From IMG/VR virus record IMGVR_UViG_3300044712_001463: a stretch of 64,000 nucleotides of DNA, one strand, 5' to 3'. The position numbers and the translations under genes are program-made. Shown one piece after another: positions 1-64,000 of this stretch. The notes beneath the pieces are model-generated. The model made no database searches. It was given only the letters and a program-made list of their open reading frames with translations, and had not been told where the DNA came from. This DNA is from a virus (lineage: Duplodnaviria > Heunggongvirae > Uroviricota > Caudoviricetes). Each line of letters starts with the position of its first letter. Positions within the stretch are counted from its first letter, which is position 1.

Positions 1-2
1 TC

Positions 3-950
3 TCTTATATAAGAGGAACGATTGAAGGAGTCAAATTAGTAAAGGATGCATTCAGATTTTATACAAACTATTATAGTAATGTTGAAAATGGAAGAGGTCG
101 ATTTTTTGTTAATAGATTCATAGGTGGGTATGCTGAAAATTCAAATGGCAGTAAGAAAAAAATAGAATCAGAAGTCAGTCAAAGAGATTCTGGAGAAATA
201 ACGGCTGGAAAATCTTTGGATTGGGATAAAGAAGATCTAAACCAATGCCTCGTTCAAAACAATTTCGAGAATCTTTGCTTTTCAAAGCAAATCGTAGAAT
301 CTTTTGATTTTATCAAAAGGTGGTATAACTCAAAAGAATGGTACAAAGAAAGGGGCATTCCCTGGAAGATTGGACTTCTTCTTCATGGCAAGCCTGGAAC
401 TGGCAAGTCTTCCTATGTAAGAAGCCTTGGGCAAGAGATAGATGTTCCAGTATTTGTTTTTGATATTGCAACAATGTCCAACTCTGAATTTTCAGAGTTT
501 TGGAGAGAAGCCCAATGTTTTTCTCCTTGTATCTGTTTGATTGAAGACTTTGATAGAGTCTTCGATAAGGATAAGAACACAGTAACAGCAGATCTTATGA
601 AGCAGAAGTTAACCCTAGATTGTATTCTAAATGAAATCTCTGGTGTTGAAAACGGAGATGGAATAGTTACAATCATTACGGCTAACAATGCTGATAGAAT
701 AGATGAATCATTGGGTCAAATAGGAACCGATGGCAAGGTTTCTAGACCAGGTCGTATTGATATGATTCTTGAGTTTGATATACTTGAGGAAGGTTGTAGG
801 AAAACCATTGCCGAAAGAATGCTCAAGGATAGCCCTGAACATATAGATAGGATTGTCAAAGAGGGCGATGGTGACACTGGTGCGCAGTTTGTCAATCGGT
901 GTTCTGTTTTTGCCCTTAATGATTATTGGAAGCACAAGAAACAAAAGTAA
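3..950 (+). CDS. AAA-family ATPase, 5' partial (frame open from window start; listed TTG start at 216 is an artefact)
   Basis: No stop in frame from nt 3; Walker A GKPGTGKSS, Walker B CLIEDFD, RPGRID second-region motif. Confidence 0.75.
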   Translation, partial: SYIRGTIEGVKLVKDAFRFYTNYYSNVENGRGRFFVNRFIGGYAENSNGSKKKIESEVSQRDSGEITAGKSLDWDKEDLNQCLVQNNFENLCFSKQIVESFDFIKRWYNSKEWYKERGIPWKIGLLLHGKPGTGKSSYVRSLGQEIDVPVFVFDIATMSNSEFSEFWREAQCFSPCICLIEDFDRVFDKDKNTVTADLMKQKLTLDCILNEISGVENGDGIVTIITANNADRIDESLGQIGTDGKVSRPGRIDMILEFDILEEGCRKTIAERMLKDSPEHIDRIVKEGDGDTGAQFVNRCSVFALNDYWKHKKQK

Positions 951-953
951 TAC

Positions 954-981
954 TTGACAAGTTTCGCAGAGTGGATATAAT
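954..981 (+). promoter_or_regulatory. consensus sigma70-type promoter TTGACA-16-TATAAT(A)
   Basis: acTTGACAagt...ggaTATAATAgag. Confidence 0.7.
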
Positions 982-1008
982 AGAGTTATATCCGCTCTGG
1001 AGATTACA

Positions 1009-2031
1009 ATGCAAGTGTGTGTAGCCATGAGCGGCGGCGTAGATTCTTCTACGACCGCCGCTTTGCTTAAGAGTCAAGGGCATGAAGTCTTAGGTCTTAC
1101 CATGAAGTTATTTCATGATAAGGACCAAAAGGTTTCTTGTGATAAGAAACTTTGTTGTGGTGATAAGGACCGGGGAGATGCCGTTTCTGTCGCTAGGCGC
1201 ATGGACTTCTCGCATTTCTCGGTCAATTATGAGAAAGAGTTCAAACAATTCGTCATTGATTATTTTATCGAGTCTTACAAGGTTGGAAGGACTCCAAACC
1301 CTTGTGTTCTTTGCAATGATAGGTTGAAGTTTGATTTTTTGCTCAAAAAGGCATTGGAATTGGGCAATGACAAACTTGCTACGGGTCATTATGCAAGGGT
1401 TGTTGAAAAGGATGGTAAGTTTCATCTTTATAAGGCAAAGCATCTTCCCAAGGATCAGTCTTATTTCCTTCATGGTGTAACCCAGGAGCAATTGTCAAAG
1501 ATTCTCTTTCCACTTGGCGAGTTTACCAAGGATGAAGTCAGAAAGATGGCTGAAGAATTTAATCTAGTCAACGCAAACAAGCCAGAGTCAATGGATATTT
1601 GCTTTGTTAGGGATGGAAACTACGCTAACTTGATTGGTTCTGTTGGCGACGGTTTGATTGTAGACAAGAGTGGCAAGGTTCTTGGAAAGCATAATGGTTT
1701 TTATCATTTCACCATTGGTCAGCGCAAGGGACTTGGTTTGAATGCTTTTGTTATTCAAATCATTCCAGACAAGAATATTGTAGTTGTTGGAGAAGAGTCT
1801 GACCTATATAAGAGTGAATGTTCTCTAAAAAGCATCAATTGGATTTCGGGAGAGACTCCTTCTAGTCCAGTTGAGTGTGAAGTTAAGATTAGAAGTGGAG
1901 CAGATGTTGTTCCCGCTATTGTAGATGGAATGACTGTTCGGTTCAAGAATCCAATCAAGTCAATAACACCTGGGCAGTTTGCCGTGTTCTATAATGGTGA
2001 CGAGTGTCTAGGTGGAGGGGAAATACAATGA
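1009..2031 (+). CDS. mnmA: tRNA 2-thiouridylase MnmA (s2U34 synthesis)
   Basis: PP-loop SGGVDSS near N-term; CVLCN, GHYAR and QSYFL motifs characteristic of MnmA/TrmU. Confidence 0.85.
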   Translation: MQVCVAMSGGVDSSTTAALLKSQGHEVLGLTMKLFHDKDQKVSCDKKLCCGDKDRGDAVSVARRMDFSHFSVNYEKEFKQFVIDYFIESYKVGRTPNPCVLCNDRLKFDFLLKKALELGNDKLATGHYARVVEKDGKFHLYKAKHLPKDQSYFLHGVTQEQLSKILFPLGEFTKDEVRKMAEEFNLVNANKPESMDICFVRDGNYANLIGSVGDGLIVDKSGKVLGKHNGFYHFTIGQRKGLGLNAFVIQIIPDKNIVVVGEESDLYKSECSLKSINWISGETPSSPVECEVKIRSGADVVPAIVDGMTVRFKNPIKSITPGQFAVFYNGDECLGGGEIQ

Positions 2032-2399
2032 GTCTAGAGCAATTCCTTAATGGTAAGTATGGAAAGGTTTTGGTTGAGGAACCCCATCCTCAATCAAGAG
2101 CATCTTTAGTTATGCTTAAAAAGCATCTTGCTATGCAGTTTGATCCTAAAGATGAAAAACTCCAGACTGTTAAATGGCTAGTCTTTCGAGATATAGTCTT
2201 AAAAGAGGTTCTTGCCAAGGAAGGGTCTCTTACTTGTCATTATTGCAAGCAAGAGAACCTTCTTATGGAATCTGTTGACTTAGACTTTCTTGCAACCCTT
2301 GACCATGTTGTTCCTGTGTCAAAGGGCGGAAAGGTGTATGATAGGGCGAACCTAGTTGTCGCTTGTCATAATTGCAACAATAACAAAGGAAACAAATAG
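2004..2399 (+). CDS. HNH endonuclease
   Basis: C-terminal HVVPVSKGG...ANLVVACHNCNNNKGN HNH motif; overlaps mnmA 3' end. Confidence 0.7.
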   Translation: MSRWRGNTMSLEQFLNGKYGKVLVEEPHPQSRASLVMLKKHLAMQFDPKDEKLQTVKWLVFRDIVLKEVLAKEGSLTCHYCKQENLLMESVDLDFLATLDHVVPVSKGGKVYDRANLVVACHNCNNNKGNK

Positions 2400-2402
2400 T
2401 AC

Positions 2403-2430
2403 TTGACAAGTTCTCGGACTTAGGTATAAT
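2403..2430 (+). promoter_or_regulatory. consensus promoter
   Basis: acTTGACAagt-16-TATAATgtag. Confidence 0.7.
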
Positions 2431-2503
2431 GTAGTCATGAGCCAGAGTCAACTCAACCGAAAGGAGACCAAAATGCTCGCCTGATTATTAGAACGGAGGA
2501 AAT

Positions 2504-3382
2504 ATGAGTCCTAGGAAGAAACCATCTAATAAACCACCACTATCTGGAGAATCAAAAATGGAAAAGCTCATTGGTTTCGGTATTGCACTGGCAATCGCTC
2601 TTATGCTTGCTTTCAGCACTTTCTTCACCGTTGATCCTGGTGCTGTGGGAGTCACCTTCAACCGCCTCACTGGTAAGACCGAAGTGTGTGAGCAGGGTGT
2701 TCACGGCAAGATTCCCCTTATCACGGCAGTTTGGGAGTATGATGTTCGGACTCAGAAGGACGAGCTTGAGGCTCAGAGTTCTTCCAAGGACTTGCAGAGC
2801 GTCAAGATTTCCCTCGCGGTCAACTACCACCTTCTGTATGACAAGGTGAACGAAATCCACACCAAGGTCGGTCCCGATTACGCTAACAGGGTTATTCATC
2901 CTGCCGTTTTCGAGTCCGTCAAGGCTGCTTCCGCGCTCTTCCCCGTTGAGCAGATTATCGTTCAGCGTGAGACTCTTAAGGGTCTTATCGAGAAGGCGTT
3001 GGGTGAGCGACTCACTGCTTATCACGTTGTTCTTGAGAGCGTCAACCTTGTGAATATCGAGTTCGACCCCGAGTTCTCCAAGGCTGTCGAGAGCAAGCAG
3101 ATTGAGGAGCAGAAGATTAAGACTGCCCAGTATCAGCGCCTCCAGGCAGAGGAATACAAGAAGAAGACCATTCTTGAGGCTGAGGCTGAATCGCAGAGCC
3201 AGAGGCTTCTCGCCTTGGCTACCACCAAGGACGTTATCGCCCTCAAGATGATTGAGAAGTGGGATGGTCAGATGCCGCAGATTATGACTGGTGGCGGCTC
3301 GAACATGCTGATGAACATCGGCAACCTTCCTACGAGGGCTCCGAAGCCAAAGTCGGAGTCTAAGGAAGCCGACAAGGAGTAA
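2504..3382 (+). CDS. SPFH/band-7 (prohibitin-like) protein
   Basis: N-terminal TM helix, SPFH core, coiled-coil QIEEQKIKTAQYQRLQAEE; good RBS. Confidence 0.7.
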   Translation: MSPRKKPSNKPPLSGESKMEKLIGFGIALAIALMLAFSTFFTVDPGAVGVTFNRLTGKTEVCEQGVHGKIPLITAVWEYDVRTQKDELEAQSSSKDLQSVKISLAVNYHLLYDKVNEIHTKVGPDYANRVIHPAVFESVKAASALFPVEQIIVQRETLKGLIEKALGERLTAYHVVLESVNLVNIEFDPEFSKAVESKQIEEQKIKTAQYQRLQAEEYKKKTILEAEAESQSQRLLALATTKDVIALKMIEKWDGQMPQIMTGGGSNMLMNIGNLPTRAPKPKSESKEADKE

Positions 3383-3403
3383 GTAGTTTAATTAAGCAAA
3401 TAA

Positions 3404-3433
3404 AAGCCCATGGCTAACGCTGTGGGCTTTTTT
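3404..3433 (+). terminator. rho-independent terminator
   Basis: agcccatgg...ctgtgggctttttt. Confidence 0.6.
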
Positions 3434-3435
3434 GC

Positions 3436-3463
3436 TTGACAAGTATCGCATCCTGGATATAAT
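3436..3463 (+). promoter_or_regulatory. consensus promoter
   Basis: gcTTGACAagt-16-TATAATAgag. Confidence 0.7.
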
Positions 3464-3497
3464 AGAGTCATGGAAGCAAACTCTCTAGGAGGAAGCC

Positions 3498-3788
3498 ATG
3501 ACTATCTTCTCGAAACTCCGTCAGGAAATGGAAAACACCTATCAATCAAAGCACCTTGCTCTTGTTAGGTTATACAGCCACAAGATAGTCTCAATGCAGG
3601 TGGCTGTATGGTCAATGTTGATTCTAGGAGCCCTTCTAGGGCTCTCTAGCCGCCTTGTAGAGGGCTTTAGCGGTGTTATCCTTATCGTTATCGGGTTTGC
3701 AGCCTGGATAGTAGCCTTCTTCTATCAAAGGGAGTTAGAAGAGGTCTTGGACCGGCTTATCAGGTTTAAGGAGAATTACAATCTTTAA
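3498..3788 (+). CDS. small membrane protein (2 TM helices)
   Basis: RBS aggagg; hydrophobic helices; own promoter and terminator. Confidence 0.5.
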   Translation: MTIFSKLRQEMENTYQSKHLALVRLYSHKIVSMQVAVWSMLILGALLGLSSRLVEGFSGVILIVIGFAAWIVAFFYQRELEEVLDRLIRFKENYNL

Positions 3789-3809
3789 AAACCGCATCGT
3801 GGAACCTAA

Positions 3810-3843
3810 AAAGAGAGGATAAATATCCTCTCTTTTTTTATTT
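3810..3843 (+). terminator. rho-independent terminator
   Basis: aagagaggat-aaat-atcctctcttttttttt. Confidence 0.7.
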
Positions 3844-3878
3844 AAAAATACTAAAAATTTAGTATAGTAGTAACAACC

Positions 3879-4097
3879 ATGGAGGATTTAAAAATGGCAA
3901 ATGATTTTGGTCTAAATGACATCATTTCCCCAATCTTGGAGACGGAGCATGGAAAAACCCAGTATGTTGTTTTTAAGATAGACTTGGTAAACAATGCCTT
4001 CTTCTTAAAAAACATGCATACTCAAGAAATCAAGATTGAATCCCAGGAAACAATGAACGCACAGTATTCAAAAGTATTCTCACGCTATAAGGAGTAA
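3879..4097 (+). CDS. hypothetical protein
   Basis: RBS ggagg upstream; 72 aa. Confidence 0.4.
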   Translation: MEDLKMANDFGLNDIISPILETEHGKTQYVVFKIDLVNNAFFLKNMHTQEIKIESQETMNAQYSKVFSRYKE

Positions 4098-4101
4098 TAA
4101 A

Positions 4102-4464
4102 ATGATTAAAGTAACCGTCGTTGAAAAGGAAGTTGGTAAGGAGTTCAGGATTAGCCTTGGTCTTGTTGACCAGAACACAAATGACATGGTCTGGAAGAAG
4201 GACGTTGTCGTTGTGAGGGTCGATGGAAAGGGTCCAAGGGTTTCTGGTCCCGCATTTGCCGACTTAAAGGTTGTTGAACTTGAAGGCTTCGCCGCCATCT
4301 TCCAGAAGGCTGTTCAAATCATAGAGTCGGATGGACACAACCTTTCTGGTATGCAGGTTGAAGTCGGTGGTGTTCCTAAGTCTGGAGAGGCAACTGCCCC
4401 TGCCGAAACTGCGCCCAAGAAGCGTGGTCGTCCAAAGAAGGTAGTTCTGGATGCCAAGGAGTAG
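4102..4464 (+). CDS. putative DNA-binding protein with C-terminal AT-hook (KKRGRPKK)
   Basis: GRP AT-hook core in basic tail. Confidence 0.5.
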   Translation: MIKVTVVEKEVGKEFRISLGLVDQNTNDMVWKKDVVVVRVDGKGPRVSGPAFADLKVVELEGFAAIFQKAVQIIESDGHNLSGMQVEVGGVPKSGEATAPAETAPKKRGRPKKVVLDAKE

Positions 4465-4467
4465 GAA

Positions 4468-4971
4468 ATGATAAGTTATAGGGAATCATCCTCTAATCCA
4501 ATACCATTGGATAAAAAAGTAGCACGACAACTTTCTAATGATTTATATAATTTGATTTATGAAAGAGTAAGCAAAAATAAATCAGATAAAATAGAAAGCC
4601 ATATCCAAAATGGTGAAACAATTTATACGGAAATAAACCTTAAAAATGTTAAGGGAGAGGATGTTTCCTGTAAGATAATAATCTTTTCAGAAAAAGAAGA
4701 AAGAAATGTTTTTGATGATGAGATTGTAGTTGGTTCTAATTTTTACAAAAAAGACAATGAAAACATAATAACAATAAACTTAAATACAAACAAAACTGGA
4801 AAAGAAATAGAAGACAACAAAGATGAAACAGAGAAACAGATATACTATAAATTACTTCATGAGATGACTCATTTAGTTGATGTTGATGTAAAAAATGACT
4901 ATCAAGATGATGGAAGAATAAACCCAGAGAAATACTTTAAAAATAAGTTTGAACAAAATGCATTTATTTAA
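4468..4971 (+). CDS. MISYRE-leader protein with HExxH (HEMTHLVD) zincin-like motif
   Basis: Starts MISYRE like array family but lacks NLFESLNKQ; HExxH motif. Confidence 0.5.
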   Translation: MISYRESSSNPIPLDKKVARQLSNDLYNLIYERVSKNKSDKIESHIQNGETIYTEINLKNVKGEDVSCKIIIFSEKEERNVFDDEIVVGSNFYKKDNENIITINLNTNKTGKEIEDNKDETEKQIYYKLLHEMTHLVDVDVKNDYQDDGRINPEKYFKNKFEQNAFI

Positions 4972-4989
4972 ACAATAGTTGAAGAGTTT

Positions 4990-5178
4990 TTGGATGAAAT
5001 AAAATTATCAAATGTTAAGTTTTCAGAATTGAGCCAAAATCAAAAGTATGATTTTATAAATAGAATACTATTTAACATTGAAGATTATCAGAATAATTTA
5101 AACATCCTAAATGAAGAAATAAAAAAGAGAATCATACAAGTAATATATCATCAATTGGATAAAAATGAAAAACGGTGA
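4990..5178 (+). CDS. hypothetical protein
   Basis: AT-rich small ORF. Confidence 0.35.
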   Translation: MDEIKLSNVKFSELSQNQKYDFINRILFNIEDYQNNLNILNEEIKKRIIQVIYHQLDKNEKR

Positions 5179-5455
5179 TATTTATAAATCAAAAAATAGC
5201 AATGAGTATATTAGAATAATAGGCTGTAATCCTATTGGCACAACTATTTTATCGAAAAAAACAGCCAAGAAAAACATGATAGAAAATGATGCGGATAGAT
5301 TTCTTCCTCCAAAGATATTGGCTTGTAAAGAGAATGGATCTTTAACATTGATTGGTTTTTCAAAAATGATTGAAGATTATGTTTTCTGCAATGAAAAGTT
5401 TGAAAAAGATTTTTGTTATCCTTCTATTTTTAAAAATGATAAAACTCCTCAATAA
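5165..5455 (+). CDS. hypothetical protein
   Basis: 96 aa ORF coupled to upstream. Confidence 0.4.
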   Translation: MKNGDIYKSKNSNEYIRIIGCNPIGTTILSKKTAKKNMIENDADRFLPPKILACKENGSLTLIGFSKMIEDYVFCNEKFEKDFCYPSIFKNDKTPQ

Positions 5456-5462
5456 AGACATA

Positions 5463-6029
5463 GTGATTACCGAGTTGCAGCATCAGAAATGCAGAGAGTT
5501 TGCAGAACAATCTGCCGCGACTCATTTTCAGCACTATGAAAAGAGGGGTCAGTCAGACCATAATAGGATTGTCGAGCAAATCCTTGTAGGCAAACTCGGA
5601 GAAGTTGCAGTATATAAGTTTCTGAGTCAATACAAGGATTGCTCGAAGCCTGATTTCAATATTTATCCAAGTGGTAAAACATTTGATTCAGATATAAAGT
5701 GGAGACACTATAGAGTTCATGTGAAGACTCAAGACAAAGAGTCCGCTGAACTATTTGGTTTATCTTGGACCTTTCAAAAGTCAAATGCTACTGGAAATGA
5801 CTCGCGTGGGCATAATGACCACGGAGTTTTTAAGAACTATGACAAGGATGATCTCATATTCTTTTGCAATATAAAAAACGATAGGCTTGTTAGAATTTGT
5901 GCATCAGTTGATGCAAAGACCCTCCATGAAAAACACCTGTTTGCCCTCCCAGTCAAACAATCTCTTCAAGAATCCAAACGCTGCGTCTATTATAATATGC
6001 TTGAAGAGTCCCTAAATGAAAAGCAATGA
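5463..6029 (+). CDS. putative PD-(D/E)xK (restriction-endonuclease-fold) nuclease; start uncertain (GTG 5463; alternatives TTG 5370 / ATG 5379)
   Basis: GKLGEVAV...SKPDFNIY...DSDIKW = E / PD / (D)xK spacing like Hjc-type nucleases; 3' end overlaps dam start. Confidence 0.45.
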   Translation: MITELQHQKCREFAEQSAATHFQHYEKRGQSDHNRIVEQILVGKLGEVAVYKFLSQYKDCSKPDFNIYPSGKTFDSDIKWRHYRVHVKTQDKESAELFGLSWTFQKSNATGNDSRGHNDHGVFKNYDKDDLIFFCNIKNDRLVRICASVDAKTLHEKHLFALPVKQSLQESKRCVYYNMLEESLNEKQ

Positions 6030-6825
6030 CCTCGGACATATTTTCCGCTATCCTGGCGGAAAAAAGAAACTCTTCCCTAAAATACAGCCTTTTCTATTTC
6101 CTTTAATAGAGAAGAATAAATCATTTGCCGAGCCATTTGTAGGTGGCGGTTCTGTTATGATTGAAGTTGCTAAGGCTTTCAATGATATCCCTATTTTCAT
6201 TAATGATAAAAACGAAGGAGTGTCTGCGTTTTGGGAAATGATTAATTCACCAGAAGAAGATGTTAACGCATTATTCGAATTAATAAAGAGGCGTCCGACT
6301 ATTGATATATTTAATCAGCTCAGAATAAATAGCCATAAAACGAAAATACAAAAGGCTTATAACCTATTATTCATGAACAGATGTTGTTTCAGTGGTATTG
6401 AAACTGCTGGTCCTATTGGCGGTATGGAGCAATCTAGTAAATGGAAAATTGATTGCAGATATAATGCCGATAAAATAATTGCGAGCATTAATTATCTAAG
6501 AGATTTATTAAAGGGAAGATTAATTGTCTCCAATGATGATGTAATTGATTTTATTAAAAGAAATAAACCGGCATTTTATTTAGATCCTCCCTATTATGAA
6601 AAGGGGGATTCTCTTTATCCAGTTAAAATGGACCATGATGAGCATTTGAAGTTAGCGGATTTACTTAAATCAAAAGAAGACTGGGTATTATCATATGATG
6701 AACATCCTGAAATAAGAAAGATTTATGACTTTGCAACAATAAAAGAAATTAATGCTCGATATTCAATTGACGGCAAAAAAGATAATTGGAAAAATACACA
6801 TGAATTAATTATTTATCGGGGATAA
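6016..6825 (+). CDS. dam: DNA adenine methyltransferase, Dam/D12 class
   Basis: YPGGKKKL, EPFVGGGS (SAM site), DPPY catalytic motif. Confidence 0.85.
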   Translation: MKSNDLGHIFRYPGGKKKLFPKIQPFLFPLIEKNKSFAEPFVGGGSVMIEVAKAFNDIPIFINDKNEGVSAFWEMINSPEEDVNALFELIKRRPTIDIFNQLRINSHKTKIQKAYNLLFMNRCCFSGIETAGPIGGMEQSSKWKIDCRYNADKIIASINYLRDLLKGRLIVSNDDVIDFIKRNKPAFYLDPPYYEKGDSLYPVKMDHDEHLKLADLLKSKEDWVLSYDEHPEIRKIYDFATIKEINARYSIDGKKDNWKNTHELIIYRG

Positions 6826-6827
6826 AT

Positions 6828-7403
6828 ATGAAAAAGATAATCAATGTAGGCTGTGATTTAGATGGTTGTGTATTTGATTTTTCTGATAATTTCAGGAAAA
6901 GCATGCTGAAGTATTATAGTACCGTTGCATTAAGTAGGGACCAGAAGAAATGCAGAGAATTATTAATGGCATTTATTGATGAACACACAAAAGAATGCTT
7001 TGAACTTCCTATTTATTCTGATTGTGATAAAGTATTATCCAAATTAAATAAAATGGGCAAGAAAATAACCTTTATTACGGCTAGGGGAACCCATAACAAG
7101 GGAAAGGTATTAAAAGAAATAAAACAAATTACAAAAAATAGTCTTAATAAAAAAATGAAATTCCCATATAAATTAAAATATAGCGATGAAAAATTCTTGT
7201 TTGCCAAAAATAAAAAGATTGATATAATGATTGAGGATGATATAGACAATGCAATTGCAATGAGTGAGTTTTGCCCAGTTATATTTTTTCCGAGACCGTG
7301 GAATTATGGAGAGAAAATAATAAATAAGAATATAATTCCAGTTACTAATTGGAGAGAGGTTTTATTTCTTTTAGAGAATTGGGAATTAATATATTATGAA
7401 TAG
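6828..7403 (+). CDS. HAD-family 5'(3')-deoxyribonucleotidase-like phosphatase
   Basis: N-terminal DLDGCVFDF (DxDG motif I), downstream ITFITARG and MIEDD motifs. Confidence 0.6.
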   Translation: MKKIINVGCDLDGCVFDFSDNFRKSMLKYYSTVALSRDQKKCRELLMAFIDEHTKECFELPIYSDCDKVLSKLNKMGKKITFITARGTHNKGKVLKEIKQITKNSLNKKMKFPYKLKYSDEKFLFAKNKKIDIMIEDDIDNAIAMSEFCPVIFFPRPWNYGEKIINKNIIPVTNWREVLFLLENWELIYYE

Positions 7404-7596
7404 ATACAAGTTTGTATTAAAAACAAAAAAAGAAGAAACATGTCCTTGGTGTGATGTTGAAATAAAGGACTGTAAGTGCTTTAAAAGAAAACCATTAAAC
7501 ATACCGGATTTAGATAAATACCAAATACCAGAAAATCTTAGAATTAAATTTCCACATACGGAGGAAGGTAATGATAAAGGCAAAAAAGAAGATTAA
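7396..7596 (+). CDS. small Cys-containing protein (CPWC...CKC)
   Basis: 66 aa; overlaps neighbours. Confidence 0.35.
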   Translation: MNRYKFVLKTKKEETCPWCDVEIKDCKCFKRKPLNIPDLDKYQIPENLRIKFPHTEEGNDKGKKED

Positions 7597-7942
7597 TTCT
7601 TATGGAATGAAGAATTATGAGATGATTTCCCTTGACACAATAAAAGGGACTAGCGGAATTACATTTTATTTAATGGACGATGACATTGTTCCTCCAAAGC
7701 CATATACGACCTATAGCGCCATTGAGGAGAGTTCTCAGAAGGCAATAGAGGTTCTTAGGAATAGAATGCTCCTTAATAAGGATGGTTCGGTATTTTTAAT
7801 GCCAGACCATGGTTGGCCTTTAATGGTAACGATGCCATGGCACCAAGAAGCCTGGATGGTTGGGTGTTGGCTTCATAAAGAAGAGTTCGAAAAGTGGGTT
7901 TTAGATGGTAAGATTGAAAAGAAGCAGATAGCGAAGTTTTGA
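7571..7942 (+). CDS. hypothetical protein
   Basis: 123 aa; followed by strong terminator. Confidence 0.4.
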   Translation: MIKAKKKINSYGMKNYEMISLDTIKGTSGITFYLMDDDIVPPKPYTTYSAIEESSQKAIEVLRNRMLLNKDGSVFLMPDHGWPLMVTMPWHQEAWMVGCWLHKEEFEKWVLDGKIEKKQIAKF

Positions 7943-7964
7943 TTGAAAAACAAGCAAAAACATA

Positions 7965-7998
7965 AGAGGGGATTCTTCGGAATCCCCTTATTTTTTTT
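7965..7998 (+). terminator. rho-independent terminator
   Basis: gaggggattc-ttcg-gaatccccttatttttttt. Confidence 0.75.
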
Positions 7999-8087
7999 AT
8001 AAAAAAGTAATAGTAAGAAGCCTTAAAATCTCTCAAAAAGGATTGAAATGAAACGGGAATCTTCCCTCAAGTCTTTAAAAGAGATAA

Positions 8088-8618
8088 ATGAATAAATCAT
8101 ACGAAGAAGAAGAAGTTGCAAGAAATCCAGAAACGCAAGCTTATAAACTCATCGAACTAAGCAGAAGCCTCAAGTCTCATGTTCGTGGGATTATAGCAAA
8201 AAACCCAAGCACCCCAAAGGATGTTCTTGGAAGACTTTCTAAGGACTCTGACTGGACCATTAGGGATGCTGTTGCTTGTAATGTTGAATGTCCGAGCAAG
8301 ATAATACAAGATTTGATTGAAGACGAAAATCTTAGAGTAAGACTTTCAGCTCTTAAGAATCCAAATTGCACAGCGAACATGTTATCAGAGTATGTGAATA
8401 GTGAAAATGTAAGAATAAGGTGTTCGGTCGCTTGCAACAAAAATCTTCTTCCAACTTCCTTGTTAGAACTTAGCAAGGATTCTAACTGGGAAGTCAGATT
8501 GTCGCTTGTTCACAATAAAGGACTTACAAGAGAAGCAATAGAAAATCTTACACAAGATGAATGTGAGTCTGTAAGAGAAGAAGCAAAAATAAAATTATTG
8601 GAGTTTGATAACAAATGA
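8088..8618 (+). CDS. HEAT/LRV-type alpha-helical repeat protein
   Basis: Repeated ~30 aa units (IRDAVACN, VRLSALKNPN, VRIRCSVACN, VRLSLVHN). Confidence 0.5.
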   Translation: MNKSYEEEEVARNPETQAYKLIELSRSLKSHVRGIIAKNPSTPKDVLGRLSKDSDWTIRDAVACNVECPSKIIQDLIEDENLRVRLSALKNPNCTANMLSEYVNSENVRIRCSVACNKNLLPTSLLELSKDSNWEVRLSLVHNKGLTREAIENLTQDECESVREEAKIKLLEFDNK

Positions 8619-9034
8619 TTTCTTACCGAGCAAATCTATTTGATAGTATAAAAAAGCAGATTCCATTGGAGCCTGGTGATTTGGTTATAATTCCTGGTTC
8701 AGATAGAGAATTTCAACACTATATTATTGTCGCTCCCCAAGGAGAATCAGTAGGAAAAAGACAATGTAAAAAAGATGAGATATATGCATACTATTTTAAT
8801 CTCGGATCAAAAGCAAGCGCATGGTTAGAACCGCTCGAAGTAAGAAAAATTAAAAAAGTAAATCCTATAAATATTGGCAGACCAAAATATAGAGTTAGGC
8901 AAAAGATAGGCAAAGAAATAATTCAAGCTCTAACATTTGATAAGGGATGGAAATATCTTTTTTGTACTAATAATAATGAGTCTTGCGAATGGATAAGAGA
9001 ACAGAGCCTAGAATTAGGAGCAAATCCAATATGA
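8615..9034 (+). CDS. MISYRANLF(E/D)S-leader family protein (first array member)
   Basis: N-term MISYRANLFDSIKKQ; ATGA overlap with upstream gene. Confidence 0.65.
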   Translation: MISYRANLFDSIKKQIPLEPGDLVIIPGSDREFQHYIIVAPQGESVGKRQCKKDEIYAYYFNLGSKASAWLEPLEVRKIKKVNPINIGRPKYRVRQKIGKEIIQALTFDKGWKYLFCTNNNESCEWIREQSLELGANPI

Positions 9035-9486
9035 TTTCTTACCGTAATGCAAACCTATTCGAGTCGTTGAATAAACAGCTTTCGGACCCAAAAGAAATTG
9101 GGGCAATATTTGTATTTGATGACGAAGAAGAAGGTTATATTGATTTCATTCAAACTTCTTATAAGGGAGCGAATAACTTTTATAGACTGAACTATGGGAA
9201 AAACATATTTAAGGAAAATGGATTTTATGATGAGGTAAAAACTACCACTGCTCAATTTTCCCAGCAAAACTTATGTAAGCTTTTCAAAATAAAACCATCA
9301 GATGTTGACAGAATTGAATTTGGATGGGATTCGGATACTCATGAGGAATTTTTGAGAGAAATAAGAGAAAAGAATGGAATCATAGAAAAAGCTAAGCATC
9401 TTAAGATGCTTAACAACATATCATTTTATACGAAAAAAGGAAAGAGAATTTATACTAATAAAGGGACGGTCGAAGGAAATGATTAA
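9031..9486 (+). CDS. leader family protein (MISYRNANLFESLNKQ)
   Basis: Start set at internal ATG 9031 with ATGA coupling; listed 8983 start overlaps upstream. Confidence 0.65.
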   Translation: MISYRNANLFESLNKQLSDPKEIGAIFVFDDEEEGYIDFIQTSYKGANNFYRLNYGKNIFKENGFYDEVKTTTAQFSQQNLCKLFKIKPSDVDRIEFGWDSDTHEEFLREIREKNGIIEKAKHLKMLNNISFYTKKGKRIYTNKGTVEGND

Positions 9487-9841
9487 CAAAACTATAAAAA
9501 AAATAAAAGAAACCTCTGATGCGATTGCAGCGATACTAAAAGATTTCGCTAGTATAGTTGCTAGCATAGCTGCTATAGGAACGGCGTCTATAACTGGATA
9601 CATAGAAATTAAGAAACTAACAGTTGTCGCTCTTCAAACAAGAAAAGAAACCAACAAACAAATAAAAGAAATCAGAAGTTCTAGTCCTCTAGGGCACGCA
9701 ACATCTACCACAGAAACCGCTGCGATAGTTGGGATTCCTTCTCCAATCGAAACATATAAGATGGACTACAATACTGGAATACTCGCCTTCTCTCTGCTTG
9801 TCATTCCTGTCATCTGGTTCTTCAAGAAAAAGAAGTCATGA
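9479..9841 (+). CDS. membrane protein (N-amphipathic, C-terminal TM)
   Basis: Hydrophobic C-term LAFSLLVIPVIWFF + KKKK. Confidence 0.45.
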   Translation: MINKTIKKIKETSDAIAAILKDFASIVASIAAIGTASITGYIEIKKLTVVALQTRKETNKQIKEIRSSSPLGHATSTTETAAIVGIPSPIETYKMDYNTGILAFSLLVIPVIWFFKKKKS

Positions 9842-10269
9842 ACTTAATCTCCTTCAGAAAAATTGGAAGTTCTGTTGAGTTATTTTCTTTAGGAGAAAGC
9901 AAGGATACTAGTTGGATTGGCTATGGCGTCTACTTTACAGACAATATTGATAAGATAAAAGAAAAAGGCTTGAGTGACATATTCTCAATTTATATTCCAA
10001 ATAAAGATCGTTTTTTGAACTTAGATAAATCATTAAAAGAACAAAGTGATTATATAAAAGAACTTTTGTCTAAGTTTGATTCAGAAATCTCTGGTAGCCA
10101 ATTATATGATTCGTTTCGCAGGTCTATGGGTAGCGCAGAAAATGTTTCTAAGCATTTGAATGATTTAGGAATTAACGGACTATATACAAGCAGAGATAAT
10201 TCCTTATGGTCCACAATGTTTGTGATATGGGACGATTCAATTCTTGAAAACATGAGGAGAGTAGAATGA
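9838..10269 (+). CDS. hypothetical protein
   Basis: 143 aa coupled ORF. Confidence 0.45.
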   Translation: MNLISFRKIGSSVELFSLGESKDTSWIGYGVYFTDNIDKIKEKGLSDIFSIYIPNKDRFLNLDKSLKEQSDYIKELLSKFDSEISGSQLYDSFRRSMGSAENVSKHLNDLGINGLYTSRDNSLWSTMFVIWDDSILENMRRVE

Positions 10270-11564
10270 GAATTGACCCAATTGTTTTTAAGAACAACCC
10301 ATTGGAGGTTCCTCCAATCAAAGAGATTGAATCTCCTAAGATAAAGAAAAAGAAACAGGATTCAAAAAAACAAAACTTTAAAGATGAATTTCAAGAAGCA
10401 GTTGATAAAATAAAGAAACACTCAAACAGGAAGATAAACAAATACGCTTCGTCAAACAACAAAGGAGAGAATCAAATGAAGAACCAAAGGGATGAAAGAA
10501 TTGAGGAGATGAATAGGATATTTGCGGTGAGCAATATTGAGCACTTGTTTGCTCTTGCTGCCAAGAAAAAAGATGACGACGAAGAAGAGGAAGATACATG
10601 GAGAGAGGAAAAGGATCCTACTGAACTAGAAGACGAAGATGTTGTGATAGAAGATGAAGAAGAGAATCCAGTAGACACTCTTGCTATAGACGCCGACAAA
10701 GAGACTGGAACCGCCGACCCAGTAGATGGCAAAGGAGCGTTTGATGAAGCCGATCATTTTAGCCGCATGCAAGAGAGGCTTGAGACAATAAAGCGTCTTC
10801 TGAACAAGCGCAAGAAGAAGGAAGAGGGAAAGCCAGTTGAGCATGGTCCAGAATCTTCTTTGGAAACCATTCTCAATGAGACTCCAGAAGAAACCAAAAA
10901 GCGTCTTGAAGAACAAGGGCTTACTGTAAAGCCTAAGCGCGATGAGAATGCGATTGAAGAGATGGAAAAGTGGAAGAAGGAAAGATTGGATGCATTTGAT
11001 GCCAAGGTTAAGAGAGAGAAAGAGACAGGAGTGGTAGAAGAACCAAAAGACGAGTTCGATGATAGTATTTTTGAGGAAACTGAGACAGCAGAAGATGAGG
11101 ATGTCTCAGGTAAAAAGAAAAGACAGGAAGTTAACATCCAGTCAAATCTTTTACCAATTGAAGAAGTCATAGAGTTAGCCATTGGAGAAGGAGTTCTAGA
11201 AGACGCAGACGATGCGGTTACGAATGAGTCTAAAGATAAACTAAAAGAAACCCTAGATGAGATTTATGACTTGCTCAAAGAAAACGCAAAAATTTCAAAG
11301 AGACATAAGAGTGAAGAGAGCAAGGGTAAGCACCTAGCACATCTAGATGAAGTGCTTGCCGAAGAAAAAAAGAAAATAGAAGCACAGGTTGACAAAGAAG
11401 ATGTATGTCAATATCTGTTAGCCTACTATCGTAGACAATTAAGATCTCTTAGAATGGAAGAGGACCGAGCATTGCTTATGAGCATAGATGCAGATAAAAA
11501 GACAAAGAAAACCGAAGAGGAGACGGAGCCTCCCAAAGAAGAGGAACCTAAAGAAGAGGAATAA
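10266..11564 (+). CDS. highly acidic KE-rich coiled-coil protein
   Basis: 432 aa, long E/D/K runs (EEEEDTWREEKDPTELEDED). Confidence 0.5.
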   Translation: MRIDPIVFKNNPLEVPPIKEIESPKIKKKKQDSKKQNFKDEFQEAVDKIKKHSNRKINKYASSNNKGENQMKNQRDERIEEMNRIFAVSNIEHLFALAAKKKDDDEEEEDTWREEKDPTELEDEDVVIEDEEENPVDTLAIDADKETGTADPVDGKGAFDEADHFSRMQERLETIKRLLNKRKKKEEGKPVEHGPESSLETILNETPEETKKRLEEQGLTVKPKRDENAIEEMEKWKKERLDAFDAKVKREKETGVVEEPKDEFDDSIFEETETAEDEDVSGKKKRQEVNIQSNLLPIEEVIELAIGEGVLEDADDAVTNESKDKLKETLDEIYDLLKENAKISKRHKSEESKGKHLAHLDEVLAEEKKKIEAQVDKEDVCQYLLAYYRRQLRSLRMEEDRALLMSIDADKKTKKTEEETEPPKEEEPKEEE

Positions 11565-11565
11565 T

Positions 11566-12270
11566 ATGTATTTTGAAATAAAAGACCAAATAAAGATAAT
11601 CGCAGCATTGTCCCTAGCAGATAAAAAGACTGCTAGGGACAATGGCATTTCTTATCGTGAAGCAAATTTATTTGAATCAATTAATAAAATAACCAATACG
11701 TCTAAGAGTGGTGACTATTATTTTAATCCAAAGACTAGAGCTTTTATGATACTCATGCCGCCTAGCAAGGATGCCGAAGCAGAAGATAAAAGCGGTAAGC
11801 CTAAGTGGAAATACATAGAAAGATTGCTAGGAAGAGGTGGAAGAGGTATTTCTGATAACGAGGCGCCGGCAGAGTTTGTTGCTGCTTTAAAAAAACCAGA
11901 ATACTACAAGGGAAATATTATAGAAGCTGGAACCCAAGAAATTAAAGATAAAATTATTCCAGGAAAAGAATATAAATTTAGATTTAAAGAGCCAGATGAG
12001 GAACAGGAAGAAGAAGATTCTATTATAAGAGTAATATTTGAAAGAGTTGGAATGTCAAGAGGCTGGTATAATGCTGGCTCAATATTTTCTCATATAAATG
12101 AACCTGAGAGACTCTACAGATATTTTGGACCAGAATACTATTATAAGTTTAAAACACCAGAAGATGGTATAAAATATAATGCGGTTCCTTTTTCACGGGG
12201 AAATTCATTTGATGGTGGAGTAGACTTAAATGATTACATCTTAAGAGATTATATTGAGGCAGATAAATGA
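11566..12270 (+). CDS. leader family protein with 24-aa N-terminal extension (…GISYREANLFESINK)
   Basis: Leader motif internal at aa ~25; start chosen after upstream stop. Confidence 0.5.
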   Translation: MYFEIKDQIKIIAALSLADKKTARDNGISYREANLFESINKITNTSKSGDYYFNPKTRAFMILMPPSKDAEAEDKSGKPKWKYIERLLGRGGRGISDNEAPAEFVAALKKPEYYKGNIIEAGTQEIKDKIIPGKEYKFRFKEPDEEQEEEDSIIRVIFERVGMSRGWYNAGSIFSHINEPERLYRYFGPEYYYKFKTPEDGIKYNAVPFSRGNSFDGGVDLNDYILRDYIEADK

Positions 12271-12725
12271 TTTCTTATAGAGAAAGAGTTATCAATTTAG
12301 TCAACGATCTCTTGAAAGAAAGAGGAATTAATTATTTGCGCCTTAATGACATTAAATTTGAAGAACCGCCAGCGGTTAGGCTCTCAGAATTTCTTTGGAA
12401 CAAACTTAAATGGGTAGGTAATTCAAAAACAGTCCCAGCTGAAGGCATTCTTTTTATTAAGGGCAACCATAAACTAGAGCCAGGTTGGGAAATTCATGAA
12501 AAAACACATCTTGAGAATCCCGTAGAAGAAGTCACAGACAAATATCCAATAAATGAACAAGAGATAAGACCATTTACAGAACAAATAAAGTTTTATTTAA
12601 CCAAGGGGCTTTCTAAATGGCATATTATTGATTTAATAAAGCAGGATTATGGAAATGATTGGAAAAAAGAATGGGAATCAGTTTTCTCGGATTTAATTGA
12701 TTCAATTAGAGAGGGCTCAAAATGA
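12267..12725 (+). CDS. MISYRE-variant family protein (lacks NLFESLNKQ)
   Basis: N-term MISYRERVINL; ATGA coupling. Confidence 0.6.
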   Translation: MISYRERVINLVNDLLKERGINYLRLNDIKFEEPPAVRLSEFLWNKLKWVGNSKTVPAEGILFIKGNHKLEPGWEIHEKTHLENPVEEVTDKYPINEQEIRPFTEQIKFYLTKGLSKWHIIDLIKQDYGNDWKKEWESVFSDLIDSIREGSK

Positions 12726-13174
12726 TTTCCTATAGAGCAAATCTATTTGAGTCTTTGAATAAGCAAATAGATAATAGCATAAAAATCGGAGACATTTTAT
12801 TTAATAAAGAAAAATGCTCTGTTTTATTTTATCAGGCGCCAGAAAATAGCTACTTTTATTCCTTTGCTATAATCTCTCCAAAAACAAGAAGATTTGTTCC
12901 AGAAGAGACCAATGCAAATAATTTGCTAAATGACAAATCGTATAAAAAAATAGGAAATATATTCCAAATTAAAAACGTTGACATCAATAAATGCGCAGCA
13001 GTTCAGTTCAAATCCCTTATTAATCTTGCTAGTCTTTTAACAAATATAAGTGAGGACACGGAAATAACTCCAGAAATTATAATTAATTATCTTAGACACC
13101 ACTATAAATCGGCTAATTTTATATCAAAAGACCATTTTAAAAAATTAAATGAAATATATGGAGAGAAGAAATGA
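12722..13174 (+). CDS. leader family protein
   Basis: MISYRANLFESLNKQIDNS; ATGA coupling. Confidence 0.7.
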   Translation: MISYRANLFESLNKQIDNSIKIGDILFNKEKCSVLFYQAPENSYFYSFAIISPKTRRFVPEETNANNLLNDKSYKKIGNIFQIKNVDINKCAAVQFKSLINLASLLTNISEDTEITPEIIINYLRHHYKSANFISKDHFKKLNEIYGEKK

Positions 13175-13641
13175 TTTCCCACAGAGCAAATCTATTTGAG
13201 TCTTTGAATAAACAGATTAAAGTTAATATAGGAGAGGACTGGATTGAAATAATAAATCCCTCATCCTTTATTAGTCTTGGAATACATGAGTCACTTGCTG
13301 TAAAATCGGTCCCATTTCTAGTGGGATATAAAGACTTGCGTGAAGTAAATAGCGTTGTCACTCTGATGTCGAATCAAGGGATACATGGAAATTGGAGTAA
13401 TCATCAAATAGATATAGAAGGGTTTTTGAAAATACCATTTTCTTCATATAAAAAAATAAACCCACCAATAAAATATGCTTTTAAAATCAATGAAGAGGTT
13501 ATTTACAAAACCAAGAAACAAAAAACAAAAATCATAAGCCATGTAACTGGAGCCCATGGATGGGGAAATCCAGAATATCTTTTGGATATACAAAATATTG
13601 GCGGTCCCCAGGACGAAGAAAGAATCGAGAGAGTAAAATGA
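13171..13641 (+). CDS. leader family protein, subtype A (WIEII...PIKYAFKINEEV)
   Basis: MISHRANLFESLNKQ; ATGA coupling. Confidence 0.7.
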   Translation: MISHRANLFESLNKQIKVNIGEDWIEIINPSSFISLGIHESLAVKSVPFLVGYKDLREVNSVVTLMSNQGIHGNWSNHQIDIEGFLKIPFSSYKKINPPIKYAFKINEEVIYKTKKQKTKIISHVTGAHGWGNPEYLLDIQNIGGPQDEERIERVK

Positions 13642-14135
13642 TTTCCTACAGAGCAAATCTATTTGAGTCTATAAATAAACAGATTACCATACAGCGCGGC
13701 GCTGTATATGAATGCACAGTATCGTTTTGGGCAAAAGCAGTCAACGAATTGATTACTGGAAATGCTAATAGGTCAATCAATACAAAGGTTTCAGAAAAAT
13801 ATTTATGCATTGGAGGCAAAGACGGAAAGTCATTTTTAAGAGAAAAAATGAATTATGGGCTTGTTCTTTCCGTTGATTCTGTTCAATTAAAAAATAACTT
13901 TAAAAAAATAGGACAATTTAATCTAGATAAATTTAAAAAAGGTGATGAGGTAATTTGGAGTTCTGAAAAGTTTATTTTCTTGGATTATGGATTAAATCCA
14001 GATGGCGAATTAAAAAGTTACTTAATATACAAAAAAGACTATAGAGATAACTCTGACTTATTATTTCTTTCTCCTTCTGCTAATCCAGATGTCAAATATA
14101 TTAAAAAAGAAGGAGATTCAAATGATCTCCTATAG
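13638..14135 (+). CDS. leader family protein
   Basis: Start at internal ATG 13638 (MISYRANLFESINKQ), listed start overlaps upstream. Confidence 0.7.
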   Translation: MISYRANLFESINKQITIQRGAVYECTVSFWAKAVNELITGNANRSINTKVSEKYLCIGGKDGKSFLREKMNYGLVLSVDSVQLKNNFKKIGQFNLDKFKKGDEVIWSSEKFIFLDYGLNPDGELKSYLIYKKDYRDNSDLLFLSPSANPDVKYIKKEGDSNDLL

Positions 14136-14550
14136 AGTCTCAAATCTATTTGAATCACTCAATAAGCAAATGCCGGAAAAAGCACAAGATGCTCCTGGAA
14201 GCATTTATTGGAATGGGTCCAATGGCAGTCTTTATATTAAACTGTATGGTGATGTTTGGGAGACATATCATTACGATTACGATGAACAGTCTTATAGGCA
14301 ATCTGTTAGTTTCGATGGAGTAGATTTGAACGGATTCAAATATATAGGAAATGTTTTTATTCTGAAGAAAACAAAAATCACTAAAGAAATAAAGGGCATA
14401 AATCTTACAGCCGTAGCAGTATTAGAATTAAAAACATTTTTAAATCGAAATAGAAATAAAATGGATATAGAAAATTTGAAGGAAACTATTAAAAATGCTC
14501 TTTTCACAATAGAGTATTTAGATGGAAAAATGGGGAGCTTTAAACAGTGA
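14122..14550 (+). CDS. leader family protein, subtype C (GSIYWNG)
   Basis: MISYRVSNLFESLNKQ; RBS aaggag. Confidence 0.7.
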   Translation: MISYRVSNLFESLNKQMPEKAQDAPGSIYWNGSNGSLYIKLYGDVWETYHYDYDEQSYRQSVSFDGVDLNGFKYIGNVFILKKTKITKEIKGINLTAVAVLELKTFLNRNRNKMDIENLKETIKNALFTIEYLDGKMGSFKQ

Positions 14551-15047
14551 TTTCCTATAGAACCTCAAATCTATTCGATTCTTTGAATAAACAAGTCCCA
14601 AAAATGATTTTTGGACAGACTTGGATTGAAATTATAGATTATAATCCTTTCATTAAAATGCCAGGAGTATCTAGAGTTGCAAATGGAGATATATTCCTTG
14701 TGTCTTATAGAAGAAGGCGCCATATAATAGAGAAACGTCTAGTGCTAATGGGTTTAAAAGAAGAAAATTTCATATGGGATGAGCATGAATTAAGTGTAGA
14801 AGAATTTAATTCATTGCCAAAAACTTCATATAGAATTGTGCCATCTCCGTTGAATTATAAGTTCAAGATAGGTCAAGAAGTAAGGTATGAAGCACTTATG
14901 TATGGAACAGATATAATACCTTATGGAAAAGTAATTAGTTATGCTACTGGTATTGGAAGAGTTGAAGCAAAGTGTTATTTGGTTGAAAAGTCGCCTCAAG
15001 ATGAGCCAATTTTAGAAGATGAATTAATAGCAATGGGTGAAAAATGA
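14547..15047 (+). CDS. leader family protein, subtype A (FGQTWIEIID...NYKFKIGQEV); GTG start
   Basis: GTGA overlap; MISYRTSNLFDSLNKQ. Confidence 0.65.
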   Translation: MISYRTSNLFDSLNKQVPKMIFGQTWIEIIDYNPFIKMPGVSRVANGDIFLVSYRRRRHIIEKRLVLMGLKEENFIWDEHELSVEEFNSLPKTSYRIVPSPLNYKFKIGQEVRYEALMYGTDIIPYGKVISYATGIGRVEAKCYLVEKSPQDEPILEDELIAMGEK

Positions 15048-15499
15048 TCTCCTATAGAACCTCAAATCTATTTGATTCTTTGAATAAACAAATAAGTCCC
15101 TTTAAACTAGGTGACGTATTTACTGTTAAAGAAAATAAAAATGTAACTCTAAATAGTGGTTTCACAGTTTATTCATCAGGAGAATATATTTATTCTCATA
15201 ATGCAAACGGCAAACTTGTATTTCAAATATGTAGAAATTATAAAGATTATGGACTAGTTGATTTATCAGAAGTAAATATGTTTTTTAATAAAATAGGACA
15301 TGCTGAGTTGTATGGCTTCAAGGTTGGAGACCAAATATCTGCTGGTCAAAAAACCGCTAGCATCGATGGTCTATATATAGCGAGAATAGGGTTTACTATT
15401 GATTCAGGACCCAAATTTACTGCTAGAGCATACTTATCTGATACAAAAGACTCAGAAGTCCCAGTTCATGGATGGGATCTTAAGGATGTAAAACGATGA
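15044..15499 (+). CDS. leader family protein, subtype B (LGDVF...FGFKVGD)
   Basis: MISYRTSNLFDSLNKQ. Confidence 0.7.
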   Translation: MISYRTSNLFDSLNKQISPFKLGDVFTVKENKNVTLNSGFTVYSSGEYIYSHNANGKLVFQICRNYKDYGLVDLSEVNMFFNKIGHAELYGFKVGDQISAGQKTASIDGLYIARIGFTIDSGPKFTARAYLSDTKDSEVPVHGWDLKDVKR

Positions 15500-16362
15500 T
15501 TTCCTACAGAGCAAATCTATTTGAGTCTTTGAATAAGCACCTTGGCGGATTTCGGCTTGGGGATATATTTGAAAATAGCGGAAATTCGCATCATTCGCTT
15601 TTTGTATATTCACATAATGTTTCCAATAAAGCAATTTTTATAAGACAGGACCATTCCCAAGACGTTATGGAAATAGATTTAAAAGAAATAAAAGAAGAAT
15701 CCTTAAAAAACCATAATCTTAAATTTGTTAGACATGGAGATTACCAAGGAATAAAAGTTGGTGACCAATATACTTTGAATGAATTAAATTATTTTGTTAT
15801 TGGGCTTGGATTGAATGAATCAGAAGTAGAAAAATTATATCTCAGTTTAGGCAAAATGATTAATATTACAGAAAAAAACACAGTTAGTGTTGCTAGAGAA
15901 GGAATTGAATTCGCGACTTTACCGACTAAAAAAACCGCAAACCTATTTGATTCTATAAATAAGCATCTACAAACTCAAGTGCCGAAGGAGCCACAGGCTG
16001 GCGACATTTTTTGGAATAAGCACTCAGAGAAGATTTGCATATGTTATGCTCCTAAAAATAGATTTTGGTATAGATGGGCAATAATATCGGGTAATGTTCG
16101 CGTTGACCATCAAGATTATAACTCAGACCTAGAAGGATTTACTTATTTGGGAAATATATTCAAAATTCGTCCCGAAGGTGAGAAATTTAAAAAAGAAGGA
16201 TTTGATGCGTGCGGCTTTGAGGACAGTTCCAATGAGGTGCTAGATTGGGTAAGAAGAACAGGAATTGAAAATGTAACAGGTCAAGGTATTATTCAATTTA
16301 TAAAAGATACTGACAAAATTATATGGAAAAATTCCTCAAGCGGAGACATTCAAGAGCCATGA
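15496..16362 (+). CDS. two-module leader family protein (B-like + C-like); internal motif KKTANLFDSINKHL at ~15937
   Basis: Leader core repeated internally after KK. Confidence 0.7.
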   Translation: MISYRANLFESLNKHLGGFRLGDIFENSGNSHHSLFVYSHNVSNKAIFIRQDHSQDVMEIDLKEIKEESLKNHNLKFVRHGDYQGIKVGDQYTLNELNYFVIGLGLNESEVEKLYLSLGKMINITEKNTVSVAREGIEFATLPTKKTANLFDSINKHLQTQVPKEPQAGDIFWNKHSEKICICYAPKNRFWYRWAIISGNVRVDHQDYNSDLEGFTYLGNIFKIRPEGEKFKKEGFDACGFEDSSNEVLDWVRRTGIENVTGQGIIQFIKDTDKIIWKNSSSGDIQEP

Positions 16363-17222
16363 TCTCCTACAGAGCAAACCTATTTGAATCCTTGAATAAG
16401 TTAAATGTTCCACAACTCGGAGACATAGTTGAGACTATTACACCGAATGGAATAAAAATAGCTGGAATAGTTGCGACTGAGGATGGGGCGGACATTGATA
16501 AATCATATGAAGGGAAAAAAGGATATATCTATGTTTATCAGTTTCATTTCTATGATAAGAGTGGATCAGGATTATTTAGAGTTCCAATAAATAGTTTAAA
16601 AAAAATACCAGGAAAACAATTACCAACAAGACCTAAATATTCACCCGGACAGGAAATTGGTCGTGCAAAAATATTAGCAGTAAATTATTCAACAACTGAT
16701 TATCACTATCTTTGTGATGACAGAGGAAATAACAGGATTTGGGTGTATGAAAGTGATTTTGATAAAATCAAATTAAACAAAAAAGCCAATCTATTTGATT
16801 CCTTAAATAAACAAATAAATCCATTTAAGCCAGGCGATGTCTTCGTTCTCAAAAGCTCGAACTTTTTAAATGGAAAAGAATATCCATCTAATTCAATGTG
16901 GATTTATTCTCACAATAATAAATCCACGGGCTTGGCAGTTATGCAAATGAAGCATAGTGAAGAAGATGTTATTGAGATTAGTACTTCAAAAATAGGCTCC
17001 TTATTTAAATTTGTAAGACACTGCGATTTAATGGGATTCGAAATTGGGGATAAGGTAAGGTCTCCGCATGGTGAAGAATATTATATAAAATCCTTTGGCA
17101 TGAACGAAGTCGGAGATGGACAAGCCAAGGCTTATTGTTATAATTCTTTTCGTGGAATTAATCAAAAAGGATATGCGGATTGTGATGCCCAGTTATCCGA
17201 GTTAAAGAAGGTAAAAGAATGA
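16359..17222 (+). CDS. two-module leader family protein (D + B); internal KKANLFDSLNKQI at ~16785
   Basis: Start at ATG 16359; leader repeated internally. Confidence 0.7.
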   Translation: MISYRANLFESLNKLNVPQLGDIVETITPNGIKIAGIVATEDGADIDKSYEGKKGYIYVYQFHFYDKSGSGLFRVPINSLKKIPGKQLPTRPKYSPGQEIGRAKILAVNYSTTDYHYLCDDRGNNRIWVYESDFDKIKLNKKANLFDSLNKQINPFKPGDVFVLKSSNFLNGKEYPSNSMWIYSHNNKSTGLAVMQMKHSEEDVIEISTSKIGSLFKFVRHCDLMGFEIGDKVRSPHGEEYYIKSFGMNEVGDGQAKAYCYNSFRGINQKGYADCDAQLSELKKVKE

Positions 17223-17581
17223 TCTCCTACAGAGCAAATCTATTTGAGTCTCTTCAGAAACAAGTGCCTGTAAAATTTACTACAGGGGATATTATTTATA
17301 TTCCAAACAAAGAAATAGGTGTTTATTATAATGAAAATAGGATGTTTGTTCTTGATAGTGTCTTTGACAATAGAAGACATTCAATTCAAAACTTATTACC
17401 AGGCACTATTGATTCTAGAATAAATTGTCCTAAAGTAGCTTCAAATATAAATCAAAACTATGGCTTTCACTTTACTAACCTTGTTGTGAAATATAATCTA
17501 CATGGAAAAAACGTAGACACAAATATACAAAGATTAAAAGAAATGGCCAAAGACTTTGAAAATGAAAATTTCGAGGCATAA
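17219..17581 (+). CDS. leader family protein (MISYRANLFESLQKQ)
   Basis: ATGA coupling. Confidence 0.7.
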   Translation: MISYRANLFESLQKQVPVKFTTGDIIYIPNKEIGVYYNENRMFVLDSVFDNRRHSIQNLLPGTIDSRINCPKVASNINQNYGFHFTNLVVKYNLHGKNVDTNIQRLKEMAKDFENENFEA

Positions 17582-17583
17582 GA

Positions 17584-18558
17584 ATGATCTCCCATAGAGC
17601 AAATTTATTTGAGTCTATAAATAAACAAATGCCAAAAGTTGTTTTTGGACAAACTTGGATTGAGATAATTGACCCTAAGCCTTTCAATGAAATTTCTGAT
17701 TCTGATAACTACAAATCCAAACAAGTTTATTTACTTGGGTATGCTGGAATCGAATATATTGATGCACATAGAATTCAATTAATGGGAATAACCGATGAGA
17801 CACAACTTTGGGCAGAACATGAGATGGAAGAGGATAATTTTAATAAAATACCAAAAACAGCTTATAGAATAATATCATCACCATTACAATACAAATATAA
17901 AATAGGACAGCTAGTTTATAGTGATAGACAAGGGAACATATGGGAGATAGTAGGTTTTGTAACTGGAGAGCATTCTCCTGAATCAAAGGAATATTTGTGC
18001 AAAGATGTTGTAAGAGATGGTTTAGATACTGTTGTGCGAGAACAAGTAATATATGATCAATTAAAAAAATTAGGTCCAGCCAAAAAAGAGATTCGCAATG
18101 CAAATCTATTTGAATCTCTTAACAAGCATACAAATGCTTATCAGCCTGGGGATGTATTTGAAGCCAAAGGAACAAAGATAGTTAATGGGCTTTGGCATAT
18201 CTCAACAAAATATAGATATGTTTTTTCTCATAAAACTCTCCTAGGTAATATCATAATGCAAAGAGGCGGACACTCAAATGATTGGTCTGTCTTAAGCCTA
18301 GACCAAATAAAAGAATATTTTATTAAAGTTGGTCATGTAGAACTTTATGGATTCAAAGTAGGTGACTTTATACCGAAAGAACCTAATGCCTCCGAATCAG
18401 TATTGAGAAGAGAAATTATTGAAAAGTATCTTATAAGAATAGGTCTTGATTCAAATGACCTTAATTTAGCTAGAGGTTATTTCTCTCCTGAAAAAAATTC
18501 TGATGTGGCTACAGATGGCGTTGCTTTATTATTTATAAAGGACATAAAAAAACAATGA
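17584..18558 (+). CDS. two-module leader family protein (A + B); internal RNANLFESLNKH at ~18100
   Basis: MISHRANLFESINKQ; FGQTWIEIID. Confidence 0.7.
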   Translation: MISHRANLFESINKQMPKVVFGQTWIEIIDPKPFNEISDSDNYKSKQVYLLGYAGIEYIDAHRIQLMGITDETQLWAEHEMEEDNFNKIPKTAYRIISSPLQYKYKIGQLVYSDRQGNIWEIVGFVTGEHSPESKEYLCKDVVRDGLDTVVREQVIYDQLKKLGPAKKEIRNANLFESLNKHTNAYQPGDVFEAKGTKIVNGLWHISTKYRYVFSHKTLLGNIIMQRGGHSNDWSVLSLDQIKEYFIKVGHVELYGFKVGDFIPKEPNASESVLRREIIEKYLIRIGLDSNDLNLARGYFSPEKNSDVATDGVALLFIKDIKKQ

Positions 18559-19034
18559 TCTCCTACAGAGCAAATCTATTTGAGTCACTTCAGAAGCATA
18601 TAAATCTTTATACACCTGGAGATTTATTTGAATCTATTGTTGAATATAAGGAATTCCCACATCAAGGCGATATCGCTGGTAATATTAGAAAGGAAAAAGG
18701 CTACGCTTACCTTTTTTCACATATGAGCGTTGGTAAAATGATTTTAGTTCAAAGAAATCATGGGGCGAATATTATTGACCTAGACCCAAAAGATGTAAAA
18801 AAATATTTAAAGATTATAAGTCATATTGATTTTCTAGGATTCAAGGTTGGTGATGAAATTGTTCAAACTAATTATGAATTAACTGGCAGGCATTATAAAA
18901 TAACCTGCCTAGGACTAAGGTCTGATAATACACCTAAAGCCTATTGTCATGATGCAAGAGATAATGTTTTATATAGATGGGATCCTACTAGAAGTTGCAC
19001 TGAAATAGATCTTTCATTATATAAGAAGGTATAA
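18555..19034 (+). CDS. leader family protein, subtype B
   Basis: MISYRANLFESLQKH; GFKVGDEI. Confidence 0.7.
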   Translation: MISYRANLFESLQKHINLYTPGDLFESIVEYKEFPHQGDIAGNIRKEKGYAYLFSHMSVGKMILVQRNHGANIIDLDPKDVKKYLKIISHIDFLGFKVGDEIVQTNYELTGRHYKITCLGLRSDNTPKAYCHDARDNVLYRWDPTRSCTEIDLSLYKKV

Positions 19035-19038
19035 TCAA

Positions 19039-19491
19039 ATGATTTCTTACAGAACCTCAAATCTATTTGACTCCATTAAGAAACAAATGAATCCATTTAA
19101 GCCTGGAGATGTATTCACGGCTAAAGAAAAATTTCGTTTCCGTGATAGATTTGTTATAGAGCCAGGAATTAATTATATTTTTTCGCATATGAAAGATGAT
19201 AAAATTGTAATGCAAGAACAGGCAGAATGGAGAAGTTGGGGAGAGATTTCTCCTCAAGAAGTCATGAAGTATTTTAATAAAGTAGGAGAAGCAAACTTAT
19301 TTGGCTTTAAGGTAGGAGATAAAGTTGATATTCCTAGTGGAAGTGTAGTAAATCCACGTATAAATGGTTTATATATCATAAGAATAGGGCTTGCTGGTGG
19401 AGAGCCGTTTTCTGCAAGAGGATATTTTAATAGAGGAAAAGAATCAGAAACTCCAGATTATGGATATGATCTTAAGGACATAAAAAAATGA
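19039..19491 (+). CDS. leader family protein, subtype B
   Basis: MISYRTSNLFDSIKKQ; FGFKVGDKV. Confidence 0.7.
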   Translation: MISYRTSNLFDSIKKQMNPFKPGDVFTAKEKFRFRDRFVIEPGINYIFSHMKDDKIVMQEQAEWRSWGEISPQEVMKYFNKVGEANLFGFKVGDKVDIPSGSVVNPRINGLYIIRIGLAGGEPFSARGYFNRGKESETPDYGYDLKDIKK

Positions 19492-19934
19492 TTTCTTACA
19501 GAGCAAATTTATTTGAATCACTTAATAAGCAATTAAATCTCGGTCTTCAAGATGGAGACTTTATAGAATTTAGGGGAAGAACCTATGTTGTCATGCAAAA
19601 TTATATATGGCAACAAGGGAAAGAATTGTTTTTAGAATGTATGGACGATACTGGTAAAAATATTGCGATTAAAAAAGAAGACCTTGAAAAGGAAAAATAT
19701 AAAAAAATAAATCCGCCAATAAAGCCTGCACACAAAGTAGGAGACATGATTGATGGTTGGAAGATAATATCAATTCTATATTCAATTGGTTCTAAAAAAT
19801 TTCAATATGCCGCTATAAATGATGAATTAAAAGAAGCCGTAGAGTTTTATGATTTTGAAGATTTGAAAAGAAAGAAAAGGTCTAATTATAGTAGCCATTA
19901 TTACACAACTTATAAAGAATGGACTTCAAGATGA
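19488..19934 (+). CDS. leader family protein
   Basis: MISYRANLFESLNKQ; PPIKPAHKVGDMI. Confidence 0.7.
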   Translation: MISYRANLFESLNKQLNLGLQDGDFIEFRGRTYVVMQNYIWQQGKELFLECMDDTGKNIAIKKEDLEKEKYKKINPPIKPAHKVGDMIDGWKIISILYSIGSKKFQYAAINDELKEAVEFYDFEDLKRKKRSNYSSHYYTTYKEWTSR

Positions 19935-20374
19935 TTTCCTATAGAGCAAACCTATTTGATTCGATTAGAAAACAAACGTTCTTTAATGGAGAGCCTAAGA
20001 TAGGTGATATATTCTGGGACGGTAAAAATATACATATTTATTTGTGTGAATTGAATGATCATAATTGGACATGGGTTCATTATCTTTATTCAAAAGATCT
20101 TAAAAACTATAGTTATCTTAGCAACGATGAAAAACCACAAAATCTTAAAAATTACAGATTAATAGGAAATGTATATAAGTTAAAAAATATAGAAAGCAGA
20201 AGGGATTCCACCTTCGGCTTAGCGTCATTTCCAGGATTTTCAGATTTTATCGCATGGTTAAATCTAAATGAAGATAAAAATCTAAAAGAACAAGATATAT
20301 TAAACAAAATAAAAGAACTTCCATTTATGATTTGGGCAGCAAAAACACCAAATCGTTATGAGGAAATTAAATGA
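19931..20374 (+). CDS. leader family protein, subtype C (GDIFWDGKN)
   Basis: Start at ATG 19931. Confidence 0.7.
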   Translation: MISYRANLFDSIRKQTFFNGEPKIGDIFWDGKNIHIYLCELNDHNWTWVHYLYSKDLKNYSYLSNDEKPQNLKNYRLIGNVYKLKNIESRRDSTFGLASFPGFSDFIAWLNLNEDKNLKEQDILNKIKELPFMIWAAKTPNRYEEIK

Positions 20375-20874
20375 TTTCTTACAGAGCAAATTTATTTGAG
20401 TCTTTGAATAAACAAATACCAAAGGTCATCTTTGGGCAAACCTGGATTAAGATAATTAATCCTGAATTATTCAATAAATATTCAAATGCCTTGTCTAGTC
20501 TCCAGACTTATAAAGCTGGCGAAGTTTATCTTATCAGTTCTACTGCAAGGCTAAAGAAATCTGGTAAGATAATACTCATGGGTATTGTAAGTACAATGTG
20601 GGCTTCGCATATTTTAAAGGAAGAAGACTTTAATAAAATACCCAAACAAGATTATTTAATAGTACCATCTCCATTAGACTATAAATACAAAATAGGACAA
20701 AAGGTTAGATTCGGTGCCGTAAGAATAGAATATAAGATTATCTATTTCGCCACGGGCAATAAGCGCCCAGGCTCTAAGGATTATGCTATACAATCTGCCG
20801 AGGAAGAGCGTAATAATGATTTTTCTATAACCTCTGAGGAGACTTTAACTCCTTGGGAGGAGAGCGCACAATGA
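20371..20874 (+). CDS. leader family protein, subtype A
   Basis: MISYRANLFESLNKQIPKVIFGQTWIKII. Confidence 0.7.
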   Translation: MISYRANLFESLNKQIPKVIFGQTWIKIINPELFNKYSNALSSLQTYKAGEVYLISSTARLKKSGKIILMGIVSTMWASHILKEEDFNKIPKQDYLIVPSPLDYKYKIGQKVRFGAVRIEYKIIYFATGNKRPGSKDYAIQSAEEERNNDFSITSEETLTPWEESAQ

Positions 20875-21356
20875 TTTCTTACAGAGCCAACCTATTTGAG
20901 TCCCTTAATAAACAAATACCAAGAGTTGTCTTTGGACAAACGTGGATTGAGGTAATTGATCCAAAATCATTTGAACCATTTATCTCAGAGCGATACGCCA
21001 ACAAAGGCGTGCCATTTTTAGTGGGAGCACCATATATAGGTGATTTCCAAAGAAAAAGAATAACACTAATGGCGGCTAGTGGTTCTGCGGCTGATTGGAG
21101 TAATCGTAGTTTATCATTTGAAGATTTCCAAAAAATACCAAAGCAAGCCTACAAAATAGTGCCCTCTCCAATACCATATAAATTTAAAATTGGCGACGAG
21201 GTCATGTCAAATGTAGTTGGCAATAAAGGAAAAGTTGTTGCTTATTATTGTAATGGACAGAAAAGTGAAAACAAGCAAGCATATTGGATACAATTAAATG
21301 ATGGGACTAAGATGCAGAAATATGAAGAACATATTACAGGAGTATCTAATTCATGA
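20871..21356 (+). CDS. leader family protein, subtype A
   Basis: Start at ATG 20871; FGQTWIEVID...PYKFKIGDEV. Confidence 0.7.
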   Translation: MISYRANLFESLNKQIPRVVFGQTWIEVIDPKSFEPFISERYANKGVPFLVGAPYIGDFQRKRITLMAASGSAADWSNRSLSFEDFQKIPKQAYKIVPSPIPYKFKIGDEVMSNVVGNKGKVVAYYCNGQKSENKQAYWIQLNDGTKMQKYEEHITGVSNS

Positions 21357-21817
21357 TTTCCTACAGAGCAAATTTATTTGATTCCTTGAATAAACAAATA
21401 AATCCCTATAAGTCAGGAGATTTATTTAAGGCTATTGATTTTTTTAATATTAATGGCATGATAGATAAAAGAGGTAGAAATGTTAATAAAAATGATATAT
21501 TTATTCTGTCACACAAAATAGGAAATAAGTGTGTAATGCAAAGACAAGACTGTGAAGGTTGTGTTGTTTTATTTGACAAGAAGCAAATAGATGAACATTT
21601 TAAGTTATATAAACATGAGGATTTTGGACAATTTTCCATAGGGCAGAAGGTTTGCCCAAGAGATTTGTCAGATCGTCGCGCAGGAGAAGCAAGATATATC
21701 ATTAGATTTGGATTAACAGGAGAATTAGAACCTAAAGCCTATTTAGCATGGAGTCCTAGCGAAAATACTGCGGATGCTGGAGACTATAAACTTATAGATT
21801 TGAGGATTATAGAATGA
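21353..21817 (+). CDS. leader family protein, subtype B
   Basis: MISYRANLFDSLNKQ. Confidence 0.7.
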   Translation: MISYRANLFDSLNKQINPYKSGDLFKAIDFFNINGMIDKRGRNVNKNDIFILSHKIGNKCVMQRQDCEGCVVLFDKKQIDEHFKLYKHEDFGQFSIGQKVCPRDLSDRRAGEARYIIRFGLTGELEPKAYLAWSPSENTADAGDYKLIDLRIIE

Positions 21818-22479
21818 TTTCCTACAGACATTCAAACCTATTTGAATCCATTAAGAAGCAAATGCCCGCGAATCCAAAAATCGGGGATATTTATTATTGT
21901 CCTACAAGAAAATCCTTTGCTATTTTAAGATCGATAAGGGATATGTCCTGGGCCATCGTATATCGGGTAAGGGATAATAGATATACTACATGGAATAATA
22001 AGTCTTTAAACATCCCGGGTAGTATGTCCAAAATAGGAAATATGTTCGAATTAAAAAATTTGGAAATCCCTGAGCCGCCATATATAATATCATCTTTATC
22101 TTTATCATCTATGGTAAGAAAAATACGACAAGGCCAAGACCCTACAAAAGAATGGGTTCTTGATGAATTTAAAAACCTAACAAGCGCAGAAATCGCAAAA
22201 GAGGTCTTAGGCCAAGAGCATTATGAAAGAGAAGATAAAAAGACAGTAGCCAACCTATTTGAATCTCTTAATAAACATATAAATCATAAATATGTTATTA
22301 TAGGTCGGTATAATCCTAAGTCTCCTGATATATATTACTTTGGAAAAGAAAGAGGAACAAAGACATATACCTACGACATACAACTAGCAAAGGTATTCAA
22401 TAGTAGGGCAGAGGCCGAGAAAATTTTGAACAGTATATCGGATAAAAGATATTACAGAATCATAGAGGTCAATTCATGA
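21814..22479 (+). CDS. two-module leader family protein; internal KKTVANLFESLNKHI at ~22249
   Basis: MISYRHSNLFESIKKQ. Confidence 0.7.
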   Translation: MISYRHSNLFESIKKQMPANPKIGDIYYCPTRKSFAILRSIRDMSWAIVYRVRDNRYTTWNNKSLNIPGSMSKIGNMFELKNLEIPEPPYIISSLSLSSMVRKIRQGQDPTKEWVLDEFKNLTSAEIAKEVLGQEHYEREDKKTVANLFESLNKHINHKYVIIGRYNPKSPDIYYFGKERGTKTYTYDIQLAKVFNSRAEAEKILNSISDKRYYRIIEVNS

Positions 22480-23387
22480 TTTCTTACAGAGCAAACCTAT
22501 TTGAGTCCCTTCAGAAGCAAATGCCTGTCAATCTAGGAGATATAGTTGAAACTACTGCTACTGGTGGATATAGAATAGTTGGAATAGTTGCCACTAGAGA
22601 AGGGCAAGATATAAGTGACAAAAACAAAGGTGAAAAGGGATATGTATATATTTATGGATTTAATACAAAACTCAAGGAAGGTAATGGATTATTTCTAGTG
22701 CCAATAAGTAGTTTGAAAAAAATACCAGGTGAGCAATTGCCAACAAGACCCAAATACTCCCCAGGCCAAACGATTGGGAACAACATAAAAATCATTGCGG
22801 TTAATTATGCAAAAGATGATTATAGTTATCTTTGTGATAGTAGTGAAGATGGTCGGCGTTGGGGTCGGTGTTGGTATGATGAAAAAGAAATCGATCAAAT
22901 GCAATTATCCAAGAAGGCCAACCTATTTGAATCTATTAAGAAACAAATACCTAATGTTATCTTTGGAGAGACTTGGATTGAGATAATCGATCCAAAGCCA
23001 TTTAATTCGGCTAACATGCATAATTCATTTAATAATGGAGATGTATATTTAGTATCTTATCATGATAGAGAAAATATAGAAAGAGGATTGCTTTATTTAA
23101 TGGGAATAACTAGCAGGACATTCTCATGGGGTGAACACGAACTTACAAAAGAGCAATTTAATAAAATTCCTAAATCAGCTTATAAAGTAATACCATCGCC
23201 ATTAGAATATAAATATAAGATAGGCCAAGAGTTTAATGATTATGAACTAACTTTTAAAATAATCGCCCTCGTAACTGGATACAATGGAATAGAGCATCAA
23301 GATTATCTATGCGAGCAAGTAGGCTCTAGGGAAACTAGAATTTACAAACAAGAGGTTATTGATGGGCTTATGGGAGAGAACCAATGA
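22476..23387 (+). CDS. two-module leader family protein (D + A); internal KKANLFESIKKQI at ~22917
   Basis: MISYRANLFESLQKQ; FGETWIEIID. Confidence 0.7.
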   Translation: MISYRANLFESLQKQMPVNLGDIVETTATGGYRIVGIVATREGQDISDKNKGEKGYVYIYGFNTKLKEGNGLFLVPISSLKKIPGEQLPTRPKYSPGQTIGNNIKIIAVNYAKDDYSYLCDSSEDGRRWGRCWYDEKEIDQMQLSKKANLFESIKKQIPNVIFGETWIEIIDPKPFNSANMHNSFNNGDVYLVSYHDRENIERGLLYLMGITSRTFSWGEHELTKEQFNKIPKSAYKVIPSPLEYKYKIGQEFNDYELTFKIIALVTGYNGIEHQDYLCEQVGSRETRIYKQEVIDGLMGENQ

Positions 23388-23848
23388 TATCCTACAGGGC
23401 AAATCTATTCGAATCACTTAATAAGCAAAATCCAGTAATCTTTGGACAGACCTGGATTAAAATAATCGACTCTAAGCCTTTCCTTGAAATTCCAAATGTA
23501 AAGGATATTAGTGATGGAGATATTTTTCTTGTTTCTTATAAAAGTAAAGTTGATATGAGGGATGGTATTATATCACTTATGGGACTGAAGGTCGAAAACC
23601 TTATATGGGATAATCATAGTTTAAGAATAGATAGATTTAAATCTATATCTAGATCCGCATATAGAATCGTGCCATGCCCATTGAATTATAAATACAAAAT
23701 AGGGCAGACGGTTTATACTGGTCGCCCTGACAAGGTAATATCCCTTGCAACTGGCATCGGAGAACCAGAAACAAAATGTTATTTATTAGAACATAGTGCC
23801 CCTTATCCTATCCAAGAAAGTCAATTATCGGAAAGGGCTAGGAAATGA
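23384..23848 (+). CDS. leader family protein, subtype A
   Basis: MISYRANLFESLNKQNPVIFGQTWIKII. Confidence 0.7.
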   Translation: MISYRANLFESLNKQNPVIFGQTWIKIIDSKPFLEIPNVKDISDGDIFLVSYKSKVDMRDGIISLMGLKVENLIWDNHSLRIDRFKSISRSAYRIVPCPLNYKYKIGQTVYTGRPDKVISLATGIGEPETKCYLLEHSAPYPIQESQLSERARK

Positions 23849-24336
23849 TCTCTTACCGAGCAAATCTATTTGAGTCTCTTAATAAGCAAATAAATACCCT
23901 TAGGCCAGGGGACATACTTGAGCCTAAGTCTAATATTATGGAGGCTATTATTTCCAAAAAAGGGATAAGATGGGTTTTAGCTCCTAATGATATGTACAAC
24001 ATATCGCATATAAAAGGGAATTATTCAGTATTCGTAATAAACGGCAGTAGACAGACTTGGATTGAATTAACGCCAGAAGAAATACATAAATACTATAACA
24101 AAATAGGTGAGGCCAACCTATATGGATTTAAGGCAGGGGATAAGATTCCAATTTCTTGTGTTGAGAGAATGACAAATGTTCGGACACCTACAAATGAACT
24201 ATTTTTATATGAAATAATGGTTGTTGGAAAAGAAAGCCCACTATCAATTGGATTATTAGGAGCGGAAAATAGATTAGACCAAGCTTTTGCAACCTATCTT
24301 CCCCTAGAAGATCTAGCAAAGAGGTGTGGTAAATGA
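23845..24336 (+). CDS. leader family protein, subtype B
   Basis: MISYRANLFESLNKQ; YGFKAGDKI. Confidence 0.7.
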   Translation: MISYRANLFESLNKQINTLRPGDILEPKSNIMEAIISKKGIRWVLAPNDMYNISHIKGNYSVFVINGSRQTWIELTPEEIHKYYNKIGEANLYGFKAGDKIPISCVERMTNVRTPTNELFLYEIMVVGKESPLSIGLLGAENRLDQAFATYLPLEDLAKRCGK

Positions 24337-24794
24337 TCTCCTATAGAAATTCAAACCTATTTGAATCTATTAAGAAACAAATACTTCCTACTCCTGGGAT
24401 TATTTATCAGCCTATTGAAGATAAGCCTTGGCCTAACCCCTATTTAAATGTTAGTTTTTCAAAACAATGTTTTTATTTGTTCTCGCATATTAGGGATGGT
24501 AAGATGGTTCTTATTAGGAGAATGGCAGGAGATTGGGTTTTCGAAGTAAGTCATGATGAGATAAATAGTATTTTAAAGCCCGTAGGCCAAGCCGATTTAA
24601 AGGGTTTCAAAGTCGGGGATAAGATTCGCCGTAAAGGATTAAGTGAAATATTTATAATAGTAGGATTCGGCTTGACTGGCGATAATACCCCGAAAGCCTA
24701 TTGTATTCAAGAAGGAGCAGATATTGAACCTATCTGGGACTTCCATTTTACTAGTGCAATTTCATTAATGGTAATGGAAAAGGTATCCCAATGA
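24333..24794 (+). CDS. leader family protein, subtype B (PWPNP)
   Basis: MISYRNSNLFESIKKQ; KGFKVGDKI. Confidence 0.7.
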   Translation: MISYRNSNLFESIKKQILPTPGIIYQPIEDKPWPNPYLNVSFSKQCFYLFSHIRDGKMVLIRRMAGDWVFEVSHDEINSILKPVGQADLKGFKVGDKIRRKGLSEIFIIVGFGLTGDNTPKAYCIQEGADIEPIWDFHFTSAISLMVMEKVSQ

Positions 24795-25267
24795 TCTCCT
24801 ACCGGACCTCAAACCTATTCGATTCTATTAAGAAACAAATACCCTTTAGGTCAGGGGACATACTCAAACCTATTTCACCTACCAAAATGGATTGGAACGG
24901 ATGGGAGATAAATCCCGATAGGCCATACAATGTTTCGCATATAACGGAGAATGGATTAGTAGTCGTTCAAAATGGATTCTTATCTAGTGATTTCGCCAAA
25001 CTAACACTAGAAGATGCAAAATTGCTATTTGAAAAAATAGGTGAGTCCAACCTCTATGGTTTCAAGGTAGGGGATATGGTCTGTCCTGAATATGTTCGCG
25101 GGGTAAGGCAAACTGAAAAGACTTGTTATTACCTAAATAAAATACTTGTCAACGCAGCAGGTAAAGCATTTGGATTCTTTACTAAAGATAATAATAATGA
25201 TGCTAAGAAATTTGATTCATATTGTGAATTATCTAAATTGCAAAAACAAGGCGGTTCTGTCCAGTAA
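24791..25267 (+). CDS. leader family protein, subtype B
   Basis: MISYRTSNLFDSIKKQ; YGFKVGDMV. Confidence 0.7.
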   Translation: MISYRTSNLFDSIKKQIPFRSGDILKPISPTKMDWNGWEINPDRPYNVSHITENGLVVVQNGFLSSDFAKLTLEDAKLLFEKIGESNLYGFKVGDMVCPEYVRGVRQTEKTCYYLNKILVNAAGKAFGFFTKDNNNDAKKFDSYCELSKLQKQGGSVQ

Positions 25268-25584
25268 TCGGGTTTTACCCCGTAGGCCAAAGCATTAATT
25301 TTGTCCGGCGATTGGAAACATTGTAAAACTTTATAAGAAACTAGTAGTGTGTGGTAAAGTAATAAAAGCCCATAGGCCAAAGGATAAATTGAGTAATTGT
25401 TGCAAATGGTCTATTGTGGTTTATTGTGGGTAGGAATAGGATAGATTGGATAAGAGGGGAGGTGTAGTGTCATTCACCTCTCTTAATAAGATCTACAAAT
25501 CACCACCCTACCCTGGTTTGTTAAGTCATATTAAGTTTTGTCTATCGTTAATTAATAAATCTTAATAAGAAGGATTTATACAAC

Positions 25585-26118
25585 ATGATAAGTTATAGGA
25601 ATGCAAATATATTTGAATCATTAAAGAAGCAGATGTATCCTCTTGTTGGAGGCATATATATTTGTTTAGAGGATAAGCCCTGGCCTAACCCACGGAACAG
25701 GCATTTGGCTATTATAGAAGGTGAGAGATATATCTTTTCACATGTAAGAGATGGCAAGATGGTTCTAGTGCAAAAGATGCAGGGTGGGAATGTTTTCGAG
25801 GTAGGTCCAGGGGATATAAAAAAATACTTTAGTTTTCTTGACCAGGGTGATTTAAGAGGTTTCAAAGTAGGAGACATGGTTGTAAGGGGAGACGTTGAGG
25901 TTCTTGAAGTTCCAGGTAGAATGCATGAGGCCGGCAGGTCAATTCCTAGATATAAAATAATGGCATTCGGATTAGGAATAAGACTAGCACCCAAGGCATA
26001 TTGTTTAAGAGAGGGCTCTGGAACTGAAGAGGGAATTGGACTAGAATATTTGAAATGGAGTTTCGCCCATTGCGACTCAGAACTTCTTTTAGAACAGATA
26101 AAGAAGGCTGACAAATGA
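25585..26118 (+). CDS. leader family protein, subtype B (PWPNP); first gene after internal non-coding gap
   Basis: MISYRNANIFESLKKQ. Confidence 0.7.
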   Translation: MISYRNANIFESLKKQMYPLVGGIYICLEDKPWPNPRNRHLAIIEGERYIFSHVRDGKMVLVQKMQGGNVFEVGPGDIKKYFSFLDQGDLRGFKVGDMVVRGDVEVLEVPGRMHEAGRSIPRYKIMAFGLGIRLAPKAYCLREGSGTEEGIGLEYLKWSFAHCDSELLLEQIKKADK

Positions 26119-26591
26119 TCTCTTACAGAGCAAATCTATTCGAATCTATTAATAAGATAAATGCGCCTAGGCCCGGGGTTGTTTATGAAGGTATTGTGAA
26201 TAAGGATTGGCCTAACCCGAGGCACAATGATATTGGGATTACAGAAGGGGAGCAATATATTTTCTCTCATATGAGAAATGGCAAGATGGTTCTTGTTAGA
26301 AAAATGGCTGGTTCTTGGATTTTTGAAGTAAGTCCTAACGAGATAAATAAATACTTTAAACCCATAGGCCAAGCAAACTTACAGGGGTATGAAATAGGAG
26401 ATAAGATATATAGTGAAATGTATGGCAATGGAACCATAACAGGGTTCGGCCTAGCGGATATTGAAAGAATAAAAGCATATATAATTAGAGAAGGGATTGT
26501 TGAGGATGAGGATGACAAATGGGATTTTATATCTGGTAACGGTCACGATGATCCTTTATTGAGCAGAGTAGAAAAAGGATGGAAGAAATGA
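26115..26591 (+). CDS. leader family protein, subtype B
   Basis: MISYRANLFESINKI; KPIGQANLQGYEIGDKI. Confidence 0.7.
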   Translation: MISYRANLFESINKINAPRPGVVYEGIVNKDWPNPRHNDIGITEGEQYIFSHMRNGKMVLVRKMAGSWIFEVSPNEINKYFKPIGQANLQGYEIGDKIYSEMYGNGTITGFGLADIERIKAYIIREGIVEDEDDKWDFISGNGHDDPLLSRVEKGWKK

Positions 26592-27073
26592 TTTCTTATC
26601 GTAAGTCCAACTTATTTGAATCCTTAAACAAAATGAACATCTGTAGTCCAGGTGATATTTTTGAAGGCATTGCAAATATGCCCTGGCCTCATAGCGAAAA
26701 GCAGGTATGGATATGGAAGGGAACTCGTTATATATTTTCACATATGTATAATGGTAAGATGGTTCTCATACAGAAGAACGAAGGTAGCAGGATTTTCTTT
26801 GTATCACCTAGCGAATTAAATAAATATTTTAAGCGCATAGGCCATGCTGATTTTCAAGGACTTAAAGTAGGGGATTATGTTTATACTGAGAGCAGGGAGA
26901 CTGGGACTTTCAGGCATTATATAATAACTGCCCTGGGCCTATACGATGATGACAGTCCGATGCCCTGGTGTAGGTGGATACATGATTCAGTTCCATTTAA
27001 TCCAGAGAGGCCAACAAACAGAGCAGAAAGATTTTACTTAAAAGAGATTATTAAGAATCCACATCAGGGGTAG
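26588..27073 (+). CDS. leader family protein, subtype B
   Basis: Start at ATG 26588; MISYRKSNLFESLNKM. Confidence 0.7.
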   Translation: MISYRKSNLFESLNKMNICSPGDIFEGIANMPWPHSEKQVWIWKGTRYIFSHMYNGKMVLIQKNEGSRIFFVSPSELNKYFKRIGHADFQGLKVGDYVYTESRETGTFRHYIITALGLYDDDSPMPWCRWIHDSVPFNPERPTNRAERFYLKEIIKNPHQG

Positions 27074-27078
27074 GCCAA

Positions 27079-27618
27079 ATGATTTCTTATCGTGCAAATT
27101 TATTTGAATCCTTGAACAAGGTTGTCAAAAAGATTACTGAGTCTGGGCAATACTGCGTAGGCCCAGACGGAATTGTTTATTTTGTTAATGCTGGCGAAAA
27201 CATAGGGGACTTTTATTTAATGTCCGAAAAGGGTAATGTTACTAAGACCACGAACCTTGATGAGATTAATAAGAATTATCAATATACGACACCTAGGCCA
27301 GGGTGGGTAACTAAGAAAGTCAAAGACGGAACTCGATATGCTCATTATCCTCATAGGGCTGGGGATAAATATGAGGCAAGAGGTGCTGACGGAAGCTATA
27401 GGCTTATATGGATTTCATGCGGTTGCTATATAACTTCATTTAAGAATTTTTCTAAGATGATGTTAAGTTATAGAGCTGCAACTATGCCAAATCCGGAAGC
27501 AAGGAAGCCAGAAAGAAAACCTAGTTCGATAACGCACGAAGATGTTCTCATCAAAGATATATTGGATGATAATAATCAATGGGTTAATAATGATACAAGA
27601 GGCCCAGGGGGATACTGA
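27079..27618 (+). CDS. leader family protein
   Basis: MISYRANLFESLNKV; internal MMLSYRAA echo. Confidence 0.65.
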   Translation: MISYRANLFESLNKVVKKITESGQYCVGPDGIVYFVNAGENIGDFYLMSEKGNVTKTTNLDEINKNYQYTTPRPGWVTKKVKDGTRYAHYPHRAGDKYEARGADGSYRLIWISCGCYITSFKNFSKMMLSYRAATMPNPEARKPERKPSSITHEDVLIKDILDDNNQWVNNDTRGPGGY

Positions 27619-27621
27619 TAA

Positions 27622-28059
27622 ATGATTTCTTATCGTGCAAATTTATTTGAATCCTTAAAGAAGCAAATCAACCCTGGGCCTCCTAGGGTTGGTGATTTCT
27701 TTTGGGATAGCGAGAACCAGGTATTTATTCTCAAGACATGTGACCAGAACAATTCAAAATATGTTTTCGGACAGGCTTATAAAGATAGGGAAGATGGTGA
27801 GTTCCTATATAAATTCAGAGATAATGCTACTATCACTGGCAGACGTTTGGGCAATGTTCTAGATATGAATCCTAAAGCGGCTGAGGCTTTTAAAAGGAAT
27901 GAGATAAATTGCATAGAAACATTCAAGTTCATACAAAACCTTTGTGAATGGCTTGACAAGGCAAATATAACCGAGCGTGGTATCATAGAATATGTAAGAG
28001 CCTATAAGTTCGGCTGGATTAAAATAACTGCTGGTGGTGAAGCAGGAGTAGAACTATGA
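27622..28059 (+). CDS. leader family protein, subtype C (GDFFWDSEN)
   Basis: MISYRANLFESLKKQ. Confidence 0.7.
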   Translation: MISYRANLFESLKKQINPGPPRVGDFFWDSENQVFILKTCDQNNSKYVFGQAYKDREDGEFLYKFRDNATITGRRLGNVLDMNPKAAEAFKRNEINCIETFKFIQNLCEWLDKANITERGIIEYVRAYKFGWIKITAGGEAGVEL

Positions 28060-28502
28060 TTTCTTACCGGGCAAACTTATTTGAATCCTTGAACAGGGTG
28101 GTGGCTAAACAGTATCAGCCTGGGGATGTATTTAAGGAAAGTGGTATTGCTGATAGTTTTTCCATCTTAATGATTGAACGGGTAGGTAGAGAAAGAGGTG
28201 GACAAACTCTTTATTGGCTTCATAGAAAAGGTCTTCCCGATCAGAACATAAAGCTTACCCAGAAACAATTAGATGACAAGGCTAGTTTTAATTATATTAG
28301 GCACTTGGACTTGGGTGACTGGAAGGTAGGAGACTTTTGTAAATTAAACGAATCCTTCCAGGGAGATCAAGAAACATATAAAATAGAAACAATATTCCTA
28401 GATAACTTCGATATGGTCAGGGTAGGCTTAAATAAAAACTGGAGTTATCATAATGTTGCTGAAAAAACCGTGCTGCTTGTCCATATAAAAAAGCCTTCCT
28501 AG
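28056..28502 (+). CDS. leader family protein (last array member)
   Basis: MISYRANLFESLNRV; ATGA coupling. Confidence 0.7.
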   Translation: MISYRANLFESLNRVVAKQYQPGDVFKESGIADSFSILMIERVGRERGGQTLYWLHRKGLPDQNIKLTQKQLDDKASFNYIRHLDLGDWKVGDFCKLNESFQGDQETYKIETIFLDNFDMVRVGLNKNWSYHNVAEKTVLLVHIKKPS

Positions 28503-28646
28503 TTCTTGGTAAGATTTTTTAGCACAGGCTAAAGGCTTTTTCGGACTAGAACCTGACATAATACATATAATATGCACACAAAGAAGACTGCTCTGTAACA
28601 GCAGTCTTTTTCTTTGTCTGGGGATCTTCTGGGGATCATATTAGAA

Positions 28647-28666
28647 CCTACTTAAATATAAGTAGA
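28647..28666. repeat. inter-cassette palindrome CCTACTTA-AATA-TAAGTAGa (imperfect right arm)
   Basis: Member of 14-copy family. Confidence 0.7.
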
Positions 28667-28691
28667 ATGCGGATAGCCTAGGCTAGGTGTC

Positions 28692-28719
28692 TTGACATGT
28701 GTCCTAGGGCGAGTATAAT
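28692..28719 (+). promoter_or_regulatory. promoter (TTGACAtgt variant)
   Basis: -35/-10 consensus. Confidence 0.6.
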
Positions 28720-28889
28720 CAGGGTATGAATCAACCACTTCTCAGGAGGCTCTCATGGCGACTTTTAGGAAAGTTCATAAGAAGGGGACTTGGCGATAAA
28801 AGGTGTTTATTTATTACTCCTTTTTTGATATAATTTGATCCAGGAGGTAGTTCTCCATTTCGGAGGACGGATCAAAAAGGGGCAATCAA

Positions 28890-29141
28890 ATGAGAAACCT
28901 ATATCGCTGGGTTCTAGAAAAGGAGATAAAGAGGATAGGCTTGCATGAGGGCTCGGTCTGCATTGTTCCTTTGGGCAAGGATGTCTATCTAGTTGGGGAC
29001 GGCAACAGATTCATTGAAGCCAAGGGGCATAAGATTCTTAGAATCCTTAAGAAGGTGCCTAATAAGGCTGGATACGATTTTCTGTGGCAGTCATTGAAGC
29101 CACTGCGGAAGCCAAAGAAAGTAGCTGACAAAACAAGATAA
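28890..29141 (+). CDS. hypothetical small basic protein (first GC-rich cassette)
   Basis: Promoter 28692; terminator downstream. Confidence 0.5.
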   Translation: MRNLYRWVLEKEIKRIGLHEGSVCIVPLGKDVYLVGDGNRFIEAKGHKILRILKKVPNKAGYDFLWQSLKPLRKPKKVADKTR

Positions 29142-29152
29142 TTGAGTATAAT

Positions 29153-29192
29153 AAGGGGTGAGGCTATTCGGCTTTCACCCCTTCTTATTTTA
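29153..29192 (+). terminator. rho-independent terminator
   Basis: aaggggtgaggc...gctttcaccccttcttatttt. Confidence 0.6.
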
Positions 29193-29203
29193 GGAGTACA
29201 TAT

Positions 29204-29512
29204 ATGGGAACCGCAACTGAGACTTTGAGGAACATCATCTACAGGTGGAGGATCTCCCGGGATGAGGCTGATGCCATCAACCTGGTAGACAAGGGCGACG
29301 AGTTTGGGGCTCCTCAGACCACCTACATTCTGATGACCGACGAAGAGAATGGCGCTGCTGTTTGGATCGGAACTGAGAGGGGCGAGATCAGACGCTTCCT
29401 CAGGTTCTATGATGACAAGACACGAGCCATACGTTGGGCTGTCCGCGAAGCCGAGAAGTATGTTAGAGAGCGGAACATCCCTGAAGCCTCACCAGATGCA
29501 ACGAACGACTAA
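29204..29512 (+). CDS. hypothetical protein
   Basis: RBS taggag; terminator downstream. Confidence 0.5.
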   Translation: MGTATETLRNIIYRWRISRDEADAINLVDKGDEFGAPQTTYILMTDEENGAAVWIGTERGEIRRFLRFYDDKTRAIRWAVREAEKYVRERNIPEASPDATND

Positions 29513-29537
29513 GATTCACACAGGGAATTAGGAATTA

Positions 29538-29573
29538 AAGAGCCGCTCTCTTTACGGGAGTGGCTCTTTTTTC
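29538..29573 (+). terminator. rho-independent terminator
   Basis: agagccgctctc...gagtggctctttttt. Confidence 0.6.
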
Positions 29574-29602
29574 TTGACAAGATGGGTAGGCTTATGCATA
29601 AT
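29574..29602 (+). promoter_or_regulatory. cassette promoter (-10 CATAAT)
   Basis: ctTGACAaga...tgCATAATg. Confidence 0.6.
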
Positions 29603-29621
29603 GTAGGCAAGGAGGTGTGAT

Positions 29622-29846
29622 ATGAGACGCAAGCGTTGTCCTGTATGTGGAGACCTTCCCGAGTATTGTTGCAGTGGAGATAAGATCGGTTTCTATGGTC
29701 ACTTCTTGGAGTGCCCTAGACATAGGTGTAGGCTCAGGACCCAGTATTATGATCATCCAGACAAAGCATTGCAAGCCTGGAACGAACGACTCGCACTCTG
29801 TTATGCAGGAAAGTTAGCTGACCTGAAGCCTAAGAGGAAGTCATGA
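29622..29846 (+). CDS. Cys-rich zinc-finger-like protein (CPVCG...CPRHRC)
   Basis: Promoter 29574, RBS aaggagg; ATGA coupled to tilS. Confidence 0.55.
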   Translation: MRRKRCPVCGDLPEYCCSGDKIGFYGHFLECPRHRCRLRTQYYDHPDKALQAWNERLALCYAGKLADLKPKRKS

Positions 29847-30475
29847 TCCGTTTTGAAAAGCGACTAGTGGATAAGAGCAAGCATGTGCACGTAGCGTGCT
29901 CAGGTGGAGTTGACTCCATGGCAGTGTGTGACTTCCTGAAGAGGGGTGGCTTCAATGTCCGCCCCGTCTTCTTCAACCATGGCACTGAGACGAGTCGTGC
30001 GGCGGAGATCTTCCTGGAGAACTATTTCACTGTAGGCTTCACCAAAGGCAAGTTGTATGGCGAGAAGCCTAAGGATAAGTCCTGGGAGGAATACTGGCGC
30101 GATGAGCGCTATAAGTTCTTCAACAGCCTAGGCTTGGAGACAATTGTCACTGCGCATCACCTAGATGACTGTGTCGAATCTTACGTCTTCAGTGCACTGC
30201 ATGGGAATGCCAAACTTCCCATGGTTCACCGTAGGCTCGGGCGCAGTATCGTCGTCCGCCCCTTCATGATGACCTCGAAGAGCGACCTAGTCGCCTGGGC
30301 TAAGCAGCATAATGTGCCCTGGATGGAAGATGCTAGCAACTTCGATGTCTCAGTGGGAACCCGGAACTACGTGCGGCATGCGTTGATGCCTGGCATCCTT
30401 CGAGTCAACCCTGGTATTTCCAAGGTGGTGGCTAAGAAGGTTAGAGAATTATACTTGACAAGTTTGGCGAAGTGA
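29843..30475 (+). CDS. tilS: tRNA(Ile)-lysidine synthetase TilS-like (N-terminal catalytic domain only, 210 aa)
   Basis: PP-loop ACSGGVDSMAV; FNHGT; TAHHLDDCVESYVFSALHG; RPFMM..K.DLVAWAK.H..PWMEDASN. Confidence 0.75.
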   Translation: MIRFEKRLVDKSKHVHVACSGGVDSMAVCDFLKRGGFNVRPVFFNHGTETSRAAEIFLENYFTVGFTKGKLYGEKPKDKSWEEYWRDERYKFFNSLGLETIVTAHHLDDCVESYVFSALHGNAKLPMVHRRLGRSIVVRPFMMTSKSDLVAWAKQHNVPWMEDASNFDVSVGTRNYVRHALMPGILRVNPGISKVVAKKVRELYLTSLAK

Positions 30476-30482
30476 GTATAAT
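30455..30482 (+). promoter_or_regulatory. cassette promoter driving tRNA(CAT)
   Basis: Overlaps tilS 3' end. Confidence 0.7.
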
Positions 30483-30493
30483 AGTAAGTGTTC

Positions 30494-30570
30494 GGGAACC
30501 TAGCTCAATTGGTTAGAGCAAGCGACTCATAATCGCTAGGTTCAGGGTTCAAGTCCCTGGGTTCCCACCA
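30494..30570 (+). tRNA. tRNA with CAT anticodon (Met elongator or Ile2/lysidine substrate)
   Basis: Cloverleaf, acceptor GGGAACC/GGTTCCC, loop CTCATAA, CCA encoded; directly downstream of tilS and promoter 30455. Confidence 0.8.
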
Positions 30571-30595
30571 CCTTTTCTTCTTCTAGGAGTCCGCA

Positions 30596-30739
30596 ATGCG
30601 CAAGTATTCTGCAAACAAGGGTCGGGAAGCCGCACTGAAGGCGTGGAAGACCATCCGCCGCAAGAAGGCTGCTGAAGCCAAGAAGTGGCGTGAGGCTGGG
30701 CTCAAGGCATGGAAGACCCGCAAGCGCAACGGCAACTAA
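30596..30739 (+). CDS. small basic protein (47 aa) with AALKAWKT / AGLKAWKT internal repeat
   Basis: RBS taggagt; not in ORF track (<60 aa); terminator follows. Confidence 0.45.
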   Translation: MRKYSANKGREAALKAWKTIRRKKAAEAKKWREAGLKAWKTRKRNGN

Positions 30740-30758
30740 AGAAGGCAAATCAAGGCAG

Positions 30759-30797
30759 AAAAGACCAGGGGCTAGCAACCTCTGGTCTTTTTGTTTG
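30759..30797 (+). terminator. rho-independent terminator
   Basis: aagaccagg...cctctggtctttttgtttg. Confidence 0.65.
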
Positions 30798-30800
30798 GGC

Positions 30801-30828
30801 TTGACAAGTGGTCTGGGAAGTGTATAAT
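30801..30828 (+). promoter_or_regulatory. cassette promoter
   Basis: consensus. Confidence 0.7.
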
Positions 30829-30856
30829 AGAGCCATACCTACTTTAGGAGGAAGTC

Positions 30857-31063
30857 ATGGACAACAAGATGAATAAGTTGCTTGAAAGGGTCAAGAAGGA
30901 ACTGAAGGAAGAGAAGGTGAAATACGCTGACAGGACCAAGCAACGCGAAGAGGACCCTGAGTTGGACTGCGACCACGAATTCATGGACTCCTACATCGCT
31001 CAAGAGGGCTACATCGTCGCCCTCGAAGAGATGATCAAGTGGATTCGCTACTACGGGAGGTAG
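30857..31063 (+). CDS. hypothetical protein
   Basis: Promoter 30801; RBS taggagg. Confidence 0.5.
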   Translation: MDNKMNKLLERVKKELKEEKVKYADRTKQREEDPELDCDHEFMDSYIAQEGYIVALEEMIKWIRYYGR

Positions 31064-31065
31064 TC

Positions 31066-31266
31066 ATGGCTGGTAAATACGGCAACTATACCTTCACCAT
31101 TACCATCGGAGCATATGGCAATGGACCTGACGACGCCTTCAACAGCGCCGTCCAGATGCTCTGCGAGGACCCTGGAGCCACCCCTGAGGACTACGAGTTT
31201 GAGGAAGATGAAGAGAGTGACGAGGACGACGAGGAGACCGAAGACGGGGAGGACGACCATGACTAA
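31066..31266 (+). CDS. small protein with poly-acidic C-terminus
   Basis: Start at ATG 31066 (ggagg upstream). Confidence 0.5.
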   Translation: MAGKYGNYTFTITIGAYGNGPDDAFNSAVQMLCEDPGATPEDYEFEEDEESDEDDEETEDGEDDHD

Positions 31267-31576
31267 GCCCTATAAGCCTAAGATGTTTTTCCGATACAGA
31301 ATCGTTGGGATGTCTAATTCCCCTTGGTTTGCCACTCTCGTTCAAAAGATTGAGCGGCAATGGGGAAAGTTTGATTCAAAGAGTAAAGAAAAGCGCTATG
31401 GGCAGTGGCTAGCGGATGAAGAGGGACACAATATCGAATGGCAGTTTACCAATAAACTCCCAAAGAAAGAATGGGAGCAACTTAAGGACCAACTTAAAGA
31501 TAGAATGGAAGATGCCAAGTCTGACTATAACGCAATCATGGACCACAAACTTTATGGAAAGGTGGTGAAGTCATGA
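31259..31576 (+). CDS. hypothetical protein
   Basis: Start at ATG 31259 overlapping upstream stop. Confidence 0.45.
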   Translation: MTKPYKPKMFFRYRIVGMSNSPWFATLVQKIERQWGKFDSKSKEKRYGQWLADEEGHNIEWQFTNKLPKKEWEQLKDQLKDRMEDAKSDYNAIMDHKLYGKVVKS

Positions 31577-32007
31577 CTAGGGATGAAGCCAAGAAGGTTT
31601 ACGACGAGGCTGAGGCACTCCTGACTGCCCTTGCTGCAAAGCATGGGTTTCAACTAGACCGTGGTGTTGGTGGCACGTTCGGCATCGATGAACTGAACCT
31701 GCGTGCCAGGTTTACTTCTGCGGTCAGTCCTGAACAGAAGGAAGAGAAGCGCAAGAGGGACTTCGAATTCAACTGCTTCCATTATGGGGTTGACAAGAAG
31801 CATTACCGTGCGACTCTGCTGTATGGTGGAAAGAGGTATCTCCTGGTGGGATTCAATACTCGGAAGCCGAAGTATTGCGTCATGGCTGAGGATGTTGCGA
31901 CAGGCAAGGTCTGGGGTCTTCCCGAGTTAGCGCTCGGCAAACTTCAGAAGAAGGGTTTCCGTGACCTCGATGACGAGGCTTGGAAGGCAGAGGGAAAGGC
32001 ATCTTAG
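31573..32007 (+). CDS. hypothetical protein
   Basis: ATGA coupling; 144 aa. Confidence 0.5.
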   Translation: MTRDEAKKVYDEAEALLTALAAKHGFQLDRGVGGTFGIDELNLRARFTSAVSPEQKEEKRKRDFEFNCFHYGVDKKHYRATLLYGGKRYLLVGFNTRKPKYCVMAEDVATGKVWGLPELALGKLQKKGFRDLDDEAWKAEGKAS

Positions 32008-32010
32008 CCC

Positions 32011-32038
32011 TTGACAAGTTTTACGAATCGGATATAAT
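32011..32038 (+). promoter_or_regulatory. cassette promoter
   Basis: consensus. Confidence 0.7.
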
Positions 32039-32073
32039 AGGTCTATCAGACTTCTCTCTTTAAGAGGTGTGTC

Positions 32074-32340
32074 ATGGCGAAGACCAAGGTCAACATCGAC
32101 ATCTACTACACACTGAATTCGGGCTCCTTGGCTGATTCACGCGCCAAGAAGATCTTGAAGGAGTTCCTGTTCTTCAAGGGTCTGGGAAAGCCCAGGCTCC
32201 TGGAGCAGGGCTCTGGCTTCTGCTTCCTGAACAAGGAGCGGGACATCTCGTTCTGCACCACGGTCAACAAGTCCCTCCCTCGGAACATCGTCGGCAAGAC
32301 CTACAAGAACCTGCGCATCTACATAAGGAAGGCGGTCTAG
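32074..32340 (+). CDS. hypothetical protein
   Basis: Promoter 32011; leader ctctttaagaggtgtgtcATG. Confidence 0.5.
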   Translation: MAKTKVNIDIYYTLNSGSLADSRAKKILKEFLFFKGLGKPRLLEQGSGFCFLNKERDISFCTTVNKSLPRNIVGKTYKNLRIYIRKAV

Positions 32341-32342
32341 CC

Positions 32343-32519
32343 ATGATGCGCAAAGCGAAAGTCGGAGATGTTGTCCAGGTCTCTGGCTATGTAGATACTG
32401 CTACTGTCGTTGATGTCCTCAAGGATGTTCCTGGCGGGGTTCGTCTCGACAAGTACATCGGTGATTTCAGGTATTGGAACATCGATGAACTTACTCTTGT
32501 GTGGAGGAAGAGGTCATGA
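32343..32519 (+). CDS. small protein (58 aa)
   Basis: ATG follows upstream stop; not in ORF track. Confidence 0.4.
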   Translation: MMRKAKVGDVVQVSGYVDTATVVDVLKDVPGGVRLDKYIGDFRYWNIDELTLVWRKRS

Positions 32520-32746
32520 TGAAACAGGAACTCTACGATGTTTGCTTTGGCTCTGGTGTCATGGCGGTCGCCGTCATCAACATAAACGATGATAAGCCCT
32601 TTGATTGGGGAGCCTATATCGGAGTCCAGGCTACTGGGGACCAGATGCTCGACAGGGAGCACATTGCGAAACACGGAGTCAAGCTGACCAAGAAGGTGGC
32701 TGAGGCTATCTTTCCTTTCGGCGGAATCGTGAAATACCGCGATTAG
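32516..32746 (+). CDS. hypothetical protein
   Basis: ATGA overlap. Confidence 0.45.
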   Translation: MMKQELYDVCFGSGVMAVAVININDDKPFDWGAYIGVQATGDQMLDREHIAKHGVKLTKKVAEAIFPFGGIVKYRD

Positions 32747-32749
32747 CTC

Positions 32750-32777
32750 TTGACAAGTTTCCCAAAAGGCATATAAT
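32750..32777 (+). promoter_or_regulatory. cassette promoter
   Basis: consensus. Confidence 0.7.
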
Positions 32778-32815
32778 ATACCTTGACAGACAAAACTCTC
32801 TCTAAGAGGTCGGTC

Positions 32816-33073
32816 ATGGCGAAGAAAAAGGTCGAGAAGGTCAAGAAGTATGTCCCAGGTCGCCACATCAAGAGGGGCTTCTCGGTCCTGAAGCAGGCTG
32901 AGGGCGGTCCCTGCCTGACCAACGCTGACCTCAAGTGCTTCGCTCGCATCACCAAGGGCATCGTGTCCATCAAGCGGGTTTACTCCTGCTACGTCGGGCA
33001 CACGGGTATCGAGGTCTGCGGGACCCCCAAGGCTGTCAACAAGTGGGCTCTCGACTACCTCGGCTTCAACTAA
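32816..33073 (+). CDS. hypothetical basic protein
   Basis: Promoter 32750; leader ctctctaagaggtcggtcATG. Confidence 0.5.
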   Translation: MAKKKVEKVKKYVPGRHIKRGFSVLKQAEGGPCLTNADLKCFARITKGIVSIKRVYSCYVGHTGIEVCGTPKAVNKWALDYLGFN

Positions 33074-33080
33074 CATCTTC

Positions 33081-33157
33081 GTCCCTGTAGCTCAGTTGGA
33101 TAGAGTACTGGTTTCCTAAACCGGGGGTCGCGTGTTCGAATCACGCCGGGGACACCA
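33081..33157 (+). tRNA. tRNA-Arg (anticodon CCT)
   Basis: Cloverleaf; acceptor GTCCCTG/CGGGGAC; TTCGAAT T-loop; CCA encoded. Confidence 0.75.
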
Positions 33158-33175
33158 TCTTCTAAGAGGTCTCAG

Positions 33176-33436
33176 ATGAAGGATGTCAAGTGGGTCATCG
33201 AGAACGTCATCAACCAGGGCAAACACGCCTGCTACGATGGTGAGGACATCAAGGGCGGCTTCCACAGCGCTCTTGAGGCTGAACTCAGGCGCCAAGGCTG
33301 GACGTATCACGAGACGGGATCGTATTGCACCAAGGCTTCGGGCGAGACGCATCTTCAGAAGGATGGGTTGGCTGTCGAGATTATCTCAGCCAGTTTCCTG
33401 GGCTCCTTCACTCAGATTCATACGGTGCGTATCTAG
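33176..33436 (+). CDS. hypothetical protein
   Basis: RBS aagagg; abuts next tRNA. Confidence 0.5.
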   Translation: MKDVKWVIENVINQGKHACYDGEDIKGGFHSALEAELRRQGWTYHETGSYCTKASGETHLQKDGLAVEIISASFLGSFTQIHTVRI

Positions 33437-33511
33437 GCTCTTGTAGGCTAATGGATAAACCTGGGGGCTCCGAACCTCCGATTCCAAGTTCGATTCTTGG
33501 CAAGAGCACCA
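33437..33511 (+). tRNA. tRNA-Arg (anticodon CCG), somewhat non-canonical D-arm
   Basis: Acceptor GCTCTTG/CAAGAGC, T-arm CCAAG-TTCGATT-CTTGG, CCA. Confidence 0.6.
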
Positions 33512-33519
33512 AATAAAGC

Positions 33520-33547
33520 TTGACAAGTTCCTGAAAGTAAGTATAAT
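33520..33547 (+). promoter_or_regulatory. cassette promoter
   Basis: consensus. Confidence 0.7.
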
Positions 33548-33615
33548 GAAGACAAAGGGTAAGGCTTTCCCCTTCTAACGAAAGCCAACAAAGAACATCT
33601 CTCTACGAGGCAGTC

Positions 33616-33852
33616 ATGTCGAACGAGACCCCCCGCAAGGCAGGTCGTCCCGCTGAGTGGACGGAGACCGAGGTCAACGCGGTTCTCACGCTCAGCACCG
33701 ATCGCAACATCTCCTGCAAGAAGGCTTGCGCGATGGCGCACAAGTCCTACCCCTCCTTCGTCTCCGCTGCGCATCGGCTGAACATCGCCCTCCCCAAGCG
33801 CGGTCGGCGTCCGGTGGTCAAGGCTGAGAAGACCCCCGAGGTCGCAGCCTGA
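33616..33852 (+). CDS. small putative DNA-binding protein, paralog of 40785
   Basis: Shared GRP...RNISC(K/Q)KACAM.HKSY...SAAHR...LP.RGRR with 40785..41027. Confidence 0.55.
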   Translation: MSNETPRKAGRPAEWTETEVNAVLTLSTDRNISCKKACAMAHKSYPSFVSAAHRLNIALPKRGRRPVVKAEKTPEVAA

Positions 33853-33882
33853 AGATCCAACACAACTGAATATAGACAAGTT

Positions 33883-33920
33883 CAAGCCCTTGGAGAAATC
33901 CGAGGGCTTTCTTGTTTTTG
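33883..33920 (+). terminator. rho-independent terminator (duplicate of 44802)
   Basis: aagcccttggagaaatccgagggctttcttgtttttg. Confidence 0.6.
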
Positions 33921-33974
33921 CTATGCATCTCCAGGAGGATCAATACGATCGATCATATGTCCCTGGGTATATAA

Positions 33975-33998
33975 AACCTACTTAAATATAAGTAGGTT
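33975..33998. repeat. inter-cassette palindrome AACCTACTTA-AATA-TAAGTAGGTT
   Basis: 10 bp perfect arms. Confidence 0.8.
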
Positions 33999-34040
33999 CT
34001 GAAGAGGCGCCGCTGTAACTTCAACATCTTAAAATAGTAG

Positions 34041-34068
34041 CTGACAAGCACAAGAATCTGCGTATAAT
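34041..34068 (+). promoter_or_regulatory. degenerate cassette promoter (CTGACA -35)
   Basis: gctgacaagc-16-TATAATA. Confidence 0.45.
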
Positions 34069-34112
34069 ATAAGGGAATCGATGATGACGAAACTCCACAT
34101 ATGAGGTGTAAC

Positions 34113-34349
34113 ATGCACATCCTTCAGGCACTAGAACTTAAGAAGAGTTACGACGCAGGAAAGCCATCACCAGAGGTGTGGTATCTTGGGCAGCCAGGGG
34201 AGATTACCGATGCTGACCAGGACGGAAATACCGTATCCTTCTGGTGGGTATCCAAGAATGGGCTCAAATTCGGTCAATATTCATATAAAGAACTCACTTT
34301 GTATGACGAAAATAGTCCTAGGAAACAACCTAAACCAGTAATTGACTAG
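34113..34349 (+). CDS. hypothetical protein
   Basis: Start ATG 34113 with GAGGTG SD. Confidence 0.45.
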   Translation: MHILQALELKKSYDAGKPSPEVWYLGQPGEITDADQDGNTVSFWWVSKNGLKFGQYSYKELTLYDENSPRKQPKPVID

Positions 34350-34380
34350 GAATAAAACCCCATACATTGAGGAGAATACA

Positions 34381-34491
34381 ATGGCAAAGGCTAATACAAC
34401 TAAGAACATTTACGTGTATGTGAACATTCGACCAGGTTACAACAAGACTTCCAAACGCAAACCCATCACGGAACTTGAAAACAAGAAATAA
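34381..34491 (+). CDS. small protein (36 aa)
   Basis: RBS gaggag; not in ORF track. Confidence 0.35.
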   Translation: MAKANTTKNIYVYVNIRPGYNKTSKRKPITELENKK

Positions 34492-34494
34492 ATC

Positions 34495-34522
34495 TTGACA
34501 AGTTCCCTAATGTGAGTATAAT
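34495..34522 (+). promoter_or_regulatory. cassette promoter driving tRNA cluster
   Basis: consensus; 14 nt upstream of tRNA-Lys. Confidence 0.7.
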
Positions 34523-34535
34523 AAAGCTCACAGAT

Positions 34536-34611
34536 GGGTGTGTAGCTCAGTTGGTAGAGTAGCGGACTTTTAATCCGTTTGTCGTGAGTTCGATCCTCAC
34601 CGCACCCACCA
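34536..34611 (+). tRNA. tRNA-Lys (anticodon TTT)
   Basis: Cloverleaf, loop CTTTTAA, CCA; own promoter 34495. Confidence 0.8.
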
Positions 34612-34937
34612 TATCTTTGAACCAGGGAATCCCTCCTGGTAATCAGTCCTAGGGGAGACCATCGAGTTCGTCGTCGTAAGAGGTGCGGTGGGAGACCAAA
34701 TAAGCCTTTCAAGCTCTGGGTATGAGAAGTGATATCCCTCATATCATAGCCTTGATAGCATGTGTCCTCCCACCCACAGCCCATGGTGTAATACTCTCCA
34801 AGAGTAGCAAGTAAAACGCGGCGTCGGTACACGCCGACCCTAGGACAGGGTGAATAGATTTACCCAGGACTCGGTTCTTTAAGGCAGCGAGTTGGTGCCT
34901 ACGAGGAATCGGTGCTTCTGAGTCTTGGGCGTATTTT

Positions 34938-35012
34938 GCAGGCTTAATTCAGTGGTAGAATGTCTCGTTGCCAACGAGAATGTCACCGGTTCGAGCCCGG
35001 TAGCCTGCTCCA
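34938..35012 (+). tRNA. tRNA-Gly (anticodon GCC)
   Basis: Acceptor GCAGGCT/AGCCTGC, loop TTGCCAA, CCA. Confidence 0.75.
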
Positions 35013-35020
35013 ATAGTTTC

Positions 35021-35096
35021 GCCGCGATAGCTCAGTTGGTAGAGCACCTGCCTGAAGAGCAGGGTGTCGGGGGTTCGACTCCCTCTTGCGGCACCA
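35021..35096 (+). tRNA. tRNA-Phe (anticodon GAA)
   Basis: Acceptor GCCGCGA/TTGCGGC, loop CTGAAGA, CCA. Confidence 0.75.
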
Positions 35097-35106
35097 AAAG
35101 TTATGA

Positions 35107-35183
35107 TGCGGGATAGAGCAGCCCGGTAGCTCGTCAGGTTCATACCCTGAAGGTCGCTGGTTCAAATCCAGCTCCCGCACCCA
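35107..35183 (+). tRNA. tRNA with CAT anticodon (Met or Ile2), U1-A72
   Basis: Acceptor TGCGGGA/TCCCGCA, loop TTCATAC, T-loop TTCAAAT, CCA. Confidence 0.65.
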
Positions 35184-35477
35184 ATATTCCAAGAAGTAAA
35201 ACACATACTCGTTTTCATAGGTGCTCACATGGGATGCATGCCACATTTTAATTAGTAAGGTGCCCTTAGAGTTCTCTTCCAGAGCCTGGGGACCAAAGTC
35301 AGCGACCGCCCCTGAAGCGACGGTATCGGGACAGAGGTTCTAGTCAGGGACAGTGAAGAGAGTGTCAACGGTGTCGAGCCGGGGTAAAATCCGTAGAGAC
35401 GCAACCGCTTTGAGAGGGAGTCCTGCCCCAATAGGTATAGTATCAAAAATTAGGTCTAGGAAGACTTTCTTAGACGA

Positions 35478-35556
35478 GACTCCCTGGTAGTTTAGTGGCA
35501 AAACGCCCGCATTATAAGCGGGAAACGTCCGGCATCGAAGCCGAACCCTAGGAGTA
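35478..35556 (+). pseudogene. tRNA-like remnant with TAT anticodon loop (possible degenerate tRNA-Ile UAU)
   Basis: Good D-arm (GTTT/AAAC) and anticodon arm (CCCGC-ATTATAA-GCGGG) but defective T-arm and acceptor; embedded in long hairpin. Confidence 0.3.
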
Positions 35557-35671
35557 GTCTTAGAAAGCACAACACCTAGAAGCCTTATGGCTCTTCGAGT
35601 CGTTGAGAGACGGAGAGAAGTCCTAAGTTTTGATACTCAATTATGTTTATATATAATACTATGGAAGACAA

Positions 35672-35712
35672 TAAGCCCTCGGACGCATTAGCGACTGTGG
35701 GCTTTTATTTTG
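35672..35712 (+). terminator. rho-independent terminator ending tRNA-cluster transcript
   Basis: aagccctcgg...ctgtgggcttttatttt. Confidence 0.55.
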
Positions 35713-35715
35713 CCC

Positions 35716-35743
35716 TTGACAAGTAGGCTAGGATATGTATAAT
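35716..35743 (+). promoter_or_regulatory. cassette promoter
   Basis: consensus. Confidence 0.7.
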
Positions 35744-35768
35744 AGAGCCATCACTCAAGGAGGCTGCG

Positions 35769-36095
35769 ATGTCAGACCGTCGAATCATCGAGTATGAAGA
35801 CTTGCTTCACCCTGGCACTCTTGTTCGGCTCTATTACAAGGGTTCGGTTCTTCAGAACATGACCGAGATGGTGAAACTCGATGCGCCTGGCACCGATTGG
35901 GTGGTTCGCAGGACGAACTCCAATTCCTACCAGCGGCGCAGGGTTGCAGACAATGCTCGCAGGAAGCATGAGGCTGAGGTCTACGGGGATCAGACGCCCC
36001 CGAAGAAGAAGGAGATGCCATTGGATGCGGCTGAGATCATGAAGGCTTTTGAGGCGGCGGGTTCGCCTCCTCCAACCCCAGAGGTTGCGGCATAA
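35769..36095 (+). CDS. hypothetical protein
   Basis: Promoter 35716; RBS aaggagg. Confidence 0.5.
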   Translation: MSDRRIIEYEDLLHPGTLVRLYYKGSVLQNMTEMVKLDAPGTDWVVRRTNSNSYQRRRVADNARRKHEAEVYGDQTPPKKKEMPLDAAEIMKAFEAAGSPPPTPEVAA

Positions 36096-36116
36096 AAGGG
36101 GGTAGAAAGGTAAGTC

Positions 36117-36482
36117 GTGAAAAACTTCATTGACTACAAAATGGATCCCTACGTTGAGTATGACTACTCCCATAATTTCTTTAAGACAGATGGGATGGAT
36201 AGTTTTTTGAAAAGTATCCCAACTAGGGAGGCTAAGATGAACAGGAAATCGGGCAAGGCTGTCAGGGCTACGGTTAGCGGCACGGTTCCGCTGACCTTGA
36301 CCGAGAGCATCAACAAGATCACCAAGTCGGTGGGAAAGAAACATCCCAACGTCAAGGTCCAGGTGGTTCTTGAGGGAATCGTCACCGTGACCTACAAGGT
36401 TATCGGGACGAGCCTTGACAAGGCAGAGGTCGAAGCCTTTACCCAGGACTTGGTTGGCAAAATTAAGTCAGCCATCGCCTAA
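36117..36482 (+). CDS. hypothetical protein (start uncertain: GTG 36117, ATG 36141 or ATG 36237 with AGGGAGG SD)
   Basis: 121 aa frame. Confidence 0.4.
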   Translation: MKNFIDYKMDPYVEYDYSHNFFKTDGMDSFLKSIPTREAKMNRKSGKAVRATVSGTVPLTLTESINKITKSVGKKHPNVKVQVVLEGIVTVTYKVIGTSLDKAEVEAFTQDLVGKIKSAIA

Positions 36483-36489
36483 AAAAGAC

Positions 36490-36517
36490 TTGACAAGTTC
36501 CGAGAAACAGGTATAAT
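36490..36517 (+). promoter_or_regulatory. cassette promoter
   Basis: consensus. Confidence 0.7.
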
Positions 36518-36536
36518 AGTATCATCACCTTCATTC

Positions 36537-36782
36537 ATGGAGAACATCGTGGCAGATGTGTTGGCTACTCCGGCTACGGAGCAGAAGAAAGAACCGAAGC
36601 AGTCGTGGAACGCCCCCAAGGTGGCTGTCTATCCAGGCTACCGCAACACCAAGTTCGACAAGATCTTGATCGGAGCCAAGGGCGACAAGAACCGCAAGGG
36701 CTGGTATCGCCTGATGAACCAGGGTTGGGGTGAGGCTATCCCTGCCCGCAGGCGTGGTCCGGGTCAGCGCAGGACTGTGTAA
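36537..36782 (+). CDS. hypothetical basic protein
   Basis: Promoter 36490; weak SD. Confidence 0.45.
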   Translation: MENIVADVLATPATEQKKEPKQSWNAPKVAVYPGYRNTKFDKILIGAKGDKNRKGWYRLMNQGWGEAIPARRRGPGQRRTV

Positions 36783-36986
36783 GTTGGGAGTAGACCAGAT
36801 AGGATGTCCGAGACCGGGCACCTGAGCGCGAATGCTGGCTACCGTGCGCTACATTCTGAAAGCGCCACATCTTCGAGTCCTCGTAGGGAAACGGTCCAAC
36901 CCTGTTAAGAGCAGGTATCGAAAAATGCGGAAGCCCTCCGTTCCCTTCGGGGCGATAATAGAGGAAACCACTACGAGAGATAGGGA

Positions 36987-37016
36987 GAGGAGCCATTAGA
37001 GGCTCCTCTTCTTTGT
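36987..37016 (+). terminator. rho-independent terminator
   Basis: agaggagccattagaggctcctcttctttg. Confidence 0.6.
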
Positions 37017-37018
37017 AC

Positions 37019-37046
37019 TTGACAAGTTAGCGAGTCCGTGCATAAT
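37019..37046 (+). promoter_or_regulatory. cassette promoter (-10 CATAAT) driving ORF-less RNA
   Basis: acTTGACAagt...tgCATAATg. Confidence 0.6.
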
Positions 37047-37290
37047 GGAGTTGTAAGCACACAGGCTCCCTCGGGCTCAACTAGGCGAATCGCTGAGGGC
37101 ATTGAAGGGAGCCATTCGATACTGAGGCTCGTCATGAGCATAATTCGGAAAGCCAAAGGAGTCAAAGTCAAGGTGCGGTCTGGCGGACGCCCTTTACTTA
37201 TCTCCAAGTAAAGTCTTCGAGGGGCTACCTTCGGAGTGGTGCGCGAGGCGCTAGAGCCCTGGGAAATACTCCTGGGGCTCTATGCTTTTG
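37047..37290 (+). ncRNA. candidate small structured RNA (promoter + terminator unit with no ORF)
   Basis: Promoter 37019, terminator 37253-37290, no +-strand ORF >=60 aa, multiple UUCG-loop hairpins. Confidence 0.4.
37253..37290 (+). terminator. rho-independent terminator of ORF-less RNA unit
   Basis: agagccctgggaaatactcctggggctctatgcttttg. Confidence 0.6.
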
Positions 37291-37292
37291 TC

Positions 37293-37320
37293 TTGACAAG
37301 TAGCCCTAGATATGTATAAT
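37293..37320 (+). promoter_or_regulatory. cassette promoter
   Basis: consensus. Confidence 0.7.
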
Positions 37321-37349
37321 AGAGTCATCCTTCTTCTAAGAGGCTAGCC

Positions 37350-37811
37350 ATGTTCTTCAAGGACCTGCCAGGCGATGTCAAAGCCATCGTGGGTATCGCC
37401 AAGACCAACCTTGAAAGCGACGGTGAGTTGGTTCCTGTTGTCTTCTTGGGATGTAGGGGCTCCGTCAAGATTGTCCCTCTTGACATGTTCAATGATGAAA
37501 CCAAGTCTCTGATGGTCAGGACGGTCAGCATGCTCTACAAGGAGTCCAAGCCTGAGTGGGCTCTGCACATCTCTGAGTGCTGGATGAAGAAGTTCGAGAA
37601 GGATGAGGCTGTCCCTGAAAATGGTCGGGTCAGGGATGTCCCTGGTCGCATCGAGGCTGTCCTGTTTCATCTGAAGGTGAAAGACAAGTGCTACTTGGCT
37701 ACGGCTCCTATCATCGAAAACGCTGGCGAAAAGACCTTCACCATCGATGACATCGAGTTCATCGATGCCGATGGAATGGGTGGCAACTTTGCCGACATGT
37801 TTAAGGAGTAG
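37350..37811 (+). CDS. hypothetical protein
   Basis: Promoter 37293; leader ttcttctaagaggctagccATG. Confidence 0.55.
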   Translation: MFFKDLPGDVKAIVGIAKTNLESDGELVPVVFLGCRGSVKIVPLDMFNDETKSLMVRTVSMLYKESKPEWALHISECWMKKFEKDEAVPENGRVRDVPGRIEAVLFHLKVKDKCYLATAPIIENAGEKTFTIDDIEFIDADGMGGNFADMFKE

Positions 37812-37814
37812 GTC

Positions 37815-38006
37815 ATGACCAAACAGGAGATGGAGAAGGAACTTCAGGAACAAGCAAGGCTCCTCGGCATCAGCGGGAGTCGGGAAGCGGCTTTGATGGC
37901 AAAGAACGACGAACTCAGAAAGGCTCTTAGGCAGATTGCCAAATTGGATGCGAAGGTTCACCCGACATCCGTGGCAATCCTCATTGCTGAAGAGGCGCTT
38001 AAGTAG
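37815..38006 (+). CDS. small coiled-coil protein
   Basis: RBS aaggag; terminator follows. Confidence 0.5.
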   Translation: MTKQEMEKELQEQARLLGISGSREAALMAKNDELRKALRQIAKLDAKVHPTSVAILIAEEALK

Positions 38007-38027
38007 AATACTTCCCTCCCTGTGAAC

Positions 38028-38069
38028 AAAGAGAGCCCTGGGCGTAATAGCCTGGGGCTCTTTTGTTTG
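38028..38069 (+). terminator. rho-independent terminator
   Basis: agagccctgggcgtaatagcctggggctcttttgtttg. Confidence 0.65.
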
Positions 38070-38113
38070 TACTGGCGGAGGTCAGGACATTCTGCTGTGG
38101 CGCCTTCAATAGA

Positions 38114-38133
38114 ACTACTTATATATAAGTAGG
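38114..38133. repeat. inter-cassette palindrome aCTACTTA-TATA-TAAGTAGG
   Basis: Flank agaactactt identical to copy at 53464. Confidence 0.75.
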
Positions 38134-38166
38134 ATTAAGATCCTAGCTCTCCGGGAAGCTTTCTTC

Positions 38167-38194
38167 TTGACAAGCCAGGCTATTTGTGTATAAT
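38167..38194 (+). promoter_or_regulatory. cassette promoter
   Basis: consensus. Confidence 0.7.
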
Positions 38195-38212
38195 ATACCT
38201 AGGAGGTTAGCC

Positions 38213-38968
38213 ATGGAACTCAACATCTTCCATACATCGGACAATCACGGCAAGATGAAGAAGGGTGTGTCTTCCAAGTGGGAGGCTAAGCCCATTGACC
38301 TTGCTCTCCTTTCCGGGGATCACTGTCCGAACTATGTCCGGAACTTCTCCTTTGACCAGCACTACCTGCGCCATGTGAATCGCGATGAGGAGAAGATCCT
38401 TCAGCGCTCCTGGAACAAGAAGGTTCTGAAGTCATGGTTAGCCAGGAAGGGATGGCTTGATAAGACGGTCATCTGTCCGGGAAATCATGACTTCGCTGCC
38501 TTCCATGAGTTCCCAAACACTGTTGCTACTGGATCCAAGACCATCACCCTGGATATCAAAGGCGTGCAGGTGAAGATTGGCATCCTGGTGGGGACTAACA
38601 TCATCCCCACAGGAGGCATAGCCGGTGGCTGGTATGAGGAAGTTGATGAGTCGGAGTTCGAGCGTCGGATCTACGCGCTTGATTCCGATATCGATATCCT
38701 GCTGAGTCATCGCCCTCCATATGGCATCCTGGATATGGGATACGGCGAGCACATCGGTAGCCAACATCTGACTCGTGCCATCTTCGGCGGTGTCTTTGGA
38801 TCTACAGCACCGCACTTCAGCAAGTTGAAGTTGCACTGTTTTGGGCACGCACATGAATCCGGTGCCCAGAGGTTGCATCACAGCTTTGCCGGAGATGACC
38901 GGAGAAAGGGATCCATACTCTTCAGTAACGCTGCGTGCAGTTATGAGTTCCTGAGCATCGAAGTGTAG
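38213..38968 (+). CDS. calcineurin-like metallophosphoesterase
   Basis: FHTSDNHG, GDHCPNY, GNHDFAAF, GHAHE motifs; start ATG 38213 with aggagg SD. Confidence 0.7.
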   Translation: MELNIFHTSDNHGKMKKGVSSKWEAKPIDLALLSGDHCPNYVRNFSFDQHYLRHVNRDEEKILQRSWNKKVLKSWLARKGWLDKTVICPGNHDFAAFHEFPNTVATGSKTITLDIKGVQVKIGILVGTNIIPTGGIAGGWYEEVDESEFERRIYALDSDIDILLSHRPPYGILDMGYGEHIGSQHLTRAIFGGVFGSTAPHFSKLKLHCFGHAHESGAQRLHHSFAGDDRRKGSILFSNAACSYEFLSIEV

Positions 38969-38990
38969 TTCAATAAAATCAAGGCAATCC

Positions 38991-39027
38991 AAGAAGACCA
39001 TCTCCTAACCGAGGTGGTCTTCTTACG
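38991..39027 (+). terminator. terminator-like hairpin (weak U-tract)
   Basis: aagaagaccatctcctaaccgaggtggtcttctt. Confidence 0.4.
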
Positions 39028-39057
39028 TACGTGAACGATCATTTATGGGTCCTAATT

Positions 39058-39083
39058 AAACCTACTTAAATATAAGTAGGTTT
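39058..39083. repeat. inter-cassette palindrome AAACCTACTTA-AATA-TAAGTAGGTTT
   Basis: 11 bp perfect arms. Confidence 0.8.
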
Positions 39084-39135
39084 GATGTCCGGGCAGCCCA
39101 GTAACCCAGAACTTCTGGGGAGATGAGAGTTCTCC

Positions 39136-39163
39136 TTGACAAGTTCCAGAGAATATGTATAAT
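39136..39163 (+). promoter_or_regulatory. cassette promoter
   Basis: consensus. Confidence 0.7.
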
Positions 39164-39191
39164 AGGGTTACACTCACTCAAGAGGTTTATC

Positions 39192-39746
39192 ATGAAGGCT
39201 AGAGTTATGGTTACTCTTAACTGCAATCGGAAGTGTGATGGATGTTGCAATAAAGGTCCAGTCTTTAATTTACACCAAGTTGCCGAGAATCTTGATGAGA
39301 TTCTGAAGGCAGATGAAATTATGATTACTGGTGGTGAACCCATGCTTTTACCGATTAAGGTTTTTGAATTCATCAAGATGTTGCGCTATCATAGGCAATA
39401 CAAGGGAAAGATTTATCTCTACTCTGCCTACTATCCTTCAACGGATAGAGAAAAAGAACACTTCTGGTATTGTGCAGACCTTTGCGATGGTGTGCATTTT
39501 ACCTTGCACGCTGAGGCTACGGACAGGGATGTGGCGGACCTTAAAAGGCTGTCAGAAGATTTAGGGGAGTGGGATAAAAAGCACCGCTCTTTCCGTCTTG
39601 CCATTGACAAGCGCCTCTATGAAAAGTTTGATTTCTCCAACATTGATTTCACCTTTTGGGATGTGGTCAGAAAGTTAGTTTGGATGACTGACTGCCCTCT
39701 GCCTAAAGATGAGAAACTATTCCTTTATGACTTGACAAGTCTTTAA
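39192..39746 (+). CDS. small radical-SAM domain protein (NrdG- or QueE-like)
   Basis: CNRKCDGC = CxxxCxxC; ITGGEPML glycine-rich SAM motif; start ATG 39192. Confidence 0.6.
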   Translation: MKARVMVTLNCNRKCDGCCNKGPVFNLHQVAENLDEILKADEIMITGGEPMLLPIKVFEFIKMLRYHRQYKGKIYLYSAYYPSTDREKEHFWYCADLCDGVHFTLHAEATDRDVADLKRLSEDLGEWDKKHRSFRLAIDKRLYEKFDFSNIDFTFWDVVRKLVWMTDCPLPKDEKLFLYDLTSL

Positions 39747-39759
39747 GAATATGTATAAT
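39732..39759 (+). promoter_or_regulatory. cassette promoter (unit near-identical to 54441)
   Basis: consensus; overlaps upstream stop. Confidence 0.7.
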
Positions 39760-39788
39760 AAAGTTACACTCAAACAAAGGAGGCTGTC

Positions 39789-40160
39789 ATGCGCGGTGCG
39801 GTCGTAGTCACCATCAAGCAGGAAGGCATGGTTGCAGAGAACGAGGTCTTCCTAGTCGGTCATCGCGGTCGTGGCTCGAAGGCGACCTGGAACAAGGCTA
39901 TGGGATACTTCATCCACAGCATCGAGTTCGCCTTCAAGAACGCTGACGACCTTTCTGGTCTTCGGGAGTTTCGGAAGCAGTTGAAGGCGAAGACCGAAAT
40001 GACTTCCGAGTTCGAGGAGTCAGAGGACGGTGGATGGCACAAGGTCGTCAAGCCTCTCTACGCTAGCGAGGATGAGTGGTTCGAGGACATCTTTGGGGAT
40101 GGCTTGTATGAACTCCCCAACGGTGAGGAAATCACCATCGCTTGGGCTAGCGTCAAGTAA
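39789..40160 (+). CDS. hypothetical protein
   Basis: Promoter 39732; RBS aaggagg. Confidence 0.5.
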   Translation: MRGAVVVTIKQEGMVAENEVFLVGHRGRGSKATWNKAMGYFIHSIEFAFKNADDLSGLREFRKQLKAKTEMTSEFEESEDGGWHKVVKPLYASEDEWFEDIFGDGLYELPNGEEITIAWASVK

Positions 40161-40179
40161 CCCTATTCAGGAGTCTGTC

Positions 40180-40689
40180 ATGGGCTGGATCAAGATGGGT
40201 GAGTTTGAGGTTGCTTCCAAGCGAGTCATGATCAGTGACCCCTGCTATGAGTCAGGGCAATCCCTCACGGCACTCAACGGAACCTACGATGCCTACATCT
40301 TCAAGAACAAGGAAGGTCGGGTCATGAAGTTGAAGGCGGTCAGGAAGGGATCCAAGGTCGTGGGTGGAATGCAGGAGGCTAGGATTGCAGGCGTGGACTC
40401 AGGTCAGATGAGCATCACGGACTACCTGCAATACCGCGAGAGCAACCCCAATGACCTGCGCCTGGTCACTTCGCTCTGGCAGGACACGCTCAAGGATCCT
40501 GATGGTGGTCAGTTCTACGCCGTGTGTTGCTCCCTGACCTGTGGCGATGACAACGGTCAGACCCAGCAGGGAGGCGTCTTCGCTAGTGGGTGCGTTTCGC
40601 AGTCAGGCTATGGGGATGGGGGATATCCCATTTTCTATGGTGAGGATGAGAACGGCGATTCGGTGGCTTTTGAGGTCAGGTTCAAATAA
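40180..40689 (+). CDS. hypothetical Gly/Cys-rich protein
   Basis: Start ATG 40180 with caggag SD. Confidence 0.45.
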   Translation: MGWIKMGEFEVASKRVMISDPCYESGQSLTALNGTYDAYIFKNKEGRVMKLKAVRKGSKVVGGMQEARIAGVDSGQMSITDYLQYRESNPNDLRLVTSLWQDTLKDPDGGQFYAVCCSLTCGDDNGQTQQGGVFASGCVSQSGYGDGGYPIFYGEDENGDSVAFEVRFK

Positions 40690-40692
40690 AGC

Positions 40693-40720
40693 TTGACAAG
40701 TTTCCAAAAGTAAGTATAAT
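40693..40720 (+). promoter_or_regulatory. cassette promoter
   Basis: consensus. Confidence 0.7.
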
Positions 40721-40784
40721 CATACTTACAAGAGGCAAGGGTTCCCCTCTCCACAAGTGAATCCACTCTCTCTAGGAGGTCGTC

Positions 40785-41027
40785 ATGTCCGAGAACACCC
40801 CGCAGGTCGAGCAGGCTCCCCGCAAGGTCGGTCGTCCCGTCACCATGACCAAGGAGGAGGTCGAGAAGATCCTCTCCCTGGGCGCCGAGCGCAACATCTC
40901 GTGTCAGAAGGCGTGCGCCATGGTCCACAAGAGCTACAGCACCTTCATCAGCGCGGCTCACCGCTACGGCGTGGCTCTCCCCGCCCGTGGTCGCCGGTCG
41001 AGCAAGAAGGATGAGGTCGCCGCCTAA
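40785..41027 (+). CDS. small putative DNA-binding protein, paralog of 33616
   Basis: Promoter 40693; shared motifs with 33616. Confidence 0.55.
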   Translation: MSENTPQVEQAPRKVGRPVTMTKEEVEKILSLGAERNISCQKACAMVHKSYSTFISAAHRYGVALPARGRRSSKKDEVAA

Positions 41028-41054
41028 CAACCGGTCACAGCCGAGAAACACCCA

Positions 41055-41090
41055 AAGGGAGGCAGAGAAATCTGCCTCTCTTTATTTTAT
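41055..41090 (+). terminator. rho-independent terminator
   Basis: gggaggcagagaaatctgcctctctttatttt. Confidence 0.6.
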
Positions 41091-41111
41091 AAATAAGTAA
41101 TTAAATAGGGC

Positions 41112-41139
41112 TTGACAAGTCCTAGGGAATAGATATAAT
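41112..41139 (+). promoter_or_regulatory. cassette promoter
   Basis: consensus. Confidence 0.7.
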
Positions 41140-41157
41140 AGAATCAGGAGGAAAGTC

Positions 41158-41982
41158 ATGAGTCTTTTTGACGCGCTCAACAAACATCTGAAACCCACGT
41201 TCGAGGTCGGAACCTTCTTTGTCTGGGAGGGCTCCGTATTCTTTATTTGCGGCAAACAGAATACGCAGTATTTGATTGAGTTGGTTGACAAGGGAGAAAA
41301 CAGAAGGGTTCATATCTGCAATTGTGAATCTTCGAATGGATTTGCCTGGTATATCAACGAAGGCACACATGAAAGCATAGACATTGTAAAGAAAGACGGA
41401 ACCGAGATTCGTAAAACTATTAAAGAGATAAAAGCAGATAACACCAAGACATATCCGCATTCCCTTCCAGCATTTAAGATTGGCGAAAAAGCAATGCGTG
41501 GTCGTGCAGGAAAGAAAACTATTGTAATAGTAAAATACAATCCTGCTGATGACTCTTTCTATTATGGTGATGGAGTTGAGAGCACTTTCGGCAGTCATAA
41601 CGACAGATTTAATTATGGGCGTAACGAATACAAGGAATCTGAATACTCGAAGATAGAGGAACCAAAGCCCGAGGCTCCAGCCGCCGTAACTCCAATGCGT
41701 GTAATATCTCCCATGGCTGTGACCCCCATTTCGCATAGGGAAACTCCTGACCATGGTGCAGGAGCAGGTTACAGGCGTGACGCCATATCAGGACTTGGTC
41801 GTTACGAAATGACTGAGAATGGTCATAACAAGTTCTGGTCTATCCGCCAACTTCCTTCAGGAAACTACGAAGCCACCTGGGGAAGGATTGGAACGGCTGG
41901 TCAGTCTATTATTTATTCAGCCGTAGAAGCAGCAAAGAAAATCAGAGAGAAAATAGCCAAAGGCTATGTTTTCGTGGAGTAA
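41158..41982 (+). CDS. MSLFDALNKH-leader protein with C-terminal WGR domain
   Basis: Leader variant; PAFKIGEKA; C-term FWSIRQL...YEATWGRIGTAGQ...AKKIREKIAKGY = WGR. Confidence 0.6.
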   Translation: MSLFDALNKHLKPTFEVGTFFVWEGSVFFICGKQNTQYLIELVDKGENRRVHICNCESSNGFAWYINEGTHESIDIVKKDGTEIRKTIKEIKADNTKTYPHSLPAFKIGEKAMRGRAGKKTIVIVKYNPADDSFYYGDGVESTFGSHNDRFNYGRNEYKESEYSKIEEPKPEAPAAVTPMRVISPMAVTPISHRETPDHGAGAGYRRDAISGLGRYEMTENGHNKFWSIRQLPSGNYEATWGRIGTAGQSIIYSAVEAAKKIREKIAKGYVFVE

Positions 41983-42478
41983 TGCCGTGAGCCTATTTGA
42001 TGCTATTAACAAACAACTTAAGCCTGTCATTGAAGCAGGGAACATGTTTTCCATAGATGGAAACGTGTTTCTTATTTGCTATATGCCAGAAAACGATACC
42101 GTTTTATTGCAGATAGTCGAAAGGAAAAGTCAAGACCTTGCTATGTATAGGCACAATCCTAATCCTGGAGACGCATGGTATAGCGGCGATTGTTCGAATA
42201 GAATGTATTGGTTTAGGATTGATGGCAAACAGTATTTCTATAAGGACGTAAAGCAACAGGCAAAACCAGTCTTTAATTATCCGAAATCCCCTTTCAAGAT
42301 TGGGGAAAGGGTAAGGGTTAAAAATCCTAAAAAGGTTAACAGCAATCGTGAGGAATTTGTTATTGTATCCTGCCACTTCGAAAATGGTAAATACTACTAT
42401 TCAGCGGGCGACTTTAACACCCATGTCGCCAACTATCCCCATCACTATAATTCCCAAGATGAGTTAGAAAAGGCTTGA
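41966..42478 (+). CDS. MSLFDAINKQ-leader protein (GC-rich family homologue); probable GTG start at 41987
   Basis: VSLFDAINKQLKP; PFKIGERVRV SH3-like motif. Confidence 0.5.
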   Translation: MFSWSNAVSLFDAINKQLKPVIEAGNMFSIDGNVFLICYMPENDTVLLQIVERKSQDLAMYRHNPNPGDAWYSGDCSNRMYWFRIDGKQYFYKDVKQQAKPVFNYPKSPFKIGERVRVKNPKKVNSNREEFVIVSCHFENGKYYYSAGDFNTHVANYPHHYNSQDELEKA

Positions 42479-42502
42479 CAAGTTCCAGTTATTCGGTATA
42501 AT
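42475..42502 (+). promoter_or_regulatory. cassette promoter
   Basis: consensus; -35 overlaps upstream TGA. Confidence 0.7.
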
Positions 42503-42544
42503 AGGATACATGAGAAGTTTCAAACCCATTCTTATGAGGCGGTC

Positions 42545-42934
42545 ATGGACGAGAAGGAGATGGTGAAGTTCCTGGATCAGCGCATCGTGGAGATCAAGGC
42601 GCTCACGGACGACAGCCCCCAGGGTGTCAACAAGTTCCTTGAGTTGGCTCAGGCGGTCGGCACGGAGCACATCCTGCGGGCAACCTTCTTCAAGGACAAG
42701 GAAGTGGTCATGAAGGCGGCGGAGTATCTCTGCGAGGTCGCTGACATGATGAACCGCTTCGAACTCGATGCTCGGATGCAGCAGGTCGGTCCGGGCGTCC
42801 TCGCCCTCGCGGTTGGCAAGAAGGGTGCCTTCGATGCCCAGCCCAAGGAGCCCGTCAAGGCAACGGACGAGGCGCTCAGGGCTCTCCTCGCCCAGGCGCT
42901 CAAGGAGAACGAGAAGCCCGACACGGCTGCTTAA
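42545..42934 (+). CDS. hypothetical protein
   Basis: Promoter 42475; leader cttatgaggcggtcATG. Confidence 0.5.
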   Translation: MDEKEMVKFLDQRIVEIKALTDDSPQGVNKFLELAQAVGTEHILRATFFKDKEVVMKAAEYLCEVADMMNRFELDARMQQVGPGVLALAVGKKGAFDAQPKEPVKATDEALRALLAQALKENEKPDTAA

Positions 42935-42956
42935 GAACCAAATCCCAAGCGAGAAC

Positions 42957-42997
42957 GAGAAGACCCAGGTGCAACTAGCCTGGGTCTTTTTGTTTGT
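42957..42997 (+). terminator. rho-independent terminator
   Basis: agacccaggtgcaactagcctgggtctttttgtttg. Confidence 0.65.
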
Positions 42998-43036
42998 CAC
43001 GACGGAGGACTTCTGACTCAGTCGGGTACCTACTCG

Positions 43037-43056
43037 CCTACTTAAAAATAAGTAGG
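43037..43056. repeat. inter-cassette palindrome CCTACTTA-AAAA-TAAGTAGG
   Basis: Lies inside a shadow ORF; partial extra half-site upstream (acctactcg). Confidence 0.75.
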
Positions 43057-43090
43057 TCTGAAGTACCCCAGCCCTGTAGATCAAAAGAGC

Positions 43091-43118
43091 TTGACAAGTA
43101 TCCAGGTTTATATATAAT
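43091..43118 (+). promoter_or_regulatory. cassette promoter
   Basis: consensus. Confidence 0.7.
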
Positions 43119-43137
43119 AGAGTCATGGAGGAAAGCC

Positions 43138-43659
43138 ATGAGTCTCTTTGATGCCATAGCCAAACATACCAAGAAAGAGGTTGATTGGAATAAGGCTGGC
43201 GAGTTTTTCGAACTCGATGGCGTTATCTTTTCAATCAATCATATTTCTGACATTGGCAGTCACAACCAATCTGCGTATGTAGGCGTTCATTCCAATCCCC
43301 TTAAGAAAAAGGTCATGGTTGGGAGGTTCAGGTCTGGAGATTTTTCAGGACAACATGATTTGACTAGGATTACGGCAGGCGAAGGTAATTGCCATATGTA
43401 TAAAAGCGCATCGGATGGACCCAACGCCATTCAGGTTGATGGGAAAGTCTTTGTTATTGGCAGAGACATGTTCACTTCCTGCACTAAAAGGTTCCCTCTG
43501 TTTGGGCTCTTCGGCAAGACAATGAGGATCAAGGGAGGCGGCTACGGCGACTTTAAGGTTCAGACTGCCTGGTTGATGCCTGATGGCACTTGGCTGTGTT
43601 CAGCGGGACAGCATCCTAGGCGCTCACATAAAGTCAGCGATCTTGAAGTTATAGATTGA
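43138..43659 (+). CDS. MSLFDAIAKH-leader protein
   Basis: Promoter 43091; SD ggagga; start at ATG 43138. Confidence 0.55.
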   Translation: MSLFDAIAKHTKKEVDWNKAGEFFELDGVIFSINHISDIGSHNQSAYVGVHSNPLKKKVMVGRFRSGDFSGQHDLTRITAGEGNCHMYKSASDGPNAIQVDGKVFVIGRDMFTSCTKRFPLFGLFGKTMRIKGGGYGDFKVQTAWLMPDGTWLCSAGQHPRRSHKVSDLEVID

Positions 43660-43683
43660 CAAGTAAAGGGATTTAGATATAAT
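43656..43683 (+). promoter_or_regulatory. cassette promoter (ATTGACA)
   Basis: -35 overlaps upstream stop. Confidence 0.65.
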
Positions 43684-43701
43684 AGAGTCATGGAGGAAGT
43701 C

Positions 43702-44211
43702 ATGAGTCTTTTTGATGCACTCGCCAAACAACTTGTTTTGCCCTTCTCTACGAAAGAGAGTGAAGGGCGTATTCTGACCATCCCTGGAACGAAAATCAAG
43801 TTCCTTTTTCGTGTTTATGACCATAGCGATAACACCTGCTATCTTCAAATTTACAAGATGCCCGAAGATGTGAAATATATTCATGGCTTTATTAAGGGTA
43901 GTGATGACAATGTGGTTTGCAAGTGGGATGAAGAAGGGGAATGCCAATGGGTTAATCTTGCTCAAACAGACCTTGCTATTGTTTACAAGAACAAGAAGGT
44001 TAAAAAACTCTCGATTCAGGATGGCAGAGAAGGGTTTATTGTTGACCTGCAAGACCCGAAACCCAAGTTTTGGCACCAGAAGGTCAAGTTTGTCAATTCA
44101 AAGAAGCGGGCTTTTAAGATTGAAGAATATCGGATTAATGACGGAGTGTTTGAATACAGGGACTTCGATGGAAACTGGCAACAGGAAGAAAACCTCAAGG
44201 CGGCGGAGTAG
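43702..44211 (+). CDS. MSLFDALAKQ-leader protein
   Basis: Promoter 43656; SD ggaggaag; start ATG 43702. Confidence 0.55.
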   Translation: MSLFDALAKQLVLPFSTKESEGRILTIPGTKIKFLFRVYDHSDNTCYLQIYKMPEDVKYIHGFIKGSDDNVVCKWDEEGECQWVNLAQTDLAIVYKNKKVKKLSIQDGREGFIVDLQDPKPKFWHQKVKFVNSKKRAFKIEEYRINDGVFEYRDFDGNWQQEENLKAAE

Positions 44212-44214
44212 GTC

Positions 44215-44490
44215 ATGGGTAAGTTAAAGGTTGGCAAGCCCATCATCATTCAGCGTCCCATCTACGCAATCCTGCCGCCTAATGCCACACCTGAACAGTC
44301 TAGGCGATACCAGGAGGCTCTTGCCGCCCTTCGCAAGAGATACCCGAAGCCCTTTGAACCTAGCCTGAATCAAAAGTATCATCCTGATGCCATCGAAAAT
44401 ACACATGATACATTCGAGGAATATGTAAGCGCCTTAACTAAAGCCGCAATCAAAGAAGGAAAGATTCTATTCCCGTATCTTTGCTCTTGA
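44215..44490 (+). CDS. hypothetical protein
   Basis: SD ggagtagg; 91 aa. Confidence 0.45.
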   Translation: MGKLKVGKPIIIQRPIYAILPPNATPEQSRRYQEALAALRKRYPKPFEPSLNQKYHPDAIENTHDTFEEYVSALTKAAIKEGKILFPYLCS

Positions 44491-44514
44491 CAAGTTTCCT
44501 GAAATAGATATAAT
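44487..44514 (+). promoter_or_regulatory. cassette promoter
   Basis: consensus. Confidence 0.7.
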
Positions 44515-44545
44515 AACATCATCACCCATTCATAGGAGGTCGGTC

Positions 44546-44773
44546 ATGAAGCATTTGACACCGCCAGAGATGGTGGCGCGGAAGATGGTGCTGGACCAGA
44601 TCAAGGAGTTGACCGCCACGGTCGCCTCCAAGCCCGAGAACGAGAAGTTCATGATCGCCCTGCACTACGCCGCCTTCATCGGGTTCGTCCGCGAACAGCA
44701 GGACAAGGAAGCGGAGCAGGTCGGCATCGCCCTCTACAAGGAACTCGGCGTCGAGATCCCCGCCGAACTCTGA
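44546..44773 (+). CDS. hypothetical protein
   Basis: Promoter 44487; leader cataggaggtcggtcATG. Confidence 0.5.
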   Translation: MKHLTPPEMVARKMVLDQIKELTATVASKPENEKFMIALHYAAFIGFVREQQDKEAEQVGIALYKELGVEIPAEL

Positions 44774-44801
44774 GATCCTCCACAACTCATGAAAGACCCT
44801 T

Positions 44802-44835
44802 GAAGCCCTCGGAGAAATCCGGGGGCTTTCTGTTG
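44802..44835 (+). terminator. rho-independent terminator (duplicate of 33883)
   Basis: gaagccctcggagaaatccgggggctttctgttg. Confidence 0.55.
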
Positions 44836-44880
44836 TACTCTTCAGAACTCTCCGGCAACTACTTGCGGCGCCTGGATAGT

Positions 44881-44900
44881 TCTACTTATATATAAGTAGG
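44881..44900. repeat. inter-cassette palindrome tCTACTTA-TATA-TAAGTAGG
   Basis: family member. Confidence 0.75.
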
Positions 44901-44944
44901 TCTTAATATGATCGTACGATGAGTGCATCTCCGGCAAAACACTG

Positions 44945-44973
44945 CTTTAAAAACCCCTATATTTTGGTATAAT
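44945..44973 (+). promoter_or_regulatory. weaker promoter (TATAAT -10 at 44968, poor -35)
   Basis: ggTATAATAaaatag. Confidence 0.35.
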
Positions 44974-45004
44974 AAAATAGACCATAAACTCAAAGGAGCC
45001 CCAT

Positions 45005-45544
45005 ATGTTTAGAGATATCGCATTCTTCACGAGCATGTCATCGCACGATAAGAACATCCAGAAGGTAATCGATGACAGCTTCATAAACTACCTTACGAAG
45101 AGAGTTGTTGATGTGAAGAACTCGAAGGAGATCTTCCTCATCTTGTCCATGATTGAGATGCAGAACAAATACACGCGTGCGATGGAGTTGCTCAGGTCTA
45201 TCGAACTCGCAGTGCCGATGCTAGCAACTGTTCTCATCATGGCAGCAGGTGGCAAAAGTCTTCCGTTCTGGTTGTTCTTGCCTCTAGTGCTTGCCATCTT
45301 CTGGTCGTTCGATTTCTTTATCATGCGCCCAATCAAAATCCAGGTCATCCAGGGCTACCAGTTCAGGTTGATGTGCGATCTCACGCAGCAAGAAGACGCA
45401 GTCATCTGCCGGGAAGACTCAACTGATGACAGCAAGATTATAGTCAATAAAGACCCTGAGAAATCAGTGTATCTCCAGGAGTTCATTTCCAATGGTGAGA
45501 AGCTCCTCGAACAGTTCCGGCAAGACCTACTTAAAGGTAAGTAG
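45005..45544 (+). CDS. membrane protein (2 TM)
   Basis: RBS aaaggagcc; weaker promoter (-10 at 44968). Confidence 0.5.
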   Translation: MFRDIAFFTSMSSHDKNIQKVIDDSFINYLTKRVVDVKNSKEIFLILSMIEMQNKYTRAMELLRSIELAVPMLATVLIMAAGGKSLPFWLFLPLVLAIFWSFDFFIMRPIKIQVIQGYQFRLMCDLTQQEDAVICREDSTDDSKIIVNKDPEKSVYLQEFISNGEKLLEQFRQDLLKGK

Positions 45545-45653
45545 GCAGTCAATCTGCATTCACGGGCGCACACTGAGCAATGTCTGCAAAGCTTGCTTTG
45601 ACTCAGTGTGGCGTTCGGGGGAAGTTGCTGGATTCAAATATGATTTCACCAAG

Positions 45654-45830
45654 ATGGGCATCCCCAAAACATTCATGTGGGGTATGCGGTTGGTGTACGA
45701 AGAGAGTTCGGGTATAACCTGGACGATTAATACTGAGCGTTTGGATTCAGCCCCGGCGGATGTCGGGACTAATCATTTAGATGTCATCCTGGAAATCATT
45801 AAACTCTACTTGACAAGTTTGCGAGAATAG
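45654..45830 (+). CDS. possible small ORF (start unclear; GTG 45606 alternative)
   Basis: No SD; low support. Confidence 0.25.
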   Translation: MGIPKTFMWGMRLVYEESSGITWTINTERLDSAPADVGTNHLDVILEIIKLYLTSLRE

Positions 45831-45837
45831 ATATAAT
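45810..45837 (+). promoter_or_regulatory. cassette promoter
   Basis: consensus. Confidence 0.7.
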
Positions 45838-45860
45838 AGGAACTGTGAGATGCAGCAGGT

Positions 45861-45954
45861 GGTAGGGAGAAACGCTAGCGGTTATCACGGTCGAAGAACA
45901 TTCTCCGCCGACGGGAGACAAGGATAACCAAGACCTAGATTCCCTACCACCATC
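45861..45954 (+). promoter_or_regulatory. structured 5' leader: 11 bp inverted repeat GGTGGTAGGGA ... TCCCTACCACC enclosing ~72 nt, upstream of Cys-rich protein gene
   Basis: Between promoter 45810 and ATG 45974; no ORF. Confidence 0.4.
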
Positions 45955-45973
45955 CAAAACATTGAGGTTTCAA

Positions 45974-46261
45974 ATGTATAACTGTTGCAAGTGTGGGCGC
46001 AAGGGCATCACCTACGATGAAGATGTTCTTCGTGAAAACTGTCATGACTGTGGGGCAAAGGTCGGTCGGTGCCATAAGGCGGGATGCGATGTTGAGCGTT
46101 GTTCGGTCTGCAAGGGTCAGCGCCTCGGATGCGACTGTAAGGGTCATTCCCGCAAAGCCTCCAAGTGGACAGGTTTTTGGCCAGGAACCAAGGAAGCCGC
46201 CGCCAAGAAAATCTGTCTGAACTGCCTGACCATTGATGAAATGACAGGAGCCCAATCATGA
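45974..46261 (+). CDS. Cys-rich putative zinc-binding protein
   Basis: 14 Cys in CxxC-like pairs; structured 5' leader. Confidence 0.5.
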   Translation: MYNCCKCGRKGITYDEDVLRENCHDCGAKVGRCHKAGCDVERCSVCKGQRLGCDCKGHSRKASKWTGFWPGTKEAAAKKICLNCLTIDEMTGAQS

Positions 46262-46626
46262 AATCCCTTCGCATCGGTCTGACCATCCTGAATTGGCTCA
46301 TCATCATTGGCATTGTCGCCCTGCACAGGCATTACAATGTCCCTGCTAGCATTGGCTTTTTTAGCATCATGGCTGGCATGGCTATTCTTGGTTTAGGGAT
46401 GGTCATTGATGATTGTAAAAAGCAGGAGAGGAATGACAAGAAACAGTTATACATTAACGCCTACCATGCGGCAAAGGAACGGGTTCAGAAGGAAATGGCT
46501 GAATTTCCGAGACCTACTACTCCAGAAAAGTGTGAATGGGCGCAGGTTTCACATATTCATGATACTAATCTTGTCACACTCCTTCACAAGAAGGCGTGTG
46601 AACTTCAAGACAAGAAGGAGGATTAG
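46258..46626 (+). CDS. membrane protein
   Basis: ATGA coupling; 2 TM helices. Confidence 0.5.
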   Translation: MKSLRIGLTILNWLIIIGIVALHRHYNVPASIGFFSIMAGMAILGLGMVIDDCKKQERNDKKQLYINAYHAAKERVQKEMAEFPRPTTPEKCEWAQVSHIHDTNLVTLLHKKACELQDKKED

Positions 46627-46628
46627 CC

Positions 46629-47015
46629 ATGCTGGTCCAGCGTATCATCGCCCTTTCCTTTCTTGGTCTTATCATCTGGTTCTTTGTTTGGGTCTTCAAG
46701 AGCGCGGCAAAAGATAGGAGTAAGGCGATTGCCGACTTCAACCTTCAGGTTGCAGAATTCGCCGCTGAAGCAAGGATTATTCTTGCCAAGGCAAACATCA
46801 GTCTTTACGAAGTCTCTGAACCGAGCAAGATTCTTGGCGATGCCCCCATCGATTACTTCAAGGTTAACATTACTCCGAAAACCAGCCGCATGTTTCGGAA
46901 GGACAGGATAGGGCTCTTTTCTTTCAAGGCGTATGTATATGGCGTGGCTGATGCCCTGCAAACCCAAGAGCAACGCGATGATTTGGAAGAGCAAAAGAAG
47001 TCTCTTGACAAGTAA
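46629..47015 (+). CDS. membrane-anchored protein
   Basis: N-terminal TM; RBS aggagg. Confidence 0.5.
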   Translation: MLVQRIIALSFLGLIIWFFVWVFKSAAKDRSKAIADFNLQVAEFAAEARIILAKANISLYEVSEPSKILGDAPIDYFKVNITPKTSRMFRKDRIGLFSFKAYVYGVADALQTQEQRDDLEEQKKSLDK

Positions 47016-47032
47016 ACGGATATAGATATAAT
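47005..47032 (+). promoter_or_regulatory. cassette promoter
   Basis: consensus. Confidence 0.7.
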
Positions 47033-47060
47033 AGAGCCATACCCCAACTTAGAGGGCGTC

Positions 47061-47225
47061 ATGGTTGCCTTTCTCTCACTCGTAGTCGGTCTGCTCGTTG
47101 GCGCTGGGAGCACTTTCATCTTCGTTCTCCGTCCGCCTCGCCATCAGGTCAAGGCGACAGCCCCCATCGGTTTCGTGCCTGTGGCGGCAACGACAGCCTC
47201 CCGCAAGTCTACCATCGGTTTCTGA
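47061..47225 (+). CDS. small hydrophobic peptide (54 aa)
   Basis: Promoter 47005; leader cttagagggcgtcATG; not in ORF track. Confidence 0.4.
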   Translation: MVAFLSLVVGLLVGAGSTFIFVLRPPRHQVKATAPIGFVPVAATTASRKSTIGF

Positions 47226-47268
47226 GGTAGCCATGACCCGTCCATTCTATGATGGTGAGAGGTAATTC

Positions 47269-47769
47269 ATGAAAAAGATCCGTCCCATGACCATGAAGCA
47301 ATACAAGAAGATGGAAGCCTCTTCCATGCGGGTTCACGAAACCTTCCATGGGCTCTATGCCTATTTGAAGCGTTTCCCTGAATACTGCGATCTGCAACAT
47401 GGCACGCTTTGCAAGACGGTCTTCACCAAGAATCCCATTCCCACCAAGCGGCAATACCGAGTCCTGAACCCTGCCAAGATTCACGGCTACAGGGCAATGC
47501 TCCGTGTCAAGCGCTACGCCCAGAAGCACCCGAAGGAAGTCATCGAATGCCATGTGGATGATGCCTTTCATGCAGGTTCGAGCGTCTTTCTCATCGCTCA
47601 TCGGGACAGGAAGTCTAGGAAGGGTCATTGGATGGGCGTCACTGCTCTTTACATCCCGCAGTGCACTACCCAACAGAATGAGTTCTTCCTCTACCCTGGT
47701 GATCTTCAGGGGCTCATTGCTGGTCTTCAGCAGATGCAGAAGTTGCAAGGCAAGGATGAAGATGTCTAG
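47269..47769 (+). CDS. hypothetical protein
   Basis: SD gagagg; 166 aa. Confidence 0.5.
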   Translation: MKKIRPMTMKQYKKMEASSMRVHETFHGLYAYLKRFPEYCDLQHGTLCKTVFTKNPIPTKRQYRVLNPAKIHGYRAMLRVKRYAQKHPKEVIECHVDDAFHAGSSVFLIAHRDRKSRKGHWMGVTALYIPQCTTQQNEFFLYPGDLQGLIAGLQQMQKLQGKDEDV

Positions 47770-47806
47770 AATCCGAATCAAATCAAAGAGAAAAATGCGC
47801 TAGCCC

Positions 47807-47846
47807 AAAGGAGCCACCTCTAACCCAGGTGGCTCTTCTGTTTTCC
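47807..47846 (+). terminator. rho-independent terminator
   Basis: ggagccacctctaacccaggtggctcttctgttttcc. Confidence 0.6.
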
Positions 47847-47877
47847 GGCGACCGCCAGTCGGGTACCCGATGTCTAG

Positions 47878-47897
47878 CCTACTTACTTTTAAGTAGG
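47878..47897. repeat. inter-cassette palindrome CCTACTTA-CTTT-TAAGTAGG
   Basis: family member. Confidence 0.75.
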
Positions 47898-47942
47898 TGG
47901 TCACAGATCGTTACCGGCTAGCCAGGCGCCTTGAGTTCACTC

Positions 47943-47970
47943 TTGACAAGTCGCTCGCTTTGGATATAAT
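47943..47970 (+). promoter_or_regulatory. cassette promoter
   Basis: consensus. Confidence 0.7.
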
Positions 47971-47994
47971 AGAGATACACTCAAGGAGGCGGTC

Positions 47995-48159
47995 ATGGAA
48001 AAGTTATGGGTTTGGATTTCGCTTTACGGCTGCACTTTTTGCGGAATACTCATCGGGTTGGGCGTAGCCAAGTCCAATCCCAGGTTGGTTTTGTGCGGTA
48101 TCTTCATGGCGCTGATTTACTCTTTGATTGCTTTATTCAACCTGAACAAACTCAAGTAA
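47995..48159 (+). CDS. small TM peptide (54 aa)
   Basis: Promoter 47943; RBS aaggagg. Confidence 0.4.
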   Translation: MEKLWVWISLYGCTFCGILIGLGVAKSNPRLVLCGIFMALIYSLIALFNLNKLK

Positions 48160-48170
48160 GGAGAGTCGTC

Positions 48171-48365
48171 ATGCACCTCATCTGCCCCAAGAACAAGAAA
48201 CACAAGTTGTTCAGTGTCACGGCGCACGAAGTTCACGACTGGACCGTGGATGAAGATGGCGAGTTCGTTGCCGACATGGGCTGTTCCGAGATGGCTCACC
48301 GCCCTGATGCCAACGACTCCTACCATTGCCTCAAATGTGGGGCGGTGGCTAAAGTTCGCTCTTGA
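48171..48365 (+). CDS. small zinc-ribbon-like protein (CPKNKKH...CLKCG)
   Basis: RBS aaggag. Confidence 0.45.
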   Translation: MHLICPKNKKHKLFSVTAHEVHDWTVDEDGEFVADMGCSEMAHRPDANDSYHCLKCGAVAKVRS

Positions 48366-48389
48366 CAAGTTCTCCCGAATAGATATAAT
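48362..48389 (+). promoter_or_regulatory. cassette promoter
   Basis: consensus. Confidence 0.7.
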
Positions 48390-48421
48390 AAAGTCATAAC
48401 CCTTCACTCAAGAGGTCGGTC

Positions 48422-48613
48422 ATGGCTCGGAACAAGAAGATCCGCATCTCGGAACAGGACTTCAAGCGGTATGTGCGGGTTCAGATGAGCGGCGTCACCA
48501 ACATGTTCGCCATCGACACCGTGCGGCGTCTGACGGGTCTGACCGAGCAGAAGATCAAGTCCATCATGGACAACTACGACTCCCTCTGCGATGCCTACCC
48601 TTCGGTCGGGTAA
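48422..48613 (+). CDS. hypothetical protein
   Basis: Promoter 48362; leader ctcaagaggtcggtcATG. Confidence 0.5.
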   Translation: MARNKKIRISEQDFKRYVRVQMSGVTNMFAIDTVRRLTGLTEQKIKSIMDNYDSLCDAYPSVG

Positions 48614-48656
48614 GTCAGCACCTCGTTCTAGTTCCGAGGATACCAAGCAACTAGCA

Positions 48657-48697
48657 AGAAAGACCTCTCTTAACCGAGAGGTCTTTTTGTTTGTCTT
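48657..48697 (+). terminator. rho-independent terminator
   Basis: agacctctcttaaccgagaggtctttttgtttg. Confidence 0.65.
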
Positions 48698-48753
48698 CAG
48701 TTATCTGGAATTTCCGGATACCTGCCACCTCCGTCGTAACCCCGGTCTCATCT

Positions 48754-48776
48754 AACCTACTTATTTTTAAGTAGGT
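48754..48776. repeat. inter-cassette palindrome ACCTACTTA-TTTT-TAAGTAGGT
   Basis: family member. Confidence 0.8.
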
Positions 48777-48828
48777 GCCTGCTAGCGACGCGCTCTTCAG
48801 AATTCTGGAGCAATTGTTGTATAAACCC

Positions 48829-48856
48829 TTGACAGGTTTTCATATCTATGTATAAT
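48829..48856 (+). promoter_or_regulatory. cassette promoter (TTGACAggt)
   Basis: consensus hexamers. Confidence 0.65.
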
Positions 48857-48900
48857 ACAACTATCAGCCCTGAATCACTTCTCTCTAAAGAGGCATCGTC

Positions 48901-49749
48901 ATGGCAAAGGACAGGTTCAACAGCGGGGACGAAGGAAAGAAGATGGACTGGCGGGCTCTTGAGTTGATTCAGGTCGAGAAGGTTCTCGGTTCCATTCCCA
49001 AGGGTCAGGTGTATGTGAGCCTCACCCACAAGTTCATGAAGCACGGCAAGATTGACCCCAAGTCGGAAGTCGGCATGGGGATTCGCCTTGGCATCTTCAG
49101 CCCCAAGCAGGTTGTGAGCGTGGATATGAATCCCTCTATCTGCGTTCTCAATCACCTTGGCAACCGTCAGGGAGTCAGCATCAAGCAGGGCGACCTCGCT
49201 CATGTGGTCAAGCGTCTTGTCGCGCAGGGCGTCAAGATTGCTTGGGTGTCGGCAGACCTCATGGCAATGCCCAAGAAGGTTGCTCCGTGGATTGCTTCCA
49301 TCATGGAGAGCCTGAACACCAAGGGACAGCCCGAAAAGGCAGGGCTGTTCGTCAACGCGGTGTCGCAGTCCCATGCCTACGATGTTCGGCACACCACCAT
49401 CCACAAGGTCATGGTGGCAGAGAGCGAAGAATTCAGGGCGGCATACCGCAAGTCGTCCTGCAAGCCCTCGGAGTGGCAGGAAGAAGATTGTCTGCTCTCC
49501 CACATCAACCACAGGACGGCAAAGGAGTGGATGCAGTCAGCCCTCTACATCAAGACACCCAACAAGGGATACAATCCCAACAAGAAGGTCGAACCCCCCA
49601 AGGCATCCGTTTACGCCATGCTCAAGAACGGGCAAAAGAAGCGCTACACGCGCATCGTCAACGAAATCGAGTGCCTCCGTTCTTCGGGCAAGAAAGCCGC
49701 CCGCCGCAGGTATCTCAACAGCCTCGTTGCAGGTTGGCTCGGCAAGTAA
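48901..49749 (+). CDS. hypothetical protein (282 aa, largest cassette gene)
   Basis: Promoter 48829; leader ctctctaaagaggcatcgtcATG; terminator. Confidence 0.55.
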   Translation: MAKDRFNSGDEGKKMDWRALELIQVEKVLGSIPKGQVYVSLTHKFMKHGKIDPKSEVGMGIRLGIFSPKQVVSVDMNPSICVLNHLGNRQGVSIKQGDLAHVVKRLVAQGVKIAWVSADLMAMPKKVAPWIASIMESLNTKGQPEKAGLFVNAVSQSHAYDVRHTTIHKVMVAESEEFRAAYRKSSCKPSEWQEEDCLLSHINHRTAKEWMQSALYIKTPNKGYNPNKKVEPPKASVYAMLKNGQKKRYTRIVNEIECLRSSGKKAARRRYLNSLVAGWLGK

Positions 49750-49769
49750 GCCCCAAACATCCTGAAGCA

Positions 49770-49810
49770 AACCAAGACCTTCCTAAATCGGGAAGGTCTT
49801 TTTCTTTCCC
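49770..49810 (+). terminator. rho-independent terminator
   Basis: agaccttcctaaatcgggaaggtctttttctttcc. Confidence 0.65.
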
Positions 49811-49847
49811 GGTCATCGCTGCGACTGGAGTGGCGCCTGGTCTCATC

Positions 49848-49872
49848 TGACCTACTTAAATATAAGTAGGTC
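49848..49872. repeat. inter-cassette palindrome GACCTACTTA-AATA-TAAGTAGGTC
   Basis: family member. Confidence 0.8.
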
Positions 49873-50038
49873 TTATCCGGGCAGCCCGCTGCAACTGATG
49901 TCCCAGGTGAGTAGTACTTTATTCTGAGGGCTCCCCTAATCTAGGTTCAAAACCTACTATAGATAGTTAGGGAATAATGTCCTACCCCTGCCCTTTATAT
50001 ATCAGGAAGACAAAACAACCCATTCTCTGAGGTGAGTC

Positions 50039-50353
50039 ATGTGGCACTACTCCATCAAGCAGTTCAACTACCAGACGGGGCAGTTCGAGTTTTACTCCCA
50101 CGGAGTCTCGACAGAGCACGAGGGGTGGGAGGTCGTCTTTGCCAATGCCGAGCAGTTCAGGTTGGTGGAGGCACCCCGGAAGTTCGGGCAGGTGCGACAC
50201 GGTATGCGTGCCACACTGACGGATAGGGCAACGCGGGAGGTAGTCTTTGTCGCACGGGTCTTTGAGGACGGAAACCCTGAGCAGCACGAACCCCTTCCTG
50301 GCGAGCCGCTCGAATACGAAGACCTCGCATCTCCCCTGGATTCTGAAGACTAG
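50039..50353 (+). CDS. hypothetical protein
   Basis: SD gaggtgag; no consensus promoter upstream. Confidence 0.45.
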   Translation: MWHYSIKQFNYQTGQFEFYSHGVSTEHEGWEVVFANAEQFRLVEAPRKFGQVRHGMRATLTDRATREVVFVARVFEDGNPEQHEPLPGEPLEYEDLASPLDSED

Positions 50354-50362
50354 TAGTCAAGT

Positions 50363-50397
50363 AAAAGAAGCCCCTAGAAATAGGGGCTTTTCTTTTG
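50363..50397 (+). terminator. rho-independent terminator
   Basis: gaagcccctagaaataggggcttttcttttg. Confidence 0.65.
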
Positions 50398-50444
50398 CGC
50401 AAACAACCAGGCGTCAGTTTGCCGGAGCTCCTGGGGACTCATAT

Positions 50445-50466
50445 ACCTACTTATATATAAGTAGGT
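50445..50466. repeat. inter-cassette palindrome ACCTACTTA-TATA-TAAGTAGGT
   Basis: family member. Confidence 0.8.
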
Positions 50467-50520
50467 CAGATGTCTCCTCCGCCAGCTAGCCGGGATCGAT
50501 CTGACTGGCGTCATCTCTTC

Positions 50521-50548
50521 TTGACAAGTTCTCATATTCATGTATAAT
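50521..50548 (+). promoter_or_regulatory. cassette promoter
   Basis: consensus. Confidence 0.7.
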
Positions 50549-50577
50549 AGACTTACACCCAAACCAAGGAGTAAGTC

Positions 50578-50751
50578 ATGGGATGCGATAACTGCAAATA
50601 CCTTAAGAGGCAGATATACGGTCTTCGCATGGATGGAACTGTTGATACTATCGGTTCCTGTATGTTCCTCGTCAATGGCATCAAGATTCGTGGCGCTAAG
50701 AAAGAAACCGACACCTGCGCCGACTTCGAAGAAACCCCAACCAAGGAGTAA
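50578..50751 (+). CDS. small Cys-containing protein (57 aa)
   Basis: Promoter 50521; SD aaggagtaag. Confidence 0.4.
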   Translation: MGCDNCKYLKRQIYGLRMDGTVDTIGSCMFLVNGIKIRGAKKETDTCADFEETPTKE

Positions 50752-50754
50752 GTC

Positions 50755-50991
50755 ATGAACAATCAAGAGCGCCAAGCCCTCATCAACGAACTGAACGCCA
50801 ACCTCAAGTCCATCCACAAGTGCTCCCGCCACACCCGCCGTGAACGGGCAGTCAGCGCAATGAAGGTCTGCCTTGCGCTCGGCAAGGACACGGACAACCG
50901 TGAGGATGGCGTCATCGACCTCTGCAAGAGCATCGTCAAGGCATCGGGGTATGCCTACGAGCGAATCGTCAACCTCGCCTTCATCCTCTGA
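50755..50991 (+). CDS. hypothetical protein
   Basis: SD aaggagtaag. Confidence 0.5.
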   Translation: MNNQERQALINELNANLKSIHKCSRHTRRERAVSAMKVCLALGKDTDNREDGVIDLCKSIVKASGYAYERIVNLAFIL

Positions 50992-50998
50992 GCAGGTC

Positions 50999-51175
50999 AT
51001 GGAAATCGTCATCCTCGAAAAATACACAGGCGGCAACCTCGTCAAGAAAGAACTTGCCGCCTTGAAGCAGGGGAAGAATCCGTGGAAGGGAGTAAGCGGA
51101 TTGAGCCCCTTGGTTAAGAAGATACAAAAGAGGAATGAAAAACTTCAGAACTTCAAAAAGCAATTCTCTTACTAG
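50999..51175 (+). CDS. small protein (58 aa)
   Basis: ATG after upstream stop. Confidence 0.35.
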   Translation: MEIVILEKYTGGNLVKKELAALKQGKNPWKGVSGLSPLVKKIQKRNEKLQNFKKQFSY

Positions 51176-51185
51176 GAGCGCCATC

Positions 51186-51425
51186 ATGCAAATCCACCTG
51201 TTGGTCATGGAAGAGATGAAACCCATCCCCAAGAACATCAAGGTTCTGTTTGACTGGGATGAAGTGGGCATCGTCACGGACAAGAAAACCACCGTCTCGG
51301 GGACGCACATGATGGTGGAAGGCACCGAGGAAGCGCTCAAGGCATGGCTGTCGCCGTTCGATGCTGTCTGGGTGGGCAAGGGAGCGCCCCAACTTCAGAA
51401 CTTCCAAGTCATGCACATCGCCTAG
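51186..51425 (+). CDS. hypothetical protein
   Basis: SD taggag. Confidence 0.45.
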   Translation: MQIHLLVMEEMKPIPKNIKVLFDWDEVGIVTDKKTTVSGTHMMVEGTEEALKAWLSPFDAVWVGKGAPQLQNFQVMHIA

Positions 51426-51436
51426 GGAGCCCTGTC

Positions 51437-51712
51437 ATGGAAATTACCAACATCGAGCAGTTGTATGACACCATGAGGGATTGCGGCATCTGCACCCCTG
51501 GTGAACGTTGGGCAGGTGGTCTTTCCCATCATCCCAAGTCCATCGCACTGTTCAATGCGCTTTCCGTCATCGATATGGTGACGAACAAGGGCGAAGGGGA
51601 TTGGACCTCTGGTGGTGACGGAGACAACGGAGAGCAGTTGATGTATCTTTTCGACATCATTTTCGAACTCGAAGGACTCGGATATACCGTCAGCAAAGAT
51701 GCGTGGATGTAG
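51437..51712 (+). CDS. hypothetical acidic protein
   Basis: SD tagggag. Confidence 0.45.
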   Translation: MEITNIEQLYDTMRDCGICTPGERWAGGLSHHPKSIALFNALSVIDMVTNKGEGDWTSGGDGDNGEQLMYLFDIIFELEGLGYTVSKDAWM

Positions 51713-51759
51713 TCATGGCACATATCCGACTTAGGTCAACCCGAAAAATGCGCTGAACT

Positions 51760-51800
51760 AAAAGAGGGCTCTCTTAACTGGGAGCCCTCTTCAGTTTTCC
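51760..51800 (+). terminator. rho-independent terminator
   Basis: agagggctctcttaactgggagccctcttcagttttcc. Confidence 0.6.
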
Positions 51801-51831
51801 GGTCATCTCCTCCCGGGGATCACCGGTAATA

Positions 51832-51854
51832 GACCTACTTACTTTTAAGTAGGT
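51832..51854. repeat. inter-cassette palindrome GACCTACTTA-CTTT-TAAGTAGGT
   Basis: family member. Confidence 0.8.
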
Positions 51855-51896
51855 ATAGCCTACCTAGCCAGGGAACCCGACCTGGTCATCTCGAGC

Positions 51897-51924
51897 TTGA
51901 CAAGTTCAAAGATTTCGGTATAAT
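51897..51924 (+). promoter_or_regulatory. cassette promoter
   Basis: consensus. Confidence 0.7.
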
Positions 51925-51944
51925 AGAATCAAGGAGATAGCCCA

Positions 51945-52352
51945 ATGCAAATCCACCAAACAATCGGCAAGGTGCGTAGCGCTCTAGAGATTTATGCTAG
52001 CCGCCATCATCTGCTCGGAGCAGACGAAAGTCTGACCTGCTGGTGTGCCATTGGGTCATCCGTTCTCAAGCGCATCCTGAAGGAAAAGCACAATCTCAAT
52101 CCCAAGTTTGTCCGAGGTGCGTGTCTCAATGGCAATCACTGCTGGATTGAATTAGAGGAATACGCGATTGATATAACCGCGTCGCAGTTCTTCAATCAGA
52201 AGGTAAAGATATTCAAGACCAAGAAATACAACAAGGATGAATACGACCCTATCGAAGTCCTAGAGAACGAATACAAACTTGATTGGGGAGACCAAGCACC
52301 CAAACCCAAGCACCTCAAGGCAGTAAAGGCAATCCTCAAAACCCTCTCTTAA
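51945..52352 (+). CDS. hypothetical protein
   Basis: Promoter 51897; SD aaggag. Confidence 0.5.
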   Translation: MQIHQTIGKVRSALEIYASRHHLLGADESLTCWCAIGSSVLKRILKEKHNLNPKFVRGACLNGNHCWIELEEYAIDITASQFFNQKVKIFKTKKYNKDEYDPIEVLENEYKLDWGDQAPKPKHLKAVKAILKTLS

Positions 52353-52375
52353 TCGGAGAGGGTTTTCTCTTTCCC
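52339..52375 (+). terminator. rho-independent terminator
   Basis: aaccctctcttaatcggagagggttttctctttcc. Confidence 0.65.
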
Positions 52376-52411
52376 GGCGATCTCTTCCGGTACGCGTGCA
52401 GCACTGCCAAA

Positions 52412-52433
52412 ACCTACTTATCTTTAAGTAGGT
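52412..52433. repeat. inter-cassette palindrome ACCTACTTA-TCTT-TAAGTAGGT
   Basis: family member. Confidence 0.8.
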
Positions 52434-52476
52434 GCCTGCCACCACCAGGATGTCCTCCCAGCGGGCGACTTTCTCC

Positions 52477-52504
52477 TTGACAAGTTCGCCTATTTATGTA
52501 TAAT
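52477..52504 (+). promoter_or_regulatory. cassette promoter (unit near-identical to 53528)
   Basis: consensus. Confidence 0.7.
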
Positions 52505-52534
52505 ATAATCATACCCAAACAAAGAGGTGCTCAA

Positions 52535-52756
52535 ATGAATCCGTGGGTTTCCTCAATCATCTTCCTCTCCTTCATCCTCATCTGCGCCAAGGACAAGATT
52601 CTTGCTCTGTTCTGTATCCTGCTCTTCATCGCAGAGAACACCTACTTCGGGTGGAACCTGCATCCTTCCTGCACAGGGGAAGAGGTCTGCGACTTGTTCG
52701 TTCTCATCGTTGGCATCTTTGCCCTCTTCCACGAACCCAAGACAAAGGAGAATTAA
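52535..52756 (+). CDS. small membrane protein
   Basis: Promoter 52477; start ATG 52535. Confidence 0.5.
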   Translation: MNPWVSSIIFLSFILICAKDKILALFCILLFIAENTYFGWNLHPSCTGEEVCDLFVLIVGIFALFHEPKTKEN

Positions 52757-52758
52757 CC

Positions 52759-53169
52759 ATGTCCATCCTCAAGCAAGCGCTCGACCTGTCAGGCGTCATC
52801 GACAAGAACGAAACAGCGAAGCAGGTGAATGAAGTCATCGACACCCTCGACCTTCACAGCAAGGAAGGAACCGCTGTCGGCAAGAACCTCGGTGTCCTGC
52901 TCTCGGCAACCAAGTTCGCTCATCACCTCGGAACCTTCAAGGCACTCTTCATCGTCATCCTCAACCTCGCTCTCTACAACAACATCCCTAATCACCTGCT
53001 CGCCATCTCTCTCGCCGTCCTCATCGACTTCCTCTTTCTCAGGTCTATGAAGTCCGTCCAAGAACGGTTCATGGTGGTCTGCATGGCATGGACTACCGAC
53101 TTCACCCTCGGCAGGTTCGACATGGAAGGCAATTCAGTCAAGACCTACACGAAGTTGATTCGGAAGTAG
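52759..53169 (+). CDS. membrane protein
   Basis: SD aaggag; start ATG 52759. Confidence 0.5.
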   Translation: MSILKQALDLSGVIDKNETAKQVNEVIDTLDLHSKEGTAVGKNLGVLLSATKFAHHLGTFKALFIVILNLALYNNIPNHLLAISLAVLIDFLFLRSMKSVQERFMVVCMAWTTDFTLGRFDMEGNSVKTYTKLIRK

Positions 53170-53382
53170 GACCATCGCAGTTCAGGTGTCCCTTCACAGG
53201 GTAAGACGACAAAAGGGTTCGCGTTTCATGGTAACGTCGAAGGATGTGGGTTCCTATTAGGAATTGCTAGGGACCAAGGTTAGAACCCCATTACCTACTT
53301 CACATCCGCAAGGGTAAGATAATCCCTGCATCTGACAAGCGTAATCTCATTCCCGTTCTGAGAAAACCAAGCAACGGGCAAT

Positions 53383-53420
53383 AATGAAACCCTCTCCTGC
53401 AAGAGAGGGTTTTTTGTTTG
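53383..53420 (+). terminator. rho-independent terminator
   Basis: aaaccctctcctgcaagagagggttttttgtttg. Confidence 0.7.
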
Positions 53421-53463
53421 TCAGCAGTCCCCACTGGTACCGGACATCTCCGACGGCAATAGA

Positions 53464-53483
53464 ACTACTTATATATAAGTAGG
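53464..53483. repeat. inter-cassette palindrome aCTACTTA-TATA-TAAGTAGG
   Basis: family member. Confidence 0.75.
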
Positions 53484-53527
53484 TAGGACATCCCAAGAAG
53501 TTCTCCTCCCAGGGGACTACTTCGCCC

Positions 53528-53555
53528 TTGACAAGTATTCGAATTTATGTATAAT
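53528..53555 (+). promoter_or_regulatory. cassette promoter
   Basis: consensus. Confidence 0.7.
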
Positions 53556-53585
53556 ATAATCATACCCACCAAACAGGAGACTTCC

Positions 53586-53825
53586 ATGACCAAGAACATC
53601 TTCAATGCAATCGTCATCACCTACATGCTCATCGCCATCGCTGTCTCCTGCTACTGCAATATCATCAAGGGGTTCCGAATCTTCGACCTGCCCATGCAGT
53701 TTCGGGAAGAGGTCTACACCGCTTCAGGTCTGCTGTGGAACCACATCACCACCGATTTCGCCCTGCTCTGCCTGATTCCCACCCTGCTTGTTGGGGTCTA
53801 CATCATCTTCTTTGTGAAGGACTAG
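53586..53825 (+). CDS. small membrane protein
   Basis: Promoter 53528 with leader near-identical to 52477 unit; start ATG 53586. Confidence 0.5.
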   Translation: MTKNIFNAIVITYMLIAIAVSCYCNIIKGFRIFDLPMQFREEVYTASGLLWNHITTDFALLCLIPTLLVGVYIIFFVKD

Positions 53826-53827
53826 TC

Positions 53828-54046
53828 ATGTTGACCTTCAAGGAAAACGTCAAGAAGTTCGGCAAACCCATTCAGGGCAAGGTCTATGACTGCAAACTCC
53901 AAAGTTTCACCTCGGGCAAGATTGTCGAGGAAAAGTTAGTCGCGGTCTTCAAGGATGACTGTGCGTGGAGAACGGCAGATGACTTCTCGGAAATCAACGA
54001 GATGAATTGGAACGTCATCGAATGGCATCTTGCCAAGGAGAAGTAG
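53828..54046 (+). CDS. hypothetical protein
   Basis: SD gaagga. Confidence 0.4.
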   Translation: MLTFKENVKKFGKPIQGKVYDCKLQSFTSGKIVEEKLVAVFKDDCAWRTADDFSEINEMNWNVIEWHLAKEK

Positions 54047-54048
54047 TC

Positions 54049-54294
54049 ATGAGCAATCCTCTGCGACAGGACAGACTTCCCAAGGACAAGAAGACCAAGC
54101 GGTGCCCTGCTTACATCCGTGAGAAGTATGGACTTGACAGGAGGGGCAAGGGGAAGAACGGGGAACTCTCCCTGCTTCAGGCATCCCACATCCTCGCTCA
54201 CCGCCCTGAACCTACCCTGCGTGAACACATCGAAACCTTCATCGCCAAGGTTTTCGGATATGAAGGCAACCTTCCTTGGAATGAGAGGATGTAA
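54049..54294 (+). CDS. hypothetical basic protein
   Basis: SD aaggag. Confidence 0.45.
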   Translation: MSNPLRQDRLPKDKKTKRCPAYIREKYGLDRRGKGKNGELSLLQASHILAHRPEPTLREHIETFIAKVFGYEGNLPWNERM

Positions 54295-54437
54295 TGACTA
54301 CCTTCGTTCTTATCCTCATAGTGTTTGCTTCCCTTACCTTCCTCTTTGGCATGATTGGTCTTGCCTTGTGGGGAATGGGGTTCATCAAGGGAACCATGCC
54401 CCTAACCAAAGCAAACACTGTTGGTCTTCGCCTTTAA
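54294..54437 (+). CDS. small TM peptide (47 aa)
   Basis: TAATG overlap; hydrophobic. Confidence 0.3.
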   Translation: MTTFVLILIVFASLTFLFGMIGLALWGMGFIKGTMPLTKANTVGLRL

Positions 54438-54440
54438 TCC

Positions 54441-54468
54441 TTGACAAGTCTTTAAGAATAGATATAAT
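54441..54468 (+). promoter_or_regulatory. cassette promoter
   Basis: consensus. Confidence 0.7.
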
Positions 54469-54498
54469 AAAGATACACCCCAACAAAGGAAGTCAGTC

Positions 54499-54744
54499 AT
54501 GAAACTCACGTGGACAGTCTCTAAGGTTCCTGGGTGCTCCTCCAAACACTACATCTCCAATCCGCACCCCATGGTCAAGTTCGTCATCACCACTGCCTGT
54601 GGTTCATCCAAGGAAGGAAGGGTCTACATGTTCGGGGGTTGCATTCCCCACATCGGGTTCGGCAGTCTAGACAACTGCAAGAAAGCATGCGAAGATTTCT
54701 ACAACGGTCTCCTCGCTCTCTCTTCCCCTCCCTCAGGAGTCTAA
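54499..54744 (+). CDS. Cys-containing hypothetical protein
   Basis: Promoter 54441 (near-identical to 39732 unit); SD aaggaag. Confidence 0.5.
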   Translation: MKLTWTVSKVPGCSSKHYISNPHPMVKFVITTACGSSKEGRVYMFGGCIPHIGFGSLDNCKKACEDFYNGLLALSSPPSGV

Positions 54745-54815
54745 CATGTCCGTCGTCCGAGTCACTTCCCATCGCAAGATGCACTAGAATCCTGGAAAAC
54801 CCTTGTAACTCAAGC

Positions 54816-54846
54816 ACAAAGCCCCAGAAATGGGGCTTTTTTGCGT
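54816..54846 (+). terminator. rho-independent terminator
   Basis: aaagccccagaaatggggcttttttgcg. Confidence 0.65.
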
Positions 54847-54912
54847 GCCATAGACTGCCATAAGGCGCCTTATGACCTGTACCGGCTAGAAATGCGGGCA
54901 AAATACTTCATT

Positions 54913-54932
54913 TCTACTTAAATATAAGTAGT
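54913..54932. repeat. inter-cassette palindrome tCTACTTA-AATA-TAAGTAGt (last copy, at GC-rich/AT-rich boundary)
   Basis: family member. Confidence 0.7.
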
Positions 54933-55028
54933 TTTAACTGGAGAAAAAGGGCTTGATCTGGATAAGAAATTCGAGTTTTCTGAGGAAAGCGAGCCAGGTC
55001 CCCATATCCACGCTTTATAACTTTTCGT

Positions 55029-55158
55029 CAAAAGTTTTGTCCAATGCAAATCAATAAATGTACTTGGCTATTTAAAAAATTTTGCCATTAGAAATCAAAA
55101 CCTTTTGTCCAAAAAGTAGTTCGCTATTTTTTTATTGGGAAAATTTCGCGCCAAAACC
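55029..55158. repeat. four iteron-like direct repeats aaa(N)TTTTG(T/C)CCAa in AT-rich non-coding DNA
   Basis: caaaagttttgtccaa; aaaaaattttgccatt; aaaaccttttgtccaaaaa; gaaaatttcgcgccaaaacc. Confidence 0.5.
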
Positions 55159-55209
55159 CTTTTATAATAGCACCTAGTCCAAACCCCGTCCTTATCAGTT
55201 CTTGGCAAA

Positions 55210-55253
55210 GTGTGACACCAGTACTGTTATGGGTAGTATGTATGGTGTCACAC
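55210..55253. repeat. 10 bp perfect inverted repeat GTGTGACACC-N24-GGTGTCACAC
   Basis: Read directly; at boundary between cassette array and AT-rich operon. Confidence 0.7.
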
Positions 55254-55329
55254 TAATTAAAAATCTTTTAAAAGGTAAGAAAATTGAGTATAGTAGAAAG
55301 CGAGAACTTCTAACTTTCGGGGGCTACAG

Positions 55330-55650
55330 ATGGTTATTGCATTTGCATATGTATTGTTTTTAATAGTGATGTCCATTATAACCAAGGTATGGTATAAATG
55401 GTATAAAATGAAGTTGGATAGTTCGAATTCATTTTATATGGACATGCCTAGGATACATAGGCAGATTTATTCTGTGCTTGAGGATATAGCAGATGACATG
55501 TTCATTATATATGTTTTGCTTATGCCTATTTTTTTAATAGGCTTTTTGGTTATTGGTATCTTTGTATTATTCGTTTATGTAATAGATTTATTATCAGAAA
55601 AGATTTTTATTATAGCGACATCTAAAAATAAATTAAATAAGAAGGGGTAG
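55330..55650 (+). CDS. small membrane protein
   Basis: 2 TM helices. Confidence 0.45.
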   Translation: MVIAFAYVLFLIVMSIITKVWYKWYKMKLDSSNSFYMDMPRIHRQIYSVLEDIADDMFIIYVLLMPIFLIGFLVIGIFVLFVYVIDLLSEKIFIIATSKNKLNKKG

Positions 55651-55652
55651 AC

Positions 55653-55901
55653 ATGCATTTGCCGTATAAGGGCAAAATCCTAGCCTTCGATTCTGACGGG
55701 TTTGTTTATAGGACCGACCAAGAGGGCGAGTTTAGTATAATAAAGGGTTTAAAGGGCAACTGGATGCCAAATAGCGTGTATGTGGAAGGGGATTGGACGG
55801 TCTATTTATCAGAAGGAATAACAATAAATCAAGTAACAGAATGGCAGGGGACTTGGATACTTGAAAACTTAAGAAATCCACCTGGGACTAGCAATGGCTA
55901 A
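55653..55901 (+). CDS. hypothetical protein
   Basis: Coupled ORF. Confidence 0.45.
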   Translation: MHLPYKGKILAFDSDGFVYRTDQEGEFSIIKGLKGNWMPNSVYVEGDWTVYLSEGITINQVTEWQGTWILENLRNPPGTSNG

Positions 55902-56106
55902 GCGTGTATATCGAAAGGTTATTGGCAAGACATTTGTTATCAAGAAAAAGCATCGTAGTAAAATCATTGATTTTACTACTGGGGATGTTATTAATAGAAT
56001 AAAGATTATAGGTTTTCTAGACAATGGTTATGAAGGGTTTTTTAAAAGAAACCTTATTTACAAGATGACCTACTATCAATTGAAAAAGTATTATAAAGAG
56101 GTCTAG
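55894..56106 (+). CDS. hypothetical protein
   Basis: Overlap coupling. Confidence 0.4.
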   Translation: MAKRVYRKVIGKTFVIKKKHRSKIIDFTTGDVINRIKIIGFLDNGYEGFFKRNLIYKMTYYQLKKYYKEV

Positions 56107-56109
56107 ACC

Positions 56110-56349
56110 ATGCGCATACTTGGCGAGATGTTTAAATGCAGGATGAATGTAGATGAATTATCTGATTGTATGCCTAAGTATGTTCTTGTCATGCGTCGAG
56201 AGACCCATGCATCTAGAGGCAAGGCATATCATATTCTTTTTGCCGATGACAAGCAAACGCTTTTAAAGCGAACCCATCGTCGGGATTTTCTTTACGCTCG
56301 GATATCGCCATATATCCTAAAGACTTACTATGATAGGGTCAAAAGGTGA
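56110..56349 (+). CDS. hypothetical protein
   Basis: Coupled ORF. Confidence 0.4.
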   Translation: MRILGEMFKCRMNVDELSDCMPKYVLVMRRETHASRGKAYHILFADDKQTLLKRTHRRDFLYARISPYILKTYYDRVKR

Positions 56350-56367
56350 GAAAATTTTTAATTTTTT

Positions 56368-56604
56368 GTGTTTCGGATGAATTTGTATATACCCCGACCC
56401 TCGGATGATATAACAATGGCTTCCAAGAGACACATTAGAAGAAAGATGTGCAACGGCAAGACCGCATACAAAGAGCAGCAATTTGCTGTGCTAGCGCTTA
56501 TTAATATGAAACGTAATGACGATTGCGAAAATATGTGCTCCTATAAATGTTCATTTTGCAAACAATGGCACATTGGACATTTTGATCCAAAGAGAAGGCA
56601 ATGA
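56368..56604 (+). CDS. small Cys4 zinc-ribbon-like protein
   Basis: CENMCSYKCSFCKQWH. Confidence 0.4.
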   Translation: MFRMNLYIPRPSDDITMASKRHIRRKMCNGKTAYKEQQFAVLALINMKRNDDCENMCSYKCSFCKQWHIGHFDPKRRQ

Positions 56605-56834
56605 AGATAATCGGAAAAGTATTCAAAAGAGTCGGTGGCTCCCATAGATGGAAGTATATGAAGGTTCAATCAAGAACCTTCTATGGAGGTTTGGGAGCCG
56701 CTGCCGGATACAGTGCAGGGAAATACAGCTATAATGTTCGTTGCTCTGATAAGATCAGTGAACTTAATGAAGTCGATGGCTCATGGGATTTTCTTTCATA
56801 TTACGAACTAAAAAGAGATTACATACCAGTATAG
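56601..56834 (+). CDS. hypothetical protein
   Basis: ATGA coupling. Confidence 0.4.
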   Translation: MKIIGKVFKRVGGSHRWKYMKVQSRTFYGGLGAAAGYSAGKYSYNVRCSDKISELNEVDGSWDFLSYYELKRDYIPV

Positions 56835-56933
56835 GAGAATTGAAAATGATAAGAGAATTCCTGGAAGCAATCGGCAAAACCAAAGAACAGCATTATCAAG
56901 AATGCTTTGATAATTTTCACTTAGAGGTCTCGT

Positions 56934-57155
56934 GTGAATAAGCTAATGTTAGCATTTGCTTTGGTTCTGATGCTGAGAGTGACCTGGACCGACAGTCCTC
57001 CCATCGGGAAAAATTCAGACATGGATGGCGTGGTTGTTGGGTCGCTTGCCATTGCAAATGTGCCTCATTTTCTAGTCAGAACTGATGATGGCAAGATTCA
57101 TCAGGTTGTTGTTGATTATATTTATAGTAGCAAATGGGCGGAGGTAAAGCAATGA
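56934..57155 (+). CDS. secreted small protein (signal peptide), paralog of 61360
   Basis: LMLRVTWT signal segment; shared motifs with 61360. Confidence 0.45.
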   Translation: MNKLMLAFALVLMLRVTWTDSPPIGKNSDMDGVVVGSLAIANVPHFLVRTDDGKIHQVVVDYIYSSKWAEVKQ

Positions 57156-57367
57156 AGAAACTATTGAAGAAGTTTGATGGCGACTTATGGATATATAACG
57201 ATGACTTTGTTAATAAGAACTTCAATGAGGCCGACAAGCGGGATATTATCTTTTGGCGCTGGGAGATTAGAGTTCTCAAACTTATATTTTTTGTTACTAT
57301 GACTGCATCTGTATTAGGAATGATCTATTGCCTTTACAAACTTTTCAAGGGGATGATTCATGGATAA
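57134..57367 (+). CDS. membrane protein
   Basis: TM helix. Confidence 0.4.
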   Translation: MGGGKAMKKLLKKFDGDLWIYNDDFVNKNFNEADKRDIIFWRWEIRVLKLIFFVTMTASVLGMIYCLYKLFKGMIHG

Positions 57368-57629
57368 TAAAGAAATTCAAGAGTTGTCAAGAATCTTCGC
57401 ATTCGAAATTATTAATAAAATGAATGAACGAAGCAGATGGGGATGGGATTATCTAAACTTTGAAATTGGACCCCTTATTCCAGAAGAAGCCATCAAGGGC
57501 GTTGTTGCTTTCTTAAATGACCCTGGAAGATGCGAACACCTAGCAACAGGAAAAGAAATCGCCTATCGTGGCGTTCACTATACCAATGGTGAAACAAAGA
57601 ATTGGCTGATAAGTATTTCCTGGGCTTAA
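57360..57629 (+). CDS. hypothetical protein
   Basis: Coupled ORF. Confidence 0.4.
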   Translation: MDNKEIQELSRIFAFEIINKMNERSRWGWDYLNFEIGPLIPEEAIKGVVAFLNDPGRCEHLATGKEIAYRGVHYTNGETKNWLISISWA

Positions 57630-57646
57630 CCTAAAGGAGAAATTAA

Positions 57647-57946
57647 ATGAATATGTGCGCCGTTAAAAAGACTGCAAGGGATTTTGGTGTTTTTTTTGGA
57701 ATAACTGCTGGGATTTTTTTATTTGGCGGGCTATTAGTTTCCTGGGTCAATTTTTGCGTCGAACATAAATGGGGTCCATTTATTGGGCTTATTCCCATGT
57801 ATCCAATTTGTGCTTTTCTTTGTTTTATGGTTATTAAAGCTGAATATAATCACAATGTTATGTTATGCGAATGTGCCGCTGAACGAGAAAAGCAATATGC
57901 AGAACGAGAGAAGAAGGCAAACAAAAAGAAGAGGAGTAAGCGATGA
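57647..57946 (+). CDS. membrane protein
   Basis: RBS aaggag; 2 TM. Confidence 0.45.
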   Translation: MNMCAVKKTARDFGVFFGITAGIFLFGGLLVSWVNFCVEHKWGPFIGLIPMYPICAFLCFMVIKAEYNHNVMLCECAAEREKQYAEREKKANKKKRSKR

Positions 57947-58425
57947 AGAATTTTAAAGTTTTAGGTATATCTATATTGGCTATTTTTTTAATTTTATTAT
58001 CTGTAATATTGTTTAATAAAACTCACAAGAAAATGTTTGATGTAAAACTTATCGACAGTCCTTTTGTAGACGAAGCCATGGATGCCCAAAAGCATAAACT
58101 GACTTACACCGAACGGCTTGGCGATATCTATGGTGGAAAAATTATTGGAAAGTATTACGACAGAGGAGACCAGGACTCATGTATGATGGTAACTGATAGG
58201 CGTTGGGGAATAGTGGCTAGTGATAAGAACTTCTTGATTGATACCAATGTTGGCGATAAGGTCTGGTTTCACTATGACTACAGCAGAAACATCTGGTATA
58301 CCAAAACAGAGAAAAGTGCAATCGAATACAAACATCCAATTATGAATGGAATTGATGGCGGAGCTGGGATATCCGAAATTACAAAAGAACAATTCAATAA
58401 GATTAAAGCAAAAACGGAGAAATAA
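57943..58425 (+). CDS. signal-anchored protein
   Basis: N-terminal TM; ATGA coupling. Confidence 0.45.
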   Translation: MKNFKVLGISILAIFLILLSVILFNKTHKKMFDVKLIDSPFVDEAMDAQKHKLTYTERLGDIYGGKIIGKYYDRGDQDSCMMVTDRRWGIVASDKNFLIDTNVGDKVWFHYDYSRNIWYTKTEKSAIEYKHPIMNGIDGGAGISEITKEQFNKIKAKTEK

Positions 58426-58426
58426 G

Positions 58427-58651
58427 ATGAATAAGACTATTAAAACCAGCATCAGTGGACCTCGCTGGGCAAATATTACTAACTTCCTTTTTCAAGCCAG
58501 TGTTGCTTATGGTTTTGATTTAGAGATACTTTATCGTGACAAAGGCTGGTTTAGGGAAGAAGTATTTTTTAAGATGAGTGGAGAGAGGAATATGGTAGAA
58601 GGTGCTTATAATGAAATAGTCAGACAACTTGAGGAGCATAACAAATCATGA
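58427..58651 (+). CDS. hypothetical protein
   Basis: Start ATG 58427. Confidence 0.4.
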   Translation: MNKTIKTSISGPRWANITNFLFQASVAYGFDLEILYRDKGWFREEVFFKMSGERNMVEGAYNEIVRQLEEHNKS

Positions 58652-58869
58652 GTAAACTAGATGCGCTTATATCAGAAATAGAGAAAAAAGGTTTTGATTG
58701 GAAATATGATTCCTTACATGGATGTGCTGAAATATGTAAATATAATAAAACTAGTTGTACATATTATGATGGTGAAGGCAAGAGTTGTTTAGAAGCCCTA
58801 GAAGATGCTTATAAAAAGTATAAGCAAAAAAAGGGAATCAAATCAGGTCCAGGAGATTGGGCGTTATAA
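58648..58869 (+). CDS. small Cys-containing protein
   Basis: ATGA coupling. Confidence 0.4.
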   Translation: MSKLDALISEIEKKGFDWKYDSLHGCAEICKYNKTSCTYYDGEGKSCLEALEDAYKKYKQKKGIKSGPGDWAL

Positions 58870-58882
58870 AAGGAAAATCAAA

Positions 58883-59074
58883 ATGAAAACCATCCTATTA
58901 GTATTGTCTTTAGTTCTGCTTTCTGGCTGTGTTACAGTGAAGCCAGTCCAGCCAATTACTAGACAACAACTGGTTTCCAATATGGTTGCTGAGATGATTT
59001 ATTGTTGGGACCGTGGATATCTAGATCAATGTCAGTGTTATAAAAACCTATTGAACAAACCATGCTCGGAGTAG
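58883..59074 (+). CDS. putative lipoprotein (lipobox LLSGC)
   Basis: Signal peptide + Cys lipobox. Confidence 0.45.
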   Translation: MKTILLVLSLVLLSGCVTVKPVQPITRQQLVSNMVAEMIYCWDRGYLDQCQCYKNLLNKPCSE

Positions 59075-59078
59075 TAAA

Positions 59079-59297
59079 ATGAAAGCCATCATTTGTAAGT
59101 GCGGACATGAGGAATGGAAACACGATGATGGTTTTATAGATCAAGAATGTGGGGTTATTTATCAGGAAAAAGGTTGTAGGGAGTGTGATTGCAAAGAAGG
59201 TTATGAACAACTTATTATCGAGCGCCTTGAATCACTTGAAACCGAAAACGAAGAACTCAAGACTAAATTAAATACAAAGCAAGGAGTAGCAAAATGA
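59079..59297 (+). CDS. zinc-ribbon + coiled-coil protein, paralog of 60838
   Basis: MKAIICKCGHEEWKHDD...GCRECDCKEG. Confidence 0.5.
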   Translation: MKAIICKCGHEEWKHDDGFIDQECGVIYQEKGCRECDCKEGYEQLIIERLESLETENEELKTKLNTKQGVAK

Positions 59298-59536
59298 AAA
59301 TTATCCTACTAGCACTCCTATTATCACTTGGCATTGGTCTAGCCGCTCAAGATGTTAAAGTAGTTTGTTCCACTGGATCATTTTTTGGGCTAGAGGATGA
59401 ATTAAATAACAAATTAGTTAAGCTTATTAAATCTGGATATAAAGCGCAGGGAGGCGTTTCGGTTTCAGTATGCAATCTTGATCTAGGTGGTGGTTTTAGA
59501 TATATAATCTGCCAAACAATGGTAAAGGAGAAATAA
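59294..59536 (+). CDS. secreted small protein
   Basis: Signal peptide. Confidence 0.45.
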   Translation: MKIILLALLLSLGIGLAAQDVKVVCSTGSFFGLEDELNNKLVKLIKSGYKAQGGVSVSVCNLDLGGGFRYIICQTMVKEK

Positions 59537-59537
59537 A

Positions 59538-59876
59538 ATGGGATTCCTATCAAAACTATTCCCTCCAGATCCGCCACATGTTCCGAAGTGGTATGCTATG
59601 TCAAGGAAGCGATATGAAGAATATGATAAAAGGCATTTGGAGGAATGCGGGAGTGTCATTAAAAAGAATATATATACAATTTCTAGAAATCAATCATTCG
59701 TAATATATTTCAATGGAAGTAAGGAGATTGATCGTGGATATATTACAGACATAAGTAATATGGACTTTGAAGAAGTAACTGACAAAGAGGCTATAAAGAG
59801 ACTAGATAAGATTTATGCTGATTTTAAAAAGAAGACAGAGCAGGAATATAGAAAACACATGCTTGCGGAGGATTGA
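59538..59876 (+). CDS. hypothetical protein
   Basis: Coupled ORF. Confidence 0.4.
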   Translation: MGFLSKLFPPDPPHVPKWYAMSRKRYEEYDKRHLEECGSVIKKNIYTISRNQSFVIYFNGSKEIDRGYITDISNMDFEEVTDKEAIKRLDKIYADFKKKTEQEYRKHMLAED

Positions 59877-60245
59877 GTGACGCCAAAATTTACAGCAACT
59901 ATAGGTAATATACGTTTTGGACAGACTCCTATGGGAACCGGTCCACATGGAGGTCATGCCGGAGATCAATGGATGGGTGACGTTTTTATAAGGAAAGATA
60001 AAAAAACAGTTAAGGTAATTAAAAATGTAGTCATTGATTATAATAGCGACGAGACTATTGCGCCTTCGGAAAGCAAGTTAAAAAGCAGGTGCGCCGACAA
60101 ACTACATGATTACATTCGAAACATTGAGTCTGAAAAACTAGAAGAACAATTTGAAGTCGATTATAAACGAAAGAAGAGGATGGCAAAACAGAAGGCTAAT
60201 GATATCGCAAAAACAGTAAAAGTTGAAATCGGAGGATTAAAATGA
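59877..60245 (+). CDS. hypothetical protein (GTG start)
   Basis: TGAGTG junction. Confidence 0.35.
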   Translation: MTPKFTATIGNIRFGQTPMGTGPHGGHAGDQWMGDVFIRKDKKTVKVIKNVVIDYNSDETIAPSESKLKSRCADKLHDYIRNIESEKLEEQFEVDYKRKKRMAKQKANDIAKTVKVEIGGLK

Positions 60246-60652
60246 ATAATAAATATGTACTAATTTTGATTTTTATTACTGTCGCTATTTTAGCCATCGG
60301 TTTAAATTATTATAAGAATCATCCAAAAGTTCAAACCATATCAATCATGAAAGACGAAAACTCCACACCATTGCCAAACCTAGAAGCCCTTAAGTGGTAT
60401 TGTGTAGGGCTCAATCAAGCCGCATGTTATGTTGTAGACGATAAAAAGAAGTATAAGGACTTGTCAATTATATTCATCAATGATGGTCCTGGATTTAACT
60501 TTGATAGAAAAGAAATACAGGAAATCATTGAGTTAGGTCGTTATGATATCTCAAGAACAGTTGAGGCTCCAGTAAAGCTTAACGACTACACCGTAAATGC
60601 GACTGGATACTTTCTTAAGGAGAAAAAAAATGAACATAGAAACCGTCGTTAG
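60242..60652 (+). CDS. signal-anchored protein
   Basis: N-terminal TM. Confidence 0.45.
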   Translation: MNNKYVLILIFITVAILAIGLNYYKNHPKVQTISIMKDENSTPLPNLEALKWYCVGLNQAACYVVDDKKKYKDLSIIFINDGPGFNFDRKEIQEIIELGRYDISRTVEAPVKLNDYTVNATGYFLKEKKNEHRNRR

Positions 60653-60836
60653 TGTAAGCAACAAGGATTTGAAAGATTCTGCAAAAGATAAGCAAGTTGG
60701 AGATGTTTCATTTTTTGACTTTACAGTTCCAATTGAACTTTTTGAAAAAGCAGACAGGGTAATATATGAAGGAGATAATTTTAGAAAGATTATAAAGGAT
60801 AGACGCAATTCAGTTGGTGTTATTTTTAGGAGTTGA
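60630..60836 (+). CDS. hypothetical protein
   Basis: SD aaggag; start ATG 60630. Confidence 0.4.
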   Translation: MNIETVVSVSNKDLKDSAKDKQVGDVSFFDFTVPIELFEKADRVIYEGDNFRKIIKDRRNSVGVIFRS

Positions 60837-60837
60837 A

Positions 60838-61194
60838 ATGAAACCGATTATCTGTAAGTGCGGGCATGATTGGTGGCGACATGATGAAGCCAACTCTGAT
60901 CTTGAGCAGAAAAAAGGTTGCAGAAAATGTGATTGTAAAAAAGGAGACGATGAACTTATCTTTGAAAGAATAGAGTCTCTAGAAAATAGAGTAAGGGCTT
61001 ATAGAAAGGCTTGGGCTGACAAACGGTTACATTGGAAAATTGCCGATAACTGTGCAAAACAATTCGTTAAATCAAATATGAACCTTATTGATAAAAATAG
61101 TAAATTAGAAGCAAAGTTAAATCCTAAATGCACTTGTCAAAAGTGTTCGGGTCTACCAGAAGAACTTAGTGATGCCAATCTTTACAAGGAGTAG
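60838..61194 (+). CDS. zinc-ribbon + coiled-coil protein, paralog of 59079
   Basis: MKPIICKCGHDWWRHDE...GCRKCDCKKG. Confidence 0.5.
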   Translation: MKPIICKCGHDWWRHDEANSDLEQKKGCRKCDCKKGDDELIFERIESLENRVRAYRKAWADKRLHWKIADNCAKQFVKSNMNLIDKNSKLEAKLNPKCTCQKCSGLPEELSDANLYKE

Positions 61195-61198
61195 TAAG

Positions 61199-61360
61199 GT
61201 GAAATATATTTATATTGTCAAAAATAAACATAATCCCTTGGCTTATTTTACTACAAAAGAATTAGCTGAAGAATTCATCGAAATGAATGACTGGGCTTGC
61301 AATATGTGGATTACCAAAGAAGAAATTGATGCACCAATTGAAAAAATGGAGTTGGCGTAA
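61199..61360 (+). CDS. hypothetical protein (GTG start)
   Basis: SD aaggag. Confidence 0.35.
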   Translation: MKYIYIVKNKHNPLAYFTTKELAEEFIEMNDWACNMWITKEEIDAPIEKMELA

Positions 61361-61584
61361 TGAAAACTCTGCTTTCAGTTCTCTTACTGACTGTTATGCT
61401 TCGTGTTTGGTGGACAGAGCACGACCACTTAGGAATGCATTACAAAGCTGGTAGTGGTATTTTGATAAATGTAGGAGGCTATGGTCTTCTTTATGTGGTA
61501 AATGATAGTGGTGGTCTTATAACAATAAAATCAAAGGTTATTAATAAAATGAAATGGGTTGAAGTTAATGCTGAGAAGTCATAA
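61360..61584 (+). CDS. secreted small protein, paralog of 56934
   Basis: VMLRVWWT signal segment. Confidence 0.45.
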   Translation: MKTLLSVLLLTVMLRVWWTEHDHLGMHYKAGSGILINVGGYGLLYVVNDSGGLITIKSKVINKMKWVEVNAEKS

Positions 61585-61867
61585 AGTTTTGAAAAGGAGT
61601 AGTTATGCATTTTGGACACTTTAGTTTTACGCACTTCTTTGAGTTCCTGGCGGCTATCATTGCTTCGAGGATTGTCTGGCATTATATCAGAAAGTATCTA
61701 CCATAGGAGAATAAAATGTACGTATTCGTTGTTATAGGAAAGCCATGGGAAGAGCCAGTCGTATTTGCCGAAAGGGAAAAGGCTGAAATGTATTGCGAAG
61801 ATGCAAATGGATATGAAGAATTGAATGATGGTTTCGAATATAAAGTCTTTCCTTGTGAGGTGATAAA

Positions 61868-62152
61868 ATGAAATGGTCATACGAGGCTCCGCAGCAAGCA
61901 AATCCAAAATACTTTCCAGGTTGCCATTGGTTTAGCGTGGAAGACAAGAAGTTTCATATCTCCTTTCTAGTAGAAGTCCTTGTGTTTCCCAAAGAGGTCT
62001 ATAAAGCAAATGTTGGTTTTAAATCTCCAGAACATATTGAAAGTATTTATCAAAAGCAGTTTAAAGATTTGAACGCCGCAAAGAAATGGTGTGAAAGCAA
62101 AGTTCGTAGCACTATTGCCAATATGTTAAAACAGGTCCCGAAGACATTATGA
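61868..62152 (+). CDS. hypothetical protein
   Basis: 94 aa. Confidence 0.4.
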   Translation: MKWSYEAPQQANPKYFPGCHWFSVEDKKFHISFLVEVLVFPKEVYKANVGFKSPEHIESIYQKQFKDLNAAKKWCESKVRSTIANMLKQVPKTL

Positions 62153-62391
62153 TTAAGTCGATAAGACAATTCTTTTCAGGATGTCTTACTCCGATTTTAT
62201 TTTCGGCAGTATTTGTTATTGTATTTAACATTGGCGATATAGCAAAAAACCCCATGGTTTTCTTTAAAAGGTTTATAGAGCTTTGGGTAATCATAATAAC
62301 GGTTCTTTGGAAGTTCGTTTCTTTCTATTCAGTTTGGATTGTAACACATTTAGATGATATTCAAAATTGGTTAAGGAGCGCATTCCTATGA
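62149..62391 (+). CDS. membrane protein
   Basis: 2 TM. Confidence 0.4.
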   Translation: MIKSIRQFFSGCLTPILFSAVFVIVFNIGDIAKNPMVFFKRFIELWVIIITVLWKFVSFYSVWIVTHLDDIQNWLRSAFL

Positions 62392-62648
62392 ACAGGTTCG
62401 CAATGCTAAATAAAACAAAAGAAAGTGAATTAATAATTGCCCTAAAGACAAGAGTTGCTGAATTGGAAAAAGAAATACTGATTTTAAAAAATGAAAAAAG
62501 AGAATTAGAAGTAGCAAGGATAATAAATAGAGCTAGCACCAATAGGGCAACTTATGAATACAAACAAAGTGACGCCATGTCATCAAGGGATGATATGTCA
62601 AATCCTTTCAGTAATTTTAATGGAGGTCAAAATGAAGACGGTAGATGA
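62388..62648 (+). CDS. coiled-coil protein
   Basis: Start ATG 62388 (ATGA). Confidence 0.4.
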   Translation: MNRFAMLNKTKESELIIALKTRVAELEKEILILKNEKRELEVARIINRASTNRATYEYKQSDAMSSRDDMSNPFSNFNGGQNEDGR

Positions 62649-62898
62649 ACTCTGGAAGTCTTTTGAGAAGGCAATTATACCAGAAGGTGCGCCTGATTTA
62701 CAAAGGCGTGAAATGAAGAAGGCTTTCTATGGTGGTGCCTGGAGCATGATGCATACTTTTCTTGCAATGACTGAGATTGCGGAGAAGCTTGAAAAAGAAA
62801 ATAAGGGACAAGAAGCAAAGGAACAAGCAATGAATCAATTGGATGCAATAATGAAAGAGATGGAAGAATACATTTCATCTGAATCAAAGGGAGCATAG
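62632..62898 (+). CDS. hypothetical protein
   Basis: SD ggaggt; start ATG 62632. Confidence 0.4.
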   Translation: MKTVDELWKSFEKAIIPEGAPDLQRREMKKAFYGGAWSMMHTFLAMTEIAEKLEKENKGQEAKEQAMNQLDAIMKEMEEYISSESKGA

Positions 62899-62899
62899 A

Positions 62900-63133
62900 A
62901 TGATAACAAAAGATGATATCGTTCCAGGCGCAAGACTATATCTAGAGACAGATGAGATTAAGACCATCATATCTGTTAGCGAAATAACAGATGATGGTAA
63001 GGTTAATGGTGGAGTCATAACAAACTATAAGACTGGCAGATATGCTGGGGCTCATAGAATGTCTATGCTCGGTGCTGAAAACACCGTTGAGGAATGCGCT
63101 GAAATTTGGAAGGATTTCTCAAAGGGTGATTGA
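62900..63133 (+). CDS. hypothetical protein
   Basis: 77 aa. Confidence 0.4.
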   Translation: MITKDDIVPGARLYLETDEIKTIISVSEITDDGKVNGGVITNYKTGRYAGAHRMSMLGAENTVEECAEIWKDFSKGD

Positions 63134-63744
63134 TGCAAGCCAATAGAATTTACGATGTTTTTAATCGAGATTATGTCAAGAGGCTTTTTACAAAGAAAAA
63201 GTCTAGACAATTTTTATTGCCGCAAGGCTGTGTTTCTCCAAACGATGTAAAGGTGTATTCTCGTACATTTTCTATTACAGTAGCACGATTTATGCCCATG
63301 TCAGATTGGCAATTCAAAAGATGGTTTTATAAAAAAGTAAATAAACTTATAGATGCCGTTCATAGCGATAAGAATGCTGACACCTTTTATCATCGCGGTC
63401 TTTTAAATATTGAAACTAGGAATAATGTAAAATCCTTTAAGATACACTTTCAAATATATATAATTGGAGAATGGGCTCCAAAAGGATTCATTAAGAGAAA
63501 TAATAGGAAAATTAAGAACCAAGTTTTTACAGATGTTAATGGAAAGGTAATCAAGATTGTTGGCTACGATAATGGTTATTACATTACAGAACAAAAAGAG
63601 ATGATAAGCAGAAAAGACTTTAAACATTACCATAACATAACTCCTATTGTCAACGCACTTAAGAAACCATTGATGCGAGAAGTTTTATATCCCTCCGTCT
63701 CTAGGATTTTAAATGAAAATCATATCAAACAAAGTAAATCATAG
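63130..63744 (+). CDS. hypothetical protein
   Basis: 204 aa. Confidence 0.45.
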   Translation: MMQANRIYDVFNRDYVKRLFTKKKSRQFLLPQGCVSPNDVKVYSRTFSITVARFMPMSDWQFKRWFYKKVNKLIDAVHSDKNADTFYHRGLLNIETRNNVKSFKIHFQIYIIGEWAPKGFIKRNNRKIKNQVFTDVNGKVIKIVGYDNGYYITEQKEMISRKDFKHYHNITPIVNALKKPLMREVLYPSVSRILNENHIKQSKS

Positions 63745-64000
63745 TTTCAGGCGTGATGAGATTGTATGTCCTTATTGTCATAGTAAAAAGCATACCTATT
63801 CTCAATCTCATACACAAACTTTAGTTGGCGGAACTCCAGATCCAAATCATCACACTTTGATTTGCTTTTGTTCTTTTTGTGCCAAAAAGTTTGTAATGGA
63901 ATACAAGCATGCTAATGTTTGGTATTCAGAGCAGATGCCTGGTAGCAAGGATTTAAAACTACTTGCTGGTATCCCAAACTGTTTCGAAGATTGGGTTTAT
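63713..64000 (+). CDS. zinc-ribbon-like protein, 3' partial (runs off window)
   Basis: CPYCH...CFCSFC. Confidence 0.35.
   Translation, partial: MKIISNKVNHSFRRDEIVCPYCHSKKHTYSQSHTQTLVGGTPDPNHHTLICFCSFCAKKFVMEYKHANVWYSEQMPGSKDLKLLAGIPNCFEDWVY

Follow-up and report, generated by a model that had tools for sequence, protein, structure and literature searches.

The internal proteins of phage T4 are diverse and have only a 10-residue capsid targeting sequence (CTS) in common (PMC9026906, PMC8442874). This sequence, MKTYQEFIAE/A (the slash marks the cut) as read from NC_000866 and as given in PMC8442874, has been mapped: targeting depends on residues 4 and 7 and processing on residues 8 and 10, and Asp10 stops processing (PMC9026906). 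Apart from Glu, the proteases of the T4 family reportedly recognize "very few determinants". In SPN3US, a 20-member family of paralogous head proteins (family B) is encoded largely in tandem (gp138-154), and the ejection proteins gp53 and gp54 have identical 15-residue N-termini containing a protease motif while the remainder of the two proteins has diverged (PMC5694885).

Here we describe an array of ~20 kb in which 33 consecutive small-protein genes nearly all open with a common 15-residue peptide. It lies in the 64-kb stretch of DNA from an uncultivated large phage that was analyzed (the window), and is best explained as a lineage-specific expansion of a unit in which a flexible 15-residue N-terminal peptide is joined through a short variable linker to a body with an SH3/Tudor-like beta-barrel.

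Layout of the array and its leader peptide

We count 37 copies of the core motif N-[LI]-F-[ED]-S-[LI]-x-[KR], all on the plus strand between 8633 and 28074, and none elsewhere in the 64 kb. By chance, effectively no such set of 37 would be expected, and a back-translated scan of the whole of IMG/VR gave just 19 hits, all single and unrelated. Thirty-one copies stand at gene starts in the form M-I-S-(Y/H)-R-(0-1 residue)-(A/S)-NLFESLNKQ, in agreement with the ~31 leader-bearing genes counted in a first-pass annotation of this DNA. Six are internal, five of them at the boundaries of fusion proteins and one (11665) behind an N-terminal extension of 27 residues. In all, the array holds 37-38 units of ~115-200 residues apiece, with the core motif marking where each one begins, internal units included (Table 1).

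Table 1. Features of the array and its surroundings, with positions in the window.
Feature	Position	Strand	Remarks
MISYR-start gene outside the array	4468-4971	+	No NLFES core; HEMTH (HExxH) motif
Intrinsic terminator	7966-7989	+	10-bp stem, then T-run; ends upstream transcription unit; left border of array operon
HEAT/LRV alpha-solenoid repeat protein, 176 aa	8088-8618	+	Non-family; first gene of operon; ATGA-coupled to first family gene
Family gene, type D-like	8615-9034	+	Leader MISYRANLFDSIKKQ
Family gene, singleton body	9031-9486	+	Leader MISYRNANLFESLNKQ
Non-family gene inside array	9479-9841	+	Hydrophobic C-terminal segment, pI 9.8; no family matches
Non-family gene inside array, 143 aa	9838-10269	+	No family matches
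Non-family gene inside array, 432 aa	10266-11564	+	Highly acidic, Lys/Glu-rich, pI 4.8; no family matches
Family gene, singleton body (P0025)	11566-12270	+	Leader G-ISYREANLFESINK behind 27-residue N-terminal extension
Gene with degenerate leader	12267-12725	+	MISYRERVINLVNDLLKE; NLVNDLLKE aligned to NLFESLNKQ
Six single-unit family genes	12722-15499	+	12722 (C), 13171 (A), 13638 (divergent B), 14122 (C), 14547 (A, GTG start), 15044 (B)
B+C two-unit fusion	15496-16362	+	Internal motif TKKTANLFDSINKH, core 15940
D+B two-unit fusion	16359-17222	+	Internal motif LNKKANLFDSLNKQ, core 16788
Singleton-body family gene, 120 aa	17219-17581	+	
A+B two-unit fusion (P0001)	17584-18558	+	Internal motif KKEIRNANLFESLNKH, core 18103
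Seven single-unit family genes	18555-21817	+	18555 (B), 19039 (B), 19488 (singleton, weakly A/B/D-like), 19931 (C), 20371 (A), 20871 (A), 21353 (B)
Fusion of C and a short 75-aa unit (P0026)	21814-22479	+	Internal motif DKKTVANLFESLNKH, core 22252
D+A two-unit fusion (P0002)	22476-23387	+	Internal motif LSKKANLFESIKKQ, core 22920
Four single-unit family genes	23384-25267	+	23384 (A), 23845 (B), 24333 (B), 24791 (B)
Sole sizeable non-coding gap in array, 317 nt	25268-25584		Imperfect hairpin; no sigma-70 consensus promoter
Six family genes	25585-28502	+	25585 (B), 26115 (B), 26588 (B), 27079 (singleton), 27622 (C), 28056 (B-related, hhalign probability 88%)
Array-closing intrinsic terminator	28581-28611	+	Followed by hairpin (28648) and perfect TTGACA-N16-TATAAT promoter (28692)

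The leader had been described as identical in nearly every gene; it is common to the 31 genes, but the exact sequence MISYRANLFESLNKQ opens just six of them. M1, I2, S3, R5, N7, F9, and S11 are invariant and Y4, L8, and K14 nearly so. Position 10 is Glu in 28 of the 37 copies, the number in which L-F-E/S is present, and Asp in the other 9, while residue 8 (P3, counting back from the putative cut) is Leu in 36 copies and Ile in one, and never Ser, Ala or Gly. Y4, L8, F9, L12, and a hydrophobic residue at position 16 make up a hydrophobic stripe. Mean pairwise identity is 77% for the leader vs. 23% for the bodies, the latter figure bearing out the diversification noted earlier. First and second codon positions of the leader are fixed and third positions vary, with an identical-codon fraction of 0.56 compared to 0.47 expected from body codon usage. 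Since synonymous variation is nearly free, selection acts on the peptide and not on the DNA, i.e., the leader is under purifying selection at the protein level. To this extent the "fixed N-terminal" element of the first-pass annotation stands, but the core also recurs at five internal domain boundaries, where K-K precedes it in place of MISYR; hence, MISYR alone is confined to the terminus. Among 1.84 billion cluster representatives, searched exhaustively by profile, the leader turned up on the present contig only, and the family is unique to this contig in the public databases searched.

Stop and start codons had been reported to overlap, and they do so at 28 of the 37 junctions (27 as ATGA, one as GTGA), with purine-rich, Shine-Dalgarno-like tracts lying 5' of the junctions. 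Because of these overlaps and tracts, the Met codons are genuine starts, which disposes of the concern that the leader is misread start-codon context with the true starts downstream. The array is bracketed by terminators and contains none of the window's 32 perfect sigma-70 promoters; the neighboring region has ~1 per gene. Translational coupling joins the genes into one or two long operons that lack host-type promoters, an arrangement compatible with non-early expression, although the missing sigma-70 promoters are also compatible with read-through or middle-class expression. The promoter at 28692 opens a region that is organized differently; cassettes of a hairpin and a perfect sigma-70 promoter fill the block from 28.7 to 54.5 kb. 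A tRNA cluster lies 2 kb from the array end, and the nearest protein-level relatives of the flanking genes belong to jumbo or huge phages. Gene 4468 has a sub-threshold match to Peptidase_M91 "effector protein" (17.7 bits vs. a cutoff of 25).

Predicted fold and relatedness of the bodies

Clustering of the leader-stripped bodies by blastp reproduced the four subtypes proposed earlier, with 14 members in B, 7 in A, 6 in C, 3 in D, and 7 singletons. AlphaFold models of types A and B (pTM 0.77 and 0.79) are SH3/Tudor-like with flexible leaders, and the predicted structure contains a five-stranded SH3-like barrel. Most of each body has a pLDDT of 80-97, compared to <50 for the type A leader and 50-67 for that of type B. 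The leader is modeled as a short helix that is not packed against the body, from which it is structurally detached. Pfam assigned no body to a curated SH3, Tudor or KOW family, and PDB profile searches gave no significant match. The family as a whole has no match in Pfam, PHROG, PADLOC or PDB, so the earlier statement that it fits no known phage protein family holds, and no homology search assigned the bodies to a well-known family with a single function. They are small and, with a median pI of 8.6 (>8 in 24 of 37, <6 in 6), mildly basic.

Where the first-pass annotation saw bodies converging on an SH3-like motif, divergence from a common ancestor looks likelier to us, given a shared strand and a weak profile alignment between A and B (hhalign E 2e-4, 85 columns). 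The strand, G-D-hydrophobic-hydrophobic, lies ~7 residues past the leader in nearly all types, G23 being invariant in 30 sequences. By hhalign, the body of 28056 is related to B and that of 19488 weakly to A, B, and D. For type C and five of the singletons, no relation to A, B or D was detected beyond the first strand.

Possible roles of the shared peptide

The explanation we put first, tentatively, is that the shared peptide is an address tag, for which the T4 CTS would be the closest working analogue. Its MISYR half would dock the protein onto the assembling prohead core, and its A-N-L-F-E/S half would be the site at which a Glu-specific prohead protease frees the body. The freed bodies would remain inside the capsid alongside the DNA, enter the next host by ejection, and there serve as a library of binders and inhibitors. 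A two-unit fusion would be targeted once, via its N-terminal MISYR, and afterwards cut in two at the ANLFES site that it retains internally. Targeting to the capsid, cleavage, ejection, and any anti-host activity are inferred, as are the "effector" and "signal" roles that the first-pass annotation read into the array. The leader does divide as the T4 CTS map predicts, since fusion boundaries keep only (K-K)-A-NLF(E/D)S and gene 4468 only MISYR; gene 12267, too, retains MISYR with a degenerate core. A detached, low-pLDDT leader on a confidently modeled body also agrees with a removable propeptide. The lack of perfect sigma-70 promoters between the terminators, which fits non-early expression, speaks for the tag as well, and weak support comes from the nearby tRNA cluster, the small, mildly basic bodies, and the jumbo- or huge-phage relatives of the flanking genes. 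Other observations sit less easily with this explanation. To our knowledge, no set of internal proteins reaches even a tenth of the 37 units seen here. Asp, which stops processing in T4, stands at position 10 in 9 of the 37 copies. The residues past the putative cut (S-L-N-K-Q) are conserved as strongly as those preceding it, and [LI]-x-E sites are enriched in the bodies (78 observed vs. 56.6 expected, z +3.3), so that a T4-type protease of minimal specificity would shred the family's proteins. When part of the window's ORFs were scanned with Pfam or PHROGs, no genes for a prohead protease, scaffold, capsid or portal were seen; ~31 kb of the 94,861-bp contig lies outside the window.

A bolder idea, which we consider unlikely, is that the phage maintains a library of ~37 diversified SH3-like binders, all coupled to a single machine by one invariant "handle". 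The machine could be the prohead core, pre-loading the capsid, or else a receptor dedicated to the purpose, for which the HEAT/LRV protein transcribed with the array is a speculative candidate, and two-unit polyproteins would be resolved at their internal handle sites. If true, 20 kb of a jumbo phage genome would be spent on a germline-diversified binder repertoire, jointly delivered and neutralizing many host defense proteins at once, and no bacterial virus would be known to have an address-tagged repertoire approaching it in size.

Alternatively, the leader could be a short linear docking motif, its amphipathic A-NLFESLNKQ-hydrophobic helix binding one common hub outside the virion while each variable SH3-like body binds a different target, making the family an adaptor or inhibitor repertoire within the infected cell. 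The hub might be a host protein, a phage adaptor (e.g., the HEAT/LRV solenoid of the operon's first gene) or an AAA+ machine. We regard this account as doubtful. In its favor, the core is kept at internal boundaries, where an N-terminal signal is superfluous, as expected of a linear motif present once per unit; the interchange of Glu and Asp at position 10 and the conservation on both sides of the motif are more in keeping with a helix that binds than with a bond that is cut; and [LI]-x-E is not avoided in the bodies. The hydrophobic stripe and the disordered or detached leader in both AlphaFold models are also consistent with docking, as are the first family gene's translational coupling to the gene of a helical-repeat protein, such proteins being typical peptide-binding scaffolds, and the status of SH3, Tudor, and KOW barrels as classic interaction modules. 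However, the present data name no partner, and docking leaves unexplained why MISYR is confined to true N-termini and heads the unrelated gene 4468. Moreover, we know of no phage precedent for a repertoire of motif plus binder, and missing early promoters would be unexpected for host-takeover proteins.

It is improbable, in our judgment, that the array is simply an extreme tandem expansion of one ancestral two-barrel protein, with the helix an intrinsic and slowest-evolving segment of the domain (serving, e.g., in self-association or nucleic-acid contact) and no tag at all. Conservation does run past the leader into the G-D-hydrophobic-hydrophobic strand, every unit, internal ones included, retains its own helix, and adjacent B genes are mutually closest, as tandem duplication predicts. 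The weak homologies between A and B, between B and 28056, and of 19488 to A, B, and D point the same way, and SH3-like barrels with a mildly basic pI include known DNA binders. Yet AlphaFold leaves the helix unpacked at low pLDDT in both types, and the contrast in identity between leader and bodies is far beyond that usual for a single domain. Plain duplication also fits poorly with type C and the five singletons, for which no relation was detected past the first strand, and with MISYR heading both gene 4468, in which no similarity to the family bodies was detected, and gene 12267, whose core is only degenerate.

Finally, that the repeat is a DNA or RNA element merely translated (whether as promoter or regulatory cassette, as recombination site, or as RNA structure governing reinitiation at the ATGA overlaps) is very improbable and largely refuted by the codon-position pattern: despite excess conservation in two codons (A is the last base of the Ala/Ser codon preceding the core in 32 of 37 copies and of the Leu codon in 37 of 37, vs. 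55% of body Leu codons), a conserved segment starting exactly at the ATGA overlap, and repeated regulatory cassettes elsewhere in the genome, third positions are free at most codons (Ser as TCN and AGT, Arg as AGA and CGN), RNAalifold found no consensus structure across 21 junctions, the array has no Rfam match and no sigma-70 promoter, and internal copies retain the peptide without a start codon.

Comparison with described phage systems

The address-tag explanation can be set against four described systems. Promoter-early stem-loop (PeSL) cassettes of T4-type hyperplastic regions are likewise short repeats at ORFan gene boundaries in a plastic region, similar cassettes fill the block next to the array, and the array repeats could also act as recombination points for shuffling. 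Unlike PeSLs, however, what recurs in the array is a peptide, translated and selected at the protein level, with neither promoter nor stem-loop. In phage P1, the N-terminal packaging signal of DarB, a segment of ≤30 residues, suffices to bring cargo into the capsid, and what travels along with the DNA is an anti-restriction protein; however, DarB is a single large protein (250 kDa) and not a gene array, and the Dar proteins have no common consensus.

The array shares with SPN3US and phiKZ a big tandem family of small paralogs in a jumbo phage, and the member numbers of such families differ greatly among phages. With gp53 and gp54, whose identical 15-residue N-termini contain a Glu-protease motif, it further has in common one N-terminus on diverged bodies. 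In contrast, the cleavage motif of those phages is S/A/G-x-E, while P3 is Leu in the array; family B members have no reported common leader; and virion location is proven for SPN3US and hypothetical for the array. No array subtype matched the inner-body protein family PF12699 or any PHROG.

Several features separate the array from the T4 internal proteins. There are 37 units compared to three in T4, two-unit fusions carry internal motif copies, and ATGA overlaps couple the genes into an operon. Conservation of the leader spans 15 residues, five of them past the putative cut, and Asp stands for Glu in nine copies. Array bodies are SH3-like and contain further protease motifs, being rich in [LI]-x-E, while mature T4 internal proteins, as expected of a single cleavage, contain none (0 sites vs. 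2.8 expected, P 0.04). The median pI of the array lies between those of IPII and IPIII (9.6-9.7) and IPI (7.9). No sequence homology was detected, and for the leaders none is statistically demonstrable: MISYRANLFE/S and the T4 CTS are identical at 3 of 10 positions (M1, Y4, E10) and conservative at 3 and 8, a stretch too short for statistics. Nevertheless, the two peptides correspond in M1, Ser/Thr at 3, an aromatic residue at 4, an aliphatic residue at 8 (P3), Glu10 (P1), and a small P1' residue, and both appear to comprise a targeting half and a processing half. In each case, small dissimilar phage proteins, here from 31 genes, are united by a short N-terminal peptide, and the T4 ip genes flank a tRNA cluster much as the array lies near one, in a plastic genome region. 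The packaged and ejected anti-host role of the T4 proteins would be the final likeness, if the role proposed for the array holds. The first-pass annotation could match the array to no phage protein family, and family searches agree, but close conceptual precedents exist in the internal proteins of T4 and in SPN3US.

Leader copies and architecture of the array

A six-frame search of the window for the core motif N[LI]F[ED]S[IL]x[KR] recovered 37 copies, all on the + strand and all between 8633 and 28074, and none in the rest of the window; the array feature is real and highly non-random. In 31 of these, the core lies at the N-terminus of a gene within a leader of the pattern M-I-S-(Y/H)-R-(0-1 residue)-(A/S)-N-L-F-(E/D)-S-(L/I)-x-K-(Q), where M1, I2, S3, R5, N7, F9 and S11 never vary and Y4, L8 and K14 vary very little. 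The first-pass annotation had described one identical 15-mer on nearly every gene; a shared leader does stand in the 31 genes, although the exact 15-mer (MISYRANLFESLNKQ) occurs in only six, and with six other core copies the array is richer than first described. Five copies (15940, 16788, 18103, 22252, and 22920) are internal to longer ORFs, where they form the exact switch point between body types (i.e., units minus leader), and these fusion-boundary copies carry a K-K-containing linker in place of MISYR. The core copy at 11665 is preceded by a 27-residue extension. The gene at 12267 keeps MISYR in a degenerate leader (MISYRERVINLVNDLLKE), the gene at 4468, which lies 4 kb before the array, has MISYR at its start and no core, and three genes within the array (9479-11564) are leaderless. 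Overlap of stop and start codons as ATGA, also proposed earlier, was found at 27 of the 37 junctions, with GTGA at one other and purine-rich tracts upstream. Since the Met codons have Shine-Dalgarno-like tracts and ATGA coupling, they are true starts, ruling out the leader as a misread start context.

A 432-aa protein encoded within the array (10266-11564) is extremely acidic and Lys/Glu-rich (pI 4.8, GRAVY -1.29), with a scaffold-like composition and no family match, and is adjoined by a small protein (9479-9841) with a C-terminal hydrophobic segment. The 167-aa product of gene 4468 (4468-4971) contains a zinc-protease motif, HEMTH (HExxH), matches Peptidase_M91, an "effector protein" family, below threshold, and may be a differently built cargo with the same N-terminal five residues.

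To compare the bodies, the array was split into 37 units at each motif, the leader was removed, and the remainders were clustered by blastp. Results reproduced the four subtypes described previously, with 14 units of type B, seven of A, six of C, and three of D, plus seven singletons. Fusions combine B with C, D with B, A with B, C with a short unit, and D with A. Profile-profile comparison showed a weak relation between A and B (E 2e-4 over 85 columns), related B to the unit at 28056 and, faintly, the unit at 19488 to A, B, and D, and detected no relation for type C and five singletons. The bodies had been thought to converge on an SH3-like motif. Because a Gly-Asp-hydrophobic-hydrophobic strand ~7 residues past the leader is kept in nearly all types despite the weak profile links, and given the A-B relation, these comparisons instead favor very deep divergence from a single ancestor. 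As judged from models of types A and B, the predicted fold of the bodies belongs to the SH3-like superfamily.

Searches for relatives of the array

No subtype had a match in Pfam, PHROGs, PADLOC, PDB sequence profiles, or a BFVD fold search, and membership of the body in a known protein family was rejected; the initial failure to recognize a matching phage family was thereby borne out, and by sequence the array belongs to no known protein family. We also ran hmmsearch with a leader profile against all 1.84 billion cluster representatives, representing ~15 billion proteins. Of 28 matches, 26 were the contig's own genes and two were low-complexity repeat proteins (E ~1e-4), i.e., among these representatives the leader was met on its own contig only, bar two irrelevant repeat proteins. 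The one notable foreign match to the leader profile, an 898-aa membrane protein (E 2e-4), carries six repeats of (S/P)-N-[IV]-F-D-S-L-(T/A)-K-D, a resemblance that probably arose by coincidence from low sequence complexity. No relative turned up among deposited phages by megablast, and scans of IMG/VR and 185,579 prokaryotic genomes (GTDB) with back-translated patterns gave single chance matches only. In the metagenome collection, which lacks the contig itself, the best relative was 40% identical, and leader arrays were absent in distant relatives. The array family is apparently unique.

Array proteins trace to one 94,861-bp JGI contig and, in run SRR26046407, to short Logan contigs. Two 8-kb Logan contigs of this run, the only ones recovered by exact protein matching, correspond to window positions 404-8601 and 59223-67571; this independent short-read assembly covers the flanks but stops at the first gene of the array. 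Assembly of SRR26046407 from short reads apparently failed on the repeat array, and the locus illustrates how repeat-rich arrays are lost from such assemblies.

Genomic surroundings and expression class

All genes of the window lie on the + strand (Table). Protein-level matches of four flanking genes were to jumbo/huge and crAss-like phages, all at <45% identity. The nearest deposited relatives of the flanking genes (27-43% identity) include phages of 270-735 kb. The contig is probably a jumbo phage fragment; no head gene was recognizable among the window proteins scanned. The PP-loop ATPase, radical-SAM, and MnmA-like genes suggest phage-encoded modification of tRNA or 7-deazaguanine. The radical-SAM gene was considered as a leader-dependent maturase, which is unlikely, as it lies 11 kb away, is QueE/HxsC-like, and has its own promoter. 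The eighth tRNA-like match (35481-35554) scored 32 bits with Rfam (gathering score 29) and was not called by ARAGORN.

Table. Flanking genes and bracketing elements of the array (window positions; rows without one stand in no map order).
Feature	Position
AAA ATPase	
MnmA-like tRNA thiolase	1009-2031
HNH protein	
Band-7 protein	
Dam-like methyltransferase	
Intrinsic terminator, left of array	7966-7989
Array	8615-28502
Intrinsic terminator, right of array	28581-28611
PP-loop ATPase (QueC/TilS-like)	29843-30475
tRNAs, seven or eight	30.5-35.6 kb
Small radical-SAM protein (QueE/HxsC-like, PHROG 31524)	39123-39746
Metallophosphatase	

Perfect sigma-70 promoters (TTGACA-N16-TATAAT, 12/12) number 32, all on the + strand, always with a 16-nt spacer, and at ~1 per gene, an extraordinary density. 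Three lie at 954-3463 and 29 at 28692-54468; the - strand, the array, and the 54.5-64 kb segment have none. A hairpin, CTACTTA-N4-TAAGTAG, occurs in 15 copies at 28648-54931 (e.g., 28648, 33978, 39062, 49852, and 54914; 0.09 expected by chance), and ~10 of the 15 precede a perfect promoter by 44-74 nt. Hairpin and promoter together look like a mobile regulatory cassette, recalling the promoter-early stem-loop (PeSL) cassettes of T4-type hyperplastic regions (PMC2839356) but differing in that the stem-loop is upstream. GC content is low (32-38%) over the array and the 55-64 kb segment and ~50% over the promoter-rich 30-54 kb block; its boundaries match the switch in gene organization, the ~50% GC promoter-type organization occupying 0.9-3.5 kb and 28.7-54.5 kb. 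The array has neither element of the cassette. It has one internal gap (317 nt). Its opening gene, of the HEAT/LRV repeat type, is joined by ATGA coupling to the first member of the family. Since it lacks the perfect promoters and hairpins and has terminators at both ends, the array is one or two long, translationally coupled operons of a different expression class from its early-type neighbors. No convincing alternative promoter motif was common to the low-GC blocks. The right-hand low-GC block also holds two paralog pairs, one small with hydrophobic N-termini (56934-57155, ...MLRVTWT..., and 61360-61584, ...MLRVWWT...) and one Cys-rich (59079-59297 and 60838-61194), both members of which start M-K-x-I-I-C-K-C-G-H.

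Possible roles of the leader

We tentatively propose, by analogy, that the leader is a capsid address tag resembling the capsid targeting sequence (CTS) of T4 internal proteins (IPs). The only common feature of T4 IPs is this 10-residue N-terminal CTS, which attaches them to the scaffolding core and which the prohead protease gp21 then cuts off after (L/I)-x-Glu; ~1000 IP molecules stay inside the head until they leave it along with the DNA on ejection, and one of these proteins, IPI*, is an inhibitor of a host restriction enzyme (PMC3012670, PMC9026906, PMC8442874). Taken from the genome, the T4 leaders are MKTYQEFIAE/A (IPII and IPIII; slash, cleavage) and MKTFKEFTSTTTPVSTITE/A (IPI). MISYRANLFE/S (slash, putative cut) is like them at M1, S/T3, Y4, aliphatic P3, Glu P1, and small P1', although 3/10 identities make this a lead rather than homology. 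In T4, residues 4 and 7 act in targeting and residues 8 and 10 in processing (PMC9026906), and the leader splits as this map does, in that fusion-boundary copies keep A-NLF(E/D)S, gene 4468 has MISYR without the core, and gene 12267 has MISYR with a degenerate core. Fusion proteins would undergo a single targeting step, after which cleavage would yield two bodies. The T4 ip genes flank the T4 tRNA cluster, and the array likewise lies beside a tRNA cluster. A protein is also packaged via an N-terminal signal in phage P1 (DarB; PMC9024508).

Of the features of a CTS system, a short leader common to diverse small proteins was found, and avoidance of further protease motifs in the bodies was not. 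Depletion of [LI]-x-E was sought and the opposite found (enrichment, z +3.3), whereas mature T4 IPs contain zero (P 0.04); a putative protease would therefore need extended N-L-F-E-S-L recognition. No prohead protease or head gene was recognized among the window proteins scanned (64 kb of the 94,861-bp contig). Conservation of the five residues past the putative cut equals that of the residues before it; in published logos, protease sites show few determinants besides Glu. Position 10 is Asp for Glu in 9 of 37 copies, and Asp10 blocks cleavage in the T4 CTS (PMC9026906).

The internal copies and the Glu/Asp exchange are better accounted for if the leader is a motif by which each unit docks to a hub outside the virion; this reading accounts worse than a capsid tag for MISYR and for the promoter-less operon, and we consider it rather unlikely. 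Somewhat more doubtful still is that the leader is a helix forming an inherent part of the proteins of a paralog family that has simply expanded, as leader pLDDT is low and mean pairwise identity is 77% in the 10-residue leader core vs. 23% in the bodies.

Codon usage bears on whether the leader is constrained as peptide or as nucleic acid. Information content is 2 bits at codon positions 1 and 2 and 0.3-1 bit at position 3; for Ser, both TCN and AGT codons occur, for Arg both AGA and CGN, and for Glu/Asp four different codons. The same codon was used in a fraction of 0.56 of same-amino-acid pairs of leader copies, vs. 0.47 predicted from body codon usage; therefore, synonymous sites are essentially randomized and the leader peptide is under purifying selection. 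DNA identity among copies is 61-95% in leaders and 60-80% in bodies, so recent gene conversion does not maintain the leader; its preservation is due to selection on the peptide. That the repeat is a nucleic-acid element is highly improbable and was rejected, since conservation tracks codon positions and the array showed no consensus RNA structure across 21 junctions (RNAalifold), no Rfam match (tRNAs only were found), no long near-identical DNA repeats, and neither the promoter nor the stem-loop of a PeSL-like cassette. Separately, the leader Leu codon ends in A in 37/37 copies (CTA 27, TTA 9, ATA 1), vs. 55% of body Leu codons, as does the Ala/Ser codon preceding the core in 32/37; synonymous sites near these codons (8633-28097) are random, without RNA structure.

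If the leader is an address tag, the locus would be a natural, large-scale version of T4 "expression-packaging-processing," with one peptide routing dozens of cargo proteins. The concept of internal or ejected proteins would grow from a handful to a diversified repertoire, with ~37 domains of compact SH3-like build as candidates for anti-defense or host binding, and a new 15-residue tag would become available to bring proteins into the capsids of large phages. The internal motif copies predict polyprotein-style processing, with peptides starting at Ser11 (SLNKQ...). If the tag instead docks a non-virion partner, a constant handle with a variable binder would be a new organization of phage host takeover.

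The earlier idea of an effector repertoire with an N-terminal signal is thus partly supported, and is sharpened by the internal motif copies and by precedents in T4 and SPN3US. The latter, a giant phage, has a 20-member head paralog family and, separately, the ejection proteins gp53 and gp54, which share MANFVKSKLARESVE (PMC5694885); these are precedents for the scale of the array and for an identical leader kept on paralogs that have otherwise diverged. T4 already offers the principle of a fixed address peptide carried by different cargo proteins; new are the leader peptide, the SH3-like scaffold of the cargo, the size of the array at 37 units, the fusions that resemble polyproteins and retain internal motifs, and the single coupled operon. 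In its sequence logic the locus is CTS/IP-like, yet it is not assignable as a member of the T4-type internal proteins.

Follow-up and report, generated by a model that had tools for sequence, protein, structure and literature searches.

What holds the first 45 nt of so many neighboring genes alike in what is probably a large-phage genome, and is it the DNA or the encoded peptide that is being kept? Evaluating the whole 64-kb stretch available to us (hereafter the window), we found that 31 small genes, arrayed head to tail over ~20 kb of it, have one N-terminal peptide tag of 15 residues in common.

A tandem array of small genes with a common start

The array spans 8615..28502 and comprises 31 co-directional genes (+ strand) that open with the full 45-nt box, for a total of 37 box copies. 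A first-pass annotation had set its range at 12722-28100; all 29 genes there are boxed, while full-box genes at 8615 and 9031 place the beginning of the array upstream. Its description of a sharply bounded box of ~45 nt at gene starts held for 29 of 29 genes in 12722-28502, with information content limited to +1..+45 and at background level on either side. Five genes lacking an N-terminal full box break the array at 9479-12725. Three are without the box (9479-9841, 9838-10269 and 10266-11564), the last of which (+ strand) encodes an E/K/D-rich low-complexity protein of 432 aa for which no family match was found. The fourth (11566..12270, + strand) carries an internal box (core 11662-11691) preceded by an N-terminal extension of ~25 aa and keeps ISYR (GISYREANLFESINK), and the fifth (12267..12725, + strand) starts with MISYR, continues with a degenerate box (ERVINLVNDLLKE) and contains HEKTHL, an HExxH motif.

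Array products are small (about 150 aa) and mostly basic (pI at least 7.6 in 26 of 33 listed genes). Start and stop codons overlap as ATGA at 24 of 32 array junctions, (A/G)TGA is the start of all 33 genes that begin with MISYR, and an SD-like motif is present for 28 of these. The array genes are translationally coupled, with the box supplying the upstream stop codon (ATGA); since each gene opens with sequence that also ends the preceding one, the box is a frame-preserving junction. At 14122, a TAG from TAT-AGA inside the box stops the upstream gene, giving a 14-nt overlap. The sole sizeable non-coding gap between box genes (25268..25584, 317 bp, no strand assigned) may be an internal regulatory region.

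Downstream of the boxes, the module bodies form four paralogous families, A (7 members), B (14), C (5) and D (3), and 8 more are singletons. Single-module genes of family A lie at 13171..13641 (box 13171-13215), 14547..15047 (GTG start; box 14547-14594, with an extra codon), 20371..20874 (20371-20415), 20871..21356 (20871-20915) and 23384..23848 (23384-23428). Those of family B lie at 13638..14135 (13638-13682), 15044..15499 (15044-15091), 18555..19034 (18555-18599), 19039..19491 (19039-19086), 21353..21817 (21353-21397), 23845..24336 (23845-23889), 24333..24794 (24333-24380), 24791..25267 (24791-24838), 25585..26118 (25585-25632), 26115..26591 (26115-26159) and 26588..27073 (26588-26635). Family C is found at 12722..13174 (12722-12766, the first copy in the first-pass annotation), 19931..20374 (19931-19975) and 27622..28059 (27622-27666), and family D at 8615..9034 (8615-8659). 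Singleton bodies occupy 9031..9486 (9031-9078, the extra-codon variant MISYRNANLFES), 14122..14550 (C-like; 14122-14169), 17219..17581 (17219-17263), 19488..19934 (19488-19532), 27079..27618 (27079-27123) and the last box gene, 28056..28502 (B-like; 28056-28100). Five genes hold two modules, each with an N-terminal and an internal box: B+C at 15496..16362 (15496-15540 and 15937-15966), D+B at 16359..17222 (16359-16403 and 16785-16814), A+B at 17584..18558 (17584-17628 and 18100-18129), C plus a short singleton at 21814..22479 (21814-21861 and 22249-22278) and D+A at 22476..23387 (22476-22520 and 22917-22946). That the bodies are unrelated in DNA, as had been proposed, is partly wrong, since some pairs are 66-71% identical over 300-520 bp; for example, 19037-19531 (a gene and the next box) shows 67% DNA identity to 15042-15539, which likewise covers a gene (15044-15499) plus the box after it.

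No relative of the array family was found in any database searched. AlphaFold2 models of 15044..15499 and 22476..23387 predict SH3/Tudor-like beta-barrels for the families they cover (A, B and D), with confident barrels in families B and A (pLDDT about 90-95), whereas leader residues 1-15 fall below 50 in both models. The predicted fold does not take in the leader; that the leader is disordered is a softer prediction, because the model alignments are shallow (9-12 paralogues).

Conservation of the box acts on the peptide

Although the boxes had been called near-identical, they differ on average at 9.7 of 45 nt (78% identity) and lie at a mean of 5.8 mismatches (range 1-11) from the consensus first proposed, with 6 copies within 3 mismatches of it vs. 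0 in 100 shuffles. The longest identical run between two boxes has a median of 11 nt and a maximum of 37 nt; because just 17 of 666 pairs (2.6%) have an identical run of at least 23 nt, present-day boxes are poor substrates for homologous recombination. The peptide, in turn, follows the consensus MISYR-(x)-ANLF(E/D)-S(L/I)(N/K)K(Q/H), at 90% identity vs. 21-37% in the bodies. Residues I2, S3, R5, N7, F9 and S11 are invariant in 31 of 31 N-terminal copies, and all 37 copies, internal ones included, keep the N, F and S that belong to the core motif. Ten copies have an extra codon (MISYRxSNLF), and the most divergent box, that of 25585..26118, reads MISYRNANIFES, with Ser3 encoded by AGT.

Comparing rates between the box and the aligned bodies, we found pN to be four times lower in the box (0.12 vs. 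0.44-0.56) and pS to be equal (0.66 vs. 0.63-0.75). With only pN reduced, the pattern is that of purifying selection on the 15-residue peptide rather than array-wide homogenization of DNA, and the conservation of the box therefore acts at the amino-acid level. The gene-conversion signature that had been suspected is absent, as synonymous sites have diverged as far over the first 45 nt as in the bodies, the result that the first-pass annotation itself had named as refuting it, and the statement that even synonymous sites are conserved was wrong overall. Two-fold sites of the box are saturated (codon identity 0.60 vs. 0.63 expected from codon usage), and the excess, seen in four- to six-fold codons (0.49 vs. 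0.27 expected; bodies 0.33 vs. 0.30), comes mainly from three third positions: Ser3 = TCY, Ala/Ser6 = xCA and Leu8 = YTA. These third positions are kept beyond the needs of the peptide.

A two-part leader and what it may do

The leader is divided into two parts that behave differently. The second, ANLF[ED]S[LI]xK[QH], encoded by the 3' 30 nt (two-thirds of the box), occurs inside genes six times (11662, 15937, 16785, 18100, 22249 and 22917), and 5 of these 6 internal copies lie in two-module genes, where the second module retains ANLF(E/D)S..K and not MISYR. Five internal copies have a KK-type linker in place of MISYR, and one keeps ISYR. Internal copies play no part in initiation. Conversely, MISYR without the full second part heads two more genes, 4468 and 12267, whose proteins do not belong to the family; the former (4468..4971, + strand, outside the array) continues with RESSSN, has no ANLFES part, contains HEMTHL (again HExxH) and gives a weak Peptidase_M91 match (E=0.005, below cut-off).

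To summarize, we give about an even chance to an explanation of the whole in which a leader selected as peptide would serve as a bipartite sorting or processing signal, with the box also acting as a junction. MISYR, once per polypeptide, would be the targeting part, directing the proteins into the prohead, for instance, or to a partner common to them all, and NLF(E/D)|S, once per module, would be the site of recognition and probably of cleavage. The leader heads a tandemly expanded gene family, its peptide held constant by purifying selection, and on this reading the array would yield many different small binding proteins sent by one route.

A tentative alternative, which we consider possible but would not favor, is that the leader serves as a short linear motif for one common cytoplasmic partner unconnected with the virion, the barrels bringing differing cargos or targets; a host target or chaperone might be that partner, as might a protease or degradation adaptor or a hub protein of the phage. 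Such a motif would suit a strongly conserved, predictedly disordered peptide with amphipathic L8, F9, L12 and I16 and invariant N7, F9 and S11, which occurs once per module in fusions, near no structural genes, and on SH3/Tudor-like barrels, which are generic binding modules. It leaves unaccounted for both the restriction of MISYR to true N-termini and its occurrence alone on two unrelated proteins; no partner was found, and in silico the motif would look the same as the packaging model.

Probable local exchange between boxes

Recombination at the box, proposed at first as an array-wide process, survives in a weaker form. Box variants possess haplotype structure (variance of pairwise distances 9.2 vs. 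5.0 under column shuffling; 6 pairs differing at no more than 3 sites vs. 0.74 expected) and resemble their physical neighbors (Mantel p=2e-4; rho 0.41 among different-family pairs), and they do not track body family (9.66 vs. 9.74 differences). Within families, too, box divergence is unrelated to body divergence, and 14 of the closest 15 box pairs join different body families, with flanks at random identity. The 15044 box differs from that of a neighboring family-A gene at 3 of 45 nt, the adjacent 27079 and 27622 boxes have a 37-nt identical run in common ahead of unrelated bodies, and the 26588 box carries the right-end haplotype TCT TAT CGT ... TTA TTT GAA TCC. Through a homologous KK linker and an internal box, the D module is joined to a B body in 16359..17222 and to an A body in 22476..23387. 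These haplotypes, the likeness of neighbors, the discordance with body family and the re-pairing of the D module make it likely that local exchange or unequal recombination occasionally takes place with its junctions at the box. Unequal or local recombination at the box would now and then have duplicated, fused and re-paired modules and spread box variants among neighbors, a step that is partly shown by these patterns; the exchange is a by-product or facilitator, not the cause of box conservation.

We treat as unlikely the stronger version, in which repeated gene conversion or homologous recombination is what keeps the 45 nt alike, or what they are kept alike for, as in a cassette system. The linkage and neighbor likeness of box variants, the excess identity in four- to six-fold codons, the 37-nt run and the two pairings of the D module speak for it, but against it stand equal pS, saturated two-fold sites, the divergence and short identical runs of the boxes, and internal copies that keep the peptide.

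Structural and RNA-level readings of the box

Common descent without any signaling role, with the 15-mer as the slowest-evolving structural element of an old domain family (e.g., an N-terminal helix on the barrel), is improbable. It draws on a weak co-linear profile similarity between A and B bodies (hhalign P=1.4e-3, 89 columns), a PGDIF motif common to families B and C, and the prediction of small beta-barrels for A, B and D alike, but the leader is modelled at pLDDT below 50 against at least 90 in the barrels, no similarity was found between A and C bodies, eight singleton bodies bear the same leader, MISYR also occurs on two non-family proteins, and the contrast in identity between leader and bodies is extreme. 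Very improbable is an RNA-level element for translation initiation or termination-reinitiation (coupling) at ATGA junctions, which would suit the (A/G)TGA starts and overlaps, a region predicted to be unstructured and the few conserved third positions in A-rich xCA and YTA codons, but against which stand six internal copies that keep the same peptide far from start codons, free variation at two-fold synonymous sites, SD-like motifs that sit in the non-conserved sequence preceding the box, and a search that found neither consensus RNA structure nor covariation.

Comparison with known systems

The likeness to pilin, vls and integron cassettes that had been suggested does not hold. Pilin and vls systems have an expression site with silent cassettes. 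The array has no such organization, since every copy forms a complete ORF that can be translated independently from a start codon of its own, mostly with an SD-like motif. As nothing is conserved outside +1..+45, there is no attC-like site as in integrons, and the ORFs scanned yielded no integrase.

The nearest parallel known comes from phage T4, in which a short leader loads injected "internal proteins" into the capsid, and by this analogy we tentatively suggest, as a possibility short of an expectation, that the array leader is a sorting or processing signal like the T4 capsid-targeting sequence. The T4 leader reads MKTYQEFIAE (doi 10.1101/2021.01.19.427310); its residues 4 and 7 control targeting and residues 8 and 10 control processing, Asp at position 10 still permits targeting, and the prohead protease gp21 cleaves after L/I-x-E (PMC9026906). 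There are differences: Asp at the putative P1 (9 of 37 array copies) would block processing in T4, conservation in the array extends five residues beyond the putative cleavage point (SLNKQ) where the T4 model needs none, and no virion, protease or T4-type gene is present within the 64-kb window. M1, Y4, L/I8 and E10 coincide between the two leaders, at an identity of just 3 of 10 residues that could be chance. The T-even internal proteins, for their part, have the leader alone in common and are encoded at plastic loci, with more than 30 variants (PMC12373910, PMC2839356, PMC3012670).

A shared leader opens the genes of a long paralogous array

Translating the co-directional plus-strand genes, we found that a box peptide, MISYR(x)ANLF(E/D)S(L/I)(N/K)K(Q/H), opens all 29 genes at 12722-28502, in agreement with the first-pass annotation, which had reported near-identical gene starts there. 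That description needed amendment: box copies extend upstream to 8615, and the N-terminal copies differ pairwise at a mean of 9.7 of 45 nt. Distances to the 45-nt consensus of that annotation range from 1 to 11 mismatches (mean 5.8), and a pattern search with it recovered 6 copies at 3 mismatches or fewer versus 0 in 100 shuffles. Searching all six frames for N[LI]F[ED]S[LI] revealed 37 copies, only on the plus strand and only at 8633-28074, with 31 N-terminal (including those of the genes at 8615 and 9031) and 6 internal. Five of the internal copies lie in genes with two modules (15496, 16359, 17584, 21814 and 22476, by start coordinate), whose second module keeps ANLF(E/D)S..K and has MISYR replaced by a Lys-rich linker, while the sixth, at 11662, keeps ISYR behind an N-terminal extension of ~25 aa. 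MISYR without the remainder of the box starts genes 4468 and 12267. The leader is thus used in two parts, each polypeptide having one MISYR and each module one ANLF(E/D)S..K. One extra codon is present in 10 box copies, information content is restricted to positions +1 to +45 of each gene, and the leader is predicted to be disordered. Inside gene 27079-27618, a peptide at 27460-27480 (MMLSYRAAT) resembles the MISYRA start with different codons (AGT TAT AGA GCT), and may be the decayed box of an old fusion or a chance likeness.

The bodies following the box tell a different story, as the leader is ~90% identical across 31 genes versus 21-37% for bodies within families, with bodies unalignable between most families. 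All-against-all BLASTP placed the 37 module bodies in families B (14), A (7), C (5) and D (3), plus 8 singletons. Profile comparisons made with the box removed revealed weak co-linear similarity between A and B (P=1.4e-3 over 89 columns), a PGDIF motif as the only feature shared by B and C, and nothing in common between A and C. The earlier claim that the bodies are unrelated in DNA is therefore only partly true, as some paralogues are 66-71% identical over 300-520 bp. The family order C-A-B is repeated at 12722-14135, at 14122-15499 (where a C-like singleton stands in for C) and at 19931-21817 (as C-A-A-B). The array is a tandemly duplicated multigene family, with paralogous co-directional bodies and a recurring family order, and its modules are diversified small domains of a binding type. 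We consider it best described as a leader-tagged, tandemly expanded phage protein family.

Searches for relatives returned little beyond the array itself. A homologous-protein search with one family-B gene gave only the self match, and an exhaustive profile search of 1.84 billion representatives gave 23 of the window's own genes and one unrelated 2426-aa SH3-repeat protein. Neither the DNA pattern nor two family profiles matched in IMG/VR, two scans of metagenome contigs gave 0 matches and 12 unrelated single matches, and 50,697 phage records yielded no match by megablast or tblastn. A GTDB genome scan gave 94 single chance matches, none with MISYR and none multi-copy. These included an unrelated, Nitrosomonas-centred gene (loci L003, L010-L012 and ~35 others) encoding ...ERI(R/K)NLFDSLKKQIRQGYFEL, an internal, single-copy match to the core of the box peptide that we treated as coincidental. 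PHROGs, Pfam, PADLOC, NCBIfam and PDB sequences yielded zero significant matches for the array proteins. At 31 genes and 37 box copies over ~20 kb, without relatives in any database searched, the array is unusual.

Conservation of the box follows from its peptide

The first-pass annotation had read the gene starts as conserved even at synonymous sites, and this did not hold up. Using Nei-Gojobori-type counts, with bodies aligned within paralogue families, synonymous divergence in the first 45 nt matched that in the bodies (pS 0.66 over 37 box copies, 0.52-0.69 by family, versus 0.63-0.75), while nonsynonymous divergence was far lower in the box (pN 0.12 versus 0.44-0.56). Because pS in the box equals that in the bodies, the box is conserved because its peptide is; the leader is under strong purifying selection at the peptide level, and array-wide homogenisation of box DNA is excluded. 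More generally, nucleotide conservation at the 5' ends of arrayed genes is not in itself proof of gene conversion, and comparing pS with pN separates selection on the peptide from homogenisation of the DNA.

Codon identity, scored only where the amino acid is the same, was at expectation for two-fold codons (observed versus expected 0.60 versus 0.63 in the box, 0.63 versus 0.63 in bodies) and raised for four- to six-fold codons in the box (0.49 versus 0.27; bodies 0.33 versus 0.30). This excess comes mainly from the third positions of Ser3 TCY (30/31), Ala/Ser6 xCA (32/37) and Leu8 YTA (37/37), and the barrier between TCN and AGY codons accounts for part of the Ser effect. GC-biased conversion was considered and rejected, since the shift in GC3 (0.33 in the box versus 0.26 in bodies) is too small and inconsistent between codons. 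A small residue of nucleotide-level conservation goes beyond what the peptide needs.

Gene junctions and expression signals

All 33 MISYR genes start (A/G)TGA and ATGA overlaps occur at 24 of 32 junctions, so the upstream gene takes its stop codon from the box. Stops also arise in other frames of the box, where TTT-GAR gives TGA in the third frame and TAT-AGA gives the TAG that terminates gene 13638. The array genes are translationally coupled. SD-like tetramers lie upstream of 28 of the 33 MISYR-gene starts, and the sole sizeable gap between box genes lies at 25268-25584. The array shows no enrichment of sigma-70-like sites (71 versus 82 expected), and a resemblance to the Bacteroidetes -7 motif was rejected on spacing. 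An RNA element at the box was likewise rejected, as RNAalifold over -30 to +60 of the junctions gave zero base pairs and no consensus structure, and Rfam matched only tRNAs.

Probable occasional exchange at the box

Though the signature claimed for repeated conversion is absent, limited exchange at the box is likely, leaving the first-pass interpretation partly supported. Column shuffling revealed linkage among box variants (pairwise-distance variance 9.2 versus 5.0, p<2e-4) and 6 box pairs with 3 or fewer differing sites versus 0.74 expected (p=6e-4). Boxes further apart in the array differ more (rho 0.34, Mantel p=2e-4; rho 0.41 for pairs from different families), and adjacent boxes differ at 8.2 sites versus 9.7 expected. 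Body family had no effect on box distance (9.66 versus 9.74 differences, p=0.41), and within families box and body distances were uncorrelated (rho -0.06 for B, -0.3 for A). Among the 15 closest box pairs, 14 span different families with flanks at random identity, and the adjacent genes 27079 and 27622, whose bodies are unrelated, have a 37-nt identical run common to their boxes. Re-pairing is also visible in the fusions, in which a D module, a homologous K(L/Q)(N/S)KK linker and an internal box precede a B body in 16359 but an A body in 22476. Taken together, the linkage, the likeness of neighbours, the discordance of box and body and the re-pairing of D favour occasional exchange by local conversion or by unequal recombination, with the box as the junction. 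Discordant box and body histories can thus still expose low-level exchange.

Identical runs between boxes are short (median 11 nt; at least 23 nt in only 17 of 666 pairs), making present-day boxes poor recombination substrates. Regional effects on codon choice could also have contributed to the pattern of box variants. The CGN/TCT-TAY variants are common to both ends of the array, which a simple neighbour model does not predict.

The cassette analogies drawn in the first-pass annotation fail. Neisseria pilE/pilS and Borrelia vlsE/vls combine one expressed locus with promoterless partial cassettes, and convert unidirectionally along long tracts of high identity. The array resembles them in having tandem related coding segments with short conserved blocks beside variable ones, but each of the 31 copies is a complete ORF, start codon included (an SD-like motif at 28/33), which rejects silent cassettes, and conversion of this type is rejected by the equal pS of box and bodies and by the 11-nt median run. 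Integron arrays, likewise long co-directional runs of small, mostly unrelated ORFs, do not fit either: as only the coding 5' 45 nt are conserved, the attC-type imperfect inverted repeat of cassette 3' ends is absent, and no consensus structure emerges across the junctions. Those flanking ORFs that were scanned with Pfam and PHROGs included neither an IntI integrase nor attI, and ATGA overlap of genes would not result from site-specific insertion.

Genomic context and assembly

We infer that the window is an accessory region of a large phage from its MnmA-like thiouridylase, TilS-like PP-loop, Dam methylase, Band 7, HEAT-repeat, AAA and radical-SAM proteins, of which some matched PHROGs; from tblastn, in which a 735-kb uncultured phage record ranked first and crAss-like phages next; and from 7-8 tRNAs and ORFs that are mostly small and co-directional. 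No hallmark structural or protease genes were found in the 64 kb covered here of a 94.8-kb contig. The MnmA-like gene (1009-2031) is directly followed by, and overlaps at its end with, a small HNH endonuclease ORF (2028-2399; Pfam HNH/HNH_5, Logan annotation). The TilS-like gene (29843-30475) lies directly upstream of the first tRNA-Met(CAT) of a tRNA cluster at 30494-35554, where ARAGORN called 7 tRNAs (Met(CAT) twice, Arg(CCT), Arg(CCG), Lys(TTT), Gly(GCC), Phe(GAA)) and Rfam gave a weak eighth tRNA-like match at 35481-35554 (32 bits).

GC content is ~32% in the array, ~32-38% at 4-28 kb and 56-64 kb, and ~50% at 30-54 kb, a block in which ORFs are short and ambiguous on both strands. At 53735-55300 the longest ORFs are implausible and His/Pro/Arg/Ser-rich, GC falls from ~0.49 to ~0.41 just downstream, and Rfam gave no match; this stretch is probably non-coding or miscalled. 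The downstream AT-rich block holds two further small paralogue pairs, one Cys-rich (59079-59297 and 60814-61194; IICKCGH..W(K/R)HD..C(R)xCDCK, then coiled-coil) and one with a signal-like N-terminus (56934-57155 and 61360-61584; ..MLRV(T/W)WT..). Between box genes, 10266-11564 encodes a 432-aa Glu/Lys/Asp-rich low-complexity protein with no family match, which in its composition resembles scaffolding or internal-head proteins.

HExxH occurs only three times in window ORFs of at least 80 aa, and two of these are in the MISYR-only genes (HEMTHL at 4858-4872 in gene 4468-4971; HEKTHL at 12495-12509 in gene 12267-12725), whose products may be small zinc peptidases sharing the leader. Gene 4468 has no homologues, and its Peptidase_M91 match is weak and sub-threshold. 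Kinship of the two proteins was rejected, as they are not significantly similar to each other.

An assembly artefact was also rejected, since the longest exact repeat is 37 nt and read-length assembly is unambiguous. Logan contigs of SRR26046407 match the window exactly where compared (one, L001, is 100% identical to 404-8601), and one family-B gene lies on a 919-nt contig (P0002). The k=31 Logan assembly breaks at the array edge, 14 nt before the first box gene, consistent with a graph breaking at repeated box 31-mers. Extension of the contig towards head or protease genes yielded only two Logan fragments of this run, which held neither structural genes nor further box genes. The JGI gene caller placed the start of gene 23845 at an internal Met (P0001, 132 aa versus 163 aa).

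Possible roles of the leader

The leader may act as a sorting or processing signal. Its invariant N-L-F-(E/D)-S resembles a P4-P1' protease site, and cutting at the internal copies would split the fusion products into separate modules. The tripeptide of the putative cleavage motif is L-F-E in 27 of the 37 copies, I-F-E in 1 and L-F-D in 9, although a match of three residues is weak evidence. By analogy with known systems, packaging and cleavage are a possible but doubtful role. Alternatively, the leader could be a motif for a common partner with no role in the virion, a reading that we likewise hold only tentatively. An unlikely, more elaborate version of the packaging and cleavage reading would have the leader as a capsid-loading and cleavage signal in phages not related to T4, with two-module precursors cut between NLF(E/D) and S, the MISYR HExxH proteins as co-targeted peptidases, and the ATGA-box as a frame-preserving junction for module duplication, fusion and re-pairing. 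If true, these 31 genes and 37 beta-barrel modules would form an arsenal of leader-tagged, virion-delivered proteins far larger than any other known.

Were the leader a sorting or processing signal, the T4 strategy of 'one leader, many cargos' would have arisen independently and, in a large uncultivated phage, would prove extendable to dozens of cargos. As a tag, the 15-mer could then help to find or engineer packaged or co-routed phage proteins, and the 37 small SH3/Tudor-like modules would be candidates for inhibiting host defence.

Comparison with known leader-tagged systems

Conotoxin superfamilies, which are eukaryotic and have exon structure, pair a conserved signal peptide with a hypervariable mature toxin. 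Like the array, with its putative targeting leader, they form multigene families in which a highly conserved N-terminal peptide precedes rapidly diverging bodies, but the conotoxin signal region is reportedly conserved at synonymous sites as well, whereas synonymous sites of the array box have diverged as much as those of the bodies.

Giant-phage genomes (phiKZ / SPN3US) encode multiple paralogous head-internal (inner-body/ejection) proteins from which a gp21-like prohead protease removes propeptides after Glu at S/A-x-E (PMC9026906, PMC5694885, PMC7411985). The likeness lies in multiple paralogous proteins and a putative Glu-directed leader removal, while the motif here is L-F-(E/D) and the leader a uniform 15 aa rather than a long variable propeptide. 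Array proteins matched phiKZ / SPN3US proteins in neither sequence nor fold.

The T4 capsid-targeting sequence (CTS), MKTYQEFIAE (doi 10.1101/2021.01.19.427310), is the closest documented system, by resemblance rather than demonstrated membership. In T-even phages, a leader of 10-19 residues is the sole common feature of the internal proteins (IPI, IPII, IPIII, Alt and >30 variants; PMC9026906, PMC12373910, PMC3012670, PMC2839356), whose genes lie in hyperplastic loci and of which T4 Ip1, Ip2 and Ip3 are injected inhibitors, each of a different GmrSD restriction enzyme (PMC12373910, PMC3012670, PMC2839356). In the CTS, targeting depends on residues 4 and 7 and processing by gp21 on residues 8 and 10, with cleavage after L/I-x-E; a leader with Asp at position 10 is still targeted but no longer processed (PMC9026906). 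In the array, too, clustered genes encode small, mostly basic and otherwise dissimilar proteins that have a short N-terminal leader in common, MISYRANLFE matches M..Y...(I/L)xE at M1, Y4, (I/L)8 and E10, and the division into targeting and cleavage residues parallels the MISYR / NLF(E/D)S split. Structural and protease genes, such as those for a gp21-type prohead protease or scaffolding core, were not found in the 64-kb window. PHROG, Pfam and PADLOC revealed no homology of the array leader or proteins to known CTS or internal proteins, and only M1, Y4 and E10 are identical to the T4 sequence (3/10), without demonstrable homology. Further differences are that conservation in the array runs five residues past the putative cut, that Asp replaces Glu in 24% of copies, and that the bodies are paralogous barrels whereas those of T-even internal proteins are unrelated. 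Finally, the array genes are ATGA-coupled in long operons while T-even genes each have their own promoter/stem-loop element, and 31 tagged genes occur in this one genome versus three in T4.
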